Position numbers and translations under genes: made by a program
Notes under the pieces: generated by a model
What the model was told of the DNA's origin: nothing
Database searches by the model: none
What the model saw: the letters and a program-made list of their open reading frames with translations, nothing else
Source of the DNA: a virus
Lineage: Duplodnaviria > Caudoviricetes
Length of the DNA: 64,000 nucleotides
Virus record (IMG/VR): IMGVR_UViG_3300008262_000001
Direction: 5' to 3' (one strand)
Part shown: one piece after another, positions 1 to 64,000 of the stretch
How the letters are laid out: each line of letters starts with the position of its first letter
Position numbering within the stretch: position 1 is the stretch's first letter

Positions 1-1695
1 GTTTAAACCATCATAAAGGTCAGTTACTGTGTCCTGAAAATCACCAGTTTCAAAGATACAGTTTATATCAACCAAAGTCATTGCAATATCATCCTTACCA
101 ATTTGGCTAGTAAAACTTCCTCCCTGGTTCATTCCAAAATTAGCTAATTCGTGTACTGTGTTTTTTTCTGACGGAATTATTTTACTGTTTTTTACATGTA
201 TTTTGAGATCGTAACAGTATTTTTCTTTGTTCTTAGATGTGAGCTTAACTCCTGGCTTTAATCTAGTAGATGCTTCTGAGTGCCTTGTATAAACGAACAT
301 TTCTTCATAAAACTCTTCCGAATCTAAAAGCTTGTCCATTAGAATCTCTCCCTTATAATCAATCTCAATTACGATTCTAGTGTTGTCCACTCCTAGAATT
401 TGTGTTACCAGTATCTCTAAAAACACCTTCAATTCATCTATCTGGATAAGATTTGATCTAAAAATTCCAACCTGTAATAGACAGAAAAAGTCACTTTCGT
501 CCTCATAAAATTTCTTAGATTTTATGATGTTAGATGGCATTGGGGCAACTTTGAAAATGTTTACTACCGAATAGTCACCTCCACCTCCACCTGCAGTATC
601 AATCGAAAGATAAAATTTCTGTCCTTCCTTTTCAAATATGGACGTTGGATCAAATTTGGGATGCCAAATAAGGTTAGAATAATCTACGTGACTATTTTCA
701 AATGGGAATAGATCATGGTGTATAAAATCCTGCTCGTTGATTTTGAGTCTTTTGAGGCTTTGGGAATCAAGGAGAAGTCTAGATGACGATAAGAATTGAC
801 ATCCATACTCTTGATTGAAATCTTCTTCTGATCCTAGTGCAGCTATTTCTCTTTTCTTCCATTCGTCATCTCTTCCAGGTATTTGCCACCATTCTACTCT
901 TATCGGATTAAAATCGTTTTCCTTTTCAATTGCACCTTTATAAATTTCCCAAAATTTATTCATCCCATTCGGTGTGGATGTTATGATTACTCTTGAAATT
1001 TGTGAAGATGAAATAGTTGGGTATACGGATTTGAAGAATTGGTTTATGAAGTTTGGGTTGATGTGTGCAAACTCATCCATGTAGAGCATGTGAATGGTAT
1101 AACCGATGGAAGATGTTTTAGTGGTTGTTTTTGCCATTATTCTGCAACCATTATCAAACTTCATAGTCATTACGTTGTAAACCAATATACCAGGTTTCAA
1201 AAAGAAAGGTAATCCTTTAAGGATAACTTTAATCTTATCCATCAATTCTGCAGCTGTATCACCGATGTTTGCCATTATCATGGCATTTTTCTCAAAATTG
1301 AATAGCAAGTACCATAAGAGGAATATAGAGGATGTTATAGTCTTTCCTGATTGCCTAGGGGAAACGAATACATTTTTTCTGTGATGTTGATATTGATTCA
1401 GAATTTGGATCTGATAATCTCTTAATTCAATTTGCCTGATACCATCATCAGTCATCACTTTACAATAGTTGTTTGCAAAGTACACAACATTAGATGCACA
1501 TTTCTTTATTTCTTCTAATTCCCAGTCTGTGTATTCAAAAAGTACATTGCCCCTTCTTAGCTCTGGTTCGTTTTCATGAAAAGGGTTATCAACCTCTTTA
1601 TAGTCAATTCCATTTTCTTCAGCCTCAAAAAGTAGTTTTTCTATTTTAGCTGTTGACCAAAAATTACCGGATTTATCTTCCTTGTTTTCTGACAT
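1..1695 (-). CDS. terL: Terminase large subunit, T4 gp17-like (runs off window start)
   Basis: Manual translation from ATG at 1695: MSENKEDKSG...; Walker A SPRQSGKT; RNase H-like nuclease motifs SIDTAGGGGGDYS and GKDDIAMT in the same frame. Confidence 0.95.
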   Translation of the reverse strand, partial: MSENKEDKSGNFWSTAKIEKLLFEAEENGIDYKEVDNPFHENEPELRRGNVLFEYTDWELEEIKKCASNVVYFANNYCKVMTDDGIRQIELRDYQIQILNQYQHHRKNVFVSPRQSGKTITSSIFLLWYLLFNFEKNAMIMANIGDTAAELMDKIKVILKGLPFFLKPGILVYNVMTMKFDNGCRIMAKTTTKTSSIGYTIHMLYMDEFAHINPNFINQFFKSVYPTISSSQISRVIITSTPNGMNKFWEIYKGAIEKENDFNPIRVEWWQIPGRDDEWKKREIAALGSEEDFNQEYGCQFLSSSRLLLDSQSLKRLKINEQDFIHHDLFPFENSHVDYSNLIWHPKFDPTSIFEKEGQKFYLSIDTAGGGGGDYSVVNIFKVAPMPSNIIKSKKFYEDESDFFCLLQVGIFRSNLIQIDELKVFLEILVTQILGVDNTRIVIEIDYKGEILMDKLLDSEEFYEEMFVYTRHSEASTRLKPGVKLTSKNKEKYCYDLKIHVKNSKIIPSEKNTVHELANFGMNQGGSFTSQIGKDDIAMTLVDINCIFETGDFQDTVTDLYDGLN

Positions 1696-1703
1696 AAAAA
1701 AAA

Positions 1704-2471
1704 TTAATCAAAGATTTCGTCCTCGATTTCAAAGTCCTCATCGTTATCAGAACCTCCTATGAAATCTGCAGTGCCACCATCTTTTGTTCTTGGATTTATT
1801 AATTCGTCTTCTGGCTCTATTATTTCCGCATCCTTTATTTTGCTTCCACCTTTCATCAAGGTTTGTAAGTTTTCCATCAAGGATTTAGTTCCTCTCACTT
1901 TCAAAGCATCCATATTTTCTGGAGAGTCTATTAAATTACCGTCCTTATCAAATTGGATTTCTGATTGTTTTTTGATGTCCTCAGATTCCTTTCTTAATTC
2001 TTTGTAGTTCTTCTCCATCTGGGACATGTAAGTAGCAAAATTTTTAGGCATCTGCATTATTTGATTTTGCAATTGGGCTAAAACTTCAAAAAGTCTTGGC
2101 TCTATTCTTCCTGAATCAATCTCTTCTATGAGTTTAGAAATAGCGTGTTGAGCAGTTCTGATCTGAAATGCCATAGTGGAAATACTTAAAGCGTCAATCT
2201 TCTGTTTGTGCTTTAAATAGTTGTCTTCTGGAAGACTTTCCATATCATGATAGAACTTAGAAAGGGAATCCAGAATAGCCCTAGCCTCCGATTCAACATC
2301 ATTTTTGATGTTATCAACATCGATAGTTCGTTGAGGTCTCATTGGAGGAATATCTGGAGCGGTTAATCCAGACAACATTTCATCAGCCAAAATGATTCCA
2401 TCAAGCTGTTCTTTAAGGTTAAGCTCTTGCTCTTTAGATAAATTAGGCTTTTTTGGTTTTCTTCTTGGCAT
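1704..2471 (-). CDS. Putative terminase small subunit (gp16-like)
   Basis: Immediately upstream of terL; helical/coiled-coil; PRLFEVLAQLQ resembles the gp16 PRxxEVxAxL motif. Confidence 0.55.
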   Translation of the reverse strand: MPRRKPKKPNLSKEQELNLKEQLDGIILADEMLSGLTAPDIPPMRPQRTIDVDNIKNDVESEARAILDSLSKFYHDMESLPEDNYLKHKQKIDALSISTMAFQIRTAQHAISKLIEEIDSGRIEPRLFEVLAQLQNQIMQMPKNFATYMSQMEKNYKELRKESEDIKKQSEIQFDKDGNLIDSPENMDALKVRGTKSLMENLQTLMKGGSKIKDAEIIEPEDELINPRTKDGGTADFIGGSDNDEDFEIEDEIFD

Positions 2472-2494
2472 TTACTTTTGAGTATTATATCTAA

Positions 2495-4687
2495 TTATCT
2501 ATTTCTAGCGACACGTGGAAGTTTCAGAATTGGTTTAGCATTATCAATTATGATGGCTAATTGTGCATCATCTATGATATTTTGGTTCAGGATAGCAGAT
2601 TGTTTTTCTTCCTCTACCATATATTTAAAGAACCTAAAATTGGTTACCCATAAAGGACAAGATCTAGTCTTATATGCGTAGTTATTTGTTCCGTAAAAAG
2701 GGCTATCAAAATCTGTCTCTATAACTGGTGGTATGTTAAACGTATATGCTTGAGTTGTAACGCCATCCAAAGAATGAATTAGGCTCAAATCAGATGTTTG
2801 TGCTAAAGGATTATCTGGGTTGTAAGTGAGTCTCCAAACCTTTAATGAATATTGTCTGAATACATTAGAAAAATTAAAAACGAATCCATACCAATCATCT
2901 TCAGTTGGAATGAATTGACCTATTGTGCTTTGAATTCCTGCTCCAAAAGGTGAAAGAATTTCTAAATTATTTATTTTCACTCTAAAACTACCAGTTTGCA
3001 AATAGTTGCCGGATTGTGGACTCGATTCAGCATTTGATCCACTCCAAATGAAATCTATGTATAACCCTTGACCATTATAGTAACCATCGAACAATATTCT
3101 AGATTGAGCTCTTTGTGCTTTCCATCCCGAGGTTGACACAGGTGCTGAAGCTCCTGAATCCTTCACTTTGAATCTGAATTGATCTATAATTTCCAAAATC
3201 TCAAAACCTCCTGATCTTATACCATCAGCCAGGATAGAAACGAATCCATTAGGATTGGGTCTAACATGAAATCCGTGAGGTATAGGATAAGTTGTATATG
3301 TTATCTCGCCAGATCCAATATTATCAATATTAATAGGGTATTTAGGAGATGGTCTGAAAACTAATTTACTCTTATCAATGTAGTTTCTTGATCTAAACCA
3401 GCAAAGAAAACTCCTCTCCTCATTAGCAGTTAAAATTGGATCTGCCTTCCATCTAACAGCATCTCTTTCTTCGTCAGTCCAACCAGATGCAGGAGAAACT
3501 GGATCTATTGTGTTAGGATCATCGATAAAAATAGAATTTAGATCATAATAAGTATTGAAAACTATTGTCCAGTTGTTATTTAAATCGTATTCTATAATTG
3601 GGAGGTTCTTATTAATATAAGATCTTATTGGATCGTCTAATCTCCTTTGTGAAGTTACTGCATATTGTTGTGGTTTAGTAATTTCAGTTTCTTGATCTTG
3701 GATATCAGTTCCAAAAAGTTCTTGTGTGTTTACAGTGTAATCATGTAAGCCAGATTCTGCTGTGGGATCCAAGAATGTTGTGTTTTTTTGGATTTCGTAC
3801 TTAACCAGTTGAACTTTGAAATATACCGGATAGTTATTTATATCTCTAAAAACGTACATAGAATCTATCCTATAAATTCTATTTGTTCGTGGGAAATAAA
3901 TTATATCTCTTTTCCTTGGCTGAGATCCTTTTCCGAATATTCCTTCGAAATATTTTCTATCTATATGGATTTCAAAAGGTTGTTGGAAGTTTAATCCCCA
4001 CGTTTCAAAATTGATAGCAGCATCAGGAAATTGGTTATTAGGAACCATAACCTTAACACACTTCTCATCAACAACATCATATAGCGTATACTCTTTGAGA
4101 ACAACATCTTTGCCTCTTCCCTGTGGTTGAACAGAATAATAAACCACTTCGTGACCGAAAACATTATTTACAACCTTACTTAAATCTTGATATAGATTGA
4201 TCGCTCGATTTATATCATATGGTCTAAAAGTGAAATCACAATCTGAAAAAACAATTGGATAATTAGTTAGCTCTTTTCCACAAAGCGGAGTAGGCGTTAC
4301 CATTAAATCTCTAGGATCTACAGTAGCATAAGTTAAGTCCAATTCAAAATCATTTAATATTATTGCAGGACTTAAAGTTGTTCCTGGAGGATAATAAGGA
4401 CTCGCATTTTCATCTGAAGAAGCTGTCATTCTAACTTCTAGATAAAAGGGAACAGCAGGAGATATTGGCAATGCTTGAACAGCAGCCTCGGTTAGTTCAC
4501 TCCAAAGAGACCAATTTGATCCATTTATACTCCATCTAAATTCTAAAAACAGAAAAATGCTTGGGGGATTTTCTCCGCTTGTATCAATGATCCACCCATT
4601 AAAAGATTGTACATTTTTAAAGGGATCTGACCAAGAAATTATTCTATAATTTCCAATAGCGGTAAATTCTATTACTACCTCTGGCAT
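2495..4687 (-). CDS. Neck protein gp14-like core with N- and C-terminal extensions (start re-assigned to Met43 of the track ORF)
   Basis: FGHEVVYY...FEIHIDRKYF...PRKRDIIYFP...YFKVQLVKYE resembles the gp14 core; GATATATA at 4708-4715 upstream of ATG 4687. Confidence 0.65.
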   Translation of the reverse strand: MPEVVIEFTAIGNYRIISWSDPFKNVQSFNGWIIDTSGENPPSIFLFLEFRWSINGSNWSLWSELTEAAVQALPISPAVPFYLEVRMTASSDENASPYYPPGTTLSPAIILNDFELDLTYATVDPRDLMVTPTPLCGKELTNYPIVFSDCDFTFRPYDINRAINLYQDLSKVVNNVFGHEVVYYSVQPQGRGKDVVLKEYTLYDVVDEKCVKVMVPNNQFPDAAINFETWGLNFQQPFEIHIDRKYFEGIFGKGSQPRKRDIIYFPRTNRIYRIDSMYVFRDINNYPVYFKVQLVKYEIQKNTTFLDPTAESGLHDYTVNTQELFGTDIQDQETEITKPQQYAVTSQRRLDDPIRSYINKNLPIIEYDLNNNWTIVFNTYYDLNSIFIDDPNTIDPVSPASGWTDEERDAVRWKADPILTANEERSFLCWFRSRNYIDKSKLVFRPSPKYPINIDNIGSGEITYTTYPIPHGFHVRPNPNGFVSILADGIRSGGFEILEIIDQFRFKVKDSGASAPVSTSGWKAQRAQSRILFDGYYNGQGLYIDFIWSGSNAESSPQSGNYLQTGSFRVKINNLEILSPFGAGIQSTIGQFIPTEDDWYGFVFNFSNVFRQYSLKVWRLTYNPDNPLAQTSDLSLIHSLDGVTTQAYTFNIPPVIETDFDSPFYGTNNYAYKTRSCPLWVTNFRFFKYMVEEEKQSAILNQNIIDDAQLAIIIDNAKPILKLPRVARNR

Positions 4688-4727
4688 TTTTGTCTTTTCA
4701 TTTGTAATATATATCGGTAAAAGAGTT

Positions 4728-5051
4728 ATGAGAAAATTAAGAGCTGCAATGGAGAAATTTAGTTTCTCACAATTAACTTCAAATTCGGACGGAAAAACCT
4801 CAGGAAGTGGCACCGCTGGTCTTTACATTGTATTTATAGGAGGATTTTGTTTTTTCTTAGGATGTATCGATAAAATGTTCATTAATCAAAATGTCGACAT
4901 TTTAGTACAATCAATAATTTTTGTGAGTATAGGAACTGCTTTACTTGGGTACAGGAAATCAAAAGACACACAAGTTATAGAATCTGATAATAAAACGGTC
5001 AGCACTGCGGAAGAAGCTGAAGTGAAAGAGGATCAGCAGTTAAATTCTTAA
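4728..5051 (+). CDS. Small two-TM membrane protein, holin-like candidate
   Basis: Two hydrophobic segments, charged C-tail, late-type AATATATA upstream. Confidence 0.4.
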   Translation: MRKLRAAMEKFSFSQLTSNSDGKTSGSGTAGLYIVFIGGFCFFLGCIDKMFINQNVDILVQSIIFVSIGTALLGYRKSKDTQVIESDNKTVSTAEEAEVKEDQQLNS

Positions 5052-5866
5052 GGATTAGCACCGGTAGATCCTGTAATATCCCTTCTAATGTCGTAAACTC
5101 CAAGCCCTTCTATAATTGTGCTATTATCTTCAGGTGCCTTTCCTAATTCAACATTTAGTTTGATTCCACCTTGCATCAAATTACCTCTGAATCTCTCAGT
5201 AGTAAGGTCTAACTGTGGAAGATATGTTTCTAGATCCATCGAGAAAGAAAGTGTTATAGCTTCACCTCTTTGTGATCCGTATCCCATTTGGAAATTATTA
5301 GGTTGCTTATCTGGAGGAGAATCCTGTAATGAAACTTGAACTGGTATTCTAAACCCCTTGTAATTGAAGTAGTAAACGAATCTCTTGTACAATATTTCAA
5401 GAACACTTTGCTGTATTTTAAAAGCATCTAAAGTTGTATCTGCTTTGATTTTAGCATTAACTTGTATTGCTAAAGGAATAGGATTCATGTAGGATGAATA
5501 AGTCACCATTTCACTTCCTGATTCTTTTGGTACTTCTTTTACGTACGAGCCACGGACAAATTTTGTAGTCGATGCAGATGTATCTAATCTGATTGTACCA
5601 AGCTCTAATATTCCTCTTGGAACGACATCATAATTTCCCTCAGCAAAAGCAGGATTTCCATCGCAGTCTTCATAAGAAAGATAAAAATCTTGTAGAAATG
5701 GTTCGTCGCCTACCATAGAATAGAAAAATGGAATGAAGATAGTTCTTTTAACTTGATCTGATCCAGTTTGAGTATAGGTTATAACCTCATTCATCTTACT
5801 TAGAAGCCCTAAAATAACACCTCTAAAGAAAACATCGTCTGTGTTGTATTTTTCTAAAAAATCCAT
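5048..5866 (-). CDS. Tail terminator / sheath stabiliser, T4 gp15-like
   Basis: Size 272 aa; IPFFYSM, VPRGIL, PIPLAIQV...FKIQQSVLEILY pattern; structural gene neighbourhood. Confidence 0.55.
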   Translation of the reverse strand: MDFLEKYNTDDVFFRGVILGLLSKMNEVITYTQTGSDQVKRTIFIPFFYSMVGDEPFLQDFYLSYEDCDGNPAFAEGNYDVVPRGILELGTIRLDTSASTTKFVRGSYVKEVPKESGSEMVTYSSYMNPIPLAIQVNAKIKADTTLDAFKIQQSVLEILYKRFVYYFNYKGFRIPVQVSLQDSPPDKQPNNFQMGYGSQRGEAITLSFSMDLETYLPQLDLTTERFRGNLMQGGIKLNVELGKAPEDNSTIIEGLGVYDIRRDITGSTGANP

Positions 5867-5867
5867 A

Positions 5868-6281
5868 TTAGTTAATTACTGAGGTATTATTAGTTATTAT
5901 TGGAACACTGCCATATTGGTAAGGATCCTTTTCTAAATCAATAACCCCGATTTTTGATTGGAAGTAAATCGGAATTTCTCTTAAATTAATTTGTAATGGC
6001 TGCTTATTTTGATTGATATAATCGGGATGATCAAATACACCTGTTGCATATTCTACATCAGTCATTTGATTACATTGGATAAGTTGAACTGGGGAAAAAT
6101 ACTTTCTCAATGAATTTATTCCTTTTTTTGCAGCAATTGAAACCTTAAACCTATAAACGAAATATTCTTTTTGTGGAATATCATCAACTAAAGAATCGGG
6201 TTTTACCACAAGAAAGTAATAAAACCTTGGTTCTAAATTTCTAATTGTGTTAGTACCCGCAGGATAAATGATATTGGCCAT
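5868..6281 (-). CDS. Hypothetical late protein
   Basis: 137-aa ORF with GATATATA at 6287-6294. Confidence 0.65.
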   Translation of the reverse strand: MANIIYPAGTNTIRNLEPRFYYFLVVKPDSLVDDIPQKEYFVYRFKVSIAAKKGINSLRKYFSPVQLIQCNQMTDVEYATGVFDHPDYINQNKQPLQINLREIPIYFQSKIGVIDLEKDPYQYGSVPIITNNTSVIN

Positions 6282-6304
6282 CGATCTATATATCGATGTA
6301 GACT

Positions 6305-7972
6305 TTAGCCTATCTTTTCAAAAACAAGATCTGAGAAATTGTTCTTTTTTGAAATCTCTATCTTGTAATCGAAAATTTCTGTAGGCATTGGTGCGTGATT
6401 AATTACGAAGATGTTCATGTGTAAATCGTCGCAAAGTTTTCTCAAAGTAGTTAGAATCGTATGTACCCCATCAGGATCGACAGAACTGAAAATCTCATCA
6501 AGAAATAGAATGTTAACAGAAGAAAATCTTATTTTCATTAACTTGATTATAGCAACTAAGACCGCAAAATCAACTTTTTTCATTTCTCCTGTAGAAAGAG
6601 TTTGACAAGATATCTCCTCACCTAAGTGGAATATTTGAGCATTGAACTCCTCATTGAAAACCACCTTGTATGGTAAATGTAAAGAGAGAAGAGTGGAAAG
6701 AATTTCATTGTTAAGTGATGGTAAAATAGACTTAATTGCCAGTTGCTTTACACCTTTTTCACTTAAGATTTCATCAAGGGTTTTAATCCAATTTTGTCTC
6801 TCTTCCCAAGTAGACTTTTCCTTATTGAAAGTGCCAAGCTCTTCTTGTGCAGTGTTCAACAACTTCTTAATAGAATTTACCTGATCATTATTTTTTGCAG
6901 TTTTAAGATCCCTTAATTTTTCTTTCAAAGATTTGATAGCTAATTCTATTTTCCCTCCCTTCTTAAAAAGATCATTTTTGGTATCTTGTAAATCCGATTG
7001 CAATTTCTTAGCATCATTGTAATTTTGCTTCAAAGCTTGCAAACCATCAGACAAATCCTGTCTTTGTGATGAAAGAAGGTCAAAATGAGATTTATGAAAA
7101 TCACTTGAAAGATCTGATAAGCAGGTTGGACACTTGTCGTTGTTGTACAAGTTCATTTTTGAATCTAATTCTTTGATTTTACTCATAGAATCAGTCAAAG
7201 TCTCGTATGCTTTGGAAACAGTTCTACTTATGTCATTTTCTTGTGTTTTGAAAGACTTAAGCTTTTCTGTGTGAATTTTAAGCAGATCTGTGTAATCATC
7301 AAGCTGTTCCTGAGTTTTGTCAATTTCACCTCCTGCATTTTCTACTAATCTTTTCTGAAGATCTTCAAGTTCTTTTTGAGAGTTGAAGATGGATTTTCCT
7401 GTTGCTTGGATTTCACCAGAAAGTCTATCAATAGATGACTTTATATTCTTTGTTTCTTCTTTCAAAATGTCACGCATTTCATTTAAAATATAGAAACCAA
7501 AAATCTTATCTATTATGAGCTTTTTATCTGCGCTGCTCATCTTTAAAAAGCTTTTGAAGTCGTTAATAGACAGGGATATTGTATTATTGAAAACGTAATA
7601 TGGTATTTTCAATATGTCATCAGAAAGAAAGTCCTGTACATTTTTCTGACCTGCCCTGTCATAAACTTCACCTTGAATCGATAATTGAAATAGTGATGGA
7701 TCAAGACCTCTTTCAACCTCGTAGAATTTACCATCCTCCTCGAATGATATTTTCATCCAGGCATTGCCGTTGGATCTATTAGGAATGTCTTTTAGTTTTT
7801 TTCCTTCGAGTTTTCCATACAGACCAAAAGTTATGACATCAGAAATTGTCGATTTTCCCACACCATTTTCTCCAAAAACTTGTATCAGACCAGTTTTTTC
7901 TGGAAATTCAAGTTTTTGAATTTTATTCCCGTAAGAAGCAACGTTTTTCCACTCAATCTTCTTGATCTTCAT
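6305..7972 (-). CDS. gp46: Recombination endonuclease ATPase subunit (gp46/SbcC/Rad50-like)
   Basis: Walker A GENGVGKST, coiled coil with CPTC zinc hook, signature LSTGE, Walker B ILFLDE. Confidence 0.93.
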   Translation of the reverse strand: MKIKKIEWKNVASYGNKIQKLEFPEKTGLIQVFGENGVGKSTISDVITFGLYGKLEGKKLKDIPNRSNGNAWMKISFEEDGKFYEVERGLDPSLFQLSIQGEVYDRAGQKNVQDFLSDDILKIPYYVFNNTISLSINDFKSFLKMSSADKKLIIDKIFGFYILNEMRDILKEETKNIKSSIDRLSGEIQATGKSIFNSQKELEDLQKRLVENAGGEIDKTQEQLDDYTDLLKIHTEKLKSFKTQENDISRTVSKAYETLTDSMSKIKELDSKMNLYNNDKCPTCLSDLSSDFHKSHFDLLSSQRQDLSDGLQALKQNYNDAKKLQSDLQDTKNDLFKKGGKIELAIKSLKEKLRDLKTAKNNDQVNSIKKLLNTAQEELGTFNKEKSTWEERQNWIKTLDEILSEKGVKQLAIKSILPSLNNEILSTLLSLHLPYKVVFNEEFNAQIFHLGEEISCQTLSTGEMKKVDFAVLVAIIKLMKIRFSSVNILFLDEIFSSVDPDGVHTILTTLRKLCDDLHMNIFVINHAPMPTEIFDYKIEISKKNNFSDLVFEKIG

Positions 7973-9062
7973 CTATTTCATTTTTTACTGCAACTTTCTG
8001 TAGCAATTTTTCTATAGCGTTGTATATTTTACTACTTTTTTCGTCCTCGTAATTACATTTTTCCAGATATAGCTTTGTTAATTCCAAAATGGAAAAATTC
8101 TTTCCTTCCAAATCATGAAATCCTTCATCGACAATATTTTGGTCTGGAGATGTTATGGGAGTGAATGATATTTTCAAAGGCGAATCGATATAATCAGTTA
8201 ATAGTCCAAGAGGGGCTTTAACTGCAATCTCTGGATCTACTAAAATATCGATGAAATTGTTTCTGAAAATAGGACTTAACTCTGCAGGTGTAGAGTTTAA
8301 GACTTTCTCAAAAGTGAGCCTTACGAATCTTGGTGAATAATCGTTATCGTAGTATTCTTCCGAACCAGTTTCTAAATCTAAAACTGTAATTCCTTTAGGG
8401 TTGTCCGTATCGGATCTGGTCAATTGATACGGAGATCCAAGCATTCGCATTTTTCCAAAATTCTGAGAATAGTGGATGTGACCTGAATAAACTCTTTCAA
8501 ATTTATTCATGTCATCATAATTCAATCCCTCCTCAATTCTAACAAATTTGTTAAACATCAGGCCTTTTAGATCTGTGTGGCAAAACATGTAATCATGCTC
8601 ATCAACAGATGACAGAACTTCTCTTTCTGCTTCATGGTCCTTTCTCCAAGGCATTAGAAAAATCTTCTTTGGTCCGAACTGAATTGTTTCTGGCTCCTCG
8701 AAAATTTTTACTCTTGGTATCCATTTGAGAGATTTCAACGAATTAACTTCATTAGTACTGCGTCCAAATATATCATGATTACCACAAATGATGAATATTC
8801 CATCCTTGAAAATGTCAGATAGCTGTTCGAATATTTCTATTCCAAGATTTAGAACTTTCAAATTAAGAGATTGTCTGGAATCATATACATCACCAAGATG
8901 TACTAAACAATCGCCGGGTCTATAAATCTTCTTACATAAAGGAATAAACCAATTCTTGAAATAGTCTTCATGAATCTGAATCCAGTCATTAGAATTATTC
9001 CTAACTCCTAAATGAGTGTCAGTAATGAATATAACTCTTTTAATATTTGGAAAATTCAGCAT
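7953..9062 (-). CDS. gp47: Recombination endonuclease nuclease subunit (gp47/SbcD/Mre11-like)
   Basis: DTHLG, GDVYD, GNHD, GHIH metallophosphoesterase motifs; adjacent to gp46. Confidence 0.93.
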   Translation of the reverse strand: MLNFPNIKRVIFITDTHLGVRNNSNDWIQIHEDYFKNWFIPLCKKIYRPGDCLVHLGDVYDSRQSLNLKVLNLGIEIFEQLSDIFKDGIFIICGNHDIFGRSTNEVNSLKSLKWIPRVKIFEEPETIQFGPKKIFLMPWRKDHEAEREVLSSVDEHDYMFCHTDLKGLMFNKFVRIEEGLNYDDMNKFERVYSGHIHYSQNFGKMRMLGSPYQLTRSDTDNPKGITVLDLETGSEEYYDNDYSPRFVRLTFEKVLNSTPAELSPIFRNNFIDILVDPEIAVKAPLGLLTDYIDSPLKISFTPITSPDQNIVDEGFHDLEGKNFSILELTKLYLEKCNYEDEKSSKIYNAIEKLLQKVAVKNEIDEDQED

Positions 9063-9544
9063 TAAAATATCTTTTTGATTCCCTTTTTACCTAATATACC
9101 ATACTTCGCATCCATTTCTTGTACAATTTGCTCCTTGTACTTCATATGGATAGATTCATATGCTTTCTGATAATTGATAGCAGTGTAATCACAAATGGCT
9201 ACAAATTTTTCTACCATTGAAAATTCAGTCCCTTCTAAATCTTGTAGTATATCTTGAAATATAAGCGGAATGAGATCCTTTGGTATCTTTTTACTTGGGT
9301 TGATTACTGTCCATCTTGATTTTTGAAATATCTCGTCGATTTTACCGTTTAATTTGTTGTTGTGCAAATATTCTTCATCATCATATGTAACAACAGACTG
9401 TAAGCTTCGGTAATCTGTACTCGGATCTGGATCAAATTCTCCTAAAGATGAATCTGATGTTTCTTCAGTCTCTTTACCTGTTCCATTTATGTCCTCGAAC
9501 TCATTTTCTTCATCTTGAATTAGTTTTTTTTGTTTTGTCATCAA
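9062..9544 (-). CDS. Hypothetical protein, acidic N-terminus
   Basis: 160-aa ORF overlapping both neighbours in the operon. Confidence 0.7.
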   Translation of the reverse strand: MMTKQKKLIQDEENEFEDINGTGKETEETSDSSLGEFDPDPSTDYRSLQSVVTYDDEEYLHNNKLNGKIDEIFQKSRWTVINPSKKIPKDLIPLIFQDILQDLEGTEFSMVEKFVAICDYTAINYQKAYESIHMKYKEQIVQEMDAKYGILGKKGIKKIF

Positions 9545-10842
9545 TCATTCATTATTTGGGAATTTGGGTCTTCGGAAATTCTCATAAAAGAATAGTCTAC
9601 CAAAAATTTCTTATAAGAGTTTTTATATCCCTCGTCCCTATTGGCTAATAGCTTCAATTTATATTCTCCGTTACTGTACATTAAAGGATCTTGAATTATA
9701 CCAAACATACCATCCACAGTAGCAACAAGACCAGAAGATTCAGAAGCTGAGTTCATGCTTAAATCTGTAGCATCGAATTCGCTTTGCTTGGTTTGTGTTG
9801 CCGTAACAATAGCCCAATGGTTTCTTTGTGCAGCTGCCCTTAAATCTTCAGCAATCTGCTTGATCTTCATGTAAGTATTTTCGGAGTTTGGATTTCTCCA
9901 GTTTTTCATAATATTGATGTAGTCAATAATTACGATCTTGAACTTAATACCTTGTATTTGTTCAACTTTGTTCAACCAATTTTCAACATCAATTGCTGAA
10001 GCTTGTGATGTTGGAAACTCCTTAACTACAAGTTCACCTGGGCTTTTCAGATTTTCAAAACCAAGATTTGTTATCTTCTTTTTGATCAAGGAATCGTTCT
10101 CTGCACTTTCCTTGTATTCTGACATTTTAATACCTAGGAGGTTAGCTCCTAATCTTTTCATGTACTTCCTGTCATTAAGCTCTAGAGTGATAATTGCAAC
10201 ATTATTAGATGCTCTAATTGCTTGTGTTGCTATGTTTCCAAGCCATAAAGTTTTACCAACTTTTGGTTGTCCTAACAAGACATAAAGGCCTTTTGCAGAA
10301 AATCCACCGCCTAAACAAAAATCTATATAGTCATAACCACTTGAGAAAGTTAAGTTACTTGGCTGTTTATGTGATTCTGGATCTTTAAAGTTAAGACCCA
10401 TATCAAATGAAAAGTCGACTTTGTTTCTGTCGACTACTATTGATTTGTAAGTGTTAATTACATCTTTAATATTATCAGGGCTTACTTCAGTGCTCCTAAT
10501 ATAATTAATTGAGTCAACTGCACTCTTTTCCAGAGTTTTCCATTCTATCCAAGATTCAACATTTTGCTGGAGCCACTCTTTGTCGTAATCTTCAAGGTTT
10601 ATGCTCCACATAGAATCAAGCAAAGAATCCTGGAGTTTGTCATCAATTTTTAAAAGTTTTGCAGCTTCTCTGACTTGAATTTTACTTGGGATCTGTTGGT
10701 ATTTTTTCCAGAAAGATTTTACTACTTTAAATGCTTCCTGATAATCAGTATTTTTAAAAAAACTAATATCAGTAGCATCAATATAAGCTGGGTTTTGTAT
10801 TACCGATCTAAACCAAATATTTTCTAAGTGTTGATTCTGCAT
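9541..10842 (-). CDS. gp41: Replicative DnaB-like helicase (gp41)
   Basis: GQPKVGKT Walker A, ITLEL, IVIIDYINIM, TATQ, SESSGL motifs. Confidence 0.92.
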   Translation of the reverse strand: MQNQHLENIWFRSVIQNPAYIDATDISFFKNTDYQEAFKVVKSFWKKYQQIPSKIQVREAAKLLKIDDKLQDSLLDSMWSINLEDYDKEWLQQNVESWIEWKTLEKSAVDSINYIRSTEVSPDNIKDVINTYKSIVVDRNKVDFSFDMGLNFKDPESHKQPSNLTFSSGYDYIDFCLGGGFSAKGLYVLLGQPKVGKTLWLGNIATQAIRASNNVAIITLELNDRKYMKRLGANLLGIKMSEYKESAENDSLIKKKITNLGFENLKSPGELVVKEFPTSQASAIDVENWLNKVEQIQGIKFKIVIIDYINIMKNWRNPNSENTYMKIKQIAEDLRAAAQRNHWAIVTATQTKQSEFDATDLSMNSASESSGLVATVDGMFGIIQDPLMYSNGEYKLKLLANRDEGYKNSYKKFLVDYSFMRISEDPNSQIMND

Positions 10843-10844
10843 TT

Positions 10845-11138
10845 TTAATAGTGTGGATTGTCCTTTATTTTATACCAATTTTTGTTTCCTGTATTTTTCT
10901 CTGTTTTTTCAAAAACTCCAGTTTCTATAAGTTCCTTTACTAATTCTCCATGTTTGAGTACTTCCCAATCTTGTGGTAAAAACGAGTTGAATGTCTGATC
11001 TGAAAAATCTCCATCAGGTCTACCATCTTTAATCAGATAGAAGTTTAGCTCATAAATAATATCTTCTTTGGTCGGATATTCAGGAAGGTCTTTCCATATT
11101 CCGAGAAGATACTTAAGCTTAATTTTCTCCTTCTGCAT
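10845..11138 (-). CDS. Hypothetical protein
   Basis: 97-aa ORF in the replication operon. Confidence 0.65.
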   Translation of the reverse strand: MQKEKIKLKYLLGIWKDLPEYPTKEDIIYELNFYLIKDGRPDGDFSDQTFNSFLPQDWEVLKHGELVKELIETGVFEKTEKNTGNKNWYKIKDNPHY

Positions 11139-12294
11139 TTTCCTCAGAATTTGTTTCAGTTTCTTGTCCCTCTAAAAGCTCTTCAAATTCTTTCTCGTCG
11201 AAAAGATCAGGCAATTTAAAATGCGGACCTATAACCTTTTCATCAATCATTTTAAGAACCTCGTCGGTGAAAACTTCTGATGTAAAAATCTGTGTTGAAG
11301 CAACAGTCTTTCCTAAGTGTCTTACTGCCCATCTTGGAGAGGATTCATTTCCTTCGAATTTCATTTCTCCCGTTTTTTTATCAACCTCCAATTTACCTCT
11401 TTGTATGCCGCACGTTTCCCAAGAAACAAAGTCCTGGAGACCAACATATGGATTCATACCATTCATAAATGAAATGTGGAATTTCACAGCATATGGTCTA
11501 GTGAATCTTGCTTTTTTAGGTGTCGAAGTTACTATTATACCAGTTCTGGTATCTCCTTCTTTTAGCTGAGCTTTAGAAAGCATTATAACGTTGCTCATAG
11601 AGAAGATAGGACCATCACCACCTGCAGCTTCTTTAGTAGGCATAAAACCTCCAATGTTTCCAGTGGTCGTGTGGTTTGTACAAATCAATGGGATTTTCAC
11701 TCCGGTTAGATCTAAAGTAATAACTCTGAATAAGGATCTTAATTCCTTAGATCTTATACCCATATCCATCGCACTTTTACCCTTAAGTGCATCGCCAGTT
11801 TCTTTGTCTGTTGATAGCATACCTAAGGAATCCAGCACGATCATAATTTTTGGATCTGCTCCTTCTTTTCTATAACCCTTAACCTTATCAATAAGATTTG
11901 CAACGAATACTTTGAATTCTGCAATTGTTTTAATTGGTTGATAACGAACAGTATTAGCATCAATACCAAACTTTTTAGCACTGCTTTTGTCGATTGCTCC
12001 TTCTGTATCACAGTAAATAACGTTGTAGCCCTTTTTCTGTGCCTCTCTTACAATGTTCATACAAAGGAAGGATTTACCTGTCTGTGGATCGCCTGCTATT
12101 CCCATTGATCGATTGTTGGCTATTCCTCCGAATAAACTCCCTGAAAGCTGTGCATTAAGAAGATAGTTACCAGTTGGTATCCATTCCCCAACCTCTGAGA
12201 AATCGTTGGTCTCTAGAATTGAACCAGTTTCAAATCCTTCTATTTTAGAAAGCTGCTTATCAAGTTCAGCGAACGAAAATTCTTTTTTTGCCAT
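11119..12294 (-). CDS. uvsX: RecA-like recombinase UvsX
   Basis: GDPQTGKS, YCDTEGA, IVLDSLGML, GGDG motifs. Confidence 0.92.
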   Translation of the reverse strand: MAKKEFSFAELDKQLSKIEGFETGSILETNDFSEVGEWIPTGNYLLNAQLSGSLFGGIANNRSMGIAGDPQTGKSFLCMNIVREAQKKGYNVIYCDTEGAIDKSSAKKFGIDANTVRYQPIKTIAEFKVFVANLIDKVKGYRKEGADPKIMIVLDSLGMLSTDKETGDALKGKSAMDMGIRSKELRSLFRVITLDLTGVKIPLICTNHTTTGNIGGFMPTKEAAGGDGPIFSMSNVIMLSKAQLKEGDTRTGIIVTSTPKKARFTRPYAVKFHISFMNGMNPYVGLQDFVSWETCGIQRGKLEVDKKTGEMKFEGNESSPRWAVRHLGKTVASTQIFTSEVFTDEVLKMIDEKVIGPHFKLPDLFDEKEFEELLEGQETETNSEENAEGEN

Positions 12295-12305
12295 ATTAAC
12301 TTTAA

Positions 12306-12611
12306 TTATTTAGATATTTTATACTTGGAATTTTTTATTATTTCGGGATCAGAAAGTTTTTCGTTTTCAAATCTACCTGCATATTCACTTAGAATGAAAA
12401 GATCCTTACCTAACTCTGATGCAACTCTTTTTAAAGCGTTATCATCAAGAGTTAAATCTAAATCTCCGTACCAAACTTTACCATCTCCAAGTACAAAAAT
12501 GTTAGCATTAAACATGACATCATTATCTGGGTGATCCTCCCGGTATTGGGATTTAGAGTGACCAATTAATCTTGCTTTGGGTAATCCCTCTTTGTAAAAA
12601 ATTTCTTCCAT
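12306..12611 (-). CDS. Hypothetical protein
   Basis: 101-aa ORF; GAACC-N18-TATAAA upstream. Confidence 0.65.
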   Translation of the reverse strand: MEEIFYKEGLPKARLIGHSKSQYREDHPDNDVMFNANIFVLGDGKVWYGDLDLTLDDNALKRVASELGKDLFILSEYAGRFENEKLSDPEIIKNSKYKISK

Positions 12612-12646
12612 ATATTTTATAGTGACGAGTATCTGTTTTGGTTCAC

Positions 12647-12670
12647 AAAAAAAGACCCAAGTGGCCTTTT
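12647..12670 (-). terminator. Intrinsic terminator
   Basis: AAAAGGCC-ACTTG-GGTCTTTT followed by further T on the minus strand. Confidence 0.6.
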
Positions 12671-12684
12671 ATTTTCTATACCAA

Positions 12685-12963
12685 TTACTTAGAAGACTGG
12701 AGACGATTAAACATGTTTTGGAGTTCCATTATTTTCTTACAAAACTCGTAGTTTTGGTTAATTTCATTCCATTCCATCATCTTCTGTAATTCCTCTTTTG
12801 TGCTTGCTGGGTCTTGGTTAAATGATTCCTCGAATAAGTAAGAGGAAGAAACCCAAAGTCTAGTTTTCTTGTCTAAATCTATTTTTGGAAAAACTGGTCT
12901 GTCGATACACAAAAAAAATCTGCCATCAGCAGATTTTTTAATGTATTTTCTTGGTTTTCCCAT
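12685..12963 (-). CDS. Hypothetical protein with UVR-like C-terminal helix pair
   Basis: C-terminal NQNYEFCKKIMEL. Confidence 0.55.
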   Translation of the reverse strand: MGKPRKYIKKSADGRFFLCIDRPVFPKIDLDKKTRLWVSSSYLFEESFNQDPASTKEELQKMMEWNEINQNYEFCKKIMELQNMFNRLQSSK

Positions 12964-12968
12964 ATCTT

Positions 12969-12996
12969 ATTATATCGGAAAACCTCAATAAGTTTC
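12969..12996 (-). promoter_or_regulatory. GAAAC-N17-TATAAT promoter
   Basis: GAAAC 12996-12992, 17-nt spacer, TATAAT 12974-12969, 5 nt before ATG. Confidence 0.6.
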
Positions 12997-13003
12997 TTCT
13001 AAT

Positions 13004-13246
13004 TTAATCTTGAGCTTTCAAGCACCACTGTACCTTTTGGAGCTTTGCACACTTTTCATATTCCTCTTTTGATTCAAAGTGCTCAATAAGTTTATCTAGC
13101 AAATCTGTGTCTTTATACTTATACAGTGGGCTAGTTTTTTGGAAGGCCTTAACTCCCATTAGCACGATGTGTTCGAAAATTTTCTCAGATTCTTGGTCGT
13201 ATTGTTGATCTAAAATTTCTGAAAGCTTTTGTTCGTTGTTAGCCAT
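13004..13246 (-). CDS. UVR (UvrB/UvrC-motif)-like small protein
   Basis: LIEHFESKEEYEKCAKL; TAAATTTG Bacteroidota -7 element at 13272-13279. Confidence 0.55.
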   Translation of the reverse strand: MANNEQKLSEILDQQYDQESEKIFEHIVLMGVKAFQKTSPLYKYKDTDLLDKLIEHFESKEEYEKCAKLQKVQWCLKAQD

Positions 13247-13309
13247 AGATTTTTTGTTTTTAATGATGGAACAAATTTAGAACAATCTACTGGATAAAAA
13301 AAATGTTTT

Positions 13310-13669
13310 CTAAATTTTCCCAGATTTTTGGTAGTTAGTACAAATTTCTTCCCCTTCAAATATATCCCTAGTTGCAAAGAAAATAAACTTCAGTTTCTTT
13401 GTGTCTGTTTCCCAATCTGCATTAGGACTATCATCTGAGTGGTTGAAGATACTACCGAACCCTAAACAAACTGCAAAATTTTCGCTTGTTCTTTTTGGCC
13501 AGCTGAAGAAATGATCATGTAATATTTGTGGATACTGGACATCAGATGGAACAAGAAAAAAATGGCATTCCTCAAGTATCTCTCCTGCTTTTATTAACTC
13601 AGAAGCAAAAACCCCTCTGCCATGAACTGGGGAATCATCCACGTATATTTTTTTAGAACGATATAACAT
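13310..13669 (-). CDS. SET-domain protein (lysine methyltransferase fold)
   Basis: HGRGVFASELIKAGE, GSIFNHS, FFATRDIFEGEEICTNY. Confidence 0.88.
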   Translation of the reverse strand: MLYRSKKIYVDDSPVHGRGVFASELIKAGEILEECHFFLVPSDVQYPQILHDHFFSWPKRTSENFAVCLGFGSIFNHSDDSPNADWETDTKKLKFIFFATRDIFEGEEICTNYQKSGKI

Positions 13670-13745
13670 TTGTTTTGTCTTTGTATTTTATATAGAGCTA
13701 AGAATTAAAAAAATTTCTTATGCTGAATATATAAAAGAAAAAAAG

Positions 13746-14510
13746 ATGGAGAATCTTGCGTCTATAGAAGAGTTCTTAAATGAGAACAAAATCTTCTTCA
13801 CCCCTCAACAAATACAGGAATCTTTGGATTATCTAAACTCAGAAGATCCTGTATTATTAGAGGCTTGGTATAATACTATTTTAGATTTTGCTGCTTTAAT
13901 TCCAGGTGTGGGATCAATAGCAGAAGGTATCAACTTAGTCTCTTATGCTAAGCAAGGTGAGTATCTTCTTGCAGGTCTCTGTGCAATCGGCCTGATTCCG
14001 ATTTTTGGTCAATATATTGGAGCTGGTGGAACTTTATTAATAAAAGCTCTGGGTAAAGGTTCAACAATAGGTAAGGGAATTTTGAAACCACTAGTTAATC
14101 TAGTAGCTAAATTCTTCCCAAAAATTGTTGCTTTCTTCAAAAGCTCTAAATTTCTTTCTAAATTTTCAGGGATTTCCCCATTCATTGGAAAAATGCTTGG
14201 ATCTTTGAAAAATTTCGTCACAAGTGGAGGTGCTAAGTTAGCAAATTTAGCAAAAGACGCATCAAAAATCAAAAGCCTTAAAAGAGAAGCTAGAAATCTT
14301 AAGCAAGGAGTGAAAATAACAGATTGGGTGTTTGGATCCAATGACAAACCACAAACCGGAGGATTTGCTCAACAACCGCAATATCAAATTCCAGTTCCTA
14401 AAGATGCTTATATGTCTTATCAAGGAGTTCCTCTTCAGAACATTAGACCATATACAGACATGGAAATTTCACAAGCTGAAATGGCTCAGAACTGGGAGCA
14501 ATACCTATAA
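13746..14510 (+). CDS. Late protein with pre-toxin (PT-TG/Rhs-like) region and CTS-like N-terminus
   Basis: LDFAALIPGVGSIAEGINLVSYAKQGEYLLAGLCAIGLIP; N-term MENLASIEEFLNE; GAATATATA at 13725-13733. Confidence 0.6.
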   Translation: MENLASIEEFLNENKIFFTPQQIQESLDYLNSEDPVLLEAWYNTILDFAALIPGVGSIAEGINLVSYAKQGEYLLAGLCAIGLIPIFGQYIGAGGTLLIKALGKGSTIGKGILKPLVNLVAKFFPKIVAFFKSSKFLSKFSGISPFIGKMLGSLKNFVTSGGAKLANLAKDASKIKSLKREARNLKQGVKITDWVFGSNDKPQTGGFAQQPQYQIPVPKDAYMSYQGVPLQNIRPYTDMEISQAEMAQNWEQYL

Positions 14511-14515
14511 AAAAT

Positions 14516-14541
14516 AAAACCCCGGATATCCGGGGTTTTTT
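14516..14541. terminator. Bidirectional intrinsic terminator
   Basis: AAAACCCCGG-ATAT-CCGGGGTTTTTT between convergent genes. Confidence 0.85.
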
Positions 14542-14555
14542 GTGAGATCTTGTTT

Positions 14556-14616
14556 GCTTAACGTGTAATATAATGCACGAAAACACGAGATTTGCGCATT
14601 TTAAAACACGTTATAA
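14556..14616 (-). mobile_element. Isolated integron attC-like (59-be-like) site
   Basis: Minus strand: TTATAAC-5 nt-TTAAAATG-21 nt-CATTATA-6 nt-GTTAAGC, 61 bp, 3 nt after the stop of 14620..15438. Confidence 0.5.
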
Positions 14617-14619
14617 AGC

Positions 14620-15438
14620 TTAAAACTTTTCTCCGCAGTCTGGACAGAATTTCCAAGAATCCTTTTTGATCCTGTTACCACAACCAGTGCAGTAGTTTCT
14701 GAGTTTTTCAATTTCTACTGGTTTACAAGACTCTGGCGTCAATCGATAAGATATGCTATTCGAAGCAAATCCACTATAGTTGCCAAATGTTTGAGTCATT
14801 GATTGTTCACTAGATTCACCCTTTTCAACTTTGCCTGTTTCAATGGAGCTATTAGAAGCATTCGAACCCTTAATATTAGATTCTCCAACTGAAGGTGAAG
14901 TGAAACAGCTTACATTGTTAACAGTCGTTCCACCAAAGGAAATAGGGTTTCCTGAAATACCAGAATATCCAATATTTTCTGATGTTAGGGTATTAGTTGT
15001 TAATCCCCCAGTGTATGTAAAATATGATCCTGGTAGGTTTGTTGTATAACTAGGATAAACAGTGAAATATCCAGTGGTTGAATTCTCTGGATAAAAGCTA
15101 ATCTCGACTAAACCATTATTAACTATCGCATTAAGAGCTTCATTACTGTTTTCAATTTCATATGTTTCAAAAACAAATTTGTTATTTGAGTCAATGAATC
15201 TTTCGAGGTAAACTCTTTGTCCTGGTTTAAGAACAATACCAGAATTAGAAATTTGTTTTCCATCGATACTGATCTTAGCAAGATAGTTGATCGTGTTTGG
15301 ATTGAAGAGCTCGATCTCAAACCTTTGTCCATCTTTTAGATAAACTGCATTTCCGTAAATTTTAGATCTGTTACGGTTTGTTGTGATGTGGGCGGTACAA
15401 GATCCATACCCGCCAGTACTTGACGTTGTTAAATTCAT
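14620..15438 (-). CDS. Hypothetical protein with C-terminal double CxxC zinc ribbon
   Basis: CTGC...CPDC at the C-terminus; Ser/Thr/Gly-rich linker. Confidence 0.75.
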   Translation of the reverse strand: MNLTTSSTGGYGSCTAHITTNRNRSKIYGNAVYLKDGQRFEIELFNPNTINYLAKISIDGKQISNSGIVLKPGQRVYLERFIDSNNKFVFETYEIENSNEALNAIVNNGLVEISFYPENSTTGYFTVYPSYTTNLPGSYFTYTGGLTTNTLTSENIGYSGISGNPISFGGTTVNNVSCFTSPSVGESNIKGSNASNSSIETGKVEKGESSEQSMTQTFGNYSGFASNSISYRLTPESCKPVEIEKLRNYCTGCGNRIKKDSWKFCPDCGEKF

Positions 15439-15533
15439 AAATTTTTTGTTATTTAATTTTTGCCCCTTCCTTTGTGTCCATTTCTGAAAACTCTACGGTT
15501 TGTTGACCGGGAAGTGACTAGAAAAAATCTAGT
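15439..15533 (-). promoter_or_regulatory. Structured 5' leader RNA candidate
   Basis: Stems ACTAGA/TCTAGT, GTC-A-CTTCC/GGAAG-G-GGC and CGGT/ACCG between promoter and ATG. Confidence 0.4.
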
Positions 15534-15538
15534 TCTAA

Positions 15539-15566
15539 TTTATATATGGATGGCTTCTAAAGTTTC
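15539..15566 (-). promoter_or_regulatory. GAAAC-N17-TATAAA promoter
   Basis: GAAAC 15566-15562, TATAAA 15544-15539. Confidence 0.6.
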
Positions 15567-15580
15567 AAAAATGAAGTGAC

Positions 15581-15931
15581 CTATTTTTGCTTCTTAGGTC
15601 TTCCTCTTTTTGGCTCTGTACTTTGCTTAGAAGATGCTGAGTCTTTTTTCTTAGCAGGTTTCTTCTTCTTTCTTTTTATTACAACTATTTCATCAACATC
15701 ACCTTCATCTTTAGTGACCTTAGACCCTGAAGACTTCTTATTAGTATACTTTGCAACAAACTGCTTGGTTTTACTTTCCTCTATGTTGACTGGCTCATCC
15801 TCAATGTGTATAACTTTAGGCTGACATCTTTCACATCTACCGCAACAACATCCAGTGGGACAGTTGCAATAAAATTTAGGCTCTTCTTTTTTACCAAAAA
15901 GATTTTTGAAAAAATTTACAATAGCGTTCAT
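15581..15931 (-). CDS. Hypothetical protein, Cys cluster and Lys-rich tail
   Basis: CNCPTGCCCGRCERC; basic C-terminus. Confidence 0.6.
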   Translation of the reverse strand: MNAIVNFFKNLFGKKEEPKFYCNCPTGCCCGRCERCQPKVIHIEDEPVNIEESKTKQFVAKYTNKKSSGSKVTKDEGDVDEIVVIKRKKKKPAKKKDSASSKQSTEPKRGRPKKQK

Positions 15932-15947
15932 AAAATATTTTTTCTAT

Positions 15948-16754
15948 CTATCCTTTTTGCTTAGACTTCTGTGTTTCTTCCTCGTCTTGTGGCTGAATCT
16001 CACTGGGAGCAGCTGGATTTTCAGAATTAATAATTAAGTCTTGGATGTATTCAAGTGGTTTCTTAATACCATAAATTCCTGGCTCAGCTAATGCACCAGT
16101 AAAGTTCCCAAGTGAACCTTTTTGACTATCAGTCATTTCATTTTCTGACTTGAAAATTTGATCTATATAATCGTAATAGTCCTTTTTGTTTTTGCTCAAG
16201 TTCGATGCAAATCCTTTGAAAAGATCTGGGTTTTTTTCAATCATAAACCTAGGAAAATTCCATTCCCAATCTTTTTTAATTATTTCCGGATATAAAGTCA
16301 AAGCAGCAAAATCACCAGCTGTGATAGGTCTTTGTAATTTCATTCTTTCAATCCAAGTTTTATAATAGGAACAAACAAGGTCAAGCTGATCAATATTGGA
16401 AAGTTGTAAAACGTCTTGTGGAGTATAGTTCTTTCCGGTTTCCGGATTTACCATGTTTTTTAAAACCTCAGGATAAAAAGAAAGTAAACCTACTGCTCCA
16501 GTAGACTTGTCAGTCTTTTTAGGATCAAAATCACTTTCGTGAAATATAGTGTGGAGTAACCAAACTGGGTCTATTCCCAAGTCCTTAGAAATAGTAACTA
16601 GTTTTTTTAAGAATTCTTGTCGATTTTCTTTGATGTGTTCAGAATATGGAAGAGCAACAACGGTCTGTTCCATGTAAGAGTCAGGTTCCATTTTTTGAAC
16701 CCTAATACTTTCCGATAATCTTTTAAAATCCTGAAATTTTTGGATGTGATTCAT
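15948..16754 (-). CDS. Lysozyme-fold lytic transglycosylase-like late protein
   Basis: IFHESDFDP...GAVGLL SLT-like motif; CTS-like N-term; GATATATA 16762-16769. Confidence 0.65.
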   Translation of the reverse strand: MNHIQKFQDFKRLSESIRVQKMEPDSYMEQTVVALPYSEHIKENRQEFLKKLVTISKDLGIDPVWLLHTIFHESDFDPKKTDKSTGAVGLLSFYPEVLKNMVNPETGKNYTPQDVLQLSNIDQLDLVCSYYKTWIERMKLQRPITAGDFAALTLYPEIIKKDWEWNFPRFMIEKNPDLFKGFASNLSKNKKDYYDYIDQIFKSENEMTDSQKGSLGNFTGALAEPGIYGIKKPLEYIQDLIINSENPAAPSEIQPQDEEETQKSKQKG

Positions 16755-16770
16755 TACATCCTATATATCC

Positions 16771-17565
16771 CTATATGTTTTTAGCAAGCATTGGTTTTTC
16801 ACTTGCCCATGCGTGTAAGGATGTTATGTGCATTGTTAGAGTTCCTGGTTTTACATTTTTCCAGGTTTCTGGATCTTCTTGTTGCAGTTGTTCAATGAGC
16901 CAAAATAATTTTCTAGCACAAAGGTAAATGTCATCTCTGAAATGTCTGAAGAAATCACAAGATCTTATGTAATATACAACATGCACCCAATCAAATCTTC
17001 TTATGAAATGATAGCCAATAGTGCAAGGAACTCTTTCACCGTGGACTGATCCTGTATCTTCAGGAAACCAGATAGGAAGAAAAGCTTGTCTTGTAAAAGG
17101 CTCTTTTTTCATTAGATCGACAACATCTTTGAAATCACCATATTCATATCTAATGCCCATCATCTTATCCGAATCTAGACCTTTTTCTATCTCCCCATAT
17201 TTTGGCCAAATTCTTTCTGGATAAGTGTGTGAGAATTTTTCAAGGCCTCCAAACTCCGCATTATTTTTCTGAGCATAAGGCCATCTCTCGTGTGATGGAG
17301 GGGGATTCAAAGGAATACCACTAACCCTCTCTTCAAAATGTTCATCAGCCCAAGCAACATTAGGCTTAATTTGGTCTTTTAACCCCTCCAAATCCGTCGT
17401 TATTTGACAACTAAAAGAATGATTAAGAATTTCAATCATTGCATACTTAGGATCACTTTTAATGTCCTTAGCTTGCCATTTTTCTGTGTGGACAACATAA
17501 GAAAGATCATTCATCTGTTGAGCTGTCCAACTAATAGCATTTTTAAAGTTACCAAATTTTTTCAT
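16771..17565 (-). CDS. Divergent thymidylate-synthase-family enzyme, predicted dCMP (hydroxy)methylase type
   Basis: VPCT catalytic Cys; RSCDFFRHFRDD has Asp at the ThyA Asn177-equivalent position. Confidence 0.7.
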   Translation of the reverse strand: MKKFGNFKNAISWTAQQMNDLSYVVHTEKWQAKDIKSDPKYAMIEILNHSFSCQITTDLEGLKDQIKPNVAWADEHFEERVSGIPLNPPPSHERWPYAQKNNAEFGGLEKFSHTYPERIWPKYGEIEKGLDSDKMMGIRYEYGDFKDVVDLMKKEPFTRQAFLPIWFPEDTGSVHGERVPCTIGYHFIRRFDWVHVVYYIRSCDFFRHFRDDIYLCARKLFWLIEQLQQEDPETWKNVKPGTLTMHITSLHAWASEKPMLAKNI

Positions 17566-17582
17566 ACTGTTTATCTCATCCT

Positions 17583-17610
17583 ATTATACCAGATCTAAAG
17601 GTTCTGTTTC
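17583..17610 (-). promoter_or_regulatory. GAAAC-N17-TATAAT promoter
   Basis: GAAAC 17610-17606, TATAAT 17588-17583. Confidence 0.6.
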
Positions 17611-17611
17611 T

Positions 17612-18676
17612 TTATTTGTGAAATCTATCGAAAGAATTTTTTGTGATCTGGTTGAATCTCACCTTTCCACAAAATTCACCTAAAGTCAAACAATCTGTAT
17701 AACTCATGGCAGATTTAAGATAATCAGAGAAATTTTCTACCCAGCCTGATAAAGTATATTCTACTGGTTGGATTTTGCTAATACCCTCTGAAGTTTTTAA
17801 CTCACTTCGGCCTAAACTTTTTTGGACCTCTTTAGTTGACATACCTCTGAACTTCTTAAAATATTTTCTGCCCATTAAAAACTGCTCTTTGACTTCAGCA
17901 GAAAATTGATCTACTTTTTCCCCAGGATCTGTCCAAAAGTCATATTTTCTATTTTCTTCAAATGTCTCACCAGCACTTTCAAGTGTTTTGTTCAGCATAC
18001 TTCCAAGCATTACATAGTCTGCTCCCAAAGCCAATGCTTTGATTATATCTGAGTATTTTTTAAATCCACCATCAGCAACTATTTTGGTAGAGAGATTTCT
18101 TTCTTGTTGTAGTTTGTATGTGTCATGAATCAATGAGGCCATTGGATAACCCACACCCGTTTGCACTGTGGTTAAACAACCTGCTCCATTACCTATGCCC
18201 ATTCTAACATAATCAGCACCAGACTGAGCAAGTGATAAGTAGGTCAAGGGGTTAGCACAGTTACCAACCATCAGAACCAATTGTCTATCATATATTTCTT
18301 TGGCCTGCTCTAAAAGATCTTTAACTATCCTCATGTGTCCGTTAGCTATATCAATCAAAGCATACATTTTATCCTTTGGATGGAGCTCAATTGGATTGTC
18401 TATAAAAATTCTTTTGAAATCGTCAAGTCCATAGGAAAACCAAATTTTATGATCTGTGGAAAAATCAGTTTGTAATGGATTGGCTTTTCTTGGAAGAATT
18501 GAGTAGATCTTATGATCATTAAAAATATTACAGTTGTTTTCACTAATTACCGTATCCATTGGTGCAGTAAACAAAGGAAGCATTTGTTTTTCTTCTAAAA
18601 TATCTACCTTCTTTCTCGAATTAATACTAGTATGTAATTCTGGTTCTATCAGAATGTCGTCAAAATCAAAAAGCAT
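17612..18676 (-). CDS. IMP dehydrogenase / GMP reductase family (no CBS domains)
   Basis: TAPMDTV, IDIANGH, GIGNGAGCLT, IVADGG, KALALGADYVMLGS, FRGM, GLKSAMSY-like YLKSAMSY. Confidence 0.9.
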   Translation of the reverse strand: MLFDFDDILIEPELHTSINSRKKVDILEEKQMLPLFTAPMDTVISENNCNIFNDHKIYSILPRKANPLQTDFSTDHKIWFSYGLDDFKRIFIDNPIELHPKDKMYALIDIANGHMRIVKDLLEQAKEIYDRQLVLMVGNCANPLTYLSLAQSGADYVRMGIGNGAGCLTTVQTGVGYPMASLIHDTYKLQQERNLSTKIVADGGFKKYSDIIKALALGADYVMLGSMLNKTLESAGETFEENRKYDFWTDPGEKVDQFSAEVKEQFLMGRKYFKKFRGMSTKEVQKSLGRSELKTSEGISKIQPVEYTLSGWVENFSDYLKSAMSYTDCLTLGEFCGKVRFNQITKNSFDRFHK

Positions 18677-18774
18677 CTTGGGTTTTATCTTTTTAGATCT
18701 TTTACTAAAAAGATTTCTAATATGGATAACTCTATTTAGAAATAGAAATACGATATATACAATAAAAAATTAGG

Positions 18775-19512
18775 ATGAAAAATATACTCCATTTTGATAA
18801 GTTTGTAAACGAGGGCTTTAAAGAAGGCGCAAGAAAATTTTTATATGGCCACGAAACCCAAGAAAAAGAGCAAATGGCTGAGCAAGATTTTATGAAGGCT
18901 TTAGACCAATTAGAGGTTTTGGTAAATGCTCAACCCGATAGATATTTCAATGGCTACAATTGGCCAGCAATGAAAACATCATTAATGAATCAAGCTGCTG
19001 AAAACAGATTCAGAGGTGGTATAGATGTTAGACCTAGCATGAACAGTGATAAACTATTTATTGTTTACAAAGAAGGTTTAAGTGGATTACAAATGTTGGC
19101 AGTAGCAGCAGCTGGTGCTATGCAATCTTATCAGTCAAAAGCTCAGTACGAGAATAAGAATGGAGGTGTAAAAGAAGGTTTTATGTCAGGTGCAAGAAAA
19201 TTTGTCACTGGATATGAAACTAAGGAAGAGGAAATGAAAGCTCAAACTGAATTCATGGAAAACTTAGAAGCAGTTGAAGCTTTAGTAATGGCTAATCCTT
19301 CTGAGTATTTTGCAGGAGAAAATTGGCCAAAATACAAAATGGATTTAATGGATCAAGCTAAGGAAAATAAATTCAGAGGAGGATTACAAGTAGGTTACTC
19401 AGCAAGTGGTAATTCTGACAAACAGTTCGTCATTTACAAGCCTGGTTTAACTGGTTTAGAAATCATTGCTCAAGGTGCAGCAGAAAGAACTGCAAATCCG
19501 TTGGGAAAATAA
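18775..19512 (+). CDS. CTS-like late protein made of two ~115-aa tandem repeats
   Basis: EGFKEGARKFLYGHET... and EGFMSGARKFVTGYET... repeats; GATATATA 18752-18759. Confidence 0.75.
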   Translation: MKNILHFDKFVNEGFKEGARKFLYGHETQEKEQMAEQDFMKALDQLEVLVNAQPDRYFNGYNWPAMKTSLMNQAAENRFRGGIDVRPSMNSDKLFIVYKEGLSGLQMLAVAAAGAMQSYQSKAQYENKNGGVKEGFMSGARKFVTGYETKEEEMKAQTEFMENLEAVEALVMANPSEYFAGENWPKYKMDLMDQAKENKFRGGLQVGYSASGNSDKQFVIYKPGLTGLEIIAQGAAERTANPLGK

Positions 19513-19530
19513 AATATTTACAAAATTTCG

Positions 19531-19556
19531 AAAGGCATCTTAGGATGCCTTTTTTT
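19531..19556. terminator. Bidirectional intrinsic terminator
   Basis: AAAGGCATC-TTAG-GATGCCTTTTTTT. Confidence 0.85.
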
Positions 19557-19995
19557 ATGCACCTTCTAAAATTTTTCTATCAATTTCAGTCAAAGATTGT
19601 TCACCCTGCTCATTTATCTTGTCTAAGATATTGTCAACTGAAAGATTTTGAAGAAGAAAATCATTTAATAATCTTCTGTTGTTTGGATCCGAAAACACAA
19701 CATCGAATGCTTTTGATTTTTCTTTTGAAAGAAGAACGTTTTCGGTTATGTCTCTCACTTCACAAAGCACTTTTAAATCCTTCAACTTTTGAATCAGTGG
19801 ATTACATTTATCAGCGGGAAGAAATGAAAAGATTGCTTCCTGATTTAATCCCTCTATTTCATCAATCGCCAGCAAATTCATGTCATCTAAAGTGTATTCA
19901 GCTTCCATGAAATAATCGTGGATAGATTGAGTTATTTTTTTATTCTCTTCTTCCGAAAGAGGTTTATCGATGAGGATGAATTTTATATTTTCCAT
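19555..19995 (-). CDS. Hypothetical protein with DUF6576-like C-terminal motif
   Basis: VDNILDKINEQGEQSLTEIDRKIL. Confidence 0.6.
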   Translation of the reverse strand: MENIKFILIDKPLSEEENKKITQSIHDYFMEAEYTLDDMNLLAIDEIEGLNQEAIFSFLPADKCNPLIQKLKDLKVLCEVRDITENVLLSKEKSKAFDVVFSDPNNRRLLNDFLLQNLSVDNILDKINEQGEQSLTEIDRKILEGA

Positions 19996-20055
19996 ACTGT
20001 AAATATATGGATTTATCTATAATAAAAAAATTATTTCCAATTTTTGTACAAAAAT

Positions 20056-20541
20056 TCAGACAAGATAGCAAAGCCAATTTTCATTGACTTTTGCAAAATT
20101 CCTCATGAAGTAGTTGTAAGCTGGTTTGAATGGAATCTGTCTCAGTTTCATTCCTGCTTCATCCGGTGTTCGATCACCTTTAAAACAATTACACTTTGTA
20201 CAACATGTGCCCATGTTTTCCCAAGTGTTAGATCCTCCTCTTGATTTAGGAAGAATATGATCAATGGTTAGATCTCTTTTTGCACCACAATATAAACACA
20301 TAAAGCCGTCCCTTTTAAATATGTTGTCTCTTGAAGGATTGAATTTTTTAAAGGGCAATACAACATATTTCAGAAGTCTAATTACTGAAGGTCTCTTATA
20401 AACTTTTTTATCAGTGATTATTGGATTTTCTTCAATGTGCTCAATAATTTCAGCTTTGCCTTTGAATACAAGTTTGAATCCCCTAATCATATCTGTTATA
20501 CTTACTGGAGTATAATCATTATTCAAGACAAGAACTTGCAT
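20056..20541 (-). CDS. HNH endonuclease (McrA-like)
   Basis: RDGFMCLYCG, TIDHILPKSRGG, WENMGTCCTKCN. Confidence 0.9.
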   Translation of the reverse strand: MQVLVLNNDYTPVSITDMIRGFKLVFKGKAEIIEHIEENPIITDKKVYKRPSVIRLLKYVVLPFKKFNPSRDNIFKRDGFMCLYCGAKRDLTIDHILPKSRGGSNTWENMGTCCTKCNCFKGDRTPDEAGMKLRQIPFKPAYNYFMRNFAKVNENWLCYLV

Positions 20542-20644
20542 GATAATTTTAGTTTTTGTTCTTGGACTAGTTTCAAGTATTTATCCTTTGTGAGGGTCAA
20601 CGAAATAATAAACTTTGAGGAATATATAAAAGAAAAAAGACGAG

Positions 20645-22030
20645 ATGGTATCTAAAAAGGTGTTTAGTTTTATAGAATTCGTAAACGAAAACTACAACAA
20701 TCAAGACTTACTAAATGAAGAAAAAGAAGCATATGTCCCTTCAAAAGAGGATATAATGAAGATTTTGGAAATTCAGCAAAAAATTGGACAAAACTATAAG
20801 AAGGTTAAGGGAGAAAAACAGTTTGAAAAAGGAGGTAAAACAAACAAACAAGTTTGGGCATCATTAGATGTTTTCAATTCATTAGATGCCACTTTACAAG
20901 AATCTGCAATTAAAGATATTCAAAAAGCTTTTGGTAAAAAAAGCATAAGTCAAAAGACTTTTGAATCAGTTCTCAAAATGTTCGAAGAATCTGCAAATGG
21001 AGGGTCAATTTCCTACACAGTAAAATACTCAGGTAACAACCAAAGTATCTATGCAATTGTTACAAAGCAAACTATCGAAAAGGAAGAGCCTTCCAAAAAA
21101 ACAGAAACTAAACCCCCGGTTGAATCAGAAAAAATAGTCCTGATAGATCCTTTGAAAACTTCTTATTTTTTCAAAAACAACATGTACGAAATTAAGGAAG
21201 ATAATCTAGGGGAAACATTTGTTGATGTTGAATACACAAAACAGGTTTTAGATTTGATAGACGAAAAAATAGCCGAAGGCTACCAATCTTACCAAATAGA
21301 TAAAGCTGGAGGGATCACAAAAATTTCTATAAGTGCTTCATGCTCAAGATACAGAAACAGAGGTATTTCAGAATCTCTATCGTGGGCAGAATTAGCTTAC
21401 AAAAGAGTTGGTATCTTTTCTAAGTATATCAAAGCCTCGGCTGAGAAGATATCGGAAAATGACAAAGAATTTGTTGATAAGATTTTATCAGTAATTGAAC
21501 TGGAATATTTTGGGTCTAACGGAGATGGAACATCAGGACCAGATCCAAATAAAGATGACAAAGGTGCATCAGTAAGAAAAGGATATTACATCCAAAAAGG
21601 TAACAAAGCTGAATTTGTTGACTCTAAAGGTACAGACCTAACTATGATTAATGTTGTAGATGTAACTACTGGAGAAAATGCAATTCCTGTGCTAGGAGAA
21701 AAACCTAAACAAGTTAAAGCAAAAAATGTTGATGGAACTGATATAGATAAAGCTCCGGCAAATCCTAAAGATTACGATCCATTCAGATATTTCCAAATAG
21801 AAATGGAGGGTCAATTTGTTAAGACAAAAGAAACAGAAACCCTTCCTGAAGAAGAACCACCTGTAATTACTGTTACTGAGAAATATAAAATTGCTATTTC
21901 TTTTCCAGTAAAAATTAAGAATAGCTCATTCATTAAATTACCAAGAAGATCTAAAAATAAAACTAAAACTTACAGTCCTCCCAAAGGAGGTGGAAAAAGA
22001 AGAGCAGTTCCTTGCCCTATATGGGATTAA
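20645..22030 (+). CDS. CTS-like late hypothetical protein
   Basis: N-term MVSKKVFSFIEFVNE; GAATATATA 20620-20628. Confidence 0.7.
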   Translation: MVSKKVFSFIEFVNENYNNQDLLNEEKEAYVPSKEDIMKILEIQQKIGQNYKKVKGEKQFEKGGKTNKQVWASLDVFNSLDATLQESAIKDIQKAFGKKSISQKTFESVLKMFEESANGGSISYTVKYSGNNQSIYAIVTKQTIEKEEPSKKTETKPPVESEKIVLIDPLKTSYFFKNNMYEIKEDNLGETFVDVEYTKQVLDLIDEKIAEGYQSYQIDKAGGITKISISASCSRYRNRGISESLSWAELAYKRVGIFSKYIKASAEKISENDKEFVDKILSVIELEYFGSNGDGTSGPDPNKDDKGASVRKGYYIQKGNKAEFVDSKGTDLTMINVVDVTTGENAIPVLGEKPKQVKAKNVDGTDIDKAPANPKDYDPFRYFQIEMEGQFVKTKETETLPEEEPPVITVTEKYKIAISFPVKIKNSSFIKLPRRSKNKTKTYSPPKGGGKRRAVPCPIWD

Positions 22031-22046
22031 ATAAATTAAGATTTAT

Positions 22047-22071
22047 AAAAAAGCCCTTAGGGGCTTTTTTT
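22047..22071. terminator. Bidirectional intrinsic terminator
   Basis: AAAAAAGCCC-TTAG-GGGCTTTTTTT. Confidence 0.85.
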
Positions 22072-22690
22072 ATTGATTAGGATCCTGAATAAAGACAGTA
22101 ACATTAAATGTGTTGCAAACGATGCGAAGAAAACCCTGATCTATTTGCTTTTGGGTCAAATCCTTTGTAGTTTTATAAAACACCATGGTTGTATAGGATC
22201 CAATGTATCCATATTTTTTATCGGTTGCTATAGACCAATGTGAAGGAGAATTACGATAGGAAGCTAATACATTTTTGTAAGAAAATTCAGGATCAACTAT
22301 TTCTTCCCAATTGGTACCTTTTTGATACTTTGGATTAATGATAGTATATGTGGTTTCAACGTTACAAATTTCTGAAGTTTGTCCATTGAATCCAGAACGA
22401 TCACTAGGTTTTACTTTTTCGACAAAATTTGGATAATCTACATATTCTCTATGTGTGAGAGAGTCTGTGTGGATGTAATGAAATATAAGATATTGAGCAT
22501 GGTGCTTGGCTGCAGAATCCAGCACTGAAAGCCTTTTCAACGAATTTGGATTACTCTTGTCAAACCCGGTAACTAAAGAATCTGTCGATTTAAATAAACA
22601 TTTTATTTCTAAAATTTCAACACCTCTTGGCATCTGGGCATTACAAACTACAGATAAAATAAGGAAGGAAAGGGCTAGTATGTTTTTCAT
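22070..22690 (-). CDS. Secreted CAP/SCP-domain-like protein
   Basis: Signal peptide MKNILALSFLILSVVCNA; LDSAAKHHA and YRNSPSHW motifs. Confidence 0.6.
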   Translation of the reverse strand: MKNILALSFLILSVVCNAQMPRGVEILEIKCLFKSTDSLVTGFDKSNPNSLKRLSVLDSAAKHHAQYLIFHYIHTDSLTHREYVDYPNFVEKVKPSDRSGFNGQTSEICNVETTYTIINPKYQKGTNWEEIVDPEFSYKNVLASYRNSPSHWSIATDKKYGYIGSYTTMVFYKTTKDLTQKQIDQGFLRIVCNTFNVTVFIQDPNQ

Positions 22691-22754
22691 AATCTCCTTG
22701 TTTGATAAAGTAAATGTAGAAGATTCTAGCTAAGATAAAAAATATTTCCTCGTT

Positions 22755-23324
22755 TTATTTTAAAAACCGAAGAATTTTTTCTTTAATACCCACCTGCTTG
22801 ATTCCTTCATTTCCCCTTGGAGTATGGACAAAATTTTCTAATCCCCATTCGTGGATAAATTCCATCGAATAAGATTTGACAATCTTACCCATATTGAGAT
22901 CGTCCACTGCAACCCAATTGGTTACTTCAGGATGGCTTTCAAGCCAGGTCATAATTTCCAAGCTTCTTGTGCCCTCAGAATCCCAGTCTCTGTGCCAAGT
23001 AGCTTTAGCTGGATCAATTATGTTTCCGGTGAAAGCAATGGGTTTTTTTATAATTCCCTGCATTTCATAATACAATCCCATTTCTTCAAGATTACAGAAG
23101 TGCTGCCAATCTGAACTCACGACTATTTCAGCATCTGTTTCTAAAAGGATTTTATTTAGAACACCAATTGCTTTTTTGTTGAAATTATCAAATCTGAATT
23201 CAACTGGTACACTCCTTTCTCCACCTGGATTTGGATTAGAGTAAGCTTTAGTTTTTTTCAATCTACTTCCCCATTCTGATGACAAACAGATAACACCATC
23301 ATGGTCTAAAAACAGAATTTTCAT
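22755..23324 (-). CDS. HAD phosphatase, Swiss-Army-Knife RNA-repair-like (HAD_SAK_2 type)
   Basis: MKILFLDHDGV (DxD), IVVSSDW, WVAVDD; TATATTTG promoter at 23329-23336. Confidence 0.8.
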   Translation of the reverse strand: MKILFLDHDGVICLSSEWGSRLKKTKAYSNPNPGGERSVPVEFRFDNFNKKAIGVLNKILLETDAEIVVSSDWQHFCNLEEMGLYYEMQGIIKKPIAFTGNIIDPAKATWHRDWDSEGTRSLEIMTWLESHPEVTNWVAVDDLNMGKIVKSYSMEFIHEWGLENFVHTPRGNEGIKQVGIKEKILRFLK

Positions 23325-23382
23325 AATACAAATATAAAAAAATAGCACCGAAAGGATATATATTTTACTAAAAAAATCATCA

Positions 23383-24786
23383 ATGGAAAAAAACATTCTC
23401 AGATTTAGTAGCTACTTGGAAACACTTAGCGGAACAATCAATGAAAGCGAAACTTCAATCAAAACAATTTCACAAATAATCTCTGCTTACACTAAACTTT
23501 ATATGTTTCTCGTTTCAAAGTCTCCTAATTACAAAGATGTAGTTACTGATTTGATTGAGGTTAACGAAGAAAAAGACCCAGCTAAAAGAGGTGAGAAAAT
23601 GGCCGCTATGCTTAACAAGGTAGCTGAAACTGTTGATGCTAAGTATGCAGATGTTAAAACTGGTATTAAAGATCTTGCTAAGAAAATTGGGGATTTATTT
23701 ACTTCAGTTGCATCAAGTGAAGATGCTAAGAGTAAGAAAGAGGTAATAGACACAGCAATAGCTACACAAATATTCGGATATAGAGATATTGCTAAAAAAG
23801 AAGGAACTAACGAAAATATTCAAGGATTAGGTAAAAACCACGTTCAAATGTTTGAGCAGTTCACTTACCCTCTTCTATTCGAAAAGAAAACATTTGAAGA
23901 TGAAAGAGAGGATTTGGTTCAACAAATGAAGCCAACCTACACTGAAATGCAGCTTCAGAAAACTAATCCTAGTACAGAAACACTTAAAGCTAAAGCTGAA
24001 GAAGTGGTAAAAAGATTTGATGAAATTACCAAGCTTCTGAAAACTGAAGAAGAGTGGGAAAAAATGAAAAACAAAAAAGCTAGAAAAGAAAAGATTAAGG
24101 AACTGGGTGAAGAAATAGCTAAAACATCTGAAGAGGTTAGTAAAATACAAAAAGATGAGCTTTTCAAAATTGGTATTGAAAAGAAAACCGCTGAAGACTT
24201 ATCTAGCGTGATAACTGGAATAGCAGAACTTGAGAAAAAAGCTAAAGTCGTTGATGATGCAGTTTTAGCTAAAGCAGGAAGAGACACATTTCATTCTTCT
24301 CTAAAAGTTGGTGATACAGTTAAATACAAAAAAGATGATGGAACTGAAGCTGAGGGGGAAATCAGTAAAATAGTAGGTATAGGAGACGAGGCTAAATACA
24401 CCTTTAAAGATAAGGAAGGAAATCTTTTTGCTAAAACAGGGGATCAGATTATCTCAAAGGTCGAAAAAACAGAAGACAAAAAAGAAGAAGAGAAAAAAGA
24501 GTCTACTTTAAAATTAGAAAAAACGATCAAAGCAACTGGATCTTCACCAACAGGTGAAAATCTAGAACTAACCAAAAAGGTTTTCTCTTTGATATATGAT
24601 AAATTTACTGATAATAAAGAAATATCAGCTATGGAAGAATGGAAAAAATCCAACTTCGGCAAAACTAGTAAATTCTTCATAGGACCAAGCAGAACAGCAG
24701 TCATTAAAGCTATCAAGAAAGAGTATGGTTTAGAAGCAAAAAATGGAGATATCACCCCAGAATTGGTTCAAAAACTATCAGCATAA
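23383..24786 (+). CDS. CTS-like late coiled-coil protein with KOW-like motif
   Basis: MEKNILRFSSYLE; LKVGDTVKYK; GATATATA 23355-23362. Confidence 0.7.
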   Translation: MEKNILRFSSYLETLSGTINESETSIKTISQIISAYTKLYMFLVSKSPNYKDVVTDLIEVNEEKDPAKRGEKMAAMLNKVAETVDAKYADVKTGIKDLAKKIGDLFTSVASSEDAKSKKEVIDTAIATQIFGYRDIAKKEGTNENIQGLGKNHVQMFEQFTYPLLFEKKTFEDEREDLVQQMKPTYTEMQLQKTNPSTETLKAKAEEVVKRFDEITKLLKTEEEWEKMKNKKARKEKIKELGEEIAKTSEEVSKIQKDELFKIGIEKKTAEDLSSVITGIAELEKKAKVVDDAVLAKAGRDTFHSSLKVGDTVKYKKDDGTEAEGEISKIVGIGDEAKYTFKDKEGNLFAKTGDQIISKVEKTEDKKEEEKKESTLKLEKTIKATGSSPTGENLELTKKVFSLIYDKFTDNKEISAMEEWKKSNFGKTSKFFIGPSRTAVIKAIKKEYGLEAKNGDITPELVQKLSA

Positions 24787-24803
24787 CAAAAAATACAATA
24801 TTT

Positions 24804-24831
24804 AAAAGGGATAAATTCTATCCCTTTTTTT
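24804..24831 (+). terminator. Intrinsic terminator
   Basis: AAAAGGGATA-AATTC-TATCCCTTTTTTT. Confidence 0.8.
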
Positions 24832-24887
24832 GTGACCTGTGATTACATATTCGTCACAATCAGATATATAAAACATCTAATTAATCA

Positions 24888-25172
24888 ATGAAACACATAA
24901 GAAAATTTGGAAATTTTGGAACCAAGATTAACGAGGGGTTCTGGAATAGTATTTTCGGAAATCCTACTATTGATGATGCTGCACAAGACTCAATGAAGGG
25001 CCAAGGATGGAGTCACAGAGGAAAAGAAGAGGATGAACAAAATTATATTATGTTCCAAGGACAGAAATTCTATCCTGACCAAATAGAATATGATGATGCT
25101 TACTCAACTAAGCCTATTCCTAGAATTGAGAACGGAAAGCTAATTGTAGCTAATCCTTCTTGGAATATGTAA
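24888..25172 (+). CDS. CTS-like small late protein
   Basis: MKHIRKFGNFGTKINEG; GATATATA 24863-24870. Confidence 0.7.
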   Translation: MKHIRKFGNFGTKINEGFWNSIFGNPTIDDAAQDSMKGQGWSHRGKEEDEQNYIMFQGQKFYPDQIEYDDAYSTKPIPRIENGKLIVANPSWNM

Positions 25173-25178
25173 AGGAAG

Positions 25179-25262
25179 TACCCGGGACGGGAATCGAACC
25201 CGTACAACCAAATGGTTACAGCATTTTAAGTGCTGCGTGACTACCAATTCCACCACCCGGGC
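25179..25262 (-). tRNA. trnL: tRNA-Leu(TAA)
   Basis: GCCCGGG/CCCGGGT acceptor, CAGCA-CTTAAAA-TGCTG anticodon arm, long variable arm, GGTTCGA T-loop; no encoded CCA. Confidence 0.95.
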
Positions 25263-25265
25263 AAA

Positions 25266-25341
25266 TGGTCGAGACAATGAGACTTGAACTCATAGCCTTG
25301 ATCGTATAAGGATCCTGCTCTTACCATTGAGCTATGTCTCG
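25266..25341 (-). tRNA. trnI: tRNA-Ile(TAT), encoded CCA
   Basis: CGAGACA/TGTCTCG acceptor, GCTC/GAGC D-stem, anticodon loop CTTATAC, ATGAG-TTCAAGT-CTCAT T-arm, A73-CCA. Confidence 0.88.
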
Positions 25342-25353
25342 ATTTTAAAAATG

Positions 25354-25428
25354 TGTTCCCTGTAGGGATCGAACCTACGACCTACGGTTTATGAGACCGT
25401 TGCTACTAACCAACTGAGCTAAGGGAAC
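25354..25428 (-). tRNA. tRNA with CAT anticodon (elongator Met or lysidine Ile2)
   Basis: GTTCCCT/AGGGAAC acceptor (G1-C72 paired, so not initiator), ACGGT-CTCATAA-ACCGT, GTAGG-TTCGATC-CCTAC. Confidence 0.9.
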
Positions 25429-25429
25429 T

Positions 25430-26080
25430 TTATGATAAATATTTTGTGGGAATTTCATATATTCCTCTTCTTATCTGTTCAATCTCCTCTTTTTTGATTA
25501 TTATAAGATTATTTACGCATTTCCACTTTTCTCTATCACGATCTCTTTCATAGCCTTTTACCTCGATATAAGCATCAATTTTTGGCAAATAAAAATCAGG
25601 AAAATAGTAATGAATATTCCCTATCCAAAAATAGTCGAATGGTTTTGTAATTTTATTTGTCCATTGTATTTCATGAATGTCGAGCCATTTTGCTACATCT
25701 AGCTCCCATTTTCCTTTAAGCTTAAATCCCTTATATTCAAAAATTTTAGTTCTACCTGAAACGTTATTAGCTGAATAAGAGTGTGGGTTTTCAAGAACTG
25801 TTTTTTTCATTTTTTCTGAATGCTTTTTTTTCCTTTCAAGTGTCCATTTTTCACCCTTTTTAGAGTCTGATATTTTTTTTCTGGTTTCTTGGGCTAATAA
25901 AGGAAATGAGAGCCCCATTTCTTTAGATTTTATATATTGATTGGAAGCATTAGATTTTTTTCCAAACATTGGGTTATTTTCTCCAGCTTTACTCTTTCTT
26001 TCTGGATTCATTTTGCAATAAGACTCGTGATTTTTTAATCCAAATATATTTTTATCTTCTTTACAATATTTACAATTCAT
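25430..26080 (-). CDS. Free-standing homing-endonuclease-like protein (Zn finger, NUMOD3-like, PD-(D/E)xK) within the tRNA cluster
   Basis: CKYC...H...C; GENNPMFGKK; ETRKKIS; FPDFYLP...IEVKG. Confidence 0.75.
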   Translation of the reverse strand: MNCKYCKEDKNIFGLKNHESYCKMNPERKSKAGENNPMFGKKSNASNQYIKSKEMGLSFPLLAQETRKKISDSKKGEKWTLERKKKHSEKMKKTVLENPHSYSANNVSGRTKIFEYKGFKLKGKWELDVAKWLDIHEIQWTNKITKPFDYFWIGNIHYYFPDFYLPKIDAYIEVKGYERDRDREKWKCVNNLIIIKKEEIEQIRRGIYEIPTKYLS

Positions 26081-26100
26081 ACTAAACTATATATAAAAAG

Positions 26101-26172
26101 TACCCCTGGCGGGAATCGAACCCACATTTTGAGATTAGAAGTCACATGTTCTATCCGTTGAACTACGGGGGC
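26101..26172 (-). tRNA. trnR: tRNA-Arg(TCT)
   Basis: GCCCCCG/CAGGGGT acceptor, GTTC/GAAC D-stem, loop CTTCTAA, GTGGG-TTCGATT-CCCGC. Confidence 0.93.
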
Positions 26173-26202
26173 TTAAATTATTTTACCACTACTTCAAAGA
26201 AC

Positions 26203-26236
26203 AAAAAAACCGGAACTTTTAAAGGTCCCGGTTTTT
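26203..26236 (-). terminator. Attenuator terminator upstream of the tRNA operon
   Basis: AAAAACCGGGAC-CTTTAAAA-GTTCCGGTTTTTTT. Confidence 0.8.
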
Positions 26237-26272
26237 GATATATTTAAGATGGAATATCAAAATTAGGACCTT

Positions 26273-26332
26273 TTAAAATCGTCTTATGAACGACCTTAAT
26301 ATTAGCCTTAATGAAATTGATTTTCCTATCAT
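26273..26332 (-). CDS. Putative leader peptide MIGKSISLRLILRSFIRRF (not in ORF track)
   Basis: ATG ATA GGA AAA TCA ATT TCA TTA AGG CTA ATA TTA AGG TCG TTC ATA AGA CGA TTT TAA; ATG lies 6 nt after TATAAA. Confidence 0.6.
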   Translation of the reverse strand: MIGKSISLRLILRSFIRRF

Positions 26333-26338
26333 TTGTGT

Positions 26339-26366
26339 TTTATACCTTTGTGAATGCTTTTGTTTC
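26339..26366 (-). promoter_or_regulatory. GAAAC-N17-TATAAA promoter overlapped by a 9-bp inverted repeat; TATCTTTG host-type element at 26368-26375
   Basis: GAAAC 26366-26362, TATAAA 26344-26339; CTTTGTGAA/TTCACAAAG at 26346-26372. Confidence 0.6.
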
Positions 26367-26380
26367 ACAAAGATAACAAA

Positions 26381-26677
26381 TTAAAGTACTGAAAAAAATA
26401 TTTTATGAAGTTCTTCGATGAAAATTTTAGTTGGTTTGCCTAAATAAGATGCAACATCTTCGGCTATTTCTTCATCTTCTGTATCACAGACAATATAAAA
26501 ATTAGCATCTTCCCTGATTGAGCTTCTGTTTAGGGCTAAATTGTCTAAATCTGATGCTGGATCATCCCAGAGATCTTCGTAGTCTGGTCTCTCAATTTCA
26601 TCTTCTTCAAAGTATGAGAAGATATCTTTCTCCTCATAGCTGAATTCATCGAATTCACAATAAATCTTGATTGCCAT
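26381..26677 (-). CDS. Hypothetical acidic protein
   Basis: 98-aa Asp/Glu-rich ORF. Confidence 0.65.
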   Translation of the reverse strand: MAIKIYCEFDEFSYEEKDIFSYFEEDEIERPDYEDLWDDPASDLDNLALNRSSIREDANFYIVCDTEDEEIAEDVASYLGKPTKIFIEELHKIFFSVL

Positions 26678-26689
26678 AAAAATGCTTGA

Positions 26690-27034
26690 TTAAACTTCCT
26701 CGATTAGAACTTTCTTAAGATCGTATCCTGTTGGGATATCTGAAGATTTTTCGTAGTAACCAATAATTGAATACTGTTTTCCGTCTGAACTAGAATCTGG
26801 AACCATCTCCATTTTGCTAACCATTGATCCTCCAGTGTATTCTGGTTCTAATGCACCACCTATTTCGATTGTTGTAGGCATGCCTTCAGAATTTTCAAAA
26901 TTTACAAAGTAGTTTCCCTCGGTATAAGCATCACCTTGGGTGATGTCGGTAGATTCAGCTTCAAAGTGAACTGGAGTAGTTTCAACTGGCATGGTTTCAA
27001 AACCATAATCTTCGTATATTTTTAAATGCCTCAT
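26690..27034 (-). CDS. CTS-like small late protein
   Basis: MRHLKIYEDY; GATATATA 27045-27052. Confidence 0.7.
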   Translation of the reverse strand: MRHLKIYEDYGFETMPVETTPVHFEAESTDITQGDAYTEGNYFVNFENSEGMPTTIEIGGALEPEYTGGSMVSKMEMVPDSSSDGKQYSIIGYYEKSSDIPTGYDLKKVLIEEV

Positions 27035-27055
27035 CTTTTTTAATTATATATCTAT

Positions 27056-27202
27056 TTATCTTCCCTGGCCAACGTAAACTTTTTTGTAATTCTTAGATTT
27101 TTTGTTTTTACTAGATTTACACTTAGAATGTATCCCTTTATTACATTTCTTTGCTTTCTTTCTGAATGTACTAGTGGATTCACTTTTCTTAGGTTTAGCC
27201 AT
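27056..27202 (-). CDS. Small highly basic protein (48 aa, not in ORF track)
   Basis: MAKPKKSESTSTFRKKAKKCNKGIHSKCKSSKNKKSKNYKKVYVGQGR. Confidence 0.7.
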   Translation of the reverse strand: MAKPKKSESTSTFRKKAKKCNKGIHSKCKSSKNKKSKNYKKVYVGQGR

Positions 27203-27251
27203 GTTTTGATAAGATTATTTAGTTTTGTCTACATATGTATCTTAGAGAAAC

Positions 27252-27276
27252 AAAAAATCCCGCCTGAGCGGGATTT
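27252..27276 (-). terminator. Intrinsic terminator after the TROVE gene
   Basis: AAATCCCGC-TCAG-GCGGGATTTTTTG. Confidence 0.8.
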
Positions 27277-27296
27277 GGTTGATATGGCACAAAAAC

Positions 27297-28919
27297 TCAG
27301 GATTCTATAGAATCCCAAATGTCAATAATTGCTTTTGCAAAGACAGGTTCTTTTCCTGTCCAACCTGATAAAATTGCACCTCTATAAAGATTTTCTGGAA
27401 GAACTGAATTATCGTATCCAGCAACCTGAACAGAGAAGACATTTACTTTAGGATTCACCTTCTTTCTGTAAACTTCAACCATCTTTAAAACATCTACGTG
27501 TGTGGATGAACTAGTTGTTCCATAAGGAGATCTGCCAACAGTGTTTGAAAATCCGAAAAGACCACCGTGTCCCGCTTGCATATCAGAGTAAATGAAGACC
27601 GTATCGTAGTGAATCTTTTCTGTGATGGCTTGATCCCAAAATACCCAAATACCATTCTCAGTAGATCCCCCTTGCATTTTTCCTCTTTGTGATGTCTCTT
27701 CCAGTTGTGTGAGTAGACCATTTCTTTTAGAGATCTCTTCTAATGAAAGTTTATCACCAAAAACACCAACAAGACCTTGGTCTGCTTGCATTGCAGTAAT
27801 TAAAGAAGAAAGGTTTGCAATTTCTGCTACGGTAACTGATCCATATTCACTCTGACAAGATCCCCAAGCAGAACCTGAATTGTCAGACAGACAAGCAACT
27901 TTACCCTTAAGCTTAGGCATATTTGCTACTGCTATATCTAAGCATTCTTCTAAAGCATCAAGTATTAGTCTTTTGTTGTTTACTTCTTCTGAAGACTTAA
28001 CTGCTTTATAAGCTGACCAATATCTAAATGGGAATTGCTTTCCTTTCAAAACTCCAGATTTTAATCCATCTAGAATTTTAACGGTGGTATCAAGATCTGA
28101 TATCTCTTTGAAAATTCCTCTTAGGTTTTTCAGAAGAGCCATATGAGGAACTGTAATTTGCTTCAAAATCTCTTGCCAGTTTTTACCTGCAGACTTAAGA
28201 CTTTCCCAGGTCATTTCAGTTTCTAAAATATTGAGCTTACCAGTTGTCATAAGCTCACTGATGTCATCATTAGAAGCATGAGATATTCTTACTAGGTCAA
28301 TGAGTTTTTTGCCCTTGTACTTGTTGAGCTGATATCTGCTATACTCTTCTAATCTTTCCGCCCATGTACGTTTAATTAAGGATGGAAGCTTTGATTTTGT
28401 TCCATTCTTAAACATGTAATAGTCAAACTGGTTAGTTAAGTCATCAGGTCTTTCTGCAATTTTCTTCCCGATGTTTTTCATATAACCAGGATTCATCTCA
28501 TTAAAAGATTTCCTGCTCTCGTGAGAAAGTGCCCTAACAAATATAACCGAAGGGTTTAATCTCATAAGATATTCAGTCCTGAGTTCTAGGGCTAAGTCCA
28601 ATGTAGCTTGGAAATCAAAAGAAAGCGAATTGTCGATTGCCTGCTCAAAAACATCCACTGCAGATCTTTTATCTTTGAATAGATCCGGGAAAATTGAATG
28701 GTCTATAATCGTAGAGATATTTTTGATTGTAGCATTAGAATTGATCCCATCCCGATAATATTGAGGTTCTCCAAAAATCGAAGAAGCTGCTACAATTTTC
28801 AATGTTTGTAAAGGAGAAATCTTGTAAGATGTTCCTGACATGAAATTCTGAACTTTGTCTCCAGAGTTTTTTCTAGACAAAGCTGTTTCTTTAATACCAA
28901 ATTCGCTTAATTTAGACAT
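27297..28919 (-). CDS. rsr: Ro60-like TROVE + VWA RNA-binding protein
   Basis: 540 aa; LALELRTEYLMRLNP, VPHMALLKNLR, QFPFRYWSAY; VWA MIDAS ACLSDNSGS; FIYSDMQ. Confidence 0.9.
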   Translation of the reverse strand: MSKLSEFGIKETALSRKNSGDKVQNFMSGTSYKISPLQTLKIVAASSIFGEPQYYRDGINSNATIKNISTIIDHSIFPDLFKDKRSAVDVFEQAIDNSLSFDFQATLDLALELRTEYLMRLNPSVIFVRALSHESRKSFNEMNPGYMKNIGKKIAERPDDLTNQFDYYMFKNGTKSKLPSLIKRTWAERLEEYSRYQLNKYKGKKLIDLVRISHASNDDISELMTTGKLNILETEMTWESLKSAGKNWQEILKQITVPHMALLKNLRGIFKEISDLDTTVKILDGLKSGVLKGKQFPFRYWSAYKAVKSSEEVNNKRLILDALEECLDIAVANMPKLKGKVACLSDNSGSAWGSCQSEYGSVTVAEIANLSSLITAMQADQGLVGVFGDKLSLEEISKRNGLLTQLEETSQRGKMQGGSTENGIWVFWDQAITEKIHYDTVFIYSDMQAGHGGLFGFSNTVGRSPYGTTSSSTHVDVLKMVEVYRKKVNPKVNVFSVQVAGYDNSVLPENLYRGAILSGWTGKEPVFAKAIIDIWDSIES

Positions 28920-28945
28920 GAGAGTTGTGGTTTAAATTACACAAT

Positions 28946-28986
28946 AAAAAAGGATCTAGAATGTGAAAAATCTCACACTTAGATCC
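28946..28986 (-). terminator. Strong terminator-like hairpin between the Y-RNA-like array and the TROVE start
   Basis: GGATCTA-AGTGTGA-GATTTT-TCACATT-C-TAGATCC-TTTTTT. Confidence 0.7.
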
Positions 28987-29015
28987 CAGAATTTTTATGA
29001 CTATTGCTAGTCTTT

Positions 29016-29091
29016 AAAAAAAATCCGAGAATATTAGTTTTGGGTTTTTTTCGATAATAAGTGAAGTATCCCAAAACACCGCTTCAGATTT
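29016..29091 (-). ncRNA. Y-RNA-like ncRNA B (minimal form, 3' U tail)
   Basis: AAATCTGA/TCGGATTT stem, AGCGGT internal loop, GTTTTGGG/CCCAAAAC stem, ATACTTCAC motif shared with RNA A; adjacent to the Ro60 gene. Confidence 0.6.
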
Positions 29092-29104
29092 AGTTATTTC
29101 TTTG

Positions 29105-29320
29105 TTTCTTGAGAAATCTTTAAAAGGGATTGCTAATTACGTTAGCTAGTCGTACCCTAATTTCTAGGCCGGTATAATGACCCGATCTACTGTGGTTTTC
29201 CTTTGCAGGCGTTTTTTCTGTAGCACTACTAAAACCTTTGTGCCTTGTACTAATCTTGGGGATTAATACTCAGCTTTTTTTGCGTAATTGTGGAGTATCC
29301 TTCTAAACCGCTTCAAGAAA
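29105..29320 (-). ncRNA. Y-RNA-like ncRNA A (about 216 nt) with multi-branched, pseudoknotted inner domain
   Basis: TTTCTTGA/TCAAGAAA, AGCGGT loop, TTAGAAGGAT/ATCCCTTTTAA, ATACTCCAC, AATTACG/CGTAATT; inner hairpins and GGTTTT/AAAACC pairing. Confidence 0.6.
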
Positions 29321-29351
29321 AAAAGAATAAGAAATGAAAGAACGTTTTATT

Positions 29352-29380
29352 TTGATACCGCTAATGTAATACAAAGTTTC
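29352..29380 (-). promoter_or_regulatory. GAAAC-N18-TATCAA promoter candidate for the Y-RNA-like array
   Basis: GAAAC 29380-29376, TATCAA 29357-29352; boxA-like GTTCTTTCA follows at 29343-29335. Confidence 0.45.
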
Positions 29381-29693
29381 AATTTAGATTCTCCTGGAGG
29401 AAAATTTTTATTTGATCTTCTGATTTTACTCCTGAAAATCTAGCAACTTCTTTACCCTCACTGGTGATCACACATGTTGGAATATTTTTAATTCCAAACT
29501 TTTTAGTTGTTAGTTGAGCCTCTCCAACATCTGCCTTTACGAAATTGAAATCGTTTTGAAATTCTTCTGACACTTTCTCCAATGTTGGTTTTATAATTTT
29601 GCAAGGTCCACACCAATCTGCAGAAAATAGGATAAAAGATTTCTGTGAAGAATCAATTACTTTTTCTAGTTCTTGGTCTTTAAGACTATTCAT
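29379..29693 (-). CDS. trxA: Thioredoxin
   Basis: FSADWCGPCK, FGIKNIPT; start re-assigned to MNSLKD. Confidence 0.92.
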   Translation of the reverse strand: MNSLKDQELEKVIDSSQKSFILFSADWCGPCKIIKPTLEKVSEEFQNDFNFVKADVGEAQLTTKKFGIKNIPTCVITSEGKEVARFSGVKSEDQIKIFLQENLN

Positions 29694-29748
29694 TTTGTTT
29701 GAGTTATTTAGTAGTCTATATAACCTCAAAGACTTTGAACTTCAATCT

Positions 29749-30024
29749 TTATTCACTTATTTTTTCGTCAATTTCACTTAAAGACGGACCTGATAAATCG
29801 ATTTCACTACTTGGATTTACGTTTAATTTTTTTGTGAAATCGCTAGATATTTCTAATGATTCATTTTCCGATCTAATCTCAGAAACTGCACCTCCTTCTG
29901 AAGATTTATTTTGGCTTTGAATCATCTCCATGAGTTTTTTCATCTTAGTTTTTGACAAGCCTTTTGGTTTAGGTGTATGTTTTACCTTTTTACCATTTTT
30001 CTTTCTTACTCTACTTTTAGGCAT
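29749..30024 (-). CDS. Hypothetical protein with very basic N-terminus
   Basis: MPKSRVRKKNGKKVK. Confidence 0.65.
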   Translation of the reverse strand: MPKSRVRKKNGKKVKHTPKPKGLSKTKMKKLMEMIQSQNKSSEGGAVSEIRSENESLEISSDFTKKLNVNPSSEIDLSGPSLSEIDEKISE

Positions 30025-30030
30025 AAATTT

Positions 30031-30528
30031 TTATTTTATTTTGTAGTAAATTTCTAAAAATTGTTTCTTGGCTGTTTCTGAATCCATTGATTGAAAGTTG
30101 TCGCTCAGTACTTTATTTTCCCATTCAAAAAATAAGGCCTCCCTATCATAAAGCTTTACTTCATCACAAAGAGGATAATCAAATCCAAATTTTTTACCGA
30201 TAACCTTCATGAGCTTATCCTCAACCTCCAAGTATTGTGGAATCTCGTCTTTTATGGGTTTTGGTAAATCAATTAAGTATGCTTCACTGGCATCATGTAA
30301 TAAAGCTTGTAAAGCGTGCTGTTTTGAGACTTTTTCTGAAACCCAAATGGAATGTTCAGCAACTGAATAAAAGCTCTTTATATGTCCTGCAAATCTGCAT
30401 AACAGGGATAATGAATGAGCAATATCTATTATCTCAAGATGATCAGGATTAGGGTCAAAGACATCAAAATAATGACCACTATAAGTTCTGATTAATCTAC
30501 CTGCAAAAAGTGGGTCCATGTTCATCAT
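30031..30528 (-). CDS. HD-domain 5'-deoxynucleotidase (YfbR/YfdR-like); start uncertain
   Basis: DIAHSLS..CRFAGH, YSVAEHS, ALLHDASEAY. Confidence 0.85.
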   Translation of the reverse strand: MMNMDPLFAGRLIRTYSGHYFDVFDPNPDHLEIIDIAHSLSLLCRFAGHIKSFYSVAEHSIWVSEKVSKQHALQALLHDASEAYLIDLPKPIKDEIPQYLEVEDKLMKVIGKKFGFDYPLCDEVKLYDREALFFEWENKVLSDNFQSMDSETAKKQFLEIYYKIK

Positions 30529-30553
30529 AGTAAATTGCTTGATATATAGTTTC

Positions 30554-31297
30554 ATGATAAAGAGGTTTGCAGATTATCTTAATGAATCACAAGGAATGAA
30601 GCCTGAAGACTTTGATCTAGATACAAGATTTGACTGGGTTCCTGAGATTATGGACAAAATAGAAAAAGTAGTTTTAAAAGCTGAAAAAATCCAAAAAGAC
30701 TACTCATATAATGGCAGGAAAAATTCAGATTCTTTTGAATTTAACATCAAGACTAGAACTTGGCCAGAATTTGAGAAGCTCCGGAAAACATATAATGTTG
30801 ACCTTGATTACATCTATCAAATGTGGGATACTTTTCTTTCTGACAATCTTCAAATACAAGCGGACGATATAATTGACTCATCTAGATTTTTTGAGGCCTG
30901 GAGTCAAGCGGGGAGAAGTGGAGGTTGGCTTTTTCTCAAATATAGGGATTACTTATTTGATGAACCCGAAGATTGGATCCAAGAAAGAGTAAATCATCTA
31001 AACGACCTGACCGAAGAAATCAGCGAAGAGGATTTTGAGCTTTATCAAGAGCTTAAACAAGCATCCAATCCAGCATATAGATTTCTAAGAAGAATAGGAA
31101 CTGAACCGGTATCACAAGACATAATATCTGCTGAAGAGGAAAGCAACAATGTTAAAGTTATTCTTGATGGATATTACAAGAGATTAGTTTTTTTAGAAAA
31201 AGAGCTTGAGAAGGTTAAAAATAGAATTGATACTTTTTGGGAAGATGTAGAAGTGGATTTCGAGCAATTCTTGGAGTCAAATATCCAACAAGATTAA
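30554..31297 (+). CDS. CTS-like late hypothetical protein
   Basis: MIKRFADYLNES; GATATATA 30541-30548. Confidence 0.7.
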   Translation: MIKRFADYLNESQGMKPEDFDLDTRFDWVPEIMDKIEKVVLKAEKIQKDYSYNGRKNSDSFEFNIKTRTWPEFEKLRKTYNVDLDYIYQMWDTFLSDNLQIQADDIIDSSRFFEAWSQAGRSGGWLFLKYRDYLFDEPEDWIQERVNHLNDLTEEISEEDFELYQELKQASNPAYRFLRRIGTEPVSQDIISAEEESNNVKVILDGYYKRLVFLEKELEKVKNRIDTFWEDVEVDFEQFLESNIQQD

Positions 31298-31959
31298 AGA
31301 ATTCCTAAATCTATCCAATCTTGATACCAATTTCCAGATTGAGATTCATCTAAACTTGACTTTACAACCACATCATTATTTTTAAAGTACACGGTGTTGT
31401 CCTCAAAGATATCATTAACAAGAATCTTATGTACTTTCAATCTGAATGACAAATAAGCTCCAAAAGGATCTAACTCACAAACCTTTTCACCCTCAGTACG
31501 AACGAAAACACCAGTGAAAGAATTTTCTCCGATAGTCCTATTCAGAATATCCTCAACATAAACACGATTTTCGGTGTTTATAATATCCAGGTTTGGATTA
31601 TTTGTTTTTTCTAATTTTCCGTTATTGACTTTCCACCAAAGATTGGATGATTCTTCACAAATCCAAACGGGTAAAATGTGGGAAAGTTTAATTAAAAAAG
31701 ATGCTTGTAAATTCCTAGGATTGTAAAATGAATCTATAAAATCTCCTCTATCTTTGGAAAGCATTTTGTATTTTCCTTCATAGATTGCACAAGGATCTCT
31801 GTTTTCATCTAATAAAAAACCATCTATGTCCCAAAGACAGAAATTGCCAGGCAAACAAGTTCTGTGTCCTTCCGAAAAAGCATTTGATTTTCCCCAGTTT
31901 CTTTGTCTAACCATTAAACTATAATTGCTCTTTCTCCCTCTACTATCACATCTGAACAA
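31294..31959 (-). CDS. Hypothetical protein, possible restriction-endonuclease-like fold
   Basis: WDIDGF...IYEGKYK resembles D...ExK spacing. Confidence 0.45.
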   Translation of the reverse strand: MFRCDSRGRKSNYSLMVRQRNWGKSNAFSEGHRTCLPGNFCLWDIDGFLLDENRDPCAIYEGKYKMLSKDRGDFIDSFYNPRNLQASFLIKLSHILPVWICEESSNLWWKVNNGKLEKTNNPNLDIINTENRVYVEDILNRTIGENSFTGVFVRTEGEKVCELDPFGAYLSFRLKVHKILVNDIFEDNTVYFKNNDVVVKSSLDESQSGNWYQDWIDLGIL

Positions 31960-32120
31960 AAGCCTTGCAAGACAAGATAGGGCTGAGTTTTATTCCTTTT
32001 AGTTTCACATTTCACTTTACATTCAACATCACGAATTGGTATACACTGACCTCTGAAGTGAACAGTCATACCTCCCGTTTGTTTCCTATAGTGAAAGAAA
32101 AATCTATATTTGCTAGGCAT
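31914..32120 (-). CDS. Small hypothetical protein
   Basis: 68-aa ORF overlapping the next gene; FFFHYRK...QPYLVLQG. Confidence 0.6.
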   Translation of the reverse strand: MPSKYRFFFHYRKQTGGMTVHFRGQCIPIRDVECKVKCETKRNKTQPYLVLQGFCSDVIVEGERAIIV

Positions 32121-32160
32121 AAATTTTTTACACTAGAAGCTAATAAAGTTTCGTTTCTAA

Positions 32161-32415
32161 TTAATAATTCGAAGGAAGCATACCCGCTTCATAACGGCTT
32201 TTGCCGTTCTTAAGAAGGAATTCAAGCTCTATCCACTGGTTTTTAGTCAACCTTTTTTTACTTGTGACTTTATCCCAAAGACTAGAAAAGAATTTATTTG
32301 TGCGGTATTTGAAATGCAAAAAATCCCAAAGTCTTTGATAATAAGCAACTTCAGAATCAGAGAAATCCTTGTATTTTGATTGTCCCGAATTTTCAAAGAG
32401 TTTGATGTGTTTCAT
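32161..32415 (-). CDS. CTS-like small protein
   Basis: MKHIKLFENS; ATGA overlap with upstream gene. Confidence 0.7.
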   Translation of the reverse strand: MKHIKLFENSGQSKYKDFSDSEVAYYQRLWDFLHFKYRTNKFFSSLWDKVTSKKRLTKNQWIELEFLLKNGKSRYEAGMLPSNY

Positions 32416-32846
32416 GTTAAACCTAATATTTTCGGAGAAAGCTCATAAAAGTTAGAAAGAAAGTCATGAGCCAAAGCTTGATTGATTTCTACTAATTCTA
32501 TACCATCTTCCCAGTCTCTCAGACCTTTTCCTATCTGTAAATTTTTGATGTTGTTATTTACAAACTGTACCATGTCCTCATCATCGGGATCATAATTTTC
32601 CCAATCATATTCCCAATCAGGATCTCCGTCTTCATCAGTACCATAATAGATTTTTTCAACATCTGCATATTCACCAAAATCTTTCTTATCAAAATCTGAA
32701 TAATAAAAAGCCCAAAGCTTGTTGGTCTTCTTATCTTTTAAAATCAGAAAGTCTCCTTTAGAAACACGCTTGACAAATTCGAAGGATTCAGGTCTATCGG
32801 AAGATTCATTTTCTAGAATAAAACTGCTGAACTTTTTAATTTCCAT
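32412..32846 (-). CDS. CTS-like acidic protein
   Basis: MEIKKFSSFILENES. Confidence 0.7.
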   Translation of the reverse strand: MEIKKFSSFILENESSDRPESFEFVKRVSKGDFLILKDKKTNKLWAFYYSDFDKKDFGEYADVEKIYYGTDEDGDPDWEYDWENYDPDDEDMVQFVNNNIKNLQIGKGLRDWEDGIELVEINQALAHDFLSNFYELSPKILGLT

Positions 32847-32849
32847 GTA

Positions 32850-33200
32850 TTATTTATCCAAAGAAGATCTTGCTTTCTCAATTCGATCTATCTCAAGAAT
32901 TTGGTCCTCTAAAATGGGTAAGATCTTTTCTAAAAAACTTTTATTAGGAATTCCGTAAATAACTCCTAAACTGGAACCTTGGAAATAAACTTCTGTGGAA
33001 GGTGAATCACAACAGGGATCTTCTTTAACTTCGTAAGTGAAAATACCAGAGAAATCTGTGTGATTGAAATTTTTCTCGAGGTATTGTAAACTTATATCAC
33101 TTACACTTCTGGTATTGACAATGAGGTTGATTTTTTTTGTCTTAGGAGGGAAATTAAAACTAAGCAAACAAACGGAGAGAAGTAAAAAAATATATTTCAT
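32850..33200 (-). CDS. Exported hypothetical protein
   Basis: N-terminal signal-like MKYIFLLLSVCLLSF. Confidence 0.55.
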   Translation of the reverse strand: MKYIFLLLSVCLLSFNFPPKTKKINLIVNTRSVSDISLQYLEKNFNHTDFSGIFTYEVKEDPCCDSPSTEVYFQGSSLGVIYGIPNKSFLEKILPILEDQILEIDRIEKARSSLDK

Positions 33201-33201
33201 C

Positions 33202-33234
33202 TTTTTTATAAATTTTAGTGCAATTTATAAAAAA
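33202..33234. repeat. 13-bp AT-only inverted repeat (terminator-like)
   Basis: TTTTTTATAAATT-N7-AATTTATAAAAAA at the end of the fibre operon. Confidence 0.5.
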
Positions 33235-33242
33235 AATTCGAT

Positions 33243-35921
33243 TTAGTTAATAAAAGTATAAGAAGCACCACCTGCACCGAAATCTGGCTCAGAATAAACC
33301 CCAACAAGATTAGAGAAAAACACTCCTCCTCTACTATCATTAACTGAACTTGTATCCCAATCATCAACATTTACCCATCCATTAGTTCCATCACATTGTA
33401 CAAAAAATTCTAATACAGTATCTAACGGAACTGCAGAAACAGTATAGCTTAATTGTTGCCAAACACCACCTGTTGAAGATGCTGTTGCAACAACAGTATC
33501 TTCTAAATTACTTGACATACTATTGAATCGATAAACCAATTCTGGGTTAATCCCGTTATATTGGACTCCATCTGCCAATGTAGATAATCTTACCCAAACA
33601 GATACTGTGCTTGACTCTCCTGCTACTACAGGAATTCTTACAGTGTTACTTGCCAAAATTCCATATCTAAAAGCGGGGGTCAATCTTGTTGATGGAGCTG
33701 AAGTTCTAAATATAGTTGTGTCTGTTGAAATATTTCCAAGGTTTGTGTAAATTGTGTTACTTCCTGTTACACCATTCTCTTTAAAAACTTGTATTCCTTG
33801 TATGTATGGTGTTCCCTTGAAGAAATTGTTTCTTGAATTTACAGTTCCAAAAAATTGTGGATTTGAGACCATAAGATTTCCACCTCTAGTATAGTCTGAA
33901 CGGAAAATTGAAGTGCTAAAGGCATTTGTTCCACCTGTTGGAGAAATTGCAAAAGAACAGTCAACGAAGTGCATATAATCTGTGTATGATGGAACCTGAC
34001 TTGCTTGTGGATAAACAGCACTTGCAACAGTAACGTTCCTGTCTCTCCAAAGGTAACAATCTTTAAAAATAACTCTATTAATGAGATTGGTGTAAGTTAT
34101 TAAAGAATTACTCGATCCAAAAATGTAAGCAGAATCAAAAGTTATTTGTGAGGAAGAATAAAGCATGTCATAATTGACAAAAGTTATTGCTGTTCCTCCA
34201 GCATTATAGAAGACCCTCCATCCTGGAATAGTTAAGACACTTTTATCCGAAAATTCACTCGCAACTGTTGCTGAAACTCCAAATTGTGCACCAAAAGAAC
34301 CATTCGAATATATTCTCCAGTTATCAAAAATAGTATTAGTACCAATAGGATAGCATCTTGCTGTGCCAGACGAATATGTATTTAAAATCACTCCAGTACT
34401 GGAGGAGGAGGTAAATATATTTCCATCACTAGATCCAATCCAGTATTGAACAAAACAGCTTCCGTTTCTTACAAAGAAATTGTTCCTCCAAGTTAAACTA
34501 TCAACACCGGCTACAGCAAGAAGAGTTATTCCTGCTCCGCTGTAATTGTAGATAACATTATCGGAAAAAATAAGGGAGGATCCAGTACCTGCCACTGATG
34601 TACCAAGATAAAATCCAAGACCTGAAGCGAGGGGGGTTGATTGGTAAAACGAGCAATATCTAATTTCAACACTCATATCTTGAGCATTTCCTGTATTGGT
34701 CCCAACACTAACTCCTGCTGTTGTCGCTGCTGTTCCTGCACATTGCAAAAACTGCGTGTATTTACAGTTAACAACAGTATTTTGTCCGGTGATTTGTACA
34801 TTCGTTGAAAGTGTAGTAGTAGCCCCAACAGTAATAATTACATTTCTATTTAGGTTTGCTATATCTGCTTCAGTCCATGAACTTGAACTTCCTGAATGTG
34901 CATTGGTCAATGCTGCAATTGAAGCAGTTGTTGAACTAACTCCAGAAGCAAGGTTTTTTATCTCAGCTTGAGCAGCAGTTGTAGATGTTGAAGCTAAAAC
35001 GATAGTCTCTCCGGATTTCCAGTTAGTTGGAGTTGCACTTAGTGTTATTGATGTTGCACCAGCAGAAGCATCTGCAGCTAATTTAATTCCTGTGCTTTTT
35101 TCTTCCCCATAAGTTATAAAAGTTCCTCCACTTATAAAAAGACTGAATTGATTGGCTGAAGTAACATTTAGCTCTAATCTTGCAAATCCACCATTAGGAA
35201 TCGGATTCGTTGAATCTCCCATTTTTAAAGTGCCCCCACTAGTGACGAACATGTTACCACTCAACCTAAGTATGTAAGTTGCTGCTGTTGTGGGATATTG
35301 AAGAGTGCCTTTTGTTGCTATGTAGATCTGGCCATACACAGTTGCACTGGATGTTTGGTTCATCGTCACCGCATATGAGTTACTAGTTCCCGCCCCAGTG
35401 TAATTTCCAGCAATAATTAATACGTCAGTAGCTGCTGGAGCTGCATTAGTAGTTGTAACTAATCCCCTGCTCCAGTTTGTTGTCCCTGACGTGTATACTG
35501 TAATTTGGTTTGCAACAGAGGTAGAGAGTCTTACTGCATAGTTAGTTGCTGCTAATAATGTTATATCAGAAGCAAATTTGAAATAAGCCCACCCTAAACC
35601 TCTCGCTCCCGTTCTAGTACTCAGAACAGCGGGAAGATCCGAAACGTTAACAGTTACAGTTGCACCAGCAACTGCTGCACCAGCAGTCGTGTTAAACAAA
35701 GCAACAGTAAAAGTTCCGGAAGGACTTGTAGTTGTGTTTAATATTTGTATAAGAATTCCAGAAGTTGTAATTGCACCAGGAGTAAAAGCTGTTGAGTTAG
35801 TTGGGGTAGTTGTGACTGTTCCTGGGGCAACAACTGAATCCAAAAAAGAAGCTGCATTCACAACGTCCCAAGTTGAAGCATCTAGAAAATTACCGCTTTG
35901 TACAGAGACCAGAGTTGCCAT
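33243..35921 (-). CDS. Large virion beta-helix / G8-like protein (fibre or receptor-binding)
   Basis: Thr/Ser/Gly/Ala-rich beta-strand repeats; N-term SVQSGNFLDASTW; pectin-lyase-like middle region. Confidence 0.6.
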   Translation of the reverse strand: MATLVSVQSGNFLDASTWDVVNAASFLDSVVAPGTVTTTPTNSTAFTPGAITTSGILIQILNTTTSPSGTFTVALFNTTAGAAVAGATVTVNVSDLPAVLSTRTGARGLGWAYFKFASDITLLAATNYAVRLSTSVANQITVYTSGTTNWSRGLVTTTNAAPAATDVLIIAGNYTGAGTSNSYAVTMNQTSSATVYGQIYIATKGTLQYPTTAATYILRLSGNMFVTSGGTLKMGDSTNPIPNGGFARLELNVTSANQFSLFISGGTFITYGEEKSTGIKLAADASAGATSITLSATPTNWKSGETIVLASTSTTAAQAEIKNLASGVSSTTASIAALTNAHSGSSSSWTEADIANLNRNVIITVGATTTLSTNVQITGQNTVVNCKYTQFLQCAGTAATTAGVSVGTNTGNAQDMSVEIRYCSFYQSTPLASGLGFYLGTSVAGTGSSLIFSDNVIYNYSGAGITLLAVAGVDSLTWRNNFFVRNGSCFVQYWIGSSDGNIFTSSSSTGVILNTYSSGTARCYPIGTNTIFDNWRIYSNGSFGAQFGVSATVASEFSDKSVLTIPGWRVFYNAGGTAITFVNYDMLYSSSQITFDSAYIFGSSNSLITYTNLINRVIFKDCYLWRDRNVTVASAVYPQASQVPSYTDYMHFVDCSFAISPTGGTNAFSTSIFRSDYTRGGNLMVSNPQFFGTVNSRNNFFKGTPYIQGIQVFKENGVTGSNTIYTNLGNISTDTTIFRTSAPSTRLTPAFRYGILASNTVRIPVVAGESSTVSVWVRLSTLADGVQYNGINPELVYRFNSMSSNLEDTVVATASSTGGVWQQLSYTVSAVPLDTVLEFFVQCDGTNGWVNVDDWDTSSVNDSRGGVFFSNLVGVYSEPDFGAGGASYTFIN

Positions 35922-36129
35922 TATTCAATTACTATTTGTGTTAAAGTTTGATCTGGATATAAATTCAAAGCTATCTCTCTTACTCTTTCTTCCATTTCTA
36001 TTGTAGTGTATGGTTGGCTAAAAATTACACCAGATAAACTAAATTGGAGTTGATTGTTTTCGTCGTCAGAAAAATTAAGATCAAAGAAATCATCATTACC
36101 AACACACCTTTTATTTATTAAATATGCTA

Positions 36130-36133
<4 letters not shown>
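35921..36133 (-). CDS. Small protein coupled to the beta-helix gene
   Basis: 70 aa, TAATG overlap. Confidence 0.6.
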
Positions 36134-39344
<3,211 letters not shown>

Positions 39345-39357
39345 TCAGTCCAGAATA

Positions 39358-40020
39358 TCAAAATCTAATATCTACTTTCTTCTGAGATTTGATTTGAACT
39401 GTTACTTTTTTAGCTCCTTCCACAATAAATGTTTCTTCCCAAGGAATGAAAATAGTGTCATCAACTATAACTTCTAATCTGACACGACCCGTTGATTTTT
39501 CTGGATAGAAATTCATTTTTTTAAGTGCAACCGCACATTTTCCGTCCTTACTTATTTTACCGTAGAAAACGAGATTGCAAATTTCATGATCAAAGACCAA
39601 TCGAACTTGCGAAGATGAAAGTTTTGCTCCCTGTACTGAGATGTTACATTCAAAAACTTCTTCCTTGTCTCGATAAATTTTATATAAGGAAGATTCTGAT
39701 TCATCTTCAGTATTTTCCGATTCTATTTCTTGGTCATCCTCTTCAAAATCGTCTTGGATGTTATCATGGTTGGAACTGTGGCTGTGATTCTGTGGATTTT
39801 CAACCTCGTGTTCCCTTGGAGGAATATTTGTGTTTTGTTGAATGACTTGTTCAGACTGAGAACTAACTGGAATATTTTTGTTGAACGATTGTCCGAGAAT
39901 TCCAGAAATAAAAGAATCTACTGATCCAAAAGTGGCAACATTATTTCCAGATCCCCTGTTCAAGGCTTCTAAAATTGCAGAACTTGATCCTTTATGTTTC
40001 CAATCCTCGTATTTTTGCAT
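39358..40020 (-). CDS. Hypothetical structural-region protein
   Basis: 220 aa, acidic linker then beta-rich C-domain. Confidence 0.65.
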   Translation of the reverse strand: MQKYEDWKHKGSSSAILEALNRGSGNNVATFGSVDSFISGILGQSFNKNIPVSSQSEQVIQQNTNIPPREHEVENPQNHSHSSNHDNIQDDFEEDDQEIESENTEDESESSLYKIYRDKEEVFECNISVQGAKLSSSQVRLVFDHEICNLVFYGKISKDGKCAVALKKMNFYPEKSTGRVRLEVIVDDTIFIPWEETFIVEGAKKVTVQIKSQKKVDIRF

Positions 40021-40388
40021 TATTTTTCTTTAATTTCTGCCTTCACTTGTATGTGTTTTTTACTATACAGATCCAAAGTTTTTTGAATATCATCAATAGT
40101 AATTTTAGCGGTTTTCGTTATCTCTTTTTGTAATTTCTTCTCTTTTCCTTTCACCTGTACAATAACCTCTAAAAGTTTATTTATCTTCTCTTCTTCTACC
40201 TTTTTCTTAATCAGCTTCTTTCTCATGGATTCCCAAGGATCCATTTCATCAAGAGCTAAAGTAAGGTCCCCTCCAACTATACCTCCAACAGTGTCTTCTA
40301 TTAATATCGCAACATCTATCCAAATATAGTCAGTGCCAATCCATTCCTCCTCAACTTCTTTCCAATCTAAAAAATACTTGTATGACAT
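40020..40388 (-). CDS. Hypothetical late protein
   Basis: GAATATATA 40394-40402 upstream. Confidence 0.65.
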   Translation of the reverse strand: MSYKYFLDWKEVEEEWIGTDYIWIDVAILIEDTVGGIVGGDLTLALDEMDPWESMRKKLIKKKVEEEKINKLLEVIVQVKGKEKKLQKEITKTAKITIDDIQKTLDLYSKKHIQVKAEIKEK

Positions 40389-40421
40389 CTTTGTATATAT
40401 TCAGAGAGATTATCTTTCTCC

Positions 40422-41942
40422 TTAACGAACCCAAGGTACACCTATGGTTTTTGGTATTGTTGGTAACTGTTGCCAATTAAGAGTTGCAGCTCCAATTGTT
40501 CCTTTGTAAACCCAGATTGTTCTACCATTAGAGGAGTCGATATCAGTGGCAGTAACGTGTCCTACATCTAGGCTTCCCCCATATGGAACAGTTAAAATTG
40601 TTGTTGTTCCAGGTGTACTAGATCTTATAATCGCATTATTAGAAGCTACACCTAAAAAAGTAAGAGAATTTGTTGTATAAATTAAATTCGATCCAAAAGT
40701 ATGAGTTACACCTGTGCCTTGACCAGTATAAGTTTCGAATGTACATCCATGGGTTCCACTAAACACAACATTGTTTAATGCAGAAAAATTTGCTAAGTTG
40801 AAACCACTATTGTTTATAGTGAATGAACTTACAGCAGGACACGCTACTGTACTACCAGTAGAAACAATTGTTCCCGAGGTGAAAATAAAAGTTCTTAACC
40901 AAGAAATCGTACCAGAAAATGTAATAGTTCCAGAGGTGTTGATTATTAAAGTGTTACTTAAATTACCAGTAGAAGTTCCGCTAATAGTTCCCGTGCCTGT
41001 CATAACTATTTTTGCAGTTCCAGAAGGAGAACCACCGGCGTTGTTATTAGTGAAGTTACCCCCTATATTTACATTTATTCCTGGACCATTAATATTTGCT
41101 ATAGAACTTGGAATTGTAAAGTTGCCTGTAAAATTAAGATCTGATATTAAGGTCGTGGTATTGGTAGAATTGTTTGTTTGGCAATTTTGAAATGACATCC
41201 CCGAAGCGTCAAAAGTGTTAAACCCTGCAAGTAAAATAGTTCCTGTGTGTGTTACTGCACCATTGATGTGAGTAAAAATCGTAGACAAAGTTAGAAGGGA
41301 TATATTTATATTGACATCACCTGCTCCATTAATAGTTACTGAAGCCATAGCCCATCTAGCATTTGTACTACTTGTTATGTTCATAGTGGTTCCAAGATCA
41401 GGTGCAAAAACTAGCGCAGATGTCCCTACGACGGAAGAAAGATTATTCCATTGTACTGATGATCCTTTAAAGGTAATTGTATTACCATTCCAAGTCCATG
41501 CGGTTGTTCCGGAAAGAATAAAAGCACCAGATTGTGTCCAGTTACTACCCCAGGTAAGAGTTGCAGTACCAGTACTTTTTTGTATAATCATTGTCACCGA
41601 GCAAATACATCCAAGGGATGATAAAGAAAGTGTTGTCCCTGGAGTAAGTCTAAGCGACGATGAACCTGCCATAGTCATAGATGAAGAGCCAAGTGCAACA
41701 TTACCAGTCACAATCAATTCGGTATCAAAAGTAAGGGTTCCTGTATAACTTGTACAAGTAAGATTTAAACAGTTACGGGTAGCGCCAGCATTTATGATAC
41801 AGTTAGCACTAGCAGCCTCGAAAACAGCATTGTCAAGAGTAGTTGGAACAGCTCCTGCTGAATAAGTAGGGGATGGCGTTGCACTCCAATCACCAGTAGC
41901 TCCCCAGTTTGTACCTGTACTCCTAAAATAATATGTGGCCAT
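40422..41942 (-). CDS. Beta-helix virion protein, paralog of 41946..43556
   Basis: Shared TDIDSS.G.T.W.Y.G...NWQQLP C-terminus. Confidence 0.7.
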   Translation of the reverse strand: MATYYFRSTGTNWGATGDWSATPSPTYSAGAVPTTLDNAVFEAASANCIINAGATRNCLNLTCTSYTGTLTFDTELIVTGNVALGSSSMTMAGSSSLRLTPGTTLSLSSLGCICSVTMIIQKSTGTATLTWGSNWTQSGAFILSGTTAWTWNGNTITFKGSSVQWNNLSSVVGTSALVFAPDLGTTMNITSSTNARWAMASVTINGAGDVNINISLLTLSTIFTHINGAVTHTGTILLAGFNTFDASGMSFQNCQTNNSTNTTTLISDLNFTGNFTIPSSIANINGPGINVNIGGNFTNNNAGGSPSGTAKIVMTGTGTISGTSTGNLSNTLIINTSGTITFSGTISWLRTFIFTSGTIVSTGSTVACPAVSSFTINNSGFNLANFSALNNVVFSGTHGCTFETYTGQGTGVTHTFGSNLIYTTNSLTFLGVASNNAIIRSSTPGTTTILTVPYGGSLDVGHVTATDIDSSNGRTIWVYKGTIGAATLNWQQLPTIPKTIGVPWVR

Positions 41943-41945
41943 AAT

Positions 41946-43556
41946 TTATATATTGAAGCTAGAGATTGTTGTAGGTTGAACTGGAAGTTGTTGCCAATTA
42001 GTAGTTCTAAGAAAAGTCCCCCTATAATCCCAGACTGTTTGTCCCTGTGATGAATCAATATCGGTTGGATTAACGTATCCCACATCTATAGTCGCTCCCT
42101 GTACAACAGTGAAAACTGCTTGTGTGCTTGGGACAGACGAAACAAAAGAAATCCTAGAAGCTTCAGTTCCAGCTAAAGTAATTCCTTCATTAACTGTATA
42201 CGTTTTGCTTGCAGAAAAAGTATGGGTAAGTCCTGCAACCGAGGAGTTGTACGTCCTAAAAGTTGCTCCTTGAGATCCAGCGAAAATAGGTGCACCCCCT
42301 GTTGCAGCAAAAAAGTTGGGAAATGGGAAAGTAGCACTGTTTAAATTATAAGTTGTTGATCCAGATACTGTCCACCAATTCGCGTTGGGCTGAGTAAATA
42401 CAATCGTACCTGATGTGTGTGTAAAACTTCGGCCAGCCCCACCATAGAGATTATTTGTACTAAAAAAAGTTACAGTCCCTGAGCAATTTATAATTAAATC
42501 TAAACCAAATCTTGCAGAAGCTGGGAGTGTTGCACCTGTTAAAGTGAAGGTAGGCGAAACAGAAGTAACATTAATTATAGTTGTCCCTGTAACTACTTGA
42601 CCTCCAGCATTGTGCAAGGTTGTAAGATTTCCGGTTAAGTTAATAGTGGATCCAGAAAGTGTGGGACTGATAGATTGCAAAGAGTTCCCAAAAAAAAGAG
42701 TTCCACTAATTTGTATATTATTAGCTAATGTGAAAGTAGCAGTTCCATTAAAACGTATATCCCCTGCTATAACACCAAAAGCATTTATAGATAATGTTGA
42801 GGCTACAGTAAATCTCAATTCTGTTGAGGCAGTAACTGTCACGCCTGCACTTGAAGTATGAGTGATACTTCCAAAATCTATGAATTTATTTGGATAATTA
42901 AACAAAACACTCCCTGCACCATTTATAGTTAGAGAATTTCTTAAATTGTTGTTTCCTGAGGTGTTTGGGTAAGGTGTGCTTATCGTGCAAGTCGTAGAAA
43001 CTGGAGGTGCCAAAATTATTCCTGCGGTTCCTTGAACAGCTATCGCTTGTGTTGCTGATCCCACTGTTAAATTTCCTCTTGCAGTTATTGACAATCCTGC
43101 TCCGTTCACAACCTGGGTGAGGGAAGTTCCTGGAATAAATTCAAGATTTCCTTCAATAGTCCAATTATCCCCTAAAGTTATAGTCCTACTTGCACCGGAG
43201 CCTTGAGGTGCAAATCTTAGATTTCCTGTCCAAACTTTTCCTCCGGAAGTCATTGTGAAAGTGCCATTGAAAGATAAAGTTCCTGTTCCTGCCACAGTCA
43301 TACCTGAAACAAATGTAAAAGGCTGTGAAGTTGCACTACCCGCACCCTGAGAAAGTGTTACACCGGAGTTAATAGTAAAAGTATTTGTGTAATTTGTAAA
43401 ATTAACACCATTGATTGTAGCATTTGCAGTCACTGTTAATGGACCAGAAGTAGCAGTAGCAATTACACTGTCTGCAGCTACTGGAACAACTCCACCTACC
43501 CATGTCCCAGTTGCGTTCCAGTTACCACCTGTATTACTTATAGTAATTACTGCCAT
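41946..43556 (-). CDS. Beta-helix virion protein, paralog of 40422..41942
   Basis: N-term GGNWNATGTWVGGVVP; shared C-terminus. Confidence 0.7.
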   Translation of the reverse strand: MAVITISNTGGNWNATGTWVGGVVPVAADSVIATATSGPLTVTANATINGVNFTNYTNTFTINSGVTLSQGAGSATSQPFTFVSGMTVAGTGTLSFNGTFTMTSGGKVWTGNLRFAPQGSGASRTITLGDNWTIEGNLEFIPGTSLTQVVNGAGLSITARGNLTVGSATQAIAVQGTAGIILAPPVSTTCTISTPYPNTSGNNNLRNSLTINGAGSVLFNYPNKFIDFGSITHTSSAGVTVTASTELRFTVASTLSINAFGVIAGDIRFNGTATFTLANNIQISGTLFFGNSLQSISPTLSGSTINLTGNLTTLHNAGGQVVTGTTIINVTSVSPTFTLTGATLPASARFGLDLIINCSGTVTFFSTNNLYGGAGRSFTHTSGTIVFTQPNANWWTVSGSTTYNLNSATFPFPNFFAATGGAPIFAGSQGATFRTYNSSVAGLTHTFSASKTYTVNEGITLAGTEASRISFVSSVPSTQAVFTVVQGATIDVGYVNPTDIDSSQGQTVWDYRGTFLRTTNWQQLPVQPTTISSFNI

Positions 43557-43795
43557 TATTCAATCAATCCCAATTTTTGTTGTTGTGTAATTCCACAATT
43601 TTCTATACCCAAAATTATATAATCTTCATCAGGAGGCATAAAGTGAGGAATATCTACTGTTATTTTAGTTCCATCAAAATCATATTCAACTAAAGTGAAA
43701 ACTATGTTTTGATCCTGCATTATTGATTCAGTTTCTGATATGAAAATCTCAGCAGGATAAGTTTCTTCTCTTCTTTGTAAAATAGTGTAAGTCAT
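43556..43795 (-). CDS. Small protein in the fibre operon
   Basis: 79 aa, TAATG overlap with the downstream gene. Confidence 0.6.
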   Translation of the reverse strand: MTYTILQRREETYPAEIFISETESIMQDQNIVFTLVEYDFDGTKITVDIPHFMPPDEDYIILGIENCGITQQQKLGLIE

Positions 43796-43799
43796 AAAT

Positions 43800-48743
<4,944 letters not shown>

Positions 48744-48796
48744 TTATATATTTGTACTCAGAAAGAGTGTTTTTAATTCGGGGAATATATACGAAT

Positions 48797-49552
48797 ATGA
48801 GCTACAGATTAGAAAATTTTCTAGAAAAAATATCTTCTAAAAAGAAAGTCCTTTTTTTAACAACATCCAATAGATGGGAAGGAAGTAAAGAGGTTCCAAA
48901 ATCTACACTTTTGGCAAGATCAATCAAAGAAAGAGTAAGCGCAACAACTGAGGTAAACATAATTGATGTGCCTTCTTTAAATATTTTCCCCTGCGAAGGC
49001 AACGTTTCTGGAGTAGATGGAAACAACTGTGGAATTAAAGATTCATTGCTTAAGGATTCAGAAAAAAATCCTTCAGGATTTCATAGATGTTGGGCTTCTC
49101 TCAATCACGAAGAAGACGAACTTTGGAAAATTTCTAAGGAGATGTTTGAATCGGAAGCTGTAGTTTTCTTTATCAGCGTGAGATGGGGACAAGCCAATGC
49201 TTTCTATCAAAAACTAATTGAGAGATTGAATTGGATAGAGAACATTCACTTTACTTTAGGTGAAGATAATTTTGTTTCTGATATTGAAGCTGGTTGTGTG
49301 GTGGTTGGTCAAAACTGGAACGGGGAAAATGTTTTAGAAACCCAAAAGCAGGTCTATGAATTCTATGGATTTCAGGTTCCAGATGAGCTTTCTTTTTACT
49401 GGCAATACACCCAAGATATTATGGACGAAACCCAGGAATCTTATGAGGAAGCTCCTAAAGCTTTTGTAAAAGAATTTGATCTTTCTATTTCCTCTTTAAA
49501 AGAATCTCTAAACAAAGCTTTTCAAGGCTTAAAAAGACTTTTTGATTTTTAA
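48797..49552 (+). CDS. Flavodoxin-fold NADPH-dependent FMN reductase / WrbA-like protein
   Basis: LFLTTSNR, IFPCEG...C, SEAVVFFISVRWG...QKLIERL; GAATATATA 48783-48791. Confidence 0.7.
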   Translation: MSYRLENFLEKISSKKKVLFLTTSNRWEGSKEVPKSTLLARSIKERVSATTEVNIIDVPSLNIFPCEGNVSGVDGNNCGIKDSLLKDSEKNPSGFHRCWASLNHEEDELWKISKEMFESEAVVFFISVRWGQANAFYQKLIERLNWIENIHFTLGEDNFVSDIEAGCVVVGQNWNGENVLETQKQVYEFYGFQVPDELSFYWQYTQDIMDETQESYEEAPKAFVKEFDLSISSLKESLNKAFQGLKRLFDF

Positions 49553-49986
49553 CAGGGGAAGAGTTTTTGTCCGACTAATTGCCATATTTTTTCAATACGA
49601 TCTTCGAAAAAGTGTAAGTTCTCCTTTCCCTTTAAAGGATTTGTAAAATCCCATTGTATTGATTCTATTCCCAAGATCCCTCTATCAGATTCTAATTGGA
49701 CTTCAAAGGTAAACTCAAATAGTTCAGGATCTTCAATGACTTGCTTTAGATCATAACAATAACAATAGATCGTGTACTTGAGTTTATCTTGATCCATGAA
49801 TTCTTTAGTGTACGCATCATAGCAAAAATCTCCCTTGATTTTTTTTGCATCAAATCTTAAGTACCCTGAGGAGATAAGTATGTTTCTGAAAATATAGGAA
49901 TTAGCACTTCCTGTTTGAAGAGACTCAATCGAGATAGAACTTTCCCTCTCTGTATGTGACCGAAATTGGATCGTTGGTTGGGGCAT
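49549..49986 (-). CDS. Hypothetical protein
   Basis: 145-aa ORF. Confidence 0.55.
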   Translation of the reverse strand: MPQPTIQFRSHTERESSISIESLQTGSANSYIFRNILISSGYLRFDAKKIKGDFCYDAYTKEFMDQDKLKYTIYCYCYDLKQVIEDPELFEFTFEVQLESDRGILGIESIQWDFTNPLKGKENLHFFEDRIEKIWQLVGQKLFPC

Positions 49987-50599
49987 ATCTTCTATTTAAA
50001 ATACTACAGTTCACAAAAATTGTGTCATCATCCGTATAAGTTCCATATCCCTCGTGGATGTGACCAAAACAATTTAATTTAGGCTTTATCCTTTTTATTG
50101 CTTTATAAAGCTCTTCACAGCCAACATCTTCACCCTCTAAAACCTTACTCAAGTCATTTCCTAGATAAGCTGGGGGTCCATGGGTAATTAATACATCTAC
50201 ATTTTCCGGAATTTTATTCCAATGATGTTCTATGCTCGATCCTCTAAATCTGTTAAAAGCCCAATTATGAAACCATGGAGTTATAGGAGATCCCCAGAAT
50301 TTTATTCCCTCTAGTTCAATACCATTATCAATTAATAGATTTATCCCTCTGGAATCAGTCATATTTTTTGCTTTGTCAAATTCCTTTTCAAACAAAAAAT
50401 CGTGATTTCCTGGAATCAAAATTTTATGGGTATGTGGTAAACTTCCGAACCAATCACAGAAATCTATGACCTGGTCTTCTTTACCGTTCATAGAAACATC
50501 TCCACAGTGGATTATAAAATCACCATTTGGAACATCCATTGTTCCATCGTTATGTCTGCAGTGGGTGTCGGAAATCAAAATTAATTTAAGATCTTTCAT
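49925..50599 (-). CDS. Calcineurin-like metallophosphoesterase (MPPED-type)
   Basis: SDTH, HCGD, PGNHD, THGPP, FGHIHEGYG. Confidence 0.9.
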   Translation of the reverse strand: MKDLKLILISDTHCRHNDGTMDVPNGDFIIHCGDVSMNGKEDQVIDFCDWFGSLPHTHKILIPGNHDFLFEKEFDKAKNMTDSRGINLLIDNGIELEGIKFWGSPITPWFHNWAFNRFRGSSIEHHWNKIPENVDVLITHGPPAYLGNDLSKVLEGEDVGCEELYKAIKRIKPKLNCFGHIHEGYGTYTDDDTIFVNCSILNRRYAPTNDPISVTYREGKFYLD

Positions 50600-51066
50600 C
50601 TTATCGATTCATGAATTATTGGTCCTTTAAAGCTTCTTTCTAAAACCCTTTTCCCAAATATAAAGGAAAAATTGTAATCAGATATAATTTGACTTTGGAC
50701 TGTTTCTAAAACATTCGAGCTAGTTAATGTGAGTTGCGTTGTTGCTTTTGTCCTTATTAAAGTGACTTTATACTTTCTCCTTTTTATGGGCTCTTTGAAA
50801 TGGCCAAAATCAACTATTAATCCGCACTGTCTTATCTCCCAATTCAAAACCATAGACTCAGAATTTTTAGTGAGGTAGAGAAGTATCTCTGTCCGATCTA
50901 GTGGTAAAGAAATTAAAAAAATATCGAATCTGTTCTTTCTAAAAATCCATGGGAAAAATCCATATAGGGGAGTAAAGAAAAGGTAATGGACTTTCTTTTT
51001 ATAATTAAAAGAAAAATGGCCAAGTGCCCACAACAGATTTGATATTTTCAGAAATAAGCTTTTCAC
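50596..51066 (-). CDS. Hypothetical protein
   Basis: 156-aa ORF, ATGA overlap. Confidence 0.55.
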   Translation of the reverse strand: MKSLFLKISNLLWALGHFSFNYKKKVHYLFFTPLYGFFPWIFRKNRFDIFLISLPLDRTEILLYLTKNSESMVLNWEIRQCGLIVDFGHFKEPIKRRKYKVTLIRTKATTQLTLTSSNVLETVQSQIISDYNFSFIFGKRVLERSFKGPIIHESIR

Positions 51067-51076
51067 ACATTATCTA

Positions 51077-51229
51077 TCAAAGTGTAAATTTATTTCCTCC
51101 TAATTTCTCTTCTAATTCAGAGAGGCTAAATTTTTTGTAAGCTTCAAAAAGAAGCTCTAATTTCATTTTTTCTTCAAGAGTTAGTACTTCAAGTTCTTCA
51201 ATTTCTGCTGATCTAAATAAATTTTTCAT
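51077..51229 (-). CDS. Small hypothetical protein (start re-assigned)
   Basis: MKNLFRSAEIEELE. Confidence 0.5.
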   Translation of the reverse strand: MKNLFRSAEIEELEVLTLEEKMKLELLFEAYKKFSLSELEEKLGGNKFTL

Positions 51230-51286
51230 ATGGGTTGTTTTATGTTGTATGTGTCTTAAAGAGTGTTGTTTCGGAACAAAACAATA

Positions 51287-51598
51287 ATGGGCAATAAAAT
51301 ACACATGACAGTAATTAAAAATAAAGTAAATCCAGAAAATCTTGAAGATTGGTTCACAACGAATAGAGCAAAGGTGTATGAAAGATCAGTTGAAACAGCT
51401 TCATTATTAGTAAGTAATTTACATTTAGAGCAAGAAATACTGTTTGAATTCTATTGGAATGATGATGTGTATGCAAAAATATACATGAACAAAAAAGACG
51501 TCAAAACTGCCATGGAAAAGGCTTTAAATTTCTTTGTTGAGCAGGAAATGTATGAAAAAGCCCAAGCATGTAAGGATATTAAGGACCTTGCAGTTTAA
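51287..51598 (+). CDS. UVR-motif-like protein (start re-assigned)
   Basis: ALNFFVEQEMYEKAQACKD. Confidence 0.55.
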   Translation: MGNKIHMTVIKNKVNPENLEDWFTTNRAKVYERSVETASLLVSNLHLEQEILFEFYWNDDVYAKIYMNKKDVKTAMEKALNFFVEQEMYEKAQACKDIKDLAV

Positions 51599-51688
51599 GA
51601 AAAATCTACAAAACATCTGTAGAAAAAATCAGAAAATATTATTTTGTTTAACCTTTAGTTGTTAGATTAGCGCAGCAACAAATAACAA

Positions 51689-51922
51689 ATGACAACAAAA
51701 CTCAATGTTATGAACACAAAAAGTGAAAGTATTGATCGAGCATTTATCGACATTAAGGATGAGAAAGAATTCAAGCTTTGGTTAAAATTCATAGCTTCAG
51801 TTTACAAGAACGGTGGAGATATCAAAAAACCTGTTGATATTCTTTGGAAAAGCTTAGAAGGGGAATTAAGCTCCATTAATTCTAAAAACAAAATCCGCAG
51901 AAAAAAAGGAATTGCTGCTTAG
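51689..51922 (+). CDS. Hypothetical protein
   Basis: 77-aa ORF. Confidence 0.6.
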   Translation: MTTKLNVMNTKSESIDRAFIDIKDEKEFKLWLKFIASVYKNGGDIKKPVDILWKSLEGELSSINSKNKIRRKKGIAA

Positions 51923-52014
51923 AAGATTTCTTCTAAATAAGCATACATAGACATTATTGCGGAGATCCAAATAATTAGAACAATCCACTGCCAGTTGTTT
52001 CTGATGTACTTCAT
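51919..52014 (-). CDS. 31-aa single-TM peptide (not in ORF track)
   Basis: MKYIRNNWQWIVLIIWISAIMSMYAYLEEIF. Confidence 0.5.
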   Translation of the reverse strand: MKYIRNNWQWIVLIIWISAIMSMYAYLEEIF

Positions 52015-52025
52015 AGTGATAGGTT

Positions 52026-52553
52026 TTATATTTTTACAGTTTTAGTTTTAATCTCTGATAAATCTACATTGATTTTATCTCCTTGCACAATAAAGGAAAT
52101 ATTTTCCAATGTATTTTTTAGTCCCACCAGTGCAACGTTTTCTCTTTTTTCACTATCTCTCTTAAATCTCCTTAGTAATGTTCCAAAGACATTTTCCTCA
52201 GTGTAAACTATAGGTGTCTTTATTTTTGAGGTTTTGTTCAAATTATCCATAATGAAATCTCTGTCATCAAAAGTTTTTCCTGGAGCAATATAAAAAACAT
52301 AAGGTGTTGTAACAGAAGAAAACACCTTATCCCTTTCTCCTTTGAAATCGAAAGGTTCAACAACTAAAGTATTTCGTAATTCACTGCTAACTTGTTGGGC
52401 ATATTGAATTGACCCATCTTTAGAACCGAAGTCAGCAACTAAAACCCTTGTACCTCTTATTCTTGTTTGAAATACCAGACTCTCAATAGTTGATTTGAGT
52501 TTTAACAATGAGTCACTACAAGGAATAATTATAGTGACTAAATTCTTGATCAA
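52026..52553 (-). CDS. Truncated or degenerate GT2 glycosyltransferase-like domain
   Basis: VTIIIPC, VLVADFGSKDGS; the DxD position reads APG. Confidence 0.6.
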   Translation of the reverse strand: MIKNLVTIIIPCSDSLLKLKSTIESLVFQTRIRGTRVLVADFGSKDGSIQYAQQVSSELRNTLVVEPFDFKGERDKVFSSVTTPYVFYIAPGKTFDDRDFIMDNLNKTSKIKTPIVYTEENVFGTLLRRFKRDSEKRENVALVGLKNTLENISFIVQGDKINVDLSEIKTKTVKI

Positions 52554-52560
52554 AATTTAC

Positions 52561-52881
52561 TTATCTTAAAAAAATTTGGTGAATACTTATTGCAACCACC
52601 CAAACAAAGATTATTCTAAATAATCTATTCATACTTGGGTCTATTATTTCGTTATAAAAATCCTTGATGTTTTGATCCCTCTCACCTATCTTTATTCTGT
52701 TTCTTGTCATCATTAATACAAAACTCAATCCTAAAATTTGATAGTACTTAAAAGTGTTTAAATAAGGAATTTCATAAAAATAAACAATGGAATAAACACA
52801 AAAAGACTCCAAAACAGCAAGGGGAAGTGCCAATAAAGTGGCTAATACGATGGCTGAAGAAAGTCTTTTTAAAAAATCCAT
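52561..52881 (-). CDS. Membrane protein (about 3 TM)
   Basis: Hydrophobic segments; ATATATAG upstream. Confidence 0.6.
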   Translation of the reverse strand: MDFLKRLSSAIVLATLLALPLAVLESFCVYSIVYFYEIPYLNTFKYYQILGLSFVLMMTRNRIKIGERDQNIKDFYNEIIDPSMNRLFRIIFVWVVAISIHQIFLR

Positions 52882-52892
52882 AATCTATATAT

Positions 52893-53348
52893 TTATATTG
52901 TGTGTGGAATGTCTATTCTTCTGCAGTTCTGGATTTGTGCTTCATTCATCAAAAAATTATTAATGTAACCCATAATATTAGCTGCTCCTATTGGGTTAGC
53001 AGAATGAACCAAAATTAAGGGAAAAACTATAGGAGTTTGTTTTTTGTGCTTTCTTTCCAAATCATCCCTCTCTGGATTCTCAAGATAAAATTTATCAACT
53101 AACCACTTAGCACAATCATAACCAGTCTTTTCTGAAATATTTCCATAGTCCAAAACGTAGTTTTTAGATACGTTTCTAAAGTATTCCTGCATAGCAGTAT
53201 CACCCAGGTCATGATCCAACGATATAGTGTTTATTTTAGCAAACCCTATTTCATCAACTTTTTTTACAAATTCGTCGTAGTTCCTACAAACAATCCAAGT
53301 TTGATCAACAGGGGTTCTTAAGTCGTCTAAGTAGATTTTAACCATCAT
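52893..53348 (-). CDS. Cyclic-phosphate-processing receiver-like (cREC) protein
   Basis: IYLDDLR, ISLDHDLG, TGYDCAKWL, VHSANPIGAANI. Confidence 0.82.
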   Translation of the reverse strand: MMVKIYLDDLRTPVDQTWIVCRNYDEFVKKVDEIGFAKINTISLDHDLGDTAMQEYFRNVSKNYVLDYGNISEKTGYDCAKWLVDKFYLENPERDDLERKHKKQTPIVFPLILVHSANPIGAANIMGYINNFLMNEAQIQNCRRIDIPHTI

Positions 53349-53797
53349 CTTGTGTTTAGTGTTTTAATTAACCAGGTTTTACATTCTGCTCCTAATCTTA
53401 TAGCTGCTTTCTCCGCACTTATTTCATACGGGTGGTTACTAAGATTTCTTTTGTAAACCCTTAAATAAACATCATACATAATAAGTATGTTCTGCTGATA
53501 GTGCTTCCATTCATGTATCATAGTCCTGCAGATATCAATTAGAGATCTATGATTTTTAAGATAGACTACGATTTCATTTCTGACTTCATCATAGTGACCC
53601 CTATATTTTTTACTTCTCTCGTTCAGAATCTTTAATTTTGGAAACCCTAGTTGATATCTGGACCCACCTAATCTGTAAGAGCACCAAACAAAAGCTAATT
53701 TAGCAACTTCTTTCTGGAAGGTTGGGTTTTTGTGATTTGCAGCATCACTAGGAAGTTTAAGATAAGTTTTTCTTCGCAGGTAAGAATCTATGTTCAT
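53345..53797 (-). CDS. HExxH zinc metallopeptidase-like protein
   Basis: TMIHEWKHYQQ...PYEISA. Confidence 0.65.
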   Translation of the reverse strand: MNIDSYLRRKTYLKLPSDAANHKNPTFQKEVAKLAFVWCSYRLGGSRYQLGFPKLKILNERSKKYRGHYDEVRNEIVVYLKNHRSLIDICRTMIHEWKHYQQNILIMYDVYLRVYKRNLSNHPYEISAEKAAIRLGAECKTWLIKTLNTR

Positions 53798-53914
53798 TCG
53801 GTCAAGGTTGTGCCTAGGCCCAAAGGCTTAAGCAAGGTTAAAAAGGTTAGTGTGAATCTTTCCCCTCTGATCTTTAGCACAACTAAATTAATCAATCAAT
53901 CCGCTGATCAGACA

Positions 53915-53954
53915 GGAGAAAAAGACAAGATTTGAACAGCTGGATGTTCAAATC
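53915..53954 (-). terminator. Intrinsic terminator
   Basis: GATTTGAACA-TCCAGC-TGTTCAAATC then TTGTCTTTTT. Confidence 0.6.
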
Positions 53955-53986
53955 GGAGTGTAATAAGGTTAGATTAAACTACAGTA

Positions 53987-54211
53987 TTAATTTTCAGCAA
54001 TACACTTGACCCTAGTTCTGCTATTTGCATCAAGATGATACTGATACCAAACCATGGCCTTGTCCTTTTCATAAAATGTAGCACCCCACTCTGAATGTTC
54101 TTCAAAATATTCAGACCAGAAAAGGCCTAAAATTTTTTTCTCGACCCTCCAAAAAGGTTTTCCGTTGTTGATTAACTTGTCTTTTATCTCCAGAACTCTG
54201 TACTTAGCCAT
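53987..54211 (-). CDS. Hypothetical protein
   Basis: 74-aa ORF in operon. Confidence 0.6.
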   Translation of the reverse strand: MAKYRVLEIKDKLINNGKPFWRVEKKILGLFWSEYFEEHSEWGATFYEKDKAMVWYQYHLDANSRTRVKCIAEN

Positions 54212-54215
54212 GTTG

Positions 54216-54452
54216 TTAATTTGTGAGTGGTGAAACTATTGCTGGATGTGATTGTAGCTTACAAATTACTTCGTTCCATTGATCCGATTGTATATTCATT
54301 GCTTCATCTGTATGGCCTTTGTCTGCAAAATCTTTGAGCAGTTGAGCTAATTCGATTGCACACAGAATGTTATCTCTCTTTGATAATTTTCCGGTGTAAG
54401 GGTTAGTGTCAGATGAAAGAATTACCAGATTTACTAATTTTCTAGTTGTCAT
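54216..54452 (-). CDS. Hypothetical protein
   Basis: 78-aa ORF in operon. Confidence 0.55.
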   Translation of the reverse strand: MTTRKLVNLVILSSDTNPYTGKLSKRDNILCAIELAQLLKDFADKGHTDEAMNIQSDQWNEVICKLQSHPAIVSPLTN

Positions 54453-54456
54453 AAAT

Positions 54457-55527
54457 TTAATTAGATAGTGGTGCTTTGATTGTTGGGTGAGATTGATAAT
54501 TATCTATTTGAAAATCTTTATAGGACCATTTACTTATGTCTTCCATAATAGAGTTACTATCTGACCTTAAATCGTTAATTTGCAGTTTAGGTAATGGGTA
54601 AGGTTCTCTACCAATTTGTTCTTTAGCCTGTTCAATATGATTTAAATACAAGTGAGTGTCCCCCAAATTACCAATCAATTCATCTGGAACCATATTAACT
54701 TCTTTAGCAATTATTTCAAGTAGTAGTCCGTATGATGCTATGTTGAATGGTAAACCTAAGAATGTATCTACTGAACGTTGATTCCACATTAAAGAGATTG
54801 CTCGTTTAGGATATCCATTATCGTCTAACCATTTATCATATGAATCTATTCTGTCAATACTATCAACCTTAAATAAATTCAATCTTTCTTCCAAACTCAA
54901 CTCTCTTGTATAAACTTGAAATCCATAATGACAAGGAGGAAGTACCATCCTGTCTAATTCGCTTACATTCCAAGCTGAAACCATTAATCGTCTACTGTCT
55001 GGGTTTGTTTTCAGTTCGTTGATTAGGTTTGCGATTTGGTCTATTTGTTTTGTATAAACACCAGGGTCTACTATTTTCTCATCACGAGTTGCATTTCGAC
55101 GCCATTTCCTCCACTGTGCTCCATATATTGGTCCTAATTCACCCCACTTTTTAGCAAACCCATCATCCGTTTTTATTTTGTTGATGAATTCTTCTTGTGT
55201 TATAATAGCGTTACCATCAATATATTCAATATTCGGTTCCCAATACTTGACATATGACTTATACGCATCACCATCCCAAATATGACAATTGTTATCAACC
55301 AAATACTTAATGTTAGTATCACCCCTTAAAAACCACAACAGCTCGGTCACCATTGTCTTCCACGCCATCTTCTTTGTTGTAAGAAGTGGGAATCCATTTT
55401 TCATATTATGACGGATGGTATAACCAAAAATTGATTTGGTTCCAGTACCAGTCCTGTCTTTCTTTTCAACACCATAATCCAAAATTGTTTGGAGTAGGTC
55501 TTGGTATTGCTTATCTAGAGAATTCAT
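54457..55527 (-). CDS. thyA: Thymidylate synthase
   Basis: DRTGTG, FPLLTTKK, LGPIYG, LPPCH, QRSVDTFLGLPFNIASY. Confidence 0.96.
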   Translation of the reverse strand: MNSLDKQYQDLLQTILDYGVEKKDRTGTGTKSIFGYTIRHNMKNGFPLLTTKKMAWKTMVTELLWFLRGDTNIKYLVDNNCHIWDGDAYKSYVKYWEPNIEYIDGNAIITQEEFINKIKTDDGFAKKWGELGPIYGAQWRKWRRNATRDEKIVDPGVYTKQIDQIANLINELKTNPDSRRLMVSAWNVSELDRMVLPPCHYGFQVYTRELSLEERLNLFKVDSIDRIDSYDKWLDDNGYPKRAISLMWNQRSVDTFLGLPFNIASYGLLLEIIAKEVNMVPDELIGNLGDTHLYLNHIEQAKEQIGREPYPLPKLQINDLRSDSNSIMEDISKWSYKDFQIDNYQSHPTIKAPLSN

Positions 55528-55533
55528 TTAATC

Positions 55534-55782
55534 TTATGTGTTTGTAATAAAAGCATCTATCTTACTTCTTTCTTGTTTCATCGAATCTGGATAACTTGTG
55601 TAATTAATAACTTGTCCCGAGCCGTCAACAATACTAAGCTCTCCGTCTAAAAAATAGAGAATTTCAGCTTTGGTTAAGCATCCTAATACATTTTTATCTG
55701 TTCCTCTAAGCACAAAATTTTCATTCGACTTTTCTAAAACCAATACTGGTCCTTCACTATTCAAAAGTTCCATAGATTTCAT
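55534..55782 (-). CDS. Hypothetical protein
   Basis: 82-aa ORF. Confidence 0.55.
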   Translation of the reverse strand: MKSMELLNSEGPVLVLEKSNENFVLRGTDKNVLGCLTKAEILYFLDGELSIVDGSGQVINYTSYPDSMKQERSKIDAFITNT

Positions 55783-55785
55783 CTC

Positions 55786-55914
55786 TTAACTTTTTGGTCC
55801 GTAGCCTCTGTTTTTTGATTCAATTAAACCTTTATTTACAATTTCTAAAAAATTGTCCAGCTTTTTCCATAGCCTTCGAATGTAATTCTTGAGGCAAATG
55901 AAACTATTTTTCAT
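55786..55914 (-). CDS. Small basic protein (start re-assigned)
   Basis: MKNSFICLKNYIRRLWKKLD... Confidence 0.45.
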   Translation of the reverse strand: MKNSFICLKNYIRRLWKKLDNFLEIVNKGLIESKNRGYGPKS

Positions 55915-56086
55915 ACTCTTCATAAGTGTATTCTCTGTTTGGTTCTTCATCGTTCCATGAGAGGGATTGAATGATACCTGCAGCAACCTTTTCTGTACAA
56001 AAAATGTGTGCAAAAGATTCGTGTCTTGTTATCTGACCAGTATCTGGATCTGTATCCTTCAAAATCAGCCTAAATTTTTTTTCCAT
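55904..56086 (-). CDS. Small hypothetical protein
   Basis: 60-aa ORF with an AT-rich promoter region upstream. Confidence 0.55.
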   Translation of the reverse strand: MEKKFRLILKDTDPDTGQITRHESFAHIFCTEKVAAGIIQSLSWNDEEPNREYTYEEYEK

Positions 56087-56218
56087 TAAGAATTCGTAAT
56101 AAAGATAAACAAACTATTTTAGCTTTCTGACGTTGTTAATAAGTTGATAAATCGTTACTTTTAAACAACAAAGCTTAAGTGTGATTAATTATATCTACTG
56201 GACTAGATTTGTTCCGGT

Positions 56219-56800
56219 CTATAGAGATCCGATAGTTGAAAGGATTCTGTCTAACTCAGATTTTAGCTCAGTCTGGTTTGGAGAAGATTCTAAGATGTTA
56301 TCTGCTAAGATTGCAAGTAAAGAAACAAGTTGATCAAATTCTTTATAGTACTTCATGTTAGCATCCCTTTTGTTCAAGGAAACAAGATCGACTGTGATTT
56401 CATTTAAAAAATCTAAAGCAGTTTGGATATTTCCTCTGTACTTAAATTCCCCGTCCTCATCATTCACGCTTGTTTCCATGAAGTCCTCAATTGAGTCACA
56501 AGCGACTTGTAATTCATTTTGTGTATTTGCTGATGAACTTGATTTAGATTTTATATCCTTTACATCTTCCACACTTAATTTGGTTACTAGATCTTTTGGA
56601 ACTTTAAAATTATTGCCAGAAGAATCCAAAGGATTTAGAACCCAAAATTCTGGTGTTTCATCTATAATTTGTCCTTTGCCTCTGTAAGTGTCAACATAAC
56701 TGCCAATTTCTATCCCCTCAGTCTCATCATGAATATAATCGCCAGGATCACTTAGGAATTTATCAAGATCAAAGTTTTCAAAAATTATTAGATGCTTCAT
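56219..56800 (-). CDS. CTS-like late protein (start re-assigned)
   Basis: MKHLIIFENF; GAATATATA 56816-56824. Confidence 0.7.
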   Translation of the reverse strand: MKHLIIFENFDLDKFLSDPGDYIHDETEGIEIGSYVDTYRGKGQIIDETPEFWVLNPLDSSGNNFKVPKDLVTKLSVEDVKDIKSKSSSSANTQNELQVACDSIEDFMETSVNDEDGEFKYRGNIQTALDFLNEITVDLVSLNKRDANMKYYKEFDQLVSLLAILADNILESSPNQTELKSELDRILSTIGSL

Positions 56801-56833
56801 GTAGATTTTATTGCTTATATATTCAGACAAACC

Positions 56834-57898
56834 CTATAAAGAATCTAATGTTATCGTGCTTACTAAATTCTCAGCATCTTTGTGTTGGATGAGGTCCCAA
56901 ACTTTCTCTGGTGATGCTTTTTTATCTTGTGTCATTTCTAGGGCTTTTCCTGTCCAGTCTGATTTTACCGCCATGTTTAAAGCTTGCATTTTCAAAGTTG
57001 CATCTTTATTTTCCATGGCTAAACATTCTGTTACTATTGAAGTAGCCTGGTTCAGCAGATGTTTACAGCAATCTTTATATTGTGTGCTAACTGGTATATC
57101 ATGAAAGGTAAAAATATCCTCGAAGTAATTAGAAGAGACACTATATCTTAAATCAACTAAAATCGCATTACTGATGCTTTCTATAGCTTTATTTTTGTTT
57201 GCTAATACTTCATGTGAGTGATTAGCTTCTGTGTTAGCTATTAAGTCAGAATGGATTTCTATAAGGGTGTTTAATGCTTGTAGCTCCTTCGCTCCTTCGA
57301 CTCCCTCAATAGTTAATCTTACATGATCATCGTTCAAAAGTCTTGAATAATTTGTGACTGGTAAATTGATTCCAAATGCCTTAGGTAAAAACTTTATCAG
57401 TAATTCTAAAACTTGTGATGGGTGAACTGTAGGAGTGTTCAACCAAAGATTGTTCGCAATTTGAGTAACAGGAGTAATTGAATTATAGCTTAAAAAGAAT
57501 TCACCGTCTATTTTAAATTCACCAAGATATTCCAATCCTGTAACTATATCAACACCTCCTCGAACAAGAATATCACCATCAGAAAAATCGTTTGGTAAAT
57601 TGAACCTTCCCTTAGAATCAGAAACGGTTTGATTGGTGGTGCCATCAGGATATAAAAAAGTTACAGTTGAACCAGAGAGGGGAGCATCTGAAATCACACC
57701 TGCAGCAGAACCAAATCCTCCAAGGGTTGACATAGAATAATCGCCGGTATCGTTGTCACCTTCTTCGTATGAAAAGGGAATCTTCCTATCTTTTTGTGAT
57801 TCGAATAGTGACCTTTCTCTTTTCCAGATTTCAAATTTAAACCTAAGTTGATCCTCTGATAAACCTGGGTGTTTTGATCTGAAATCGCTAATTTTCAT
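56834..57898 (-). CDS. Late hypothetical protein with a prealbumin-like beta domain
   Basis: DAPLSGSTVTFLYPDG...TVSDSKGRF; GATATATA 57906-57913. Confidence 0.6.
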   Translation of the reverse strand: MKISDFRSKHPGLSEDQLRFKFEIWKRERSLFESQKDRKIPFSYEEGDNDTGDYSMSTLGGFGSAAGVISDAPLSGSTVTFLYPDGTTNQTVSDSKGRFNLPNDFSDGDILVRGGVDIVTGLEYLGEFKIDGEFFLSYNSITPVTQIANNLWLNTPTVHPSQVLELLIKFLPKAFGINLPVTNYSRLLNDDHVRLTIEGVEGAKELQALNTLIEIHSDLIANTEANHSHEVLANKNKAIESISNAILVDLRYSVSSNYFEDIFTFHDIPVSTQYKDCCKHLLNQATSIVTECLAMENKDATLKMQALNMAVKSDWTGKALEMTQDKKASPEKVWDLIQHKDAENLVSTITLDSL

Positions 57899-57923
57899 AT
57901 TAGCTTATATATCTTGAATAGGT

Positions 57924-58910
57924 CTACTTGTTAAACCCCAAATTACCACCCTTTTTGATTGATGGTGACTTTTTCATTTCTTTTAAACTACTGATAGCAT
58001 CTTCGAAATCCTTTCCCATAACTACAACACTTATGATGAGTTCTTTTAAATGTGAGAGGGACATGTTGTCAGTTTCTTCTACCCATTTATCAACATCGAT
58101 ATTGGAGATATCTTGTTCAGACAATTTGTTTGTAATGTAAGATTTCCTAATTTCAGAAGAAGGCATTTCCACCTTGTACCTTCTATCAAATCTCGATGGA
58201 CGATTTGTAATTCTTTCTTGTAGTTTTTCTGGGTAGTTAGTTGTTGCAATATAGACTACATTTTCTATTTGCTTAACACCATCTAAAATATTTAGAAGCT
58301 TGGTTGTGGAATAACGATCTTCACTTGCTAAAGAATCTATATCTTCTAAAATAACAATGAGAGGTCTTTCTGGTTCTATTTTCCTGAGGGTTGGAATAAA
58401 ATCTATAAAATTTTTAAAATCTTCCTCTTCTTTAATATTTACGACTATTCCTTTTTCTTTTTCAATTAATTTTTTTATACACAATTGGATAATTCCAGAT
58501 TTTCCACATCCCGGATCTCCCCAAAGTAAAATGCCTCTTTTATGTACAAAATTATATTCTTTGTAAACTGACTTTTTATCCCAAAAAAGCTGTATGTCAC
58601 TCAATATACTAGAGATCTCAGGGGAAGGAAGCTCATAAAGTTCATCAATATTTAGCTTCTGCTTAACCATAATATGAGACTGTATGTTCGAACTCCAAGA
58701 TATTTCGTAAAGTCCAGCCGGAATTTGTGGAACGGAAACATAAGAAGGTGCAAAAGTATCATTCTGTAAAATGGACCATCTTGTGGGCGATTGTGTGTCA
58801 ATATCGTCAACTTCCTCGCTAAATGGATCTATGAAAGGTGTCATTTCTATTTTCTCTCTCATCTTTTTTAGAAAATTATTCGTATCTCTTTGTATCTTTT
58901 TATTTTTCAT
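57924..58910 (-). CDS. AAA+ ATPase
   Basis: GILLWGDPGCGKS, VILEDID, ATTNYPEKL...RPSRFD. Confidence 0.9.
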   Translation of the reverse strand: MKNKKIQRDTNNFLKKMREKIEMTPFIDPFSEEVDDIDTQSPTRWSILQNDTFAPSYVSVPQIPAGLYEISWSSNIQSHIMVKQKLNIDELYELPSPEISSILSDIQLFWDKKSVYKEYNFVHKRGILLWGDPGCGKSGIIQLCIKKLIEKEKGIVVNIKEEEDFKNFIDFIPTLRKIEPERPLIVILEDIDSLASEDRYSTTKLLNILDGVKQIENVVYIATTNYPEKLQERITNRPSRFDRRYKVEMPSSEIRKSYITNKLSEQDISNIDVDKWVEETDNMSLSHLKELIISVVVMGKDFEDAISSLKEMKKSPSIKKGGNLGFNK

Positions 58911-59934
58911 TCAATAAAAATCTGTTACTTATCACTTTGAATGATATCTTTCTATCTAGACTTCTTATTACTACACCCTCTCTATCAAAATTTTTGTTCA
59001 AGCAAGATTTGTTATCGGAATATAAAAGAAGCTCATCGATTGTACCAGGAAGCTCGAAATTTGTTTCTAAAATGGGTACAGGGGTCAAACCTAATGATGA
59101 CATGAGAGAAGAGAAACTGGAAAAATCTAAATACCTCCCTTCATCGATATTATACACATTAAAAAAGAAAACAGTTTGACCTATAATTTTATAAGGATTA
59201 CTTTGCACGCCTTCCCCTACTAATTCTCCTTGCAAAGAAGCGTTGAATCCTAAGGATTTTAGTTTATTCTCCAAATCTAATGTTCTTGCTACTTTCCAAA
59301 AAGTATTGTCAGGAGTTTCTAAAAGTTCGAGATTTCTCGAACAAACACCAAATTCTCCGTCTTTGAAATAATATGTGGCAGAACTTCCGTCCAGTTTTTC
59401 TGTAACATAGTATTGACCTGAATTCTCTTTGAAAACAGAATATGATTCTGTCAAATTTTGTATACGCTCCTCGTCGGTTTTAGGAATAAAAGACGGAAAT
59501 AATCCCTTTGCAATTCCTGCTAGAGAAGCTGGAACAGGAGGTTCATATTTGATGATTCCTAAGCATTCTGAAACGTCCTGTCCTTCTTCCCAATTTGTAG
59601 TATCAAATTGATTTCTAATTGAGATCTGCTGAGCACTTTTTAGAGCAATAATTAATCCCTGGGAAATCTGTCCCCGGAGTTTAATTGTTTTCAGTCTAAA
59701 TCCCTCAGATCCGTCGCTCATTTTTTTGTAAGAGCTTTTTCTAAGAAATTCAAATTCTGGTTCTATAGGAAGAAAAGAATCAATTTCACAATAAACAACT
59801 TTGTCACCTTCCTGGTGATTTACATTTTTAGCAACAACAACACTCCATCCATTAACTATGGCCAATTCAATAGCGTCTGCCCCTTCAATTGGCAATATTT
59901 GTTTGATTGTTTGTACAGTAGCAAGTTTTCTCAT
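58900..59934 (-). CDS. ATP-dependent RNA ligase, DRB0094/Rnl5 family
   Basis: N-terminal OB-like domain (RKLATVQ...LRGQISQG); TEKLDGSS, QGELVG, EGVV, FKVIS motifs. Confidence 0.88.
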   Translation of the reverse strand: MRKLATVQTIKQILPIEGADAIELAIVNGWSVVVAKNVNHQEGDKVVYCEIDSFLPIEPEFEFLRKSSYKKMSDGSEGFRLKTIKLRGQISQGLIIALKSAQQISIRNQFDTTNWEEGQDVSECLGIIKYEPPVPASLAGIAKGLFPSFIPKTDEERIQNLTESYSVFKENSGQYYVTEKLDGSSATYYFKDGEFGVCSRNLELLETPDNTFWKVARTLDLENKLKSLGFNASLQGELVGEGVQSNPYKIIGQTVFFFNVYNIDEGRYLDFSSFSSLMSSLGLTPVPILETNFELPGTIDELLLYSDNKSCLNKNFDREGVVIRSLDRKISFKVISNRFLLNEK

Positions 59935-60218
59935 CTTTTTATTTTAATTATTGCTTGTTCGTAATCTTTTTGCCCGATATTATAAAAATCAACATCTACT
60001 GAAACACTGGACCATTTCGGATTGACCCCCGTCCAAATCTCTTGTGAGTCCCTGTATATTATTTTACAATTCTCGATTTTGTTTCCTAAAACTTGCCTAA
60101 TTTCCAATAAGGCATTTTCAATGTCATTGGTCAAAGACTTGTTCCCAAGATTTAAATCTATCAAACTAATCACATCATCTTTTAGTTTCCAGGTATAATC
60201 ACTTTTTCCTATCCTCAT
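59931..60218 (-). CDS. Hypothetical protein
   Basis: 95 aa; TATTTTTG -7 element at 60230-60237. Confidence 0.6.
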   Translation of the reverse strand: MRIGKSDYTWKLKDDVISLIDLNLGNKSLTNDIENALLEIRQVLGNKIENCKIIYRDSQEIWTGVNPKWSSVSVDVDFYNIGQKDYEQAIIKIKR

Positions 60219-60313
60219 AGTTTTTTTTACAAAAATAGAAAACCAATTCGAAATAAAAAAAGAATACTATCAAATTGTTAGCAATTGAATGTCAGAAATC
60301 AATATATAAATGT

Positions 60314-60700
60314 ATGGATCTTCTTGATAGTGGATGGTATTATAAAGAGCCCATAGATTTCGAACATAAACAATGGGTTCTGTTCGCCTATTTACAAAAG
60401 GTTGATGATGCCTTTTATAGTCGAATTTTTTCCCCGTGGTTATTACACACAGAAAAAATCACAGATGACATGAAAATATCCCTAGGATATTTAGAGAGCT
60501 TTAAAAAGGGATTAACAAAAAAATCAATACTTTTTTCTGTCGAAGGGTTAAGTTTAATAGAGAACAAACCAGCAACTAAAGAAATAGATATAGTACAAGA
60601 AATAGTGCAATTCTCAATTCCCCTTTTAGAGCAGAGAATTGATCTAGGAAGAAAATTACACTCACAATATCCAACAATTCTATATGACAAACAACTATAA
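60314..60700 (+). CDS. Hypothetical late protein (start re-assigned)
   Basis: AATATATA at 60301-60308. Confidence 0.6.
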   Translation: MDLLDSGWYYKEPIDFEHKQWVLFAYLQKVDDAFYSRIFSPWLLHTEKITDDMKISLGYLESFKKGLTKKSILFSVEGLSLIENKPATKEIDIVQEIVQFSIPLLEQRIDLGRKLHSQYPTILYDKQL

Positions 60701-60881
60701 TGAATATTTAGAGCAGATAAAGAAGAAACTTGATGCTTTAAACAAAGCTGCAGGAGTTAATCCTCAGGAAAATATACAGATCCAAAACCACAGAAACAAT
60801 GGAATGCCTGGCAATGACATTTTCGATATGCTAGGAAACGGAGCTAAAATGTGGATGGAAAAAAATAACAATTCCAAATAA
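60684..60881 (+). CDS. Small hypothetical protein
   Basis: 65-aa ORF overlapping the upstream gene. Confidence 0.5.
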   Translation: MTNNYNEYLEQIKKKLDALNKAAGVNPQENIQIQNHRNNGMPGNDIFDMLGNGAKMWMEKNNNSK

Positions 60882-60939
60882 TGCTCAAAACATTATCGTA
60901 ACTTAATGGTCAGTTGGAATAGAATTAGAAAAAGATGAG

Positions 60940-61818
60940 ATGAGAGATTTTAAAATATCTATAAGATATACTGATCCGTCAAAAAACCTTGCTAGATATT
61001 TTGCAGAGGTAACAAAAGAGAAAATGCTTTCCGTACAAGAGGAGGCAGAACTTGCAAAACTAGCTAAAGAAGGTGATCAAGAAGCAAAAGAAAAAATTAT
61101 CAAGTCAAATCTCAGGTTTGTAATTTCAGTAGCTAAATCTTACGCATCAAGTAAATATCCAGTCGAGGATATTATTTCTGAAGGAAACAGAGGACTAATA
61201 GAAGCAATAGATAATTTTGATCCTTCTCAGGGATTTAAATTTATAAGCTATGCTGTGTGGCATATCAGAAAAAATATTCTATCTTTCTTAAATACACACT
61301 CAAGAACAATCAGACTTCCACAAAATGTGATTAGTGAAATGAGAAGGTATCAGGAAGCAGAAAACTTTTTTATAGCAGAGCATAGTAGAGAACCTTCGGT
61401 AGACGAAATCCTCAGACTTATAGACGAAAAAGGAATGAAGCCTTTTCCGTCAGCAGTGATTGAAACTATAACGAACAAACCCGTTCAGGTTTCACTAGAT
61501 TATGACACTGATGGAGAGGGAGAAAAAGCTTATTCTCCTATTAACTGGATTTCATCTGAAGAAAACACGGAGGATCGGATTTTTAAAAGAGATGAACAGG
61601 AAGCAATCCGTTTAATTTTTTCATTCTTAAAACCTTTCGAAAAGGAAATTGCTGAAATGAAATTCGGTTTAGGTGAAAGTGGAGTGGAAAAAACTTTTAA
61701 TGAAATAGGAATCCACTTTGGTAAAAGCTCCGAATGGGCAAGGGGAACCTTTCGAAAAATAGAAAGAAAAATGAGAAGAATAGCAAGATTAAAAGGAATA
61801 AAATCTAGCTCTATGTAA
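60940..61818 (+). CDS. Sigma70-family RNA polymerase sigma factor, Bacteroidota primary-sigma-like (no region 1.1)
   Basis: SNLRFVISVAKSY, DIISEGNRGLIEAIDNFDPSQGFKFISYAVW, IRLPQN, C-terminal HTH. Confidence 0.9.
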   Translation: MRDFKISIRYTDPSKNLARYFAEVTKEKMLSVQEEAELAKLAKEGDQEAKEKIIKSNLRFVISVAKSYASSKYPVEDIISEGNRGLIEAIDNFDPSQGFKFISYAVWHIRKNILSFLNTHSRTIRLPQNVISEMRRYQEAENFFIAEHSREPSVDEILRLIDEKGMKPFPSAVIETITNKPVQVSLDYDTDGEGEKAYSPINWISSEENTEDRIFKRDEQEAIRLIFSFLKPFEKEIAEMKFGLGESGVEKTFNEIGIHFGKSSEWARGTFRKIERKMRRIARLKGIKSSSM

Positions 61819-62134
61819 GTTTTACTTCTTGTATTTTAAAAGGCAATTGTTTTTTATAATAGTATAGATGGAAGAAAATGTATTCTTCCTCATTCATGTA
61901 TCCCATTGCAAATTGTCTTTTACCCCATTCAACATCTTTTCTACTTTTCAAATATTTGTGGGCAATCTCCCCGCCTTTTTCTATATCTTCTTTCAATTTA
62001 TTATTTAACTGTTTACGAATGGCTTCACATTTTCTTTTTGAAAGAGAAATTTCTTGGATCCATTCATACATTTTGTCTTTCTCATAATAACAACCCATGA
62101 TCATGTAAACAACATCAGGACTTTTTGCTTTCAT
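61811..62134 (-). CDS. Hypothetical protein (start re-assigned to MKAKS)
   Basis: Upstream in-frame region is occupied by another small ORF. Confidence 0.55.
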   Translation of the reverse strand: MKAKSPDVVYMIMGCYYEKDKMYEWIQEISLSKRKCEAIRKQLNNKLKEDIEKGGEIAHKYLKSRKDVEWGKRQFAMGYMNEEEYIFFHLYYYKKQLPFKIQEVKLT

Positions 62135-62264
62135 TTTTGAGATTAATTTTTTTCCATTCGATTCTTTTCTTCCACATTTCCTGCTTATATCCATTGGTGA
62201 AAAACCAACCAATAGACTTATCTAAAAAATAGTCTATGTAGAGCAGTGCAAGTTTGAAGTTCAT
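62115..62264 (-). CDS. 49-aa hypothetical protein (not in ORF track)
   Basis: MNFKLALLYIDYFLDKSIGWFFTNGYKQEMWKKRIEWKKINLKNESKKS. Confidence 0.5.
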   Translation of the reverse strand: MNFKLALLYIDYFLDKSIGWFFTNGYKQEMWKKRIEWKKINLKNESKKS

Positions 62265-62492
62265 AAACACAAGATTAATCAACTATCGCTCAGTAGAAAA
62301 AGAAACTTTTTAGCACTTTACTGTTAAATCATAGATGATCTTAGTTTTTACTATAATTTTTCTTATTGTAAATCAACTGATTGGGTTTCTATTGATTGAT
62401 CTTGAAAAGAGACCATATGATCCTGTAGGGTCAGTATTTTTTATAAATTTCTGGAGTGTGGTACTTCTTTGGAGATTTTTCCAAAGAAAAGA

Positions 62493-63095
62493 CTAATGCC
62501 ACCAGGCCCTCATATCACTTCCATCATATTGACTATCGAAGTCATCTGAGTTATCAAAAATTGCCTTGTAATCAGGACCTTTGATAATAGCAATGATTTC
62601 TTCCCAGTGATCTTGAGCAATTTCTTTTGATCTTCTCATCACTTTTAAATTGTGACTTTTCTCTTCAGGAAGTCCCGTATCAATCATCCTGTACGTCATA
62701 CCATCACCAGAAGGTTCCCAGACTATTTCTGTATTAATGATCGGTCCTAATTCTTTCTCTGCCAATCCCATGTAGTCATCTTTCAAGAAAATATCTAAAA
62801 GGTAAGAGAGTCTTTTCATTTTCTCAACCTTTTTATTTTTACTTACAGTTTCTTCAAACGAATATTTGTCGATATACTTTGCTATATCATCTAAGGATGT
62901 TTTTACCAAAGGAAGAATAGAATGAGCTCCATTGTAGTTATTGTAATTCCAAAGATCCTTTCTAAAAACCCAGAGATTTCTAAAAAATCTAGGCAGGTCA
63001 TATCTAAATAAATCGTAAATCTTCCAATGTGCCATTCTCCTTGAAGAAATCTTCATCAGGTTTTTCATGAAGGTGTTTGTGAATTTGAGTTCCAT
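62493..63095 (-). CDS. Hypothetical protein
   Basis: 200-aa ORF; ATATATA upstream. Confidence 0.7.
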   Translation of the reverse strand: MELKFTNTFMKNLMKISSRRMAHWKIYDLFRYDLPRFFRNLWVFRKDLWNYNNYNGAHSILPLVKTSLDDIAKYIDKYSFEETVSKNKKVEKMKRLSYLLDIFLKDDYMGLAEKELGPIINTEIVWEPSGDGMTYRMIDTGLPEEKSHNLKVMRRSKEIAQDHWEEIIAIIKGPDYKAIFDNSDDFDSQYDGSDMRAWWH

Positions 63096-63157
63096 AGTTT
63101 ATATATGACTGGGTTTAAAACGTAGGTGGGATAAATACATTACAAATATAAGAATAA

Positions 63158-64000
63158 ATGAAACACCTCAAACCAATAGAAGAGTTTATAAACGAACAAC
63201 TTTTTAGAAATGCCTATGGAAAGTTTCTAGACCTATTAGGATTGGGTGGACCAGAAGAAGTTAAAGACCCTAAACCTTCTATAGTTGGTGGTAGTGTGAG
63301 ATTTTCAGGTTCAGGTGATAAGGGTAAAAATATTCAGCTTCTTATTGACGCAATGAAAAAGCACGGGATCACAAATCCTTTCACACAAATAGCAATTCTT
63401 GGAGTAGTAGGAAAAGAAAGTGGTTACATTCCAAAAATAGAAAAAGGATACGGAAATACCTCACCGGAAAGAATTAGAAAAATATTTGGAGCAAGAGTAA
63501 ACGATCTGACAGATGCTCAAATCGATCAAATCAAGACAAATGATGAGAAATTCTTTGATCTCGTTTATGGACCAGGTGATAAAACAGGGAAGTCTCAGAA
63601 ATATGGAAATTCAGCTCCAGGAGACGGTTGGAAATTTAGAGGAAGAGGTTTCAACCAATTAACCTTCAAAGGATCATATGAAAAAATGCAAAAGTTATAT
63701 GATTCAAAAGGAAAGCTAAACAGACAAGTAAACATTGTAACAAATCCAGATTTACTTGATGATCCGGAAGTTGCAGCAGAATTTGCGGTTCTTTATTTCC
63801 TATCTAGAGCATCAAGTCCGCAAATGGCTCAAAAATTTGGTGTTGCAGATATAAACGGTTTTAAAGATCAATTCACTGCTACCAAAGCAATGACTAATGC
63901 AAATGCTGGTTGGGGTAACGATGTTACCAATGACGAAGGATTCGTACGTGCCCAACAATTTGCAGCTAATTTTTCAGTTGATCTATCTTCAGGAACCGCA
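63158..64000 (+). CDS. GH19 chitinase/lysozyme-fold peptidoglycan hydrolase with CTS-like N-terminus (runs off window end)
   Basis: Manual translation MKHLKPIEEFINEQ...VGKESG...GDGWKFRGRGFNQLT; GATAAATA 63130-63137. Confidence 0.85.
   Translation, partial: MKHLKPIEEFINEQLFRNAYGKFLDLLGLGGPEEVKDPKPSIVGGSVRFSGSGDKGKNIQLLIDAMKKHGITNPFTQIAILGVVGKESGYIPKIEKGYGNTSPERIRKIFGARVNDLTDAQIDQIKTNDEKFFDLVYGPGDKTGKSQKYGNSAPGDGWKFRGRGFNQLTFKGSYEKMQKLYDSKGKLNRQVNIVTNPDLLDDPEVAAEFAVLYFLSRASSPQMAQKFGVADINGFKDQFTATKAMTNANAGWGNDVTNDEGFVRAQQFAANFSVDLSSGTA

Follow-up and report, generated by a model that had tools for sequence, protein, structure and literature searches.

In bacteriophage T4, the internal proteins IPI, IPII and IPIII and the protein Alt carry an N-terminal capsid-targeting sequence (CTS), which is removed by the protease gp21 (Mullaney and Black 1996; reviewed in PMC9026906, PMC5694885 and PMC3012670). 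Mutagenesis of IPIII has assigned positions 4 and 7 of this sequence to targeting and positions 8 and 10 to cutting (PMC9026906). In the T4 record, IPII and IPIII begin with MKTYQEFIAE, and the known cut in gp23 is preceded by FGSFLTE-65. The DNA studied here is a 64,000-nucleotide stretch (the window) of the 175-kb record IMGVR_UViG_3300008262_000001, which belongs to a large uncultured phage of a Bacteroidota-type host lineage. A first-pass annotation had claimed that about 14 late genes in the window share a CTS-like N-terminus. No paper describing this tag system was found in the literature, nor was a cultured close relative or a virion proteome found, the nearest named phages having at most 43% capsid identity.

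The tag was defined by the pattern M-(K/N)-(H/N/Y)-(I/L)-x-x-aromatic-x-x-aromatic, followed by (I/L/V)-x-E within 8-21 residues. The 12 main sites of the first-pass annotation proved to be real open reading frames with ATG starts and the described N-terminus, and the two weaker ones (48797 and 57898) did not hold up. A looser pattern, with a hydrophobic/aromatic residue at both i and i+3 and then [ILVM]-x-E, is enriched at N-termini: it fits 23 of 231, against 4.2 predicted from internal positions and no more than 11 in 200 shuffles. When a leave-one-out PSSM was applied to the genome, 11 of the 13 strict tags ranked above all 3,148 other ATG-initiated six-frame peptides; for each of the other two, one peptide equals or beats it. 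At least ten additional tagged genes lie outside the window, elsewhere in the record, which brings the tagged total to at least 22 of some 231 genes (~10%), 12 of them in the window. Two related contigs contain 9 and 6 strict tags, and a control pattern gave 0.

All strict matches coincide with gene starts and place the candidate cut at residues 8-21, in agreement with the extreme N-terminal position and the 10-20 residues of a CTS. Every accepted tag has an aromatic pair at i and i+3, equivalent to positions 4 and 7 of IPIII, and an (I/L/V/M)-x-E, equivalent to positions 8 and 10. The (I/L)-x-E adjoins the aromatic pair directly in about ten tags, as in T4, and lies 1-4 residues beyond it in others; one tagged gene begins MILNYKEFIAE. 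It counts against the CTS reading that in six strict tags the sole (I/L/V)-x-E within 26 residues sits inside the tag, at residues 6-8.

An upstream (G/A)ATATATA box, said to precede nearly all sites, was found before nine of the 12 strong sites and before both weak ones. On the + strand (names give the start coordinate, arrows the candidate cut), w13746 (13746..14510, 254 aa) has the N-terminus MENLASIEEFLNE↓N and a GAATATATA box 12 nt upstream, and its ortholog in the relative L033 retains I-x-x-F-L-x-E. The earlier description of this protein as pre-toxin-like survives as a weak protein-language-model (Atlas) lead to a pre-toxin TG domain (rank 22, score 0.85), with no Pfam match to PF14449 at E up to 0.01. 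It is followed by w18775 (18775..19512, 245 aa, MKNILHFDKFVNE↓G, box 15 nt upstream), w20645 (20645..22030, 461 aa, MVSKKVFSFIEFVNE↓N, with a second site LLNE↓E), w23383 (23383..24786, 467 aa, MEKNILRFSSYLETLSGTINE↓S, box 20 nt upstream) and w24888 (24888..25172, 94 aa, MKHIRKFGNFGTKINE↓G, box 17 nt upstream). The + strand of w30554 (30554..31297, 247 aa, MIKRFADYLNE↓S) was confirmed (MIKRFADYLNES), and a GATATATA box stands directly upstream. The last of these genes, w63158 (63158..64000, 284 aa, MKHLKPIEEFINE↓Q), runs 3 codons beyond the end of the window and has a GATAAATA variant in the box position.

On the - strand, w16754 (15948..16754, 268 aa) begins MNHIQKFQDFKRLSE↓S with a box 7 nt upstream, and the acidic w27034 (26690..27034, 114 aa) begins MRHLKIYEDY with a box 10 nt upstream; its sole [ILV]-x-E is I-Y-E at residues 6-8, and the L033 ortholog begins MKHLRIYEDY. 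The basic w32415 (32161..32415, 84 aa, MKHIKLFENS), downstream of a tail-fibre-like operon, and the acidic w32846 (32412..32846, 144 aa, MEIKKFSSFILE↓N) are without a box of their own. The start of w56800 (56219..56800, 193 aa, MKHLIIFENF, GAATATATA box upstream) is an ATG internal to an ORF called from TTG. Both weak candidates have the late box and were not accepted as tagged: w48797 (48797..49552, + strand, 251 aa) has no [ILVM]-x-E up to residue 26, and w57898 (56834..57898, - strand, 354 aa) begins MKISDFRSKHPGLSE, the spacing of which is outside the pattern. The possible flavoprotein of the proposed tagged set is w48797, which has an FMN_red match (E = 0.006) below the curated cut-off and no convincing tag.

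Genome-wide, the box is enriched before tagged genes (11 of 23, against 32 of 208 others; Fisher p = 7e-4), and it stands in front of the sheath, tube, portal, fibre and protease genes as well. Judged by its position, it would be a late promoter. The box lies only 4-24 nt from the ATG and the first codons are A/T-rich, as would be expected if the similarity were a feature of the nucleic acid, either a start context of short-leader late mRNAs or a recombination linker that moves cassettes. The gain and loss of tagged genes between relatives also fits such a feature: three genes of the window, among them w18775 and w23383, are missing from L033, which has two further tagged genes instead. We regard a nucleic-acid origin as very unlikely, because the codons are free while the residue classes are kept, with seven codons at the I/L position, His as CAC and CAT in a 5:5 ratio and a mean nucleotide identity of 59%. 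Orthologs swap residues and yet retain the aromatic pair and (I/L/V)-x-E, despite small indels between the two, which indicates that selection acts on the peptide and not on the DNA. Aromatic and Glu conservation furthermore reaches up to 21 residues into the protein, and the structural late genes that bear the same box are without the peptide.

Beyond the tag, the proteins are unrelated, as had been claimed: BLASTP among them, with the first 22 residues removed, gave no match below E = 0.03, with two exceptions. Three proteins (g28476, g29236 and w63158) have ~60-80 post-tag residues in common, and two tagged proteins beside the capsid gene are weakly similar. These cases are what one would see if all tagged proteins were diverged paralogues whose N-terminus is the last recognisable trace of common descent. 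Such an origin is nevertheless very improbable, since the bodies range from 41 to 467 aa and differ in fold (transglycosylase, OmpA-like, GH19-like, CHAP-like and nucleotidyltransferase-like), and since orthologous groups that do not align to one another each conserve the tag better than any other short segment.

The phage encodes a gp21-type prohead protease, which matches Pfam Peptidase_S77 at 39.9 bits (cut-off 27) and aligns to T4 gp21 (BLASTP E = 9e-10), with GELDHP opposite GELNHP and SSR opposite SSR. The GELxHP and SSR motifs are presumably the bearers of the S77 catalytic His and Ser residues, and the candidate sites suggest a specificity for Glu. Protease and scaffold are fused in a single 681-aa polyprotein, the C-terminal half of which is a scaffold of 14 tandem 14-residue units (Y-S-E-Y-L-A-E-N-L-D-K-N-I-S); the Y-S-E-Y-L-A-E-N of each unit compares with Y-Q-E-F-I-A-E in the T4 tag. 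All 16 relatives that were examined, the most distant at 35% identity, have scaffold repeats of the form Y-x-x-Y-(L/I/V)-A-E, and such repeats occur at period 14 in 85 of the 150 top-ranking family representatives, where P1 is Glu 696 times versus Asp 27 times. The PTm1 scaffold is without this repeat, and no similarity between the scaffold and T4 gp22 was detectable by BLASTP (E = 1.4). The capsid propeptide ends at KYCHFHSLNE↓SAGAY, a site that does not vary among relatives, and tagged genes lie on both sides of the capsid gene. With a gp21-type S77 protease, like sites in propeptide and scaffold, and the four mapped positions matched, the parallel with the T4 CTS is stronger than the first-pass annotation saw.

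The (I/L/V/M)-x-E of all accepted tags would also suit a propeptide that is simply removed by the protease, either to release an inactivated wall hydrolase or other enzyme or as a turnover mark, with no head loading and no payload; several cargoes are hydrolases possibly needing restraint. We consider this unlikely. The T4 prohead protease works inside the closed prohead (PMC5694885), and on this precedent a substrate must be inside beforehand; the aromatic pair is moreover dispensable for cutting in T4 but required for targeting (PMC9026906). Many of the cargoes are also tiny ORFans, with no enzyme to be restrained.

Two muramidase folds had been proposed among the tagged proteins, and both were recovered. 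The AF2 model of w16754 (pLDDT 84) matched phiKZ gp144 in Foldseek (E = 8e-4, probability 1.00), and also MltE and Slt, while the match to Pfam SLT (E = 0.009) stayed below the cut-off. Its H-E-S motif is conserved, with E73 in ~90% and S74 invariant in 30 homologues, which also retain the tag, with E15 invariant. The model thus indicates a Family 1 lytic transglycosylase/SLT-like fold with a catalytic Glu-Ser motif, and the corresponding activity is predicted. The second, w63158, matches the endolysin PHROG 181 (E = 1.5e-26) and is a predicted GH19-like muramidase. Its homologues form 376 clusters, to many of which JGI gives the name 'predicted chitinase', and 97 of 120 listed homologues fit the loose pattern, just one of the remaining being clearly without a tag. 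In w20645, a helical N-domain precedes a probable OmpA-like peptidoglycan-binding domain at residues about 155-391 (VIA Z 8.8, rmsd 3.7 over 119 residues; Foldseek E about 0.01). Nearly all of the top 30 VIA rows are of OmpA/Pal/MotB type, and no Pfam match was obtained; the modelled structure makes this protein a probable wall binder. Among 28 sequences, down to 29% identity, F9 and F12 are ~90% conserved and E11 and E15 invariant. In the AF2 models of w16754 and w20645 the tag appears as a detached low-confidence N-terminal helix ahead of a linker; in w20645 the helix is short, at residues 9-17, and the linker is disordered. A CHAP/NlpC-like tagged protein is encoded outside the window.

Wall-acting enzymes of myophages are usually tail-associated. 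Wall hydrolases packaged in the head are not known to us from any contractile-tailed phage, which counts against the CTS reading. The same holds for the pI values of the tagged proteins, which are mixed, whereas T4 internal proteins are basic. With wall-acting proteins among the cargoes and two tagged genes behind the tail-fibre-like operon, the tag might direct proteins to a late structure or partner other than the head core (tail, baseplate, membrane or chaperone). This seems to us quite unlikely, because the same motif class recurs at the capsid propeptide boundary and in the scaffold repeats, the capsid gene is flanked by tagged genes, and none of the tail and baseplate genes examined has the tag.

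We therefore propose that the shared N-terminus is probably a T4 CTS-type propeptide that serves both capsid targeting and processing. By analogy with T4, tagged proteins would be made late, alongside the head proteins, and the tag, a short helix with aromatics at i and i+3 on a flexible linker, would dock them onto the prohead core, which would be formed by the C-terminal half of the protease polyprotein with its 14 units shaped like the tag. Once the shell is closed, the gp21-type serine protease would cut after Glu in (I/L/V)-x-E, reducing the scaffold to short peptides, removing the capsid propeptide at HSLNE↓S and freeing the cargo in the head. In the least certain step, the cargo would exit with the DNA at infection. 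Its wall-acting part may comprise the lytic transglycosylase, the GH19-like muramidase, the CHAP/NlpC-like protein and the OmpA-like binder, and the remainder may be small, fast-changing ORFans, like T4 internal proteins.

More tentatively, the tag could be a single scaffold repeat unit, with the cargo as pseudo-subunits of the core and one protease specificity dismantling scaffold, propeptide and tethers; this is possible, though we doubt it. It counts against the CTS reading that tag and scaffold unit are alike in shape but not in sequence (F versus Y; P2 Asn versus Ala), and that a PSSM from the scaffold units alone gave a weak signal, with three N-termini among its ten best hits where 0.5 would be expected (p about 0.01). 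The tandem CTS-shaped array on the protease nonetheless suggests that the tag co-assembles with like scaffold units, a testable hypothesis of CTS targeting. If so, it would explain the partner of the T4 CTS, which reviews give just as 'affinity to the core', and would allow the packaged proteome to be predicted from sequence in hundreds of uncultured phages (~10% of genes, wall-degrading enzymes included).

Should the tag prove to be a loading signal, the capsid-packaged proteins of a widespread uncultured freshwater phage family could be listed from sequence. Such a list would supply candidates for first-strike proteins, for example wall-cutting enzymes and perhaps anti-defence factors. For the present phage, the packaged set, including its wall-cutting enzymes, can probably be read in this way. 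Foreign proteins have been loaded into T4 capsids, and the polyprotein, the capsid protein and a short tag might serve as a compact loader of this kind.

Among known systems, phiKZ, 201phi2-1 and SPN3US also have many head-internal proteins that are cut after Glu by a gp21-related protease, with propeptides thought to be prohead-targeting and paralogues with a conserved N-terminus (PMC5694885, PMC10052503). Their propeptides, however, are mostly longer than 100 residues, with (S/A/G)-x-E as the motif, and a short tag common to unrelated proteins has not been reported. The T4 prohead core (gp22, gp67, gp68 and gp21) likewise combines a protease with a scaffold rich in (I/L/V)-x-E, 7.4 sites per 100 aa in gp22, and is cut to small peptides; the present phage differs in fusing protease and scaffold and in its regular 14 x 14 array, with a CTS-shaped site in each unit. 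The other close system is the T4 CTS itself. In both phages, which share an S77 protease, a 10-20-residue N-terminal peptide with aromatics at i and i+3 and then (I/L)-x-Glu stands on otherwise unrelated proteins of a variable cargo set, and the motif shape recurs at the capsid protein cut (FGSFLTE-65 in T4, HSLNE here). The present tag, described here from sequence, differs in its consensus, MKH(I/L)KxFExF..., with P2 Asn instead of Ala and an aromatic-to-cut spacing that varies by 0-4 residues. Its cargo has wall hydrolases and is not uniformly basic, and it is found on ~10% of the genes, compared with four or five proteins in T4.

The first-pass annotation had singled out twelve main positions in the window at which otherwise unrelated late genes share an N-terminus, and all twelve proved to be the ATG of a real ORF with the N-terminus described: 13746 (MENLASIEEFLNEN), 16754 (MNHIQKFQDFKRLSES), 18775 (MKNILHFDKFVNEG), 20645 (MVSKKVFSFIEFVNEN), 23383 (MEKNILRFSSYLETLSGTINES), 24888 (MKHIRKFGNFGTKINEG), 27034 (MRHLKIYEDY), 30554 (MIKRFADYLNES), 32415 (MKHIKLFENS), 32846 (MEIKKFSSFILENE), 56800 (MKHLIIFENF) and 63158 (MKHLKPIEEFINEQ). 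Two sites offered as weaker matches did not qualify: 48797 lacks an [ILVM]-x-E in its first 26 residues, and the spacing at 57898 does not suit a loose pattern (two hydrophobic or aromatic residues at i and i+3, then [ILVM]-x-E). At least ten further genes beyond the window open with the tag peptide, one of them reading MILNYKEFIAE. The observation is confirmed and extends past the original list. A 65-aa ORF without a late box (60684-60881, plus strand), which was left out of the tagged count, starts MTNNYNEYLEQ, similar in sequence to the scaffold unit YSEYLAE discussed below and one residue short before Glu.

A leave-one-out PSSM placed 11 of the 13 tags of a strict subset above all 3,148 other ATG-initiated peptides in six frames of the genome, and the remaining two were equalled or beaten by one peptide each. 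The loose pattern was found in 23 of 231 N-termini (4.2 expected from internal positions; maximum of 11 in 200 shuffles), and the tagged proteins, once stripped of 22 N-terminal residues, gave nothing below E = 0.03 in BLASTP among themselves. Because of this ranking, this excess and the unrelated bodies behind it, the tag is not a product of chance. The signal resides in the peptide and not in the DNA, since the codons vary: seven are used at the I/L position, His is split 5:5 between CAC and CAT, and mean nucleotide identity is 59%.

Orthologs from related contigs differ in single residues and spacing and retain the aromatic pair and (I/L/V)-x-Glu. For the 461-aa product of the gene starting at 20645 (w20645), all 28 homologues, down to 29% identity, kept E11 and E15, and F9 and F12 were almost as well conserved, at a mean column identity of 44%; E15 of w16754 was likewise invariant across 30 homologues. 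The loose pattern was present in 97 of the 120 homologues listed for w63158, and all but one of the others bore a tag by eye, the pattern having missed them where Arg takes the first hydrophobic position or where the start codon was placed too far upstream. In one w20645 homologue, P0031, two tags stand one after the other (..GFSNFLLTEG.., followed by ..LSFVEFIGE..), a layout that would fit duplication of a tag or its addition ahead of an existing one.

Outside the window, a 681-aa protease-scaffold polyprotein is encoded at L007:7131-9176, a part of the same record (genome 167131-169176). Its N-terminal domain is a Peptidase_S77 (39.9 bits, cut-off 27) that matches T4 gp21 at E = 9e-10, with GELDHP aligned to GELNHP and SSR to SSR, and its C-terminal half consists of 14 tandem units of 14 residues (ISYSEYLAENLDKN; 42-nt DNA period), every one following the pattern aromatic-x-x-aromatic-(L/I)-A-Glu-Asn. 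All 16 of the related contigs that were examined had the array, in 6-15 units and at identities as low as 35%. The wider family comprises at least 324 clusters (E up to 1e-30); of its 150 top representatives, 85 had the array, with period 14 dominant, and the P1 residue of the units in these representatives was Glu 696 times and Asp 27 times. PTm1, Lak-A1 and MaF61 were considered and set aside as usable relatives: the annotated scaffold-protease of the first has no Y-x-x-Y-L-A-E array, the capsid neighbourhood of the second has no such scaffold-protease protein, and gene order differs in the third.

The N-terminal region of the capsid protein (L007:9188-10960) ends KYCHFHSLNE/SAGAY, which is invariant in close relatives and reads KYAHYHSLNE/G in the most distant. 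Immediately 3' of the capsid gene, genes have tag-like starts, MKLKRLESFSINE/G and MKITSFKKFIYE/Q, whose shape is conserved. The head genes are flanked by proteins of 886 aa (L007:4444-7104) and 172 aa (L007:13194-13712) with a common N-terminal motif, ..NP(I/V/L)(Y/F)ES(L/M).., which is kept in all relatives and may represent another class of protease-cut propeptide.

A PSSM built from the 14 scaffold units alone, tried as an independent detector of tags, enriched N-termini weakly (p about 0.01), and we therefore make no claim of sequence identity; Phe and Asn are preferred in tags where scaffold units have Tyr and Ala. What tag and scaffold unit have in common is their shape and a presumed protease site, and not their sequence. 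The resemblance to the T4 capsid-targeting sequence (CTS) proposed in the first-pass annotation gained from the motif shape, the S77 protease, the capsid site and the scaffold repeats. The best-supported reading, which we regard as probable on this pattern and on analogy with T4, is a T4-type capsid-targeting and processing tag, with packaging, cutting and delivery as its predicted consequences. Cutting after the predicted Glu would leave G14 of w18775, N16 of w20645, S16 of w16754, Q14 of w63158 and S44 of the capsid protein as new first residues. We infer that the tag would dock onto the scaffold repeats.

The two muramidase folds suspected among the tagged proteins were recovered. The modelled product of w16754 folds like a lytic transglycosylase and has an H-E-S motif that is conserved (pLDDT 84; phiKZ gp144 E = 8e-4), and that of w63158 is a GH19-like 'predicted chitinase', matching an endolysin PHROG at E = 1.5e-26. 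A paralogue outside the window, g29236, has sub-threshold CHAP/NlpC matches, w20645 probably contains an OmpA-like wall-binding domain (VIA Z 8.8, homogeneous hit list), and g163696, which adjoins the head genes, has weak nucleotidyltransferase matches. The remaining cargo (41-467 aa) showed no recognisable family, Pfam and PHROGs being mostly empty, and w23383 returned nothing from Atlas. No charge bias was detected in the cargo, whose median pI equals that of the genome. In both AF2 models (w16754 and w20645), the tag is a short helix, modelled at low confidence, and the linker after it is disordered.

Three tagged proteins (63158-64000, and L002:11476-12222 and L002:12236-13006 elsewhere in the record) are alike for about 60-80 post-tag residues (EQLFG...), a segment suggestive of a shared adaptor module that follows the tag. 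Past it, their ends diverge into GH19-like and CHAP/NlpC-like. In the one related locus spanning the window cluster, four tagged orthologs are retained, three are absent and two other tagged genes occur; two related contigs hold 9 and 6 strict tags (reversed control pattern, 0). Judged from these comparisons, the cargo set is variable between relatives; gain and loss are based on a single locus comparison and pattern counts, because the viral-contig scan via w20645 found one related locus.

The heptamer ATATATA occurs 78 times, mostly as GATATATA or AATATATA, and 44 of these lie 4-24 nt upstream of a correctly oriented gene start, including those of sheath, tube, portal, a fibre, baseplate-region genes and protease. 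The box said to precede nearly all tagged genes stands in front of 9 of the 12 in the window, and it is enriched before tagged genes genome-wide (p = 7e-4); several "untagged-box" cases are second genes in a boxed operon. Its position and the parallel with TATAAATA of T4 lead us to infer that the box is a late promoter. The box-to-start distance is just 4-24 nt genome-wide (e.g. 13722-13733 and 20622-20630 in the window), and late mRNAs would therefore have very short leaders with little space for a ribosome-binding site.

The window corresponds to bases 62,276-126,275, read on the reverse strand, of a 174,942-bp record (35% G+C); the record is probably a fragment since related contigs reach 248 kb (estimated completeness 85%). 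The record encodes a contractile tail (sheath and tube), two portal paralogues, a head maturation protease and a major capsid protein of the T4 Gp23 type (137 bits in Pfam). Outside the window, tube and portal genes are tandem paralogue pairs (L005:5661-6822, L006:4454-7707), and a 530-aa HNH homing endonuclease (L005:3893-5485, minus strand) lies between the sheath and tube genes. A 1,643-aa ORF (window 43800-48731, minus strand), preceded by a late box and adjoining tail-fibre-like genes, has a local G+C of 42-46% against 33-35% elsewhere. The nearest named phages by capsid protein (30-43% identity) are the Lak megaphages, which infect Prevotella, together with phages of Tenacibaculum, Flavobacterium, Chryseobacterium and Sphingomonas, and the host therefore probably belongs to Bacteroidota. 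Tblastn with capsid and protease revealed no cultured close relative, topping out at 43% identity to the same phages, and 15.8 kb of the window had no megablast match in the phage collection that would indicate a near-identical phage.

According to the T4 record, IPII and IPIII start MKTYQEFIAE, and FGSFLTE in gp23 ends at residue 65, the established maturation cut of that protein. The scaffold cores seen most often are YSEYLAE and YSEYIAE, with two or three of the seven residues different from T4 YQEFIAE. The scaffold part was rejected as a homologue of T4 gp22, which has no such array and no similarity to it detectable by BLASTP; residues 96-101 of gp22 (L035:4118-4927, T4 record) read EWLAEN, a hexamer of the same shape as scaffold EYLAEN, with overall similarity not significant. 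Mutagenesis of the IPIII tag assigned targeting to residues 4 and 7 and processing to residues 8 and 10 (PMC9026906). These determinants make up aromatic-x-x-aromatic-(I)-x-Glu, the pattern also present in the tags and scaffold units of this phage. Full-text literature, incompletely covered, yielded work on T4, phiKZ and SPN3US; for large phages of the Bacteroidota type it gave no description of one short tag shared by many genes, or of a scaffold built from repeats. The idea of such a tag is already known from T4; what sets this phage apart is its scale, at ~10% of genes, the wall-active cargo, the distant Bacteroidota-type lineage and a protease-fused scaffold of tandem CTS-shaped units.

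Follow-up and report, generated by a model that had tools for sequence, protein, structure and literature searches.

The analysed stretch of DNA (64,000 nucleotides; hereafter the window) comes from a freshwater giant phage whose host probably belongs to the Bacteroidota. Its minus strand carries an array of tRNA genes identified by tRNA detection: tRNA-Arg(UCU) (26100-26172), tRNA-CAU (25353-25428), tRNA-Ile(UAU) (25266-25341), and tRNA-Leu(UAA) (25178-25262). Between tRNA-Arg, which would be the first regulated gene, and the other three tRNAs lies a homing-endonuclease-like ORF of 216 aa on the same strand (25430-26080; NUMOD3, phrog_15137). The 19-nt spacer separating tRNA-Arg from the start of this ORF contains no obvious hairpin-plus-U terminator, and the endonuclease gene is probably co-transcribed with the tRNA array. 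A gene cluster comprising the ORFs 27034-26690 and 26677-26381 is situated upstream of the region described below; a Ro60/TROVE protein is encoded approximately 1 kb upstream of the leader, and a HAD_SAK_2 domain protein is also found nearby. A search of GenBank phages returned tRNA and endonuclease matches only, with no close relative.

The array is preceded by a short leader ORF of 19 codons followed by TAA (26273-26332, minus strand; ATG at 26332, TAA at 26275-26273), encoding the peptide MIGKSISLRLILRSFIRRF. Eight of its 18 post-ATG codons, namely ATA (three), TTA (two), AGG (two), and AGA (one), match the tRNAs encoded downstream, compared with a background of 8.25% for these four codons in long ORFs, which yields a binomial P of 4.4e-5 for at least eight cognate codons out of 18. 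In terms of cognate-codon share, the leader ORF ranks first of the 572 ORFs in the 175-kb genome that open with ATG and span 15-25 codons, the runners-up having shares of 0.43 and 0.39. The codon enrichment of the leader thus exceeds chance, and both the position of the ORF and its codon counts are as described in the original prediction, made from the window sequence. Ribosome modelling and the codons of homologues point to codons 8-13 (TTA AGG CTA ATA TTA AGG; 26294-26311, minus strand) as the proposed regulatory codons, the corresponding positions in homologues being occupied by ATA, TTA, CCN, TCN, or AGA. The UCU anticodon decodes AGG through U:G wobble only. The window leader also retains three Ser codons (TCA twice and TCG), and no tRNA-Ser was found in the 175-kb contig, estimated to be approximately 63% complete.

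The Bacteroidota -7 promoter element has the consensus TAHHTTTG and is located at positions -12 to -5 (PMC6847099; PMC9723704). A -7 box of this sigma-A type, TATCTTTG, occurs at 26368-26375 on the minus strand and is the sole upstream motif common to all leader classes, including those described below. This conserved TAnnTTTG box is the putative promoter, with a predicted start near 26363; since the strict pattern TTG-N19-TAnnTTTG is absent at the leader and not enriched in the window (one match versus 2.25 expected), the promoter is one that we infer. A conserved 5' leader block, TGTGAAACAAAA ... (G)TATAAAA (26338-26369, minus strand), is almost invariant in 13 relatives and may represent a 5' UTR or an alternative promoter. 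It contains GAAAC-N17-TATAAA, to which promoter function had initially been attributed; the sequence is present, yet it was not called by a sigma-70 scan and probably does not act as the promoter, as TAnnTTTG alone is shared by the leader classes and fits better.

Between the leader ORF and tRNA-Arg, an intrinsic terminator consisting of a 12-bp stem and U7 (AAAAACCGGGAC, loop CUUUAAAA, GUUCCGGUUUUU; arms 26236-26205, U7 26209-26203, minus strand) was called by a terminator scan and is present in the minimum-free-energy fold (z = -4.05), with 0 of 200 shuffled sequences folding equally well. Its 5' arm and loop comprise strand 3 (GGACCUUUAAAA; 26217-26228), which can pair with strand 2 (UUUUAAAAGGUCC; 26266-26278), a segment overlapping the stop codon of the leader ORF. 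The resulting antiterminator is predicted to enclose an inner hairpin (26233-26262) formed by UUUUGAUAU (26262-26254) and AUAUCAAAA (26241-26233), which relatives possess in the same place with other sequences (UUAGUUU/AAACUAA, GUUAAU/AUUAAC, UAAGAU/AUCUUA). In ribosome-free RNA, minimum-free-energy folds predict that strand 1, an anti-antiterminator at 26304-26329 that overlaps the proposed regulatory codons, pairs with 26270-26249 and sequesters strand 2, and a local hairpin, UUAAGGUCGUU / GACGAUUUUAA (26273-26299), is predicted to span the 3' end of the ORF and the stop codon; its counterpart in relatives, CGUCG..GACG, is conserved. The terminator is followed by a motif conserved in relatives, GTTCTTTGAA (26193-26202), and TCTTTGA(A/C)AT recurs there 3' of terminators and 5' of tRNAs. 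All these elements lie on the minus strand, and the mutually exclusive terminator and antiterminator of the original prediction are both present with all their components. A Y-RNA-like Ro-binding helix was also considered for the GGUCC...GGACC stem, but neither the region 24800-27400 nor the window as a whole gave an Rfam hit to Y_RNA or Yrl; the idea was rejected because the antiterminator accounts for this stem.

The behaviour of these alternative structures was modelled by constraint folding, in which the RNA was folded with a ribosome footprint at the stop codon or stalled at given codons, and compared with free RNA. For the leaders of the window, L007, L012, and L036, the terminator is predicted to form in free RNA or with a ribosome at the stop codon, and a ribosome at codons 9-11 flips the fold to the antiterminator, as expected from the switch originally proposed. 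In the window model, strand 2 is freed when the ribosomal A site is at codon 9 or 11, while a ribosome stalled at codons 16-17 (ATA AGA, the last cognate codons of the window leader) would cover strand 2 instead of releasing it. The terminator and antiterminator states are near-equal in energy. In L005, L006, L037, L050, and L054 the terminator remains the most stable structure at equilibrium despite a modelled stalled ribosome, so that a switch in these leaders would have to be kinetic.

Thirteen contigs of related phages conserve the leader element with its short ORF, terminator, and antiterminator, and this leader family is referred to as class A. The ATG and reading frame are kept in 12 of the 13 homologues, the exception being L011 (on the same contig as L166), where ATA replaces ATG and the remainder of the element is retained. 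An IMG/VR pattern scan for class A leaders matched at least 119 loci; among the matches listed four were real, all of them on already-known related contigs. While codons 2-6 vary freely, codons 7-19 of the relatives read ATA TTA CCT x x x AGA CCG TCN x AGA CGA TCN, and the array behind them is Ser(UGA)-Arg(UCU)-Pro(UGG)-Ile(UAU)-CAU-Leu(UAA). The variable positions within codons 7-19 interchange solely among ATA, TTA, and TCN, the amino acid changing radically but the codon class staying the same, and in class A leaders Ile is always encoded by ATA and Leu always by TTA. Leader content follows array content: where relatives encode the additional tRNA-Ser and tRNA-Pro, their leaders contain Ser and Pro codons, with at least two Pro codons in all 13 related-contig homologues and none in the window leader, which has lost both and whose array contains no tRNA-Pro. 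Likewise, L005, with no tRNA-Ile(UAU) in the fetched locus, has a single ATA as opposed to at least three, and more TCG, AGA, and TTA. In the relatives tRNA-Ser(UGA) is located immediately upstream of tRNA-Arg; a decayed tRNA-Ser remnant at the window locus was rejected, as alignment shows the window leader to be colinear with the leaders of the relatives, the Ser gene being simply absent.

Both helices are supported by covariation. Across the 13 homologues, the antiterminator helix (26278-26266 with 26228-26217) is 90% paired and the terminator helix 99% paired, each with three compensatory pairs, most of which derive from two lineages, L005 and L006; the same result was reached by 2 of 500 shuffles for the antiterminator and 1 of 500 for the terminator. 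In L006, a base in the terminator loop co-varies with strand 2, a change expected only if the 2:3 helix is formed. In all class A homologues the stop codon lies within or adjoins strand 2, whichever of the two positions generated by a 1-nt indel it occupies, and a terminating ribosome would therefore mask strand 2 and favour the terminator.

In more distant relatives, other tRNA blocks carry their own leader and terminator, and these leaders spell the amino acids of their own blocks. The leader KKCWHMFGFAGK precedes the array Ala-Phe-Lys-Met-Cys-Gly-Trp-His, YSSLYLSLLY (MYMFLSLYSSLYLSLLY..) precedes Tyr-Leu-Leu-Ser-Ser, ..FVMTLTVLFQFLQT.. precedes Gln-Phe-Thr-Val, ..REERER.. or ..EIRERRE.. precedes Glu-Arg, and ..CASSIASAKAVAPRIVPCSS.. 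precedes Pro-Pro-Ser-Ala-Ala. Overall, leader codons match the downstream anticodons in at least six other leader/array pairs lacking any sequence relation, and the true pairing ranks first among 5040 permutations whether scored by amino acid or by strict codon (with two unmatched flagged ORFs added, 3 of 362,880 permutations equal or beat it). The Glu-Asp-Met leaders show no significant overall enrichment (7 of 24 codons cognate, P = 0.3), the conserved GAG GAT pair alone standing out. All 11 representatives of the other classes are predicted to have a strand 2 at the end of the ORF that is complementary to the 5' arm of the terminator and encloses a hairpin, and the same plan is visible in L037, L050, and L054. 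An N-terminal motif, MKNLxNI, recurs in several paralogous leader classes. Scanning the genome that contains the window for short ORFs of the MxxxxN[IL] type followed by a terminator yielded nothing convincing.

Taken with the fold switching, the conservation of the element, the covariation of its helices, and the co-variation of leader codons with tRNA content support the overall reading of the original prediction, the comparative evidence being decisive, and the element is likely to be a ribosome-mediated (leader-peptide) transcription attenuator controlling the phage tRNA operon. In the proposed mechanism, a Bacteroidota-type promoter probably starts the transcript approximately 30 nt 5' of the ATG, and the leader ORF would be translated with transcription and translation coupled. 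If the ORF is left untranslated or a fast ribosome reaches the stop codon, strand 2 would be sequestered or masked, the terminator would form, and the tRNA genes would stay off. Slow decoding, whether caused by scarce, uncharged, or damaged tRNA, would stall the ribosome at about codons 8-12, covering strand 1 and leaving strand 2 free to pair with the terminator 5' arm and loop, with read-through to tRNA-Arg, the endonuclease gene, and tRNA-CAU, tRNA-Ile, and tRNA-Leu. The newly made tRNAs would speed up decoding and close the switch again, amounting to negative feedback on the supply of those same tRNAs. We infer the sign and size of this read-through response, the sign being that predicted by the folding models.

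A switch of the same build might instead report general translational or amino-acid stress, namely how well the tRNAs for Ile, Leu, and Arg are charged or whether translation slows globally, with no feedback on tRNA supply. A ribosome stalls in the same way at a missing or an uncharged tRNA, classical attenuators read charging, and the expected anatomy would be identical; however, the switch would control tRNA production itself, and an extra tRNA would leave amino-acid starvation unrelieved. The tailoring of leader codons to isoacceptors, with Ile as ATA only for tRNA-UAU, Leu as TTA only for tRNA-UAA, and Arg as AGA for tRNA-UCU, would moreover be superfluous for sensing amino acids, and we regard this alternative as unlikely. 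Still less probable is a reversed or different logic, in which read-through is favoured by efficient leader translation, for example through a block on Rho or the opening of structure, with the tRNA genes on when decoding goes well, or in which the peptide itself is functional. The sign of the response rests on folding, and the MKNLxNI motif shared across classes could hint at a function in the peptide or in initiation, but the placement of the class A stop codon makes a terminating ribosome mask strand 2, and the body of the peptide undergoes radical substitutions (L, S, and I replacing one another) and is wholly different between classes, which argues against peptide function. Finally, it is highly improbable that the hairpin and U7 merely terminate the upstream gene cluster, with a fortuitous ORF in a conserved, structured stretch (a spacer or a small RNA) and tRNA transcription starting elsewhere: the hairpin does lie approximately 150 nt 3' of a protein-coding gene, has an A-tract/U-tract form that is possibly bidirectional, and in one homologue follows an ORF without ATG, but this account leaves unexplained the unrelated short ORFs spelling the amino acids of their tRNA blocks, the terminator loop base co-varying with strand 2, and the confinement of variable codons to one codon class, and no second promoter-like -7 box is found between the terminator and tRNA-Arg.

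Read as an attenuator, the phage element resembles several known systems. Leader-peptide attenuators of enterobacteria include multivalent examples, such as ilvGMEDA (Ile/Leu/Val) and thr (Thr/Ile), and leaders dedicated to a single amino acid, such as trpL, hisL, leuL, and pheL. With the ilvGMEDA and thr leaders the phage element shares a short ORF with clustered regulatory codons for several amino acids, alternative 1:2, 2:3, and 3:4 helices followed by an intrinsic terminator, and a stop codon that lets the ribosome mask strand 2. Unlike the enterobacterial attenuators, it occurs in phages of probable Bacteroidota hosts and would regulate tRNAs rather than biosynthetic enzymes, with codons chosen by isoacceptor (ATA, TTA, AGA); as the regulated genes are tRNAs, the loop would close on decoding capacity and not on amino-acid synthesis. 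The phage leader shows no sequence similarity to them, the Rfam models of the Thr, Trp, and L20 leaders scoring far below threshold.

Attenuation is also known to act on the translation apparatus, pheST being attenuated through the pheM leader. Leader peptides have been reported upstream of hisS paralogues as well (PMC2965389). These systems likewise respond to tRNA state, but they control protein genes for aminoacyl-tRNA synthetases, each with one amino acid, whereas the phage leader precedes several tRNA genes and is viral. T-box riboswitches similarly monitor a specific tRNA through a terminator/antiterminator switch, but they recognise uncharged tRNA by direct binding, using a specifier codon and the T-box bulge, with no ribosome involved, in contrast to the conserved many-codon ORF of the phage leader; no Rfam T-box match was obtained at E <= 1 over 24800-27000, nor at the gathering threshold across the window. 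The tRNA gene cluster of phage T4 contains the homing endonuclease gene segB, and the two arrays are alike in being interrupted by a homing-endonuclease gene; we know of no leader-peptide attenuator described for the T4 cluster. A full-text literature search, including a paper on genome-wide attenuator discovery, did not find leader-peptide control of tRNA genes in phages or otherwise.

Sensing of a tRNA pool through the decoding rate of its own codons would therefore seem to be a control principle new for tRNA genes in any organism, and would add viruses of probable Bacteroidota hosts to the range of ribosome-mediated attenuation. The leaders could also be useful in synthetic biology as compact natural sensors of codon-specific decoding speed. 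More tentatively, each phage tRNA block may constitute a self-contained homeostat for on-demand tRNA replacement, in which the leader senses the decoding speed of the codons read by the block's own products and evolves together with the array; this broader proposal is possible, but we would not call it probable. Leader codons would then come and go with the tRNA genes of the array and, because such a leader tracks its array, it would amount to a list of the tRNAs that are, for the phage, in limiting supply in its host, offering a direct read-out of which tRNAs the phage needs. Little has been described of how phages regulate the tRNA genes they carry, which may serve codon-usage matching or counter-defence. 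Under the homeostat proposal, tRNAs would be replaced when the host pool is poor or has been cut by anticodon-nuclease defences, and the neighbouring Ro60/TROVE and HAD_SAK_2 proteins, which are of RNA-repair type, would fit such a replacement role.

The spacer ahead of the tRNA genes is best read, from sequence comparison and modelled folding, as a putative attenuator of the trp/ilv type whose output tRNAs read its own regulatory codons. The 208-nt spacer lies on the minus strand between a 98-codon ORF ending at 26381 and tRNA-Arg(UCU) (26172-26100), the first tRNA of an array that continues with a 216-codon endonuclease ORF (26080-25430; NUMOD3, phrog_15137), tRNA-CAU, tRNA-Ile(UAU), and tRNA-Leu(UAA). 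These four are the only tRNA genes in the parent contig (IMG/VR; 174,942 bp, 35% G+C, estimated completeness 63%), and the DNA runs containing it are labelled mainly as fungus, lake-water, and freshwater metagenomes. The anatomy described in the original prediction was recovered in full on the minus strand: a 19-codon leader ORF encoding MIGKSISLRLILRSFIRRF (ATG at 26332, TAA at 26275-26273), strand 2 (26278-26266), an inner hairpin (26262-26233), and a terminator (26236-26203) with a 12-bp stem, AAAAACCGGGAC/GUUCCGGUUUUU, and U7. The terminator was found by a terminator scan and also in the minimum-free-energy fold (-38.1 kcal/mol, z = -4.05).

The predicted excess of codons read by the downstream tRNAs stood up against genome codon usage. 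ATA, TTA, AGA, and AGG supply 8 of 18 codons in the leader, against a background of 8.25% in long ORFs of the genome (binomial P of 8 or more = 4.4e-5), and in cognate-codon share the leader ranked first of the genome's 572 ORFs that start with ATG and span 15-25 codons. The runners-up reached 0.43, 0.43, and 0.39, so the leader is not an isolated outlier, and the case from codon enrichment in the window, taken without its relatives, is suggestive, not compelling.

Relatives were retrieved with the Ro60/TROVE protein (49 viral contigs) and the 98-aa neighbour protein (one more), and 13 of these contigs carried a homologue of the spacer element (class A). The homologues share the order TAnnTTTG-TGAAACAAAA, TATATAA, ATG and short ORF, AAAGGUCC, hairpin, AAACCGGGACCUUUAAAAGUCCCGG with U7, GTTCTTTGAAAT, and tRNAs; short ORF, hairpin, and terminator are kept, and the leader codons track the downstream array. 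In close relatives, whose array is Ser(UGA)-Arg(UCU)-Pro(UGG)-Ile(UAU)-CAU-Leu(UAA), the ATG and frame are preserved and codons 2-6 vary freely, while codons 7-19 read ATA TTA CCT [TTA/TCA/TCC/TCT/ATA] [ATA/TCG/TCA] [TTA/TCA] AGA CCG TC[G/A/T] [ATA/TCA] AGA CGA TCN. Twelve of these 13 codons specify the five amino acids of the downstream tRNAs, and Ile appears there only as ATA and Leu only as TTA. Variable positions exchange Leu, Ser, and Ile, swaps that are radical for the peptide yet stay within the codon set served by the array, a pattern expected if selection acted on codon identity and not on the peptide. Neither tRNA-Ser nor tRNA-Pro is present in the window's array. Both Pro codons are gone from its leader (CCT to AGG, CCG to TCG), at least two being present in all 13 related-contig homologues; three Ser codons are still there, with tRNA-Ser absent from the 63% complete contig, and these would count against the attenuator reading. 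The leader of the more distant locus L005, whose fetched region shows no tRNA-Ile(UAU), has one ATA and more TCG, AGA, and TTA.

Another point that would weigh against an attenuator is the loss of the leader ATG in one homologue (L011, near 7037; same contig as L166), where ATA replaces it and the remainder of the element is intact. The L011 array is a reduced one (Ser-like, Arg, Ile, and Glu), and the element may be a decaying copy or use a non-canonical start. Its tRNA-Ser(UGA)-like gene (about 7205-7295, between terminator and tRNA-Arg) starts with GGAGGATTAAACC and has the T-arm TTCGAGTCC; it was not called by ARAGORN, and the called tRNA-Ser of locus L017 (about 5984) starts with the same sequence.

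The tRNA-CAU of the window (25353-25428, minus strand) is not an initiator, since G1 pairs with C72 and the anticodon stem lacks GGG/CCC. It carries C4-G69 and C5-G68, which we take to be TilS determinants of tRNA-Ile2. No internal ATG occurs in class A leaders, and each has at least three ATA codons (one in L005), which would fit tRNA-CAU as a second reader of ATA.

The promoter originally proposed, GAAAC-N17-TATAAA, sits within a conserved block and was not supported: a sigma-70 scan makes no call there, and TAnnTTTG is the sole upstream motif common to all leader classes, preceded in the distant ones by TTGACA at 16-17 nt. TAnnTTTG is the -7 element (-12 to -5) of Bacteroidota sigma-A promoters (PMC6847099, PMC9723704). 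Its match in the window, TATCTTTG (26375-26368, minus strand), predicts a transcription start near 26363 and an A-rich 5' UTR of 31 nt with no Shine-Dalgarno sequence, as is usual in Bacteroidota (PMC6847099). The -7 box and the 5' UTR would also suggest a Bacteroidota host; the strict pattern TTG-N19-TAnnTTTG was not enriched within the window. A further motif, (G)TTCTTTGA(A/C)AT, recurs directly past attenuator terminators, before or between tRNA genes (window 26193-26202, minus strand; L008 near 11600 and 12200; L006 near 11725); it has no -7 box downstream and may serve in processing or in binding.

Compensatory changes, sought as a check on the proposed switch, were present in both helices of a 13-sequence alignment (A1). 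The antiterminator outer helix was 90.2% paired, with three pairs altered on both sides; its score was reached by 2 of 500 shuffles, and shifting the partner by one column lowered pairing to 61-64%. The terminator was 99.2% paired, with three compensatory pairs (1 of 500 shuffles as good). Since L005 and L006 contribute most of the compensatory changes, independent events are few. An A-U to U-A exchange in L006 couples strand 2 to a terminator-loop base; it makes sense only if the helix between strands 2 and 3 forms and is therefore diagnostic. The inner hairpin differs in sequence between subgroups and is formed in every one. In the other classes, an ORF 3'-end segment complementary to the terminator 5' arm, enclosing a hairpin, was found in 11/11 representatives, its duplex energy being among the lowest 5% of shuffles in 8/11; L037 and L050 (CGGAGG/CCUCCG) and L054 (UCAGGGG/CCCCUGA) share this complementarity.

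Folding with and without a masked segment, the stalled ribosome being modelled as a 30-nt unpaired footprint, behaved as predicted in the window, L007, L012, and L036. Without a ribosome, pairing of strand 1 with strand 2 and the terminator formed; a ribosome on the stop codon gave the terminator, and with codon 9 or 11 in the A site the antiterminator formed and the terminator did not. In the window, the energies of the two states, counted from strand 2 onward, are similar (-19.6 vs -14.8 kcal/mol). In L005, L006, L037, L050, and L054 the terminator still wins at equilibrium despite the modelled stalled ribosome, and a kinetic decision would be needed in these loci, like that of classical attenuators.

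A crude scan covered 35 loci with 150 array starts; 37 of these starts have a terminator no more than 110 nt upstream, and 35 of the 37 have a short ORF as well. Leaders of different arrays are dissimilar in sequence but spell the amino acids of their arrays: MKNLTNILFVMTLTVLFQFLQTELGFLCLS before Gln(UUG)-Phe(GAA)-Thr(UGU)-Val(UAC), ..THREERERY.. and ..FFEIRERRES.. before Glu(UUC)-Arg(UCU), ..ICASSIASAKAVAPRIVPCSS.. before Pro-Pro-Ser-Ala-Ala, MMNTMVKKCWHMFGFAGKTSGGAI before Ala-Phe-Lys-Met-Cys-Gly-Trp-His, and MYMFLSLYSSLYLSLLYKSQGVGMV before Tyr-Leu(UAG)-Leu(UAA)-Ser(UGA)-Ser(GCU). The last comes from a phage with just 24% identity in Ro60, and draws its Leu and Ser codons from both codon boxes. 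The predicted co-variation of leader codons with downstream anticodons was borne out when array-to-leader assignments were shuffled with one representative per class: the true pairing was the best of 5040 permutations, whether scored by amino acid or by strict-wobble codon. Two flagged ORFs that looked unmatched were then added to avoid cherry-picking, and the observed score was reached by 3 of 362,880 permutations. An N-terminal motif, M-K-N/H-L/F-x-N-I, is common to leaders of different classes (L007, L005, L035, L012, L008), the rest being retuned per array, which suggests either origin by duplication or constraint on early codons for initiation.

The weak leader/array match of the Glu-Asp-Met leaders counts against the attenuator reading. 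In close relatives the Glu-Asp-Met sub-array, which is missing from the window's contig, is preceded by a second leader, paralogous to the first, and a terminator (L008 about 11430-11625; L012 about 11165-11370; L006 about 11520-11745; L042 about 10190-10420; L005 about 6330-6540). A GAG GAT pair is conserved and overall cognate enrichment is absent (7/24, P = 0.3); strand 2 and both terminator arms vary together (GUCAGAGG with CCUCUGA/UCAGAGG vs CCGCCGAG with CCUCGGU/ACCGAGG).

The window's element shows every sequence-level feature of a leader-peptide attenuator; Rfam searches place it in neither the T-box nor any other family. Under the attenuator reading, slow decoding of ATA, TTA, and AGR would open the gate, newly made tRNAs would close it, and the endonuclease gene within the array would be co-regulated. 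Such a sensor cannot tell whether a tRNA is scarce, uncharged, or cleaved, so a poor host pool and a tRNA-cleaving defence are both possible triggers. The logic is nearest to that of the multivalent leaders of ilvGMEDA and thr and to that of the pheST and hisS leaders; what is new relative to these is the tRNA genes as target, the isoacceptor-level codon choice, one leader per block, and the viral setting. Topic searches of a full-text library, together with one targeted reading, turned up no account of leader-peptide control of tRNA genes.

The endonuclease ORF, with tRNA-Arg on one side and tRNA-CAU on the other, has a counterpart with a similar C-terminal segment in L017 (about 5300-5980, between leader terminator and tRNA-Ser), and both look like homing endonucleases riding in attenuator-controlled tRNA operons. 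The tRNA region is flanked on the minus strand by a HAD_SAK_2 'Swiss Army Knife RNA repair' domain protein (22755-23396), a thioredoxin (29379-29729), and, about 1 kb upstream of the leader region, the Ro60/TROVE-domain protein (27297-28919; phrog_850 'RNA-binding protein'). The Ro60 homologue is kept in 49 viral contigs, often a few kb or less from tRNA arrays; no Y RNA was detected by Rfam in the window. A very lysine-rich 48-codon ORF (MAKPKKSESTSTFRKKAKKCNKG...; 27056-27202, minus strand), without a Pfam match, lies between the terminator of the Ro60 gene and the next gene. Elsewhere on the minus strand are an IMPDH/GMP-reductase family protein (17612-18676) and a collagen-triple-helix-repeat protein, probably a fibre (36822-39329).

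What the first reader, a model, noticed from the sequence alone, without database searches (positions are those of the whole stretch)
29016..29320. Two tandem Y-RNA-like RNAs upstream of a phage Ro60, sharing a conserved stem/loop module
Seen: two elements in the 460-nt gap upstream of the TROVE gene share the architecture terminal stem-TGA-AGCGGT loop-second stem-GGATACT(T/C)CAC...TTCTC. Stem sequences differ but stay complementary (TTTCTTGA/TCAAGAAA vs AAATCTGA/TCGGATTT; TTAGAAGGAT/ATCCCTTTTAA vs GTTTTGGG/CCCAAAAC), which is internal covariation. B ends in an oligo-U tail. Established: bacterial Ro60 (Rsr) genes are flanked by Y RNA genes (Yrn1, YrlA/YrlB) that tether Ro to effectors such as PNPase. 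Inference: a phage-encoded Ro RNP with two RNA partners. Neither carries the GGTTCGA T-arm of the tRNA-mimic YrlA class, so these may be a separate Y RNA class.
Basis: partly seen in the sequence, partly recalled or inferred. Interest (0 to 1): 0.82.

Follow-up and report, generated by a model that had tools for sequence, protein, structure and literature searches.

The report
Two phage Y RNAs beside Ro60
A freshwater phage encodes the ring-shaped RNA-binding protein Ro60 and, just upstream, two small structured RNAs that carry the same conserved "handle" as the Y RNAs of other phages but lack their tRNA-like body; this is a real, unannotated variant of a known kind of system.

Summary
Two minus-strand elements, A (29320-29105, 216 nt) and B (29091-21, 71 nt plus a U tail), share a two-helix module. 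Its order is terminal stem, AGCGGU loop, second stem, AUACUYCAC, then AUUUC/AUAUUC before the closing strand.

A covariance model built from B-type copies finds this module beside TROVE/Ro60 genes:
- in 43 of 49 related viral contigs, always on the gene's strand;
- in 35 of 80 TROVE loci on bacterial-genome or MAG contigs.

All 16 base pairs show compensatory changes. Some copies sit inside tRNA gene arrays.

In Bacillus phage G and Arthrobacter phage Atuin the same handle encloses a YrlA-type tRNA-like core. In other relatives it encloses a native-order tRNA-like domain.

The window RNAs are therefore Y RNAs related to YrlA. B has lost the tRNA core. A has replaced it with a structured domain of about 165 nt.

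Metatranscriptome contigs from two studies cover only A.

Binding to the phage Ro60 is inferred, not shown. No Rfam family matches. This scan has found the same family before on other DNA.

Verdict: a new variant of a known kind, of moderate interest.

The parts
29105..29320 (-). Y-like RNA A (216 nt). Handle: S1 29320-29313 with 29112-29105; AGCGGU 29312-29307; S2 29306-29297 with 29130-29120; AUACUCCAC 29298-29290; 3' internal loop AGAUUUC 29119-29113. The handle encloses a structured body of about 165 nt.
   Evidence: R2 hit of 41.0 bits, E 1.4e-7, full model. RNAalifold on MAFFT alignments of 10 to 15 A-type homologues recovers S1 and S2 independently, plus three inner helices with compensatory changes. 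RNA-library contigs at 29077-29272 and 29101-29271.
29021..29091 (-). Y-like RNA B (71 nt, minimal form). S1 29091-29084 with 29028-29021; AGCGGU 29083-29078; S2 29077-29070 with 29044-29037; AUACUUCAC 29069-29061; A-rich apical loop with CGAAAAAAA; 3' internal loop UAAUAUUC 29036-29029.
   Evidence: R1 79.2 bits and R2 72.2 bits. The MFE fold equals the model structure. Covariation across 54 distinct copies.
29016..29020 (-). Five further U after B. With the UUU of S1 they make an 8-U run.
   Evidence: Read from the sequence. Not conserved in B-type relatives.
28945..28987 (-). Terminator-like element: a 16-bp hairpin (28987-28951) plus U6 (28950-28945). It ends about 25 nt before the TROVE ATG.
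   Evidence: Fold z-score -4.56; 0 of 200 shuffles fold as well. A hairpin plus U run at the same position, with a different stem sequence, is present in all 18 other loci examined.
27297..28919 (-). TROVE/Ro60 homologue, 540 aa (P0001).
   Evidence: Pfam TROVE. phrog_850 'RNA-binding protein' at 6e-44. Profile hits to PDB 9KOP, 9NEN, 1YVP and 2NVO. 50% identity to Bacillus phage G gp540.
25178..26172 (-). The record's only four tRNA genes (Leu-UAA, Ile-UAU, Met-CAU, Arg-UCU), on the same strand about 1.1 kb downstream of TROVE.
   Evidence: ARAGORN and Rfam. Whole-record search. In relatives, handle RNAs lie inside such arrays.

Best explanation
A and B are phage-encoded Y RNAs, that is, small non-coding partners of the phage Ro60 (TROVE) protein.

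Transcription (inferred). Both are transcribed from the minus strand as a unit of their own. That unit ends at a conserved hairpin plus U-run terminator about 25 nt before the TROVE start codon. TROVE is then probably read by read-through, which would keep the RNAs in excess over the protein.

Fold (shown by covariation). In each RNA the 5' and 3' ends pair (S1). An asymmetric internal loop follows (AGCGGU opposite AUAUUC or AUUUC), then a second helix (S2), then the conserved (G/A)UACUYCA.

Handle (inferred from homology of position and motif). This handle corresponds to the Ro60-binding module, the anticodon-like stem and the YUAY of YrlA-type Y RNAs. It is the likely docking site for the Ro60 ring.

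Body. The part enclosed by S2 is the exchangeable effector module. In B it is a 25-nt A-rich single-stranded loop. In A it is a multi-helix domain of about 165 nt. In relatives it is a tRNA-like domain.

Function (inferred by analogy). In D. radiodurans the Rsr-Yrn1-PNPase complex, and in Thermus phage phiLo the Ro60-Yrl-PNPase complex, tether or gate Ro60 with respect to an exoribonuclease. The RNAs here would likewise tether or gate the phage Ro60 with respect to host exoribonucleases or tRNA-handling enzymes during infection. Different bodies would give RNPs with different partners.
For: Linkage.
- R1 gives 99 hits at E<=1 in the window plus 49 viral TROVE loci. Every hit is on the TROVE strand and lies from about 2.2 kb upstream of the TROVE match to about 1.1 kb beyond its end. 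43 of 49 loci are hit at E<=1e-3, and 3 of the 6 others hold no upstream DNA.
- R1 gives 49 hits in 35 of 80 TROVE loci from genome and MAG contigs, again all on the gene's strand.
- The window's own 175-kb record has only these two true copies.

Structure.
- All 16 pairs carry compensatory changes. 90.7% of cells are paired, against 40-52% in the slid controls.
- S1 and S2 are recovered on alignments that were not fitted to the model.
- G-U pairs fit only the minus strand.

Homology to Y RNAs.
- The same handle encloses a YrlA-type core in Bacillus phage G: R2 scores 42 bits on 1779-1936, and Rfam YrlA scores 36 bits on the core only.
- It also does so in Arthrobacter phage Atuin.
- It encloses tRNA-like domains in L032-L036 and L045.
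- The motif YGAAGCGG resembles GNCGAAN0-1G, and the following UUAC resembles YUAY, both described for YrlA (PMC4201824; bioRxiv 10.1101/312249).

Stand-alone RNA.
- Ten copies lie inside tRNA arrays, 1-8 nt from the neighbouring tRNAs.
- In other loci the copies lie downstream of TROVE.
- A terminator separates the RNAs from TROVE in 19 loci.

Expression. Metatranscriptome runs of two studies each give one contig on the 2.9-kb stretch. Both are 100% identical to it and lie within or across A (29077-29272 and 29101-29271). DNA runs cover the whole stretch.

The protein is a Ro60 homologue. A phage Ro60 has been shown to bind upstream Yrl RNAs (PMC12135203).
Against: - No binding data exist for this protein or these RNAs.
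- No Rfam family (Y_RNA, YrlA) matches A or B, even at E<=10.
- The C of the CGAA motif, which matters for phiLo Ro60 binding, is U in both window copies. In the family this position is simply a covarying base pair (CG 26, UA 23).
- Some family members lie far from any TROVE gene. Most of those records are small fragments, so dependence on Ro60 cannot be settled there.
- The RNA evidence consists of assembled contigs, not reads. They show neither ends nor strand, and they begin about 49 nt inside A. B itself is not covered.
- The promoter has not been identified.
Confidence: 0.8

Rival explanations
1. The elements are small RNAs of phage tRNA operons that act without Ro60. They might be tRNA-processing by-products, decoys or regulators that mimic tRNA parts. 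Their nearness to TROVE would then only reflect that TROVE genes sit in the tRNA region.
For: - Ten copies sit inside tRNA arrays with no TROVE in the held DNA.
- Seven of those records show no TROVE at all.
- Many copies carry tRNA-like bodies, and five of eleven have a Lys-UUU anticodon.
- The conserved GUUACUUCR doubles as the acceptor strand, U8 and the start of the D stem in several copies.
Against: - The seven records without TROVE are fragments, 3-19% complete. The three larger records (18%, 40% and 96% complete) all encode TROVE.
- In TROVE-anchored searches the handle is next to the gene in most loci across very different phages, at TROVE identity down to about 25%.
- The handle corresponds to the module described as the Ro60-binding part of YrlA.
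- B has no tRNA feature beyond the UUAC box.
Confidence: 0.1
2. The elements are cis-acting leader structures of the TROVE mRNA. They might be autoregulatory Ro60 binding sites or an attenuator, rather than free RNAs.
For: - In the window they lie in the 5' flank of TROVE.
- A terminator sits between them and the ATG, as in attenuators.
- No separate TROVE promoter was found in the 25 nt after the terminator.
Against: - In other loci the copies lie downstream of TROVE, 1-2 kb upstream with a gene in between, or inside tRNA arrays far from TROVE.
- There are up to 7 copies per locus.
- RNA contigs cover A alone and not the ORF.
- The closed-end stem architecture is that of a processed small RNA.
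Confidence: 0.06
3. The elements are DNA-level repeats, for example the ends of a mobile element, a protein-binding palindrome or a recombination site, and have no RNA function.
For: They are repeated and contain inverted repeats. Homing-endonuclease genes are nearby.
Against: - The orientation is strictly the same as TROVE and the tRNAs: 99 of 99 and 49 of 49 hits.
- G-U pairs would be A-C mismatches on the other strand.
- Stems covary while the unpaired loops are conserved, which is the pattern of an RNA.
- The stretch is present in RNA libraries.
Confidence: 0.02

Closest known systems
YrlA-type bacterial and phage Y RNAs (Rfam RF02553; Chen et al. 2014, PMC4201824; YrlA structure, bioRxiv 10.1101/312249)
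   Same: - Encoded beside a Ro60 orthologue on the same strand.
- The 5' and 3' ends pair.
- A GAAG-containing motif lies on the 5' strand, followed by a short unpaired stretch, a second stem and a conserved YUAY.
- The design is modular: a handle plus an effector domain.
- The very same handle flanks YrlA-type cores in Bacillus phage G and Arthrobacter phage Atuin.
   Different: - A and B have no T arm, acceptor-like stem-loop or D arm.
- The Rfam model does not align to the phage-type handle, even where the core matches.
- B is only 71 nt long.
- A carries an unrelated structured body of about 165 nt.
Salmonella YrlB, the second and shorter Y RNA of the rsr-yrlBA-rtcBA operon (as described in PMC4201824)
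   Same: A second Y RNA encoded next to a longer one. The paper says it carries the GNCGAAN0-1G motif.
   Different: No sequence or model of YrlB was available here, so homology was not tested. No RtcB is found in this phage record.
Thermus phage phiLo Ro60 with Yrl1 and Yrl2 (PDB 9KOP, 9L5Y; PMC12135203)
   Same: - A phage Ro60 with two Y-like RNAs directly upstream of the gene.
- A stem, bulge, stem layout with a (C)GAA motif.
- The phiLo protein is the best structural-database relative of this TROVE family (7e-31).
- Binding and a ternary complex with host PNPase were shown there.
   Different: - The phiLo RNAs were defined by folding one locus. Here the family is defined by covariation over more than 100 copies.
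- The window copies have UGAA, not CGAA.
- Sequence homology between the phiLo RNAs and this handle was not tested.
Deinococcus radiodurans Yrn1 (Rsr-Yrn1-PNPase, 'RYPER')
   Same: - The Ro-binding stem is formed by the RNA ends.
- According to PMC4201824, its tRNA-like features are in native order, with the Ro stem at the acceptor end. This is the layout of the tRNA-bearing relatives L033, L034 and L045.
- A single-stranded loop engages PNPase, which is a possible model for B's A-rich loop.
   Different: No sequence similarity was tested. Yrn1 is a cellular RNA.
Metazoan Y RNAs (Rfam RF00019)
   Same: A terminal stem with a UCCGA-like 5' strand, an internal loop, a second stem and a large loop.
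   Different: No Rfam hit at E<=10. The likeness of UCYGAAGCGG to GGUCCGAAGGU rests on my memory of the human Y1 sequence and was not tested.

Membership tests
Y RNA (Ro60-associated ncRNA, functional definition) | Encoded next to a Ro60/TROVE orthologue, on the same strand (the criterion used for bacterial and phage Y RNAs) | tested here: met
   A and B lie 102-401 nt upstream of TROVE on its strand. The family is linked to TROVE in 43 of 49 viral loci and 35 of 80 genome-contig loci, and every hit is on the gene's strand.
Y RNA (Ro60-associated ncRNA, functional definition) | The 5' and 3' ends pair into a long stem interrupted by an internal loop or bulge | tested here: met
   S1 and S2 with 16 of 16 covarying pairs. 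Independent RNAalifold support.
Y RNA (Ro60-associated ncRNA, functional definition) | A conserved Ro60-binding motif on the 5' strand (GGUCCGA in animals, GNCGAAN0-1G in YrlA) | tested here: inconclusive
   The family consensus is nnYGA-AGCGG. Some copies read GGCGAAG or UCCGAAG, but both window copies read UGAAG. The C/U position is a covarying pair.
Y RNA (Ro60-associated ncRNA, functional definition) | Physically bound by Ro60 | not testable with these tools
   There is no protein-RNA docking or binding assay here. Only an analogy to phiLo Ro60-Yrl binding is available (PMC12135203).
Y RNA (Ro60-associated ncRNA, functional definition) | Accumulates as a discrete small RNA | tested here: inconclusive
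   RNA-library contigs from two studies cover only A (29077-29272 and 29101-29271). Contigs cannot show ends, strand or level. B is not covered.
YrlA (Rfam RF02553) | A tRNA-like core: T arm, closed acceptor-like stem and D arm | tested here: not met
   No YrlA or tRNA hit in 28800-29500 at E<=10. The core is present in the relatives L171:1779-1936 and L261:5785-5925.
YrlA (Rfam RF02553) | Reaches the Rfam gathering score (69 bits) | tested here: not met
   No hit for A or B. Even the phage G and CcrColossus RNAs reach only 36 and 42 bits.
YrlA (Rfam RF02553) | A conserved YUAY just after the stem that extends from the Ro60-binding module (nt 22-25 in S. Typhimurium YrlA) | tested here: met
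   UUAC or AUAC at nt 23-26 of every copy. It is among the most conserved unpaired positions. The position is compared with the text of PMC4201824 and 10.1101/312249.
tRNA (RF00005) | A cloverleaf recognised by Rfam or ARAGORN | tested here: not met
   No hit in A or B. The feature is met inside copies from L032-L036 and L045.
Metazoan Y_RNA (RF00019) | A match to the covariance model | tested here: not met
   Not among the matches at E<=10.
Ro60/Rsr protein | A TROVE (HEAT-repeat ring) domain followed by a vWA-like domain | tested here: met
   Pfam TROVE at 3e-7. The profile of 13 family members hits 9KOP over residues 22-375 (7e-31), human RO60 over 177-468 (1e-9) and Xenopus Ro60 over 194-454 (1e-8). 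No 3D model was made.

The most novel reading that the evidence does not exclude
The handle is a universal Ro60 docking module onto which phages graft interchangeable cargos. The cargos seen here are an A-rich loop (B), a previously undescribed structured domain of about 165 nt (A), native-order tRNA look-alikes (often Lys-UUU) and permuted YrlA cores. One phage would then field a set of Ro60 particles with different targets. These could act, for example, as decoys or sensors for host anticodon nucleases, or as adaptors that steer host RNases and repair enzymes. A's body would be a new effector-binding fold.
Probability: 0.2. Interest if true: 0.8.

Novelty: new variant of a known kind. Interest (0 to 1): 0.5.

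Why it matters
Ro60-Y RNA particles occur from bacteria to humans, where Ro60 is a lupus and Sjogren autoantigen. Their function in bacteria and phages is still poorly understood.

This family offers more than a hundred natural variants of one handle with swapped bodies. The handle's fold is backed by covariation, so the binding site can be predicted precisely.

The family is also present in cultured phages (Bacillus phage G, Arthrobacter phage Atuin). Two questions therefore become directly testable: which part of a Y RNA binds Ro60, and what do the bodies recruit.

The family has no Rfam model, so these genes go unannotated in phage genomes.

Tried and rejected
- Rfam at gathering thresholds on the whole window, and at E<=10 on 28800-29500, gave only chance-level matches (RAGATH-27, snoRNAs, ciliate telomerase RNA at 14-23 bits). 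I rejected these.
- The consensus promoter and terminator scan found nothing in 28800-29500. It missed the hairpin terminator that folding shows.
- phmmer of the single protein against PDB found nothing. The profile search was needed.
- The simple DNA pattern scan of viral contigs was mostly chance. 56 of 80 loci had neither a model hit nor TROVE, so I did not use pattern counts.
- A third R1 hit in the phage record (C1:144649-144715, 19 bits) lacks AGCGG and UUAC. I rejected it.
- I searched for canonical YrlA in five bacterial genomes that hold related TROVE genes. Only sub-threshold, tRNA-like hits came back, which is uninformative.
- A positive control for full-length YrlA was not obtained. 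No control genome exceeded the cut-off, so the Rfam model's 5' and 3' handle consensus could not be compared directly.
- The supplementary tables of Chen et al. 2014 are not held. I could not check which phage G RNA they reported.
- RtcB is not found in the 63%-complete record.
- RNA contigs do not cover B or the TROVE ORF. This says nothing about absence.

Full report
**What is there**

The gap between a thioredoxin gene (29379-29729, minus strand) and a 540-aa TROVE gene (27297-28919, minus strand) holds two minus-strand elements.

- A spans 29320-29105.
- B spans 29091-29021 and is followed by five more U.

Both begin with an 8-nt strand ending in UGA, followed by AGCGGU. Next comes a second stem strand, then AUACUYCAC. 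At the 3' side come the partner of the second stem, then AGAUUUC (A) or UAAUAUUC (B), then the partner of the first strand.

The 26-nt shared pattern occurs exactly twice in the window, against 0.00 expected. The minimum-free-energy folds reproduce both stems, but they are only about 2 sd better than shuffles. Single-sequence folding alone would therefore not carry the claim.

**The protein**

- The ORF matches Pfam TROVE.
- It matches phrog_850 'RNA-binding protein' over its whole length at 6e-44.
- A profile of 13 family members hits the crystal structure of Thermus phage phiLo Ro60 (9KOP, 7e-31), human RO60 (1e-9), Xenopus Ro60 (1e-8) and D. radiodurans Rsr (3.5e-3).
- The nearest cultured relative is Bacillus phage G gp540, at 50% identity over the full length.

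The window belongs to a 175-kb viral record that is 63% complete. It carries tail-fibre and other phage genes. The DNA is found in freshwater lake metagenomes.

**Comparative test**

TROVE relatives were fetched from 49 viral contigs.

A motif look-up showed YGA-AGCGGU-N7-GUUAC(U/A)UC next to TROVE in most of them. The motif lies upstream in close relatives and downstream in distant ones, and is often present in two to four copies. The 8 nt before AGCGGU almost always have a perfect complement 60-290 nt downstream, with quite different sequences from locus to locus.

A covariance model (R1) was built from six 71-78-nt copies with the two-stem structure.

- It gave 99 hits at E<=1 over 412 kb on both strands. 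Every hit is on the TROVE strand and lies from about 2.2 kb upstream of the TROVE match to about 1.1 kb beyond its end.
- 43 of 49 loci are hit at E<=1e-3. Three of the six others hold no upstream DNA.

On 54 distinct copies, all 16 pairs show changes on both sides. 90.7% of cells are paired, against 40-52% with slid partners, and none of 500 shuffles reaches the observed covariation score.

That alignment is fitted to the model. However, MAFFT plus RNAalifold on the long copies recovers S1 and S2 independently. It adds three inner helices with compensatory changes.

The consensus, 5' to 3', is as follows:

- nnnnnYGA
- aGCGGn
- S2 (8 bp)
- (U/A)UAC(U/A)UCa
- variable body
- S2'
- nnAUAUUC
- UCRnnnnn

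The broader model R2 finds exactly two hits in the 64-kb window: B at 72 bits and the whole of A at 41 bits. The phage record has no further true copy.

The family also lies beside related TROVE genes on contigs assigned to Bacteroidota, Bacillota, Synergistota and Spirochaetota. That is 35 of 80 loci and 49 hits, all on the gene's strand. Many of these contigs may be phages binned into MAGs.

**What kind of RNA it is**

Three observations tie the handle to Y RNAs, beyond mere adjacency.

1. *tRNA-like bodies in distant viral relatives.* The body enclosed by S2 is recognised by Rfam and ARAGORN as tRNA-like, with GGUUCGA-type T loops. In some copies a whole tRNA follows UUACUUC. In others GUUACU-UC-R itself supplies the acceptor strand, U8/C9 and the first D-stem base, so that S2 stacks under the acceptor stem.

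2. *Bacillus phage G.* The RNA at L171:1779-1936 has the handle: UACCUGA-AGCGGU-AAAAGCAG-UUACUUCG ... CACUGUUUU-AAAUAAUC-UCAGGUA. The handle surrounds a T arm, a closed acceptor-like stem and a D arm. This is the permuted order that defines YrlA.
   - Rfam YrlA aligns to that core only (positions 23-86, 36 bits).
   - R2 scores the whole RNA at 42 bits.
   - Phage G has seven handle RNAs around gp540.
   - According to PMC12135203, Chen et al. 2014 had reported a Y-like RNA in phage G.

3. *Arthrobacter phage Atuin.* Its Ro-like protein is only about 25% identical to this one. It has four handle RNAs around the gene. Two are about 70-nt minimal forms that butt on tRNA genes, and one holds a YrlA-type core.

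Published descriptions of YrlA give the following layout (PMC4201824; bioRxiv 10.1101/312249):

- a 5' motif GNCGAAN0-1G;
- short unpaired linkers;
- an 'anticodon-like' stem at nt 15-27 and 83-93;
- a conserved YUAY at nt 22-25.

The phage handle has the same order and nearly the same spacing: GAAG at nt 7-10, S2 at nt 15-22 and UUAC at nt 23-26.

I therefore read A and B as YrlA-related Y RNAs. In B the tRNA core is absent. In A it is replaced by another structured domain. I did not test the handle against true Salmonella YrlA or YrlB sequences, because none was available here.

**Free RNA or leader?**

- A pattern scan of viral contigs was mostly noise. It nevertheless brought in 23 model-positive loci.
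- Thirteen of these have TROVE alongside.
- In the other ten the RNA sits inside a tRNA gene array, on the tRNA strand, 1-8 nt from its neighbours. RNase P and 3' processing of the flanking tRNAs would therefore release it.
- Of those ten records, the three most complete (18%, 40% and 96%) encode TROVE elsewhere. The other seven are 3-19% fragments.
- In the window, a 16-bp hairpin plus U6 (28987-28945; z -4.6) lies between B and the TROVE ATG. A hairpin plus U run stands at the same place, with unrelated stem sequences, in all 18 other loci examined.

These points argue for separately accumulating small RNAs rather than a cis-acting leader.

I infer the following, but have not shown it. The RNA unit ends at this terminator, and TROVE is read by read-through.

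**Expression**

Two metatranscriptome runs from different studies each contribute a single contig to the 2.9-kb stretch. Both are 100% identical to it.

- X19 covers 29077-29272.
- X20 covers 29101-29271.

Together they cover the 3' three-quarters of A, and X19 also runs across the 13-nt spacer into B. DNA runs cover the whole stretch.

X20 ends 4 nt beyond the predicted 3' end of A. Both contigs start about 49 nt inside A. That could be a processing site, a reverse-transcription stop or an assembly break.

Contigs cannot give strand, ends or level, so this is a hint of preferential accumulation of A and not proof.

**Mechanism and limits**

Shown:

- a conserved two-stem handle with conserved unpaired boxes;
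- strict linkage and co-orientation with Ro60 genes;
- exchangeable bodies, including two kinds of tRNA mimic.

Inferred:

- The handle docks on the phage Ro60.
- The bodies recruit or block partners. Models are the Rsr-Yrn1-PNPase complex and the phiLo Ro60-Yrl-PNPase complex (PMC12135203).
- B's A-rich loop would suit S1/KH-type single-strand binders.

The neighbourhood includes the record's only four tRNA genes and a HAD_SAK_2 'RNA repair' phosphatase. This fits an RNA-surveillance or RNA-repair role. RtcB is absent from the held record.

**Novelty**

- Y RNAs next to Ro60 in bacteria and phages are established (PMC4201824; PMC12135203).
- TROVE in jumbo phages with 'a tRNA-like partner' has been noted (PMC7824862).
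- I found no Rfam family and no paper describing this handle consensus, the core-less minimal form, the A-type body or the placement in tRNA arrays.
- Earlier agents of this scan reached the same reading on other phages. The family is therefore new to the literature I could search, but not new to this scan.

I rate it a new variant of a known kind, with interest 0.5.

Noticed in passing
window 28945-28987 (-); also L001-L044 about 30-70 nt before each TROVE start: A strong hairpin plus U run lies between the last Y-like RNA and the TROVE ATG. Its position is conserved but its sequence is not, in 19 loci. It implies a separate RNA transcription unit and possibly read-through control of TROVE.
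   Followed up: partly
L032:4868-4941, L033:4638-4710, L034:4992-5063, L036:1954-2029, L045:5187-5260: Five of eleven tRNA-like bodies inside handle RNAs carry a Lys-UUU anticodon, although L032 and L045 also encode an ordinary tRNA-Lys(UUU) in the adjacent array. From my own knowledge, tRNA-Lys(UUU) is a classic target of host anticodon nucleases, so a decoy or sensor role is conceivable.
   Followed up: no
L036:1826-1898 and L034:5167-5256: ARAGORN calls tRNA-like sequences with a UUA anticodon (read as 'Stop'). One of them lies inside a handle RNA. Phage G also has an annotated 'tRNA-other (tta)' (L171:8519-8593).
   Followed up: no
L035:881-1524: A ROOL RNA (Rfam RF03087, 284 bits) lies among tRNA genes about 1.5 kb upstream of the TROVE gene of a related phage. 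tmRNA genes lie in the same region in L048 and in Bacillus phage G.
   Followed up: no
window 29271-29272: The RNA-library contigs of two different studies both start here, about 49 nt inside A, just after an A7 run. This could be a processing site, an RT stop or an assembly break.
   Followed up: no
window 29045-29060 (-) and B-type copies in L003, L007, L013, L016, L027: The apical loop of the minimal (B-type) RNAs keeps an A-rich stretch with ACGAAAAA just before the 3' strand of S2. This is a second CGAA-like box of unknown role.
   Followed up: no
window 22755-23396 (-): An ORF with a HAD_SAK_2 domain ('HAD domain in Swiss Army Knife RNA repair proteins', 2e-19) lies about 3.9 kb from TROVE, beyond the tRNA cluster.
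   Followed up: no
window 25430-26080 (-): A NUMOD3 / phrog_15137 endonuclease gene is inserted between tRNA-Arg and the other three tRNAs. An HNH endonuclease lies at 20056-20541.
   Followed up: no
L171:2941-4000 (Bacillus phage G, NC_023719.1 406354-407413): The 1.06-kb stretch upstream of gp540, which is unannotated in the record, holds five handle RNAs. A sixth (the YrlA-type one) lies at L171:1779-1936 and a seventh after tRNA-Gly at L171:9361-9427.
   Followed up: partly
window 29340-29380 (-): The sequence ACATTAGCGGTAT, with a second AGCGGT about 50 nt upstream of A, is conserved in the two closest relatives (L001:2551, L037:2547).
   Followed up: no

What the first reader, a model, noticed from the sequence alone, without database searches (positions are those of the whole stretch)
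29141..29280. Unfamiliar pseudoknotted multi-branch domain inside Y-like RNA A
Seen: where RNA B has only a short loop, RNA A carries about 135 nt closed by AGCT(G)AG/CTAGCT. It contains hairpin TATTAATC-CCCAA-GATTAGTA, hairpin GGCAC/GTGCT whose loop GGTTTT (29236-29231) can pair with AAAACC (29199-29194), a CCT-GCAA-AGG GNRA hairpin between them, and two more small hairpins (GGT/ACC, CCTA/TAGG). Inference: an effector module swapped into the Ro-binding scaffold, such as a decoy, ligand-binding domain or ribozyme, in place of the tRNA mimic of YrlA.
Basis: partly seen in the sequence, partly recalled or inferred. Interest (0 to 1): 0.68.

Follow-up and report, generated by a model that had tools for sequence, protein, structure and literature searches.

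The report
Triple-pseudoknot module in phage Y RNA
A freshwater jumbo phage encodes a small RNA partner of the ring protein Ro60 that carries, where other such RNAs carry a tRNA look-alike, a conserved chain of three RNA pseudoknots that I found in no RNA database, probably a docking or decoy surface for a host RNA-handling protein.

Summary
RNA A (about 29320-29105, minus strand) lies upstream of a phage Ro60 gene, and 52 other distinct copies were found beside Ro60 in related phages. The conserved fold is a variable hairpin followed by three H-type pseudoknots. The second carries a near-invariant UAGAAAU loop, and the third, found by an unbiased scan, pairs a CNUAA loop with an upstream triplet (two middle pairs: 59/59 and 43/43 Watson-Crick). 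The same terminal stem carries YrlA-like tRNA mimics in other phages, including Bacillus phage G, so the exchangeable-module idea holds. No Rfam family, rRNA, tmRNA, RNase P or ribozyme core matches. Best reading: a Ro60-anchored, nuclease-resistant module that binds a host RNA-processing protein, PNPase-like by analogy (untested). This scan noted related handle RNAs and tandem pseudoknots beside Ro60 in other phages.

The parts
27297..28919 (-). Ro60 (TROVE + vWA) gene, 540 aa
   Evidence: Pfam TROVE above cut-off; the top 13 fold matches are all Ro60/Rsr, best Thermus phage phiLo 9KOP, E 3e-13; MIDAS-type D346-x-S348-x-S350 invariant
28945..28987 (-). Terminator-like hairpin plus U-tract between the RNAs and the Ro60 start
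   Evidence: MFE -18.1 kcal/mol, z -4.08; a similar hairpin plus U-tract is seen in homologs; not picked up by the simple terminator scan
29021..29091 (-). RNA B: short Y-like RNA with the same scaffold and a small loop
   Evidence: Shared motif found twice in the window, 0 in shuffles; fold z -2.76
29105..29320 (-). RNA A: long Y-like RNA (ends estimated)
   Evidence: 53 distinct class I copies, window included; terminal helix 100% paired with compensatory changes
29292..29319 (-). Scaffold 5' strand (GAAGCGG ... TACTCC), pairing with 29130-29106; presumed Ro60-binding part
   Evidence: among loci found by DNA motif alone, 18 of 19 with a closed scaffold hold Ro60, against 7 of 90 without
29106..29130 (-). 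Scaffold 3' strand ending in TTCTC
29242..29274 (-).
   Evidence: z -6.25; compensatory changes in close relatives; median z -2.3 for the equivalent segment in 44 homologs
29186..29235 (-). PK1: stem 29235-29231/29215-29211; its loop 29224-29220 pairs with 29190-29186 (G.A mismatch at one end in this copy); GNRA hairpin 29209-29200 in the connecting loop
   Evidence: PK1 helix 89% paired; 38 of 53 copies form all 5 pairs, against 8% of shuffled controls; stem 35/40 with two compensatory changes in close relatives
29154..29182 (-). PK2: S1 29182-29179/29170-29167; S2 29175-29171 (A29173 bulged)/29157-29154; loop 3 contains UAGAAAU (29166-29160)
   Evidence: Pair 29181:29168 is the top covarying pair and is Watson-Crick in 43/43 loci, four pair types, at least 4 changes on the Ro60 tree; S1 85%, S2 83% paired
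29132..29153 (-). PK3: triplet 29153-29151 pairs with 29141-29139 in the CGUAA loop of hairpin 29146-29142/29136-29132; the hairpin occupies the D-arm position
   Evidence: Found by an unbiased scan; 97.6% and 91.8% paired; middle pair Watson-Crick in 59/59 (C-G 34, U-A 13, A-U 12), at least 4 changes on the tree; shared with class II RNAs
29335..29368 (-). Likely promoter -7-like element (29368-29361) and boxA-like stretch (29344-29335) upstream of RNA A
   Evidence: TAnnTT(T/A)G in 32 and a boxA-like motif in 32 of about 51 homolog upstream regions; function inferred

Best explanation
RNA A is a phage Y-type RNA with two modules. Its ends form a bulged stem that binds the phage's own Ro60 (inferred from position, association and kinship with YrlA-like RNAs). 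Its middle folds into a hairpin plus three compact H-type pseudoknots (supported by covariation). PK2 and PK3 share a strand and probably stack into a rigid rod that continues the Ro60-bound stem (inferred). This module replaces, or was remodelled from, the tRNA-like domain of YrlA. It most likely does the same job: it resists nucleases and presents a conserved surface (UAGAA loop, CNUAA loop) that docks a host RNA-handling protein, most plausibly PNPase or a related exoribonuclease. The Ro60 particle would then tie up or redirect host RNA decay during infection. The partner and the effect are inferred, not shown.
For: Structure. Link to Ro60: all 52 homologous copies lie 154-1466 nt upstream of Ro60 on the same strand; 18/19 against 7/90 in motif-derived loci. 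Modularity: the same scaffold carries short loops, tRNA-like domains or other pseudoknot domains; YrlA model hit in the phage G unit. Precedent: Y RNA tethers Rsr to PNPase, and the authors favour a protein- or RNA-binding role, or nuclease protection, for the tRNA-like module (PMC4201824); phage phiLo Ro60 with Yrl1/Yrl2 binds host PNPase and attenuates it in vitro (PMC12135203). No RtcB in five related phage records, and no S1-domain gene in this record, so no obvious phage-encoded partner.
Against: No expression, binding or probing data. The canonical GNCGAAN0-1G motif is not met (7 of 195 units). No single pair reaches E<0.05 in my tree-based scan (best 0.09). Deleting the T arm of Yrn1 did not change complex assembly (PMC4201824), so the effector-PNPase link is uncertain even in the model system. 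Nothing here picks PNPase over other partners.
Confidence: 0.5

Rival explanations
1. Anti-defence decoy: the pseudoknots and the A-rich loop mimic a type III antitoxin (ToxI-like) or another substrate of a host defence RNase and neutralise it.
For: Compact H-type pseudoknots; GAAAU, the cut site of E. coli ToxN (PMC8860590), is in the PK2 loop of 47 of 53 copies; the layout RNA, terminator, gene resembles toxIN loci.
Against: No ToxN (PF13958) over cut-off in 401 genomes of the presumed host phylum (a sample, with no positive control ringing). The closest relatives change the site to GAUAU (L403/L404). The class II form reads GAAAC. No ToxI match in Rfam. The downstream gene is Ro60.
Confidence: 0.13
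2. Non-canonical tRNA-elbow or ribosome-binding mimic: the T-loop-like UAGAA and the D-arm-positioned hairpin engage ribosomes, translation factors or tRNA-sensing proteins.
For: In class II RNAs the motif is a 4-7 bp hairpin with U(A/U)GAA plus 1-2 extra bases, the size of a T-loop. The last hairpin is preceded by a U8-like U in 30/31 and followed by a purine in 30/31 distinct variants. Related phages carry bS21 or S1 genes.
Against: No hit for the YrlA, tRNA or tmRNA models at RNA A. The D-like loop is tied up in PK3, so it cannot make the usual D/T contact. No acceptor stem or CCA end.
Confidence: 0.17
3. Ligand-binding aptamer or conformational switch: 29152-29151 has two possible partners (PK3, or the conserved UCG at 29185-29183), and a small molecule or protein could toggle them.
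For: The alternative helix is 92% paired and is kept in all close relatives; many invariant unpaired bases.
Against: The alternative helix has no compensatory change, and class II RNAs lack it. No riboswitch family matches. No expression platform.
Confidence: 0.08
4. Cis-acting leader that controls read-through into the Ro60 gene.
For: A terminator-like hairpin lies between the RNAs and the Ro60 start.
Against: In about ten loci the RNA lies 520-1470 nt upstream, with another gene in between where checked. RNA B separates RNA A from the terminator, and similar units also lie downstream of Ro60 in other phages.
Confidence: 0.04
5. Self-cleaving or processing ribozyme.
For: Multi-pseudoknot folds are typical of small ribozymes (general knowledge).
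Against: No Rfam ribozyme at E<=10 or in two homolog loci at E<=1. Core motifs of hammerhead, pistol, HDV, glmS and group I S occur in 0-1 of 53 copies, and a loose twister pattern in 6 of 53. A cut inside the domain would not release the RNA ends.
Confidence: 0.03

Closest known systems
YrlA/YrlB bacterial and phage Y RNAs (Rfam RF02553; Chen et al. 2014, PMC4201824)
   Same: Encoded within 4 kb of Ro60 on the same strand; tandem long and short RNAs; terminal stem plus internal module; sister units with this scaffold carry T-arm, closed acceptor stem and D-arm as YrlA does.
   Different: No tRNA-like domain by model; three pseudoknots instead; 5' motif is YGAAGCGG with a bulged A, not GNCGAAN0-1G.
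Thermus phage phiLo Ro60 with Yrl1/Yrl2 (PMC12135203; PDB 9KOP, 9L5Y)
   Same: Phage Ro60 with two upstream Y-like RNAs; best structural match of the protein.
   Different: Yrl1 and Yrl2 are described as simple one- or two-hairpin RNAs; no pseudoknot domain is mentioned in the passages read; protein about 20% identical.
Type III antitoxin RNAs (ToxI; PMC8860590)
   Same: Compact H-type pseudoknots, a GAAAU stretch, and an RNA-terminator-gene layout.
   Different: Not sequence repeats; the neighbour is Ro60, not ToxN; the motif lies inside a pseudoknot loop and varies.
Plant-virus tandem pseudoknot domains and tRNA-like structures (TMV upstream pseudoknot domain, TYMV acceptor pseudoknot; from memory)
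   Same: Consecutive small H-type pseudoknots; PK3 has similar dimensions (3 bp + 5 bp).
   Different: No sequence likeness and no free CCA end; an analogy only, not tested.

Membership tests
Y RNA (YrlA type) | Within 4 kb of a Ro60 gene, same strand | tested here: met
   About 190 nt upstream in the window; 154-1466 nt in 52 homologs
Y RNA (YrlA type) | Neighbouring protein is a Ro60 orthologue | tested here: met
Y RNA (YrlA type) | 5' and 3' ends pair into a long bulged stem | tested here: met
   Terminal helices 100% and 85% paired with compensatory changes
Y RNA (YrlA type) | GNCGAAN0-1G motif near the 5' end | tested here: not met
   RNA A reads CUUGAAG; 7 of 195 scaffold units match exactly; YGAAG is the common form
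Y RNA (YrlA type) | tRNA-like domain (T arm, acceptor stem, D arm) | tested here: not met
   No RF02553 or tRNA match at RNA A; only positional echoes
Y RNA (general) | Bound by Ro60 and expressed as a discrete RNA | not testable with these tools
   Needs immunoprecipitation, EMSA, Northern blot
Type III antitoxin (ToxI) | Tandem repeats upstream of a ToxN-family gene | tested here: not met
   Downstream gene is Ro60; the pseudoknots differ in sequence; no Rfam hit
Type III antitoxin mimic | Cognate ToxN present in hosts | tested here: inconclusive
   0 of 401 genomes over cut-off; the host phylum is inferred, and TenpN and CptN were not searched
Known small ribozymes and group I introns | Catalytic core consensus | tested here: not met
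Fragment of rRNA, tmRNA or RNase P RNA | Significant profile match to host RNAs | tested here: not met
   Best E about 0.3 on rRNA operon loci, none on tmRNA or RNase P; no match in 151 genomes

The most novel reading that the evidence does not exclude
Phage Ro60 particles are a plug-in platform for RNA counter-defence: one Ro60-binding stem displays different effector folds, and this triple-pseudoknot module is a purpose-built RNA inhibitor or switch aimed at a specific host nuclease or defence sensor, a kind of anti-defence RNA not yet described.
Probability: 0.2. Interest if true: 0.85.

Novelty: new variant of a known kind. Interest (0 to 1): 0.62.

Why it matters
The role of the second module of bacterial Y RNAs is an open question (PMC4201824). 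Described bacterial modules are tRNA-like or simple hairpins. Here one phage clade offers natural swaps on a single scaffold (short loop, tRNA mimic, triple pseudoknot), so the effector concept and its partners can be tested directly by domain exchange. It also adds a covariation-supported RNA fold of three consecutive pseudoknots that is absent from Rfam 15 and from the papers searched.

Tried and rejected
Group I intron core: P-, Q- and R-like stretches are visible, but the covarying register differs and S is absent (0/53). 23S L11-binding region or H9-H11 mimic, from remembered likeness: no significant match, and the longest shared words are at chance length. RNase P CR-II: a 13/14-nt look-alike of 29227-29214 exists, but the family consensus differs and this strand pairs in PK1. 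tmRNA: no match. Free-standing copies of the domain: 6 pattern hits in genomes and the non-Ro60 hits among the 97 viral pattern matches examined lacked the flanking structure; no match in 151 bacterial genomes and none in cultured phages. Helix 29185-29183/29152-29150: compatible, but without compensatory change; left open. My errors: one search used a structure string shifted by two columns and is void (redone); the PK1 tallies are mis-anchored (use); some labels on the tree are wrong (L001, L003 and L407 are class I). The Chen 2014 supplement and two reviews were not held, so I could not confirm that the phage G unit is the one they listed. No complex prediction was run: the open question is RNA-protein binding.

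Full report
Setting. The window is part of a 175-kb virus record, 63% complete. The finding lies on the minus strand between a thioredoxin gene and a 540-aa gene at 28919-27297. That protein is Ro60: Pfam TROVE above cut-off, profile hits to Thermus phage phiLo Ro60, and a predicted model whose top 13 fold matches are all Ro60/Rsr. A motif, GAAGCGG followed by GATACT(C/T)CAC, occurs exactly twice in the window and never in shuffles; these are RNA A (about 29320-29105) and RNA B (about 29091-29021). A terminator-like hairpin follows. The host is probably a Bacteroidota species. This is inferred from TAnnTT(T/A)G elements upstream of most homologs and from bS21 genes in two relatives (PMC9723584).

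Homologs. Searches with Ro60 gave about 190 loci. They contain 53 distinct RNAs of the window's type, class I, window included. All 52 homologs lie 154-1466 nt upstream of Ro60 on its strand. Identity to the window ranges from about 37% to 84% in the set aligned first. Loci fetched by DNA motif alone confirm the link: 18 of 19 with a closed scaffold hold Ro60, against 7 of 90 without.

In the 8 nearest relatives the proposed pseudoknot keeps 24/48 cells, GGCAC/GTGCT 27/40 with no compensatory change, GGT/ACC 12/24, CCTA/TAGG 9/32 and the closing helix 32/48. Two elements survive: the first hairpin, which closes locally with GCT/GGC, and the GNRA hairpin. Both vary in length and sequence across the family.

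The supported fold. (1) PK1. The strand 29235-29231 pairs with 29215-29211, not with 29199-29194 (35/40, two compensatory changes). The loop of this stem (29224-29220) pairs with 29190-29186: 89% paired, and all five pairs form in 38 of 53 copies against 8% of controls, with many different sequence versions. (2) PK2. 29182-29179 pairs with 29170-29167, and the enclosed 29175-29171 pairs with 29157-29154 around a bulged A. Pair 29181:29168 is the strongest covarying pair in an all-against-all scan with a tree-based null; it is Watson-Crick in 43/43 loci in four forms, with at least four changes on the Ro60 tree. The connecting loop holds UAGAAAU, nearly invariant. 29153-29151 pairs with the first three bases of the CGUAA loop of hairpin 29146-29132. 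Its middle pair is C-G, U-A or A-U in 59/59 loci, with at least four changes. PK2 and PK3 together pair in 89.2% of cells, with 115 double-sided changes against 31 in shuffles and at most 50% for slid controls. Caveats: no single pair passes E<0.05 in my scan (best 0.09 among 17,205 pairs), although six of the top seven are pairs of this model; PK3 is only 2-3 bp; and a competing helix (29185-29183 with 29152-29150) stays compatible but shows no compensatory change.

A modular family. The scaffold carries several cargos: short loops (RNA B type); class I; class II, where U(A/U)GAAA is the loop of a 4-7 bp hairpin and PK3 is kept; smaller pseudoknot domains; and rearranged tRNA mimics. In Bacillus phage G the best YrlA-model hit (E 5.8e-7, below the gathering score) lies inside such a unit, upstream of its Ro60 gene; phage G is among the phages reported to have Y-like RNAs (PMC12135203). 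One contig has a class I RNA and a tRNA-mimic unit (L201). On the Ro60 tree, class I is spread across the freshwater clade, with other cargos nested in it and tRNA mimics mostly in the outgroup. The PK3 hairpin sits where YrlA has its D-arm, with a U two bases before it and a purine after it in 30 of 31 variants. The module may therefore be a remodelled YrlA domain and not a foreign insert (inference).

What it is not. No Rfam family matches. Profiles of the domain find nothing significant in E. coli or Bacteroidota rRNA, tmRNA or RNase P RNA, nor in 151 bacterial genomes. Ribozyme cores are absent. A ToxI-mimic reading is attractive because E. coli ToxN cuts GAAAU (PMC8860590), but no ToxN was found over cut-off in 401 genomes of the presumed host phylum, and the nearest relatives alter the site. 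A cis-regulatory role is unlikely because other genes separate the RNA from Ro60 in several loci.

Mechanism. Shown computationally: the gene layout, the link to Ro60, the secondary structure and the exchange of cargos. Inferred: transcription as a stable-RNA precursor (boxA-like element, terminator), Ro60 binding to the terminal stem, and stacking of PK2 and PK3 into a rod. By analogy, Y RNA tethers Rsr to PNPase (PMC4201824) and phiLo Ro60-Yrl attenuates host PNPase in vitro (PMC12135203). The module most likely docks a host RNA-handling protein and resists its nuclease action. I give this 0.5; translation-factor or ribosome binding 0.17, defence-nuclease decoy 0.13, ligand switch 0.08, cis leader 0.04, ribozyme 0.03.

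Verdict. [quoted passage not shown] It is a new variant of Ro60-partner RNA with a triple-pseudoknot module that I found in neither Rfam nor the papers searched. Unchecked notes from this scan describe handle RNAs, and in one case tandem pseudoknots, beside Ro60 in other phages; I did not compare those sequences with this domain.

Noticed in passing
window 27056-27202 (-): A 48-aa very basic ORF ending in GQGR directly downstream of Ro60, conserved in 31 of 78 loci compared; possible RNA-binding partner, or only synteny within one clade.
   Followed up: partly
window 29749-30024 (-): A 91-aa ORF with a basic N-terminus and no Pfam hit, upstream of thioredoxin in 32 of 78 loci.
   Followed up: partly
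L137:299-435, L201:9730-9880, L048:5091-5245, L035:4972-5135: Scaffold units whose cargo is a circularly permuted tRNA starting with an anticodon-like loop (Asn GUU or Lys UUU), possible decoys for anticodon nucleases.
   Followed up: partly
L033:4609-4995, L034:4972-5077, L036:1801-2042: A second rearrangement: D, anticodon and T arms in normal order, with the scaffold replacing the acceptor stem.
   Followed up: no
L386:2750-2957 (-): A scaffold unit with a tandem duplication of a small hairpin with a CUUAA loop and an upstream AAG that could pair with it.
   Followed up: no
L035:881-1524; L048:793-1150: A ROOL RNA and a tmRNA lie within about 2 kb of phage Ro60 genes.
   Followed up: no
G000 66861-67346 (window about 58930-59415) and 151295-151840: Two RNA_ligase (PF09414) hits in this genome; no RtcB in five related records.
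   Followed up: partly
G158 11083-11787; G157 35249-35404; G159 35971-36114: Related phages encode a three-S1-domain protein or ribosomal protein bS21.
   Followed up: no
window 29344-29335 (-): A boxA-like sequence before RNA A, present in 32 of about 51 homologs.
   Followed up: partly
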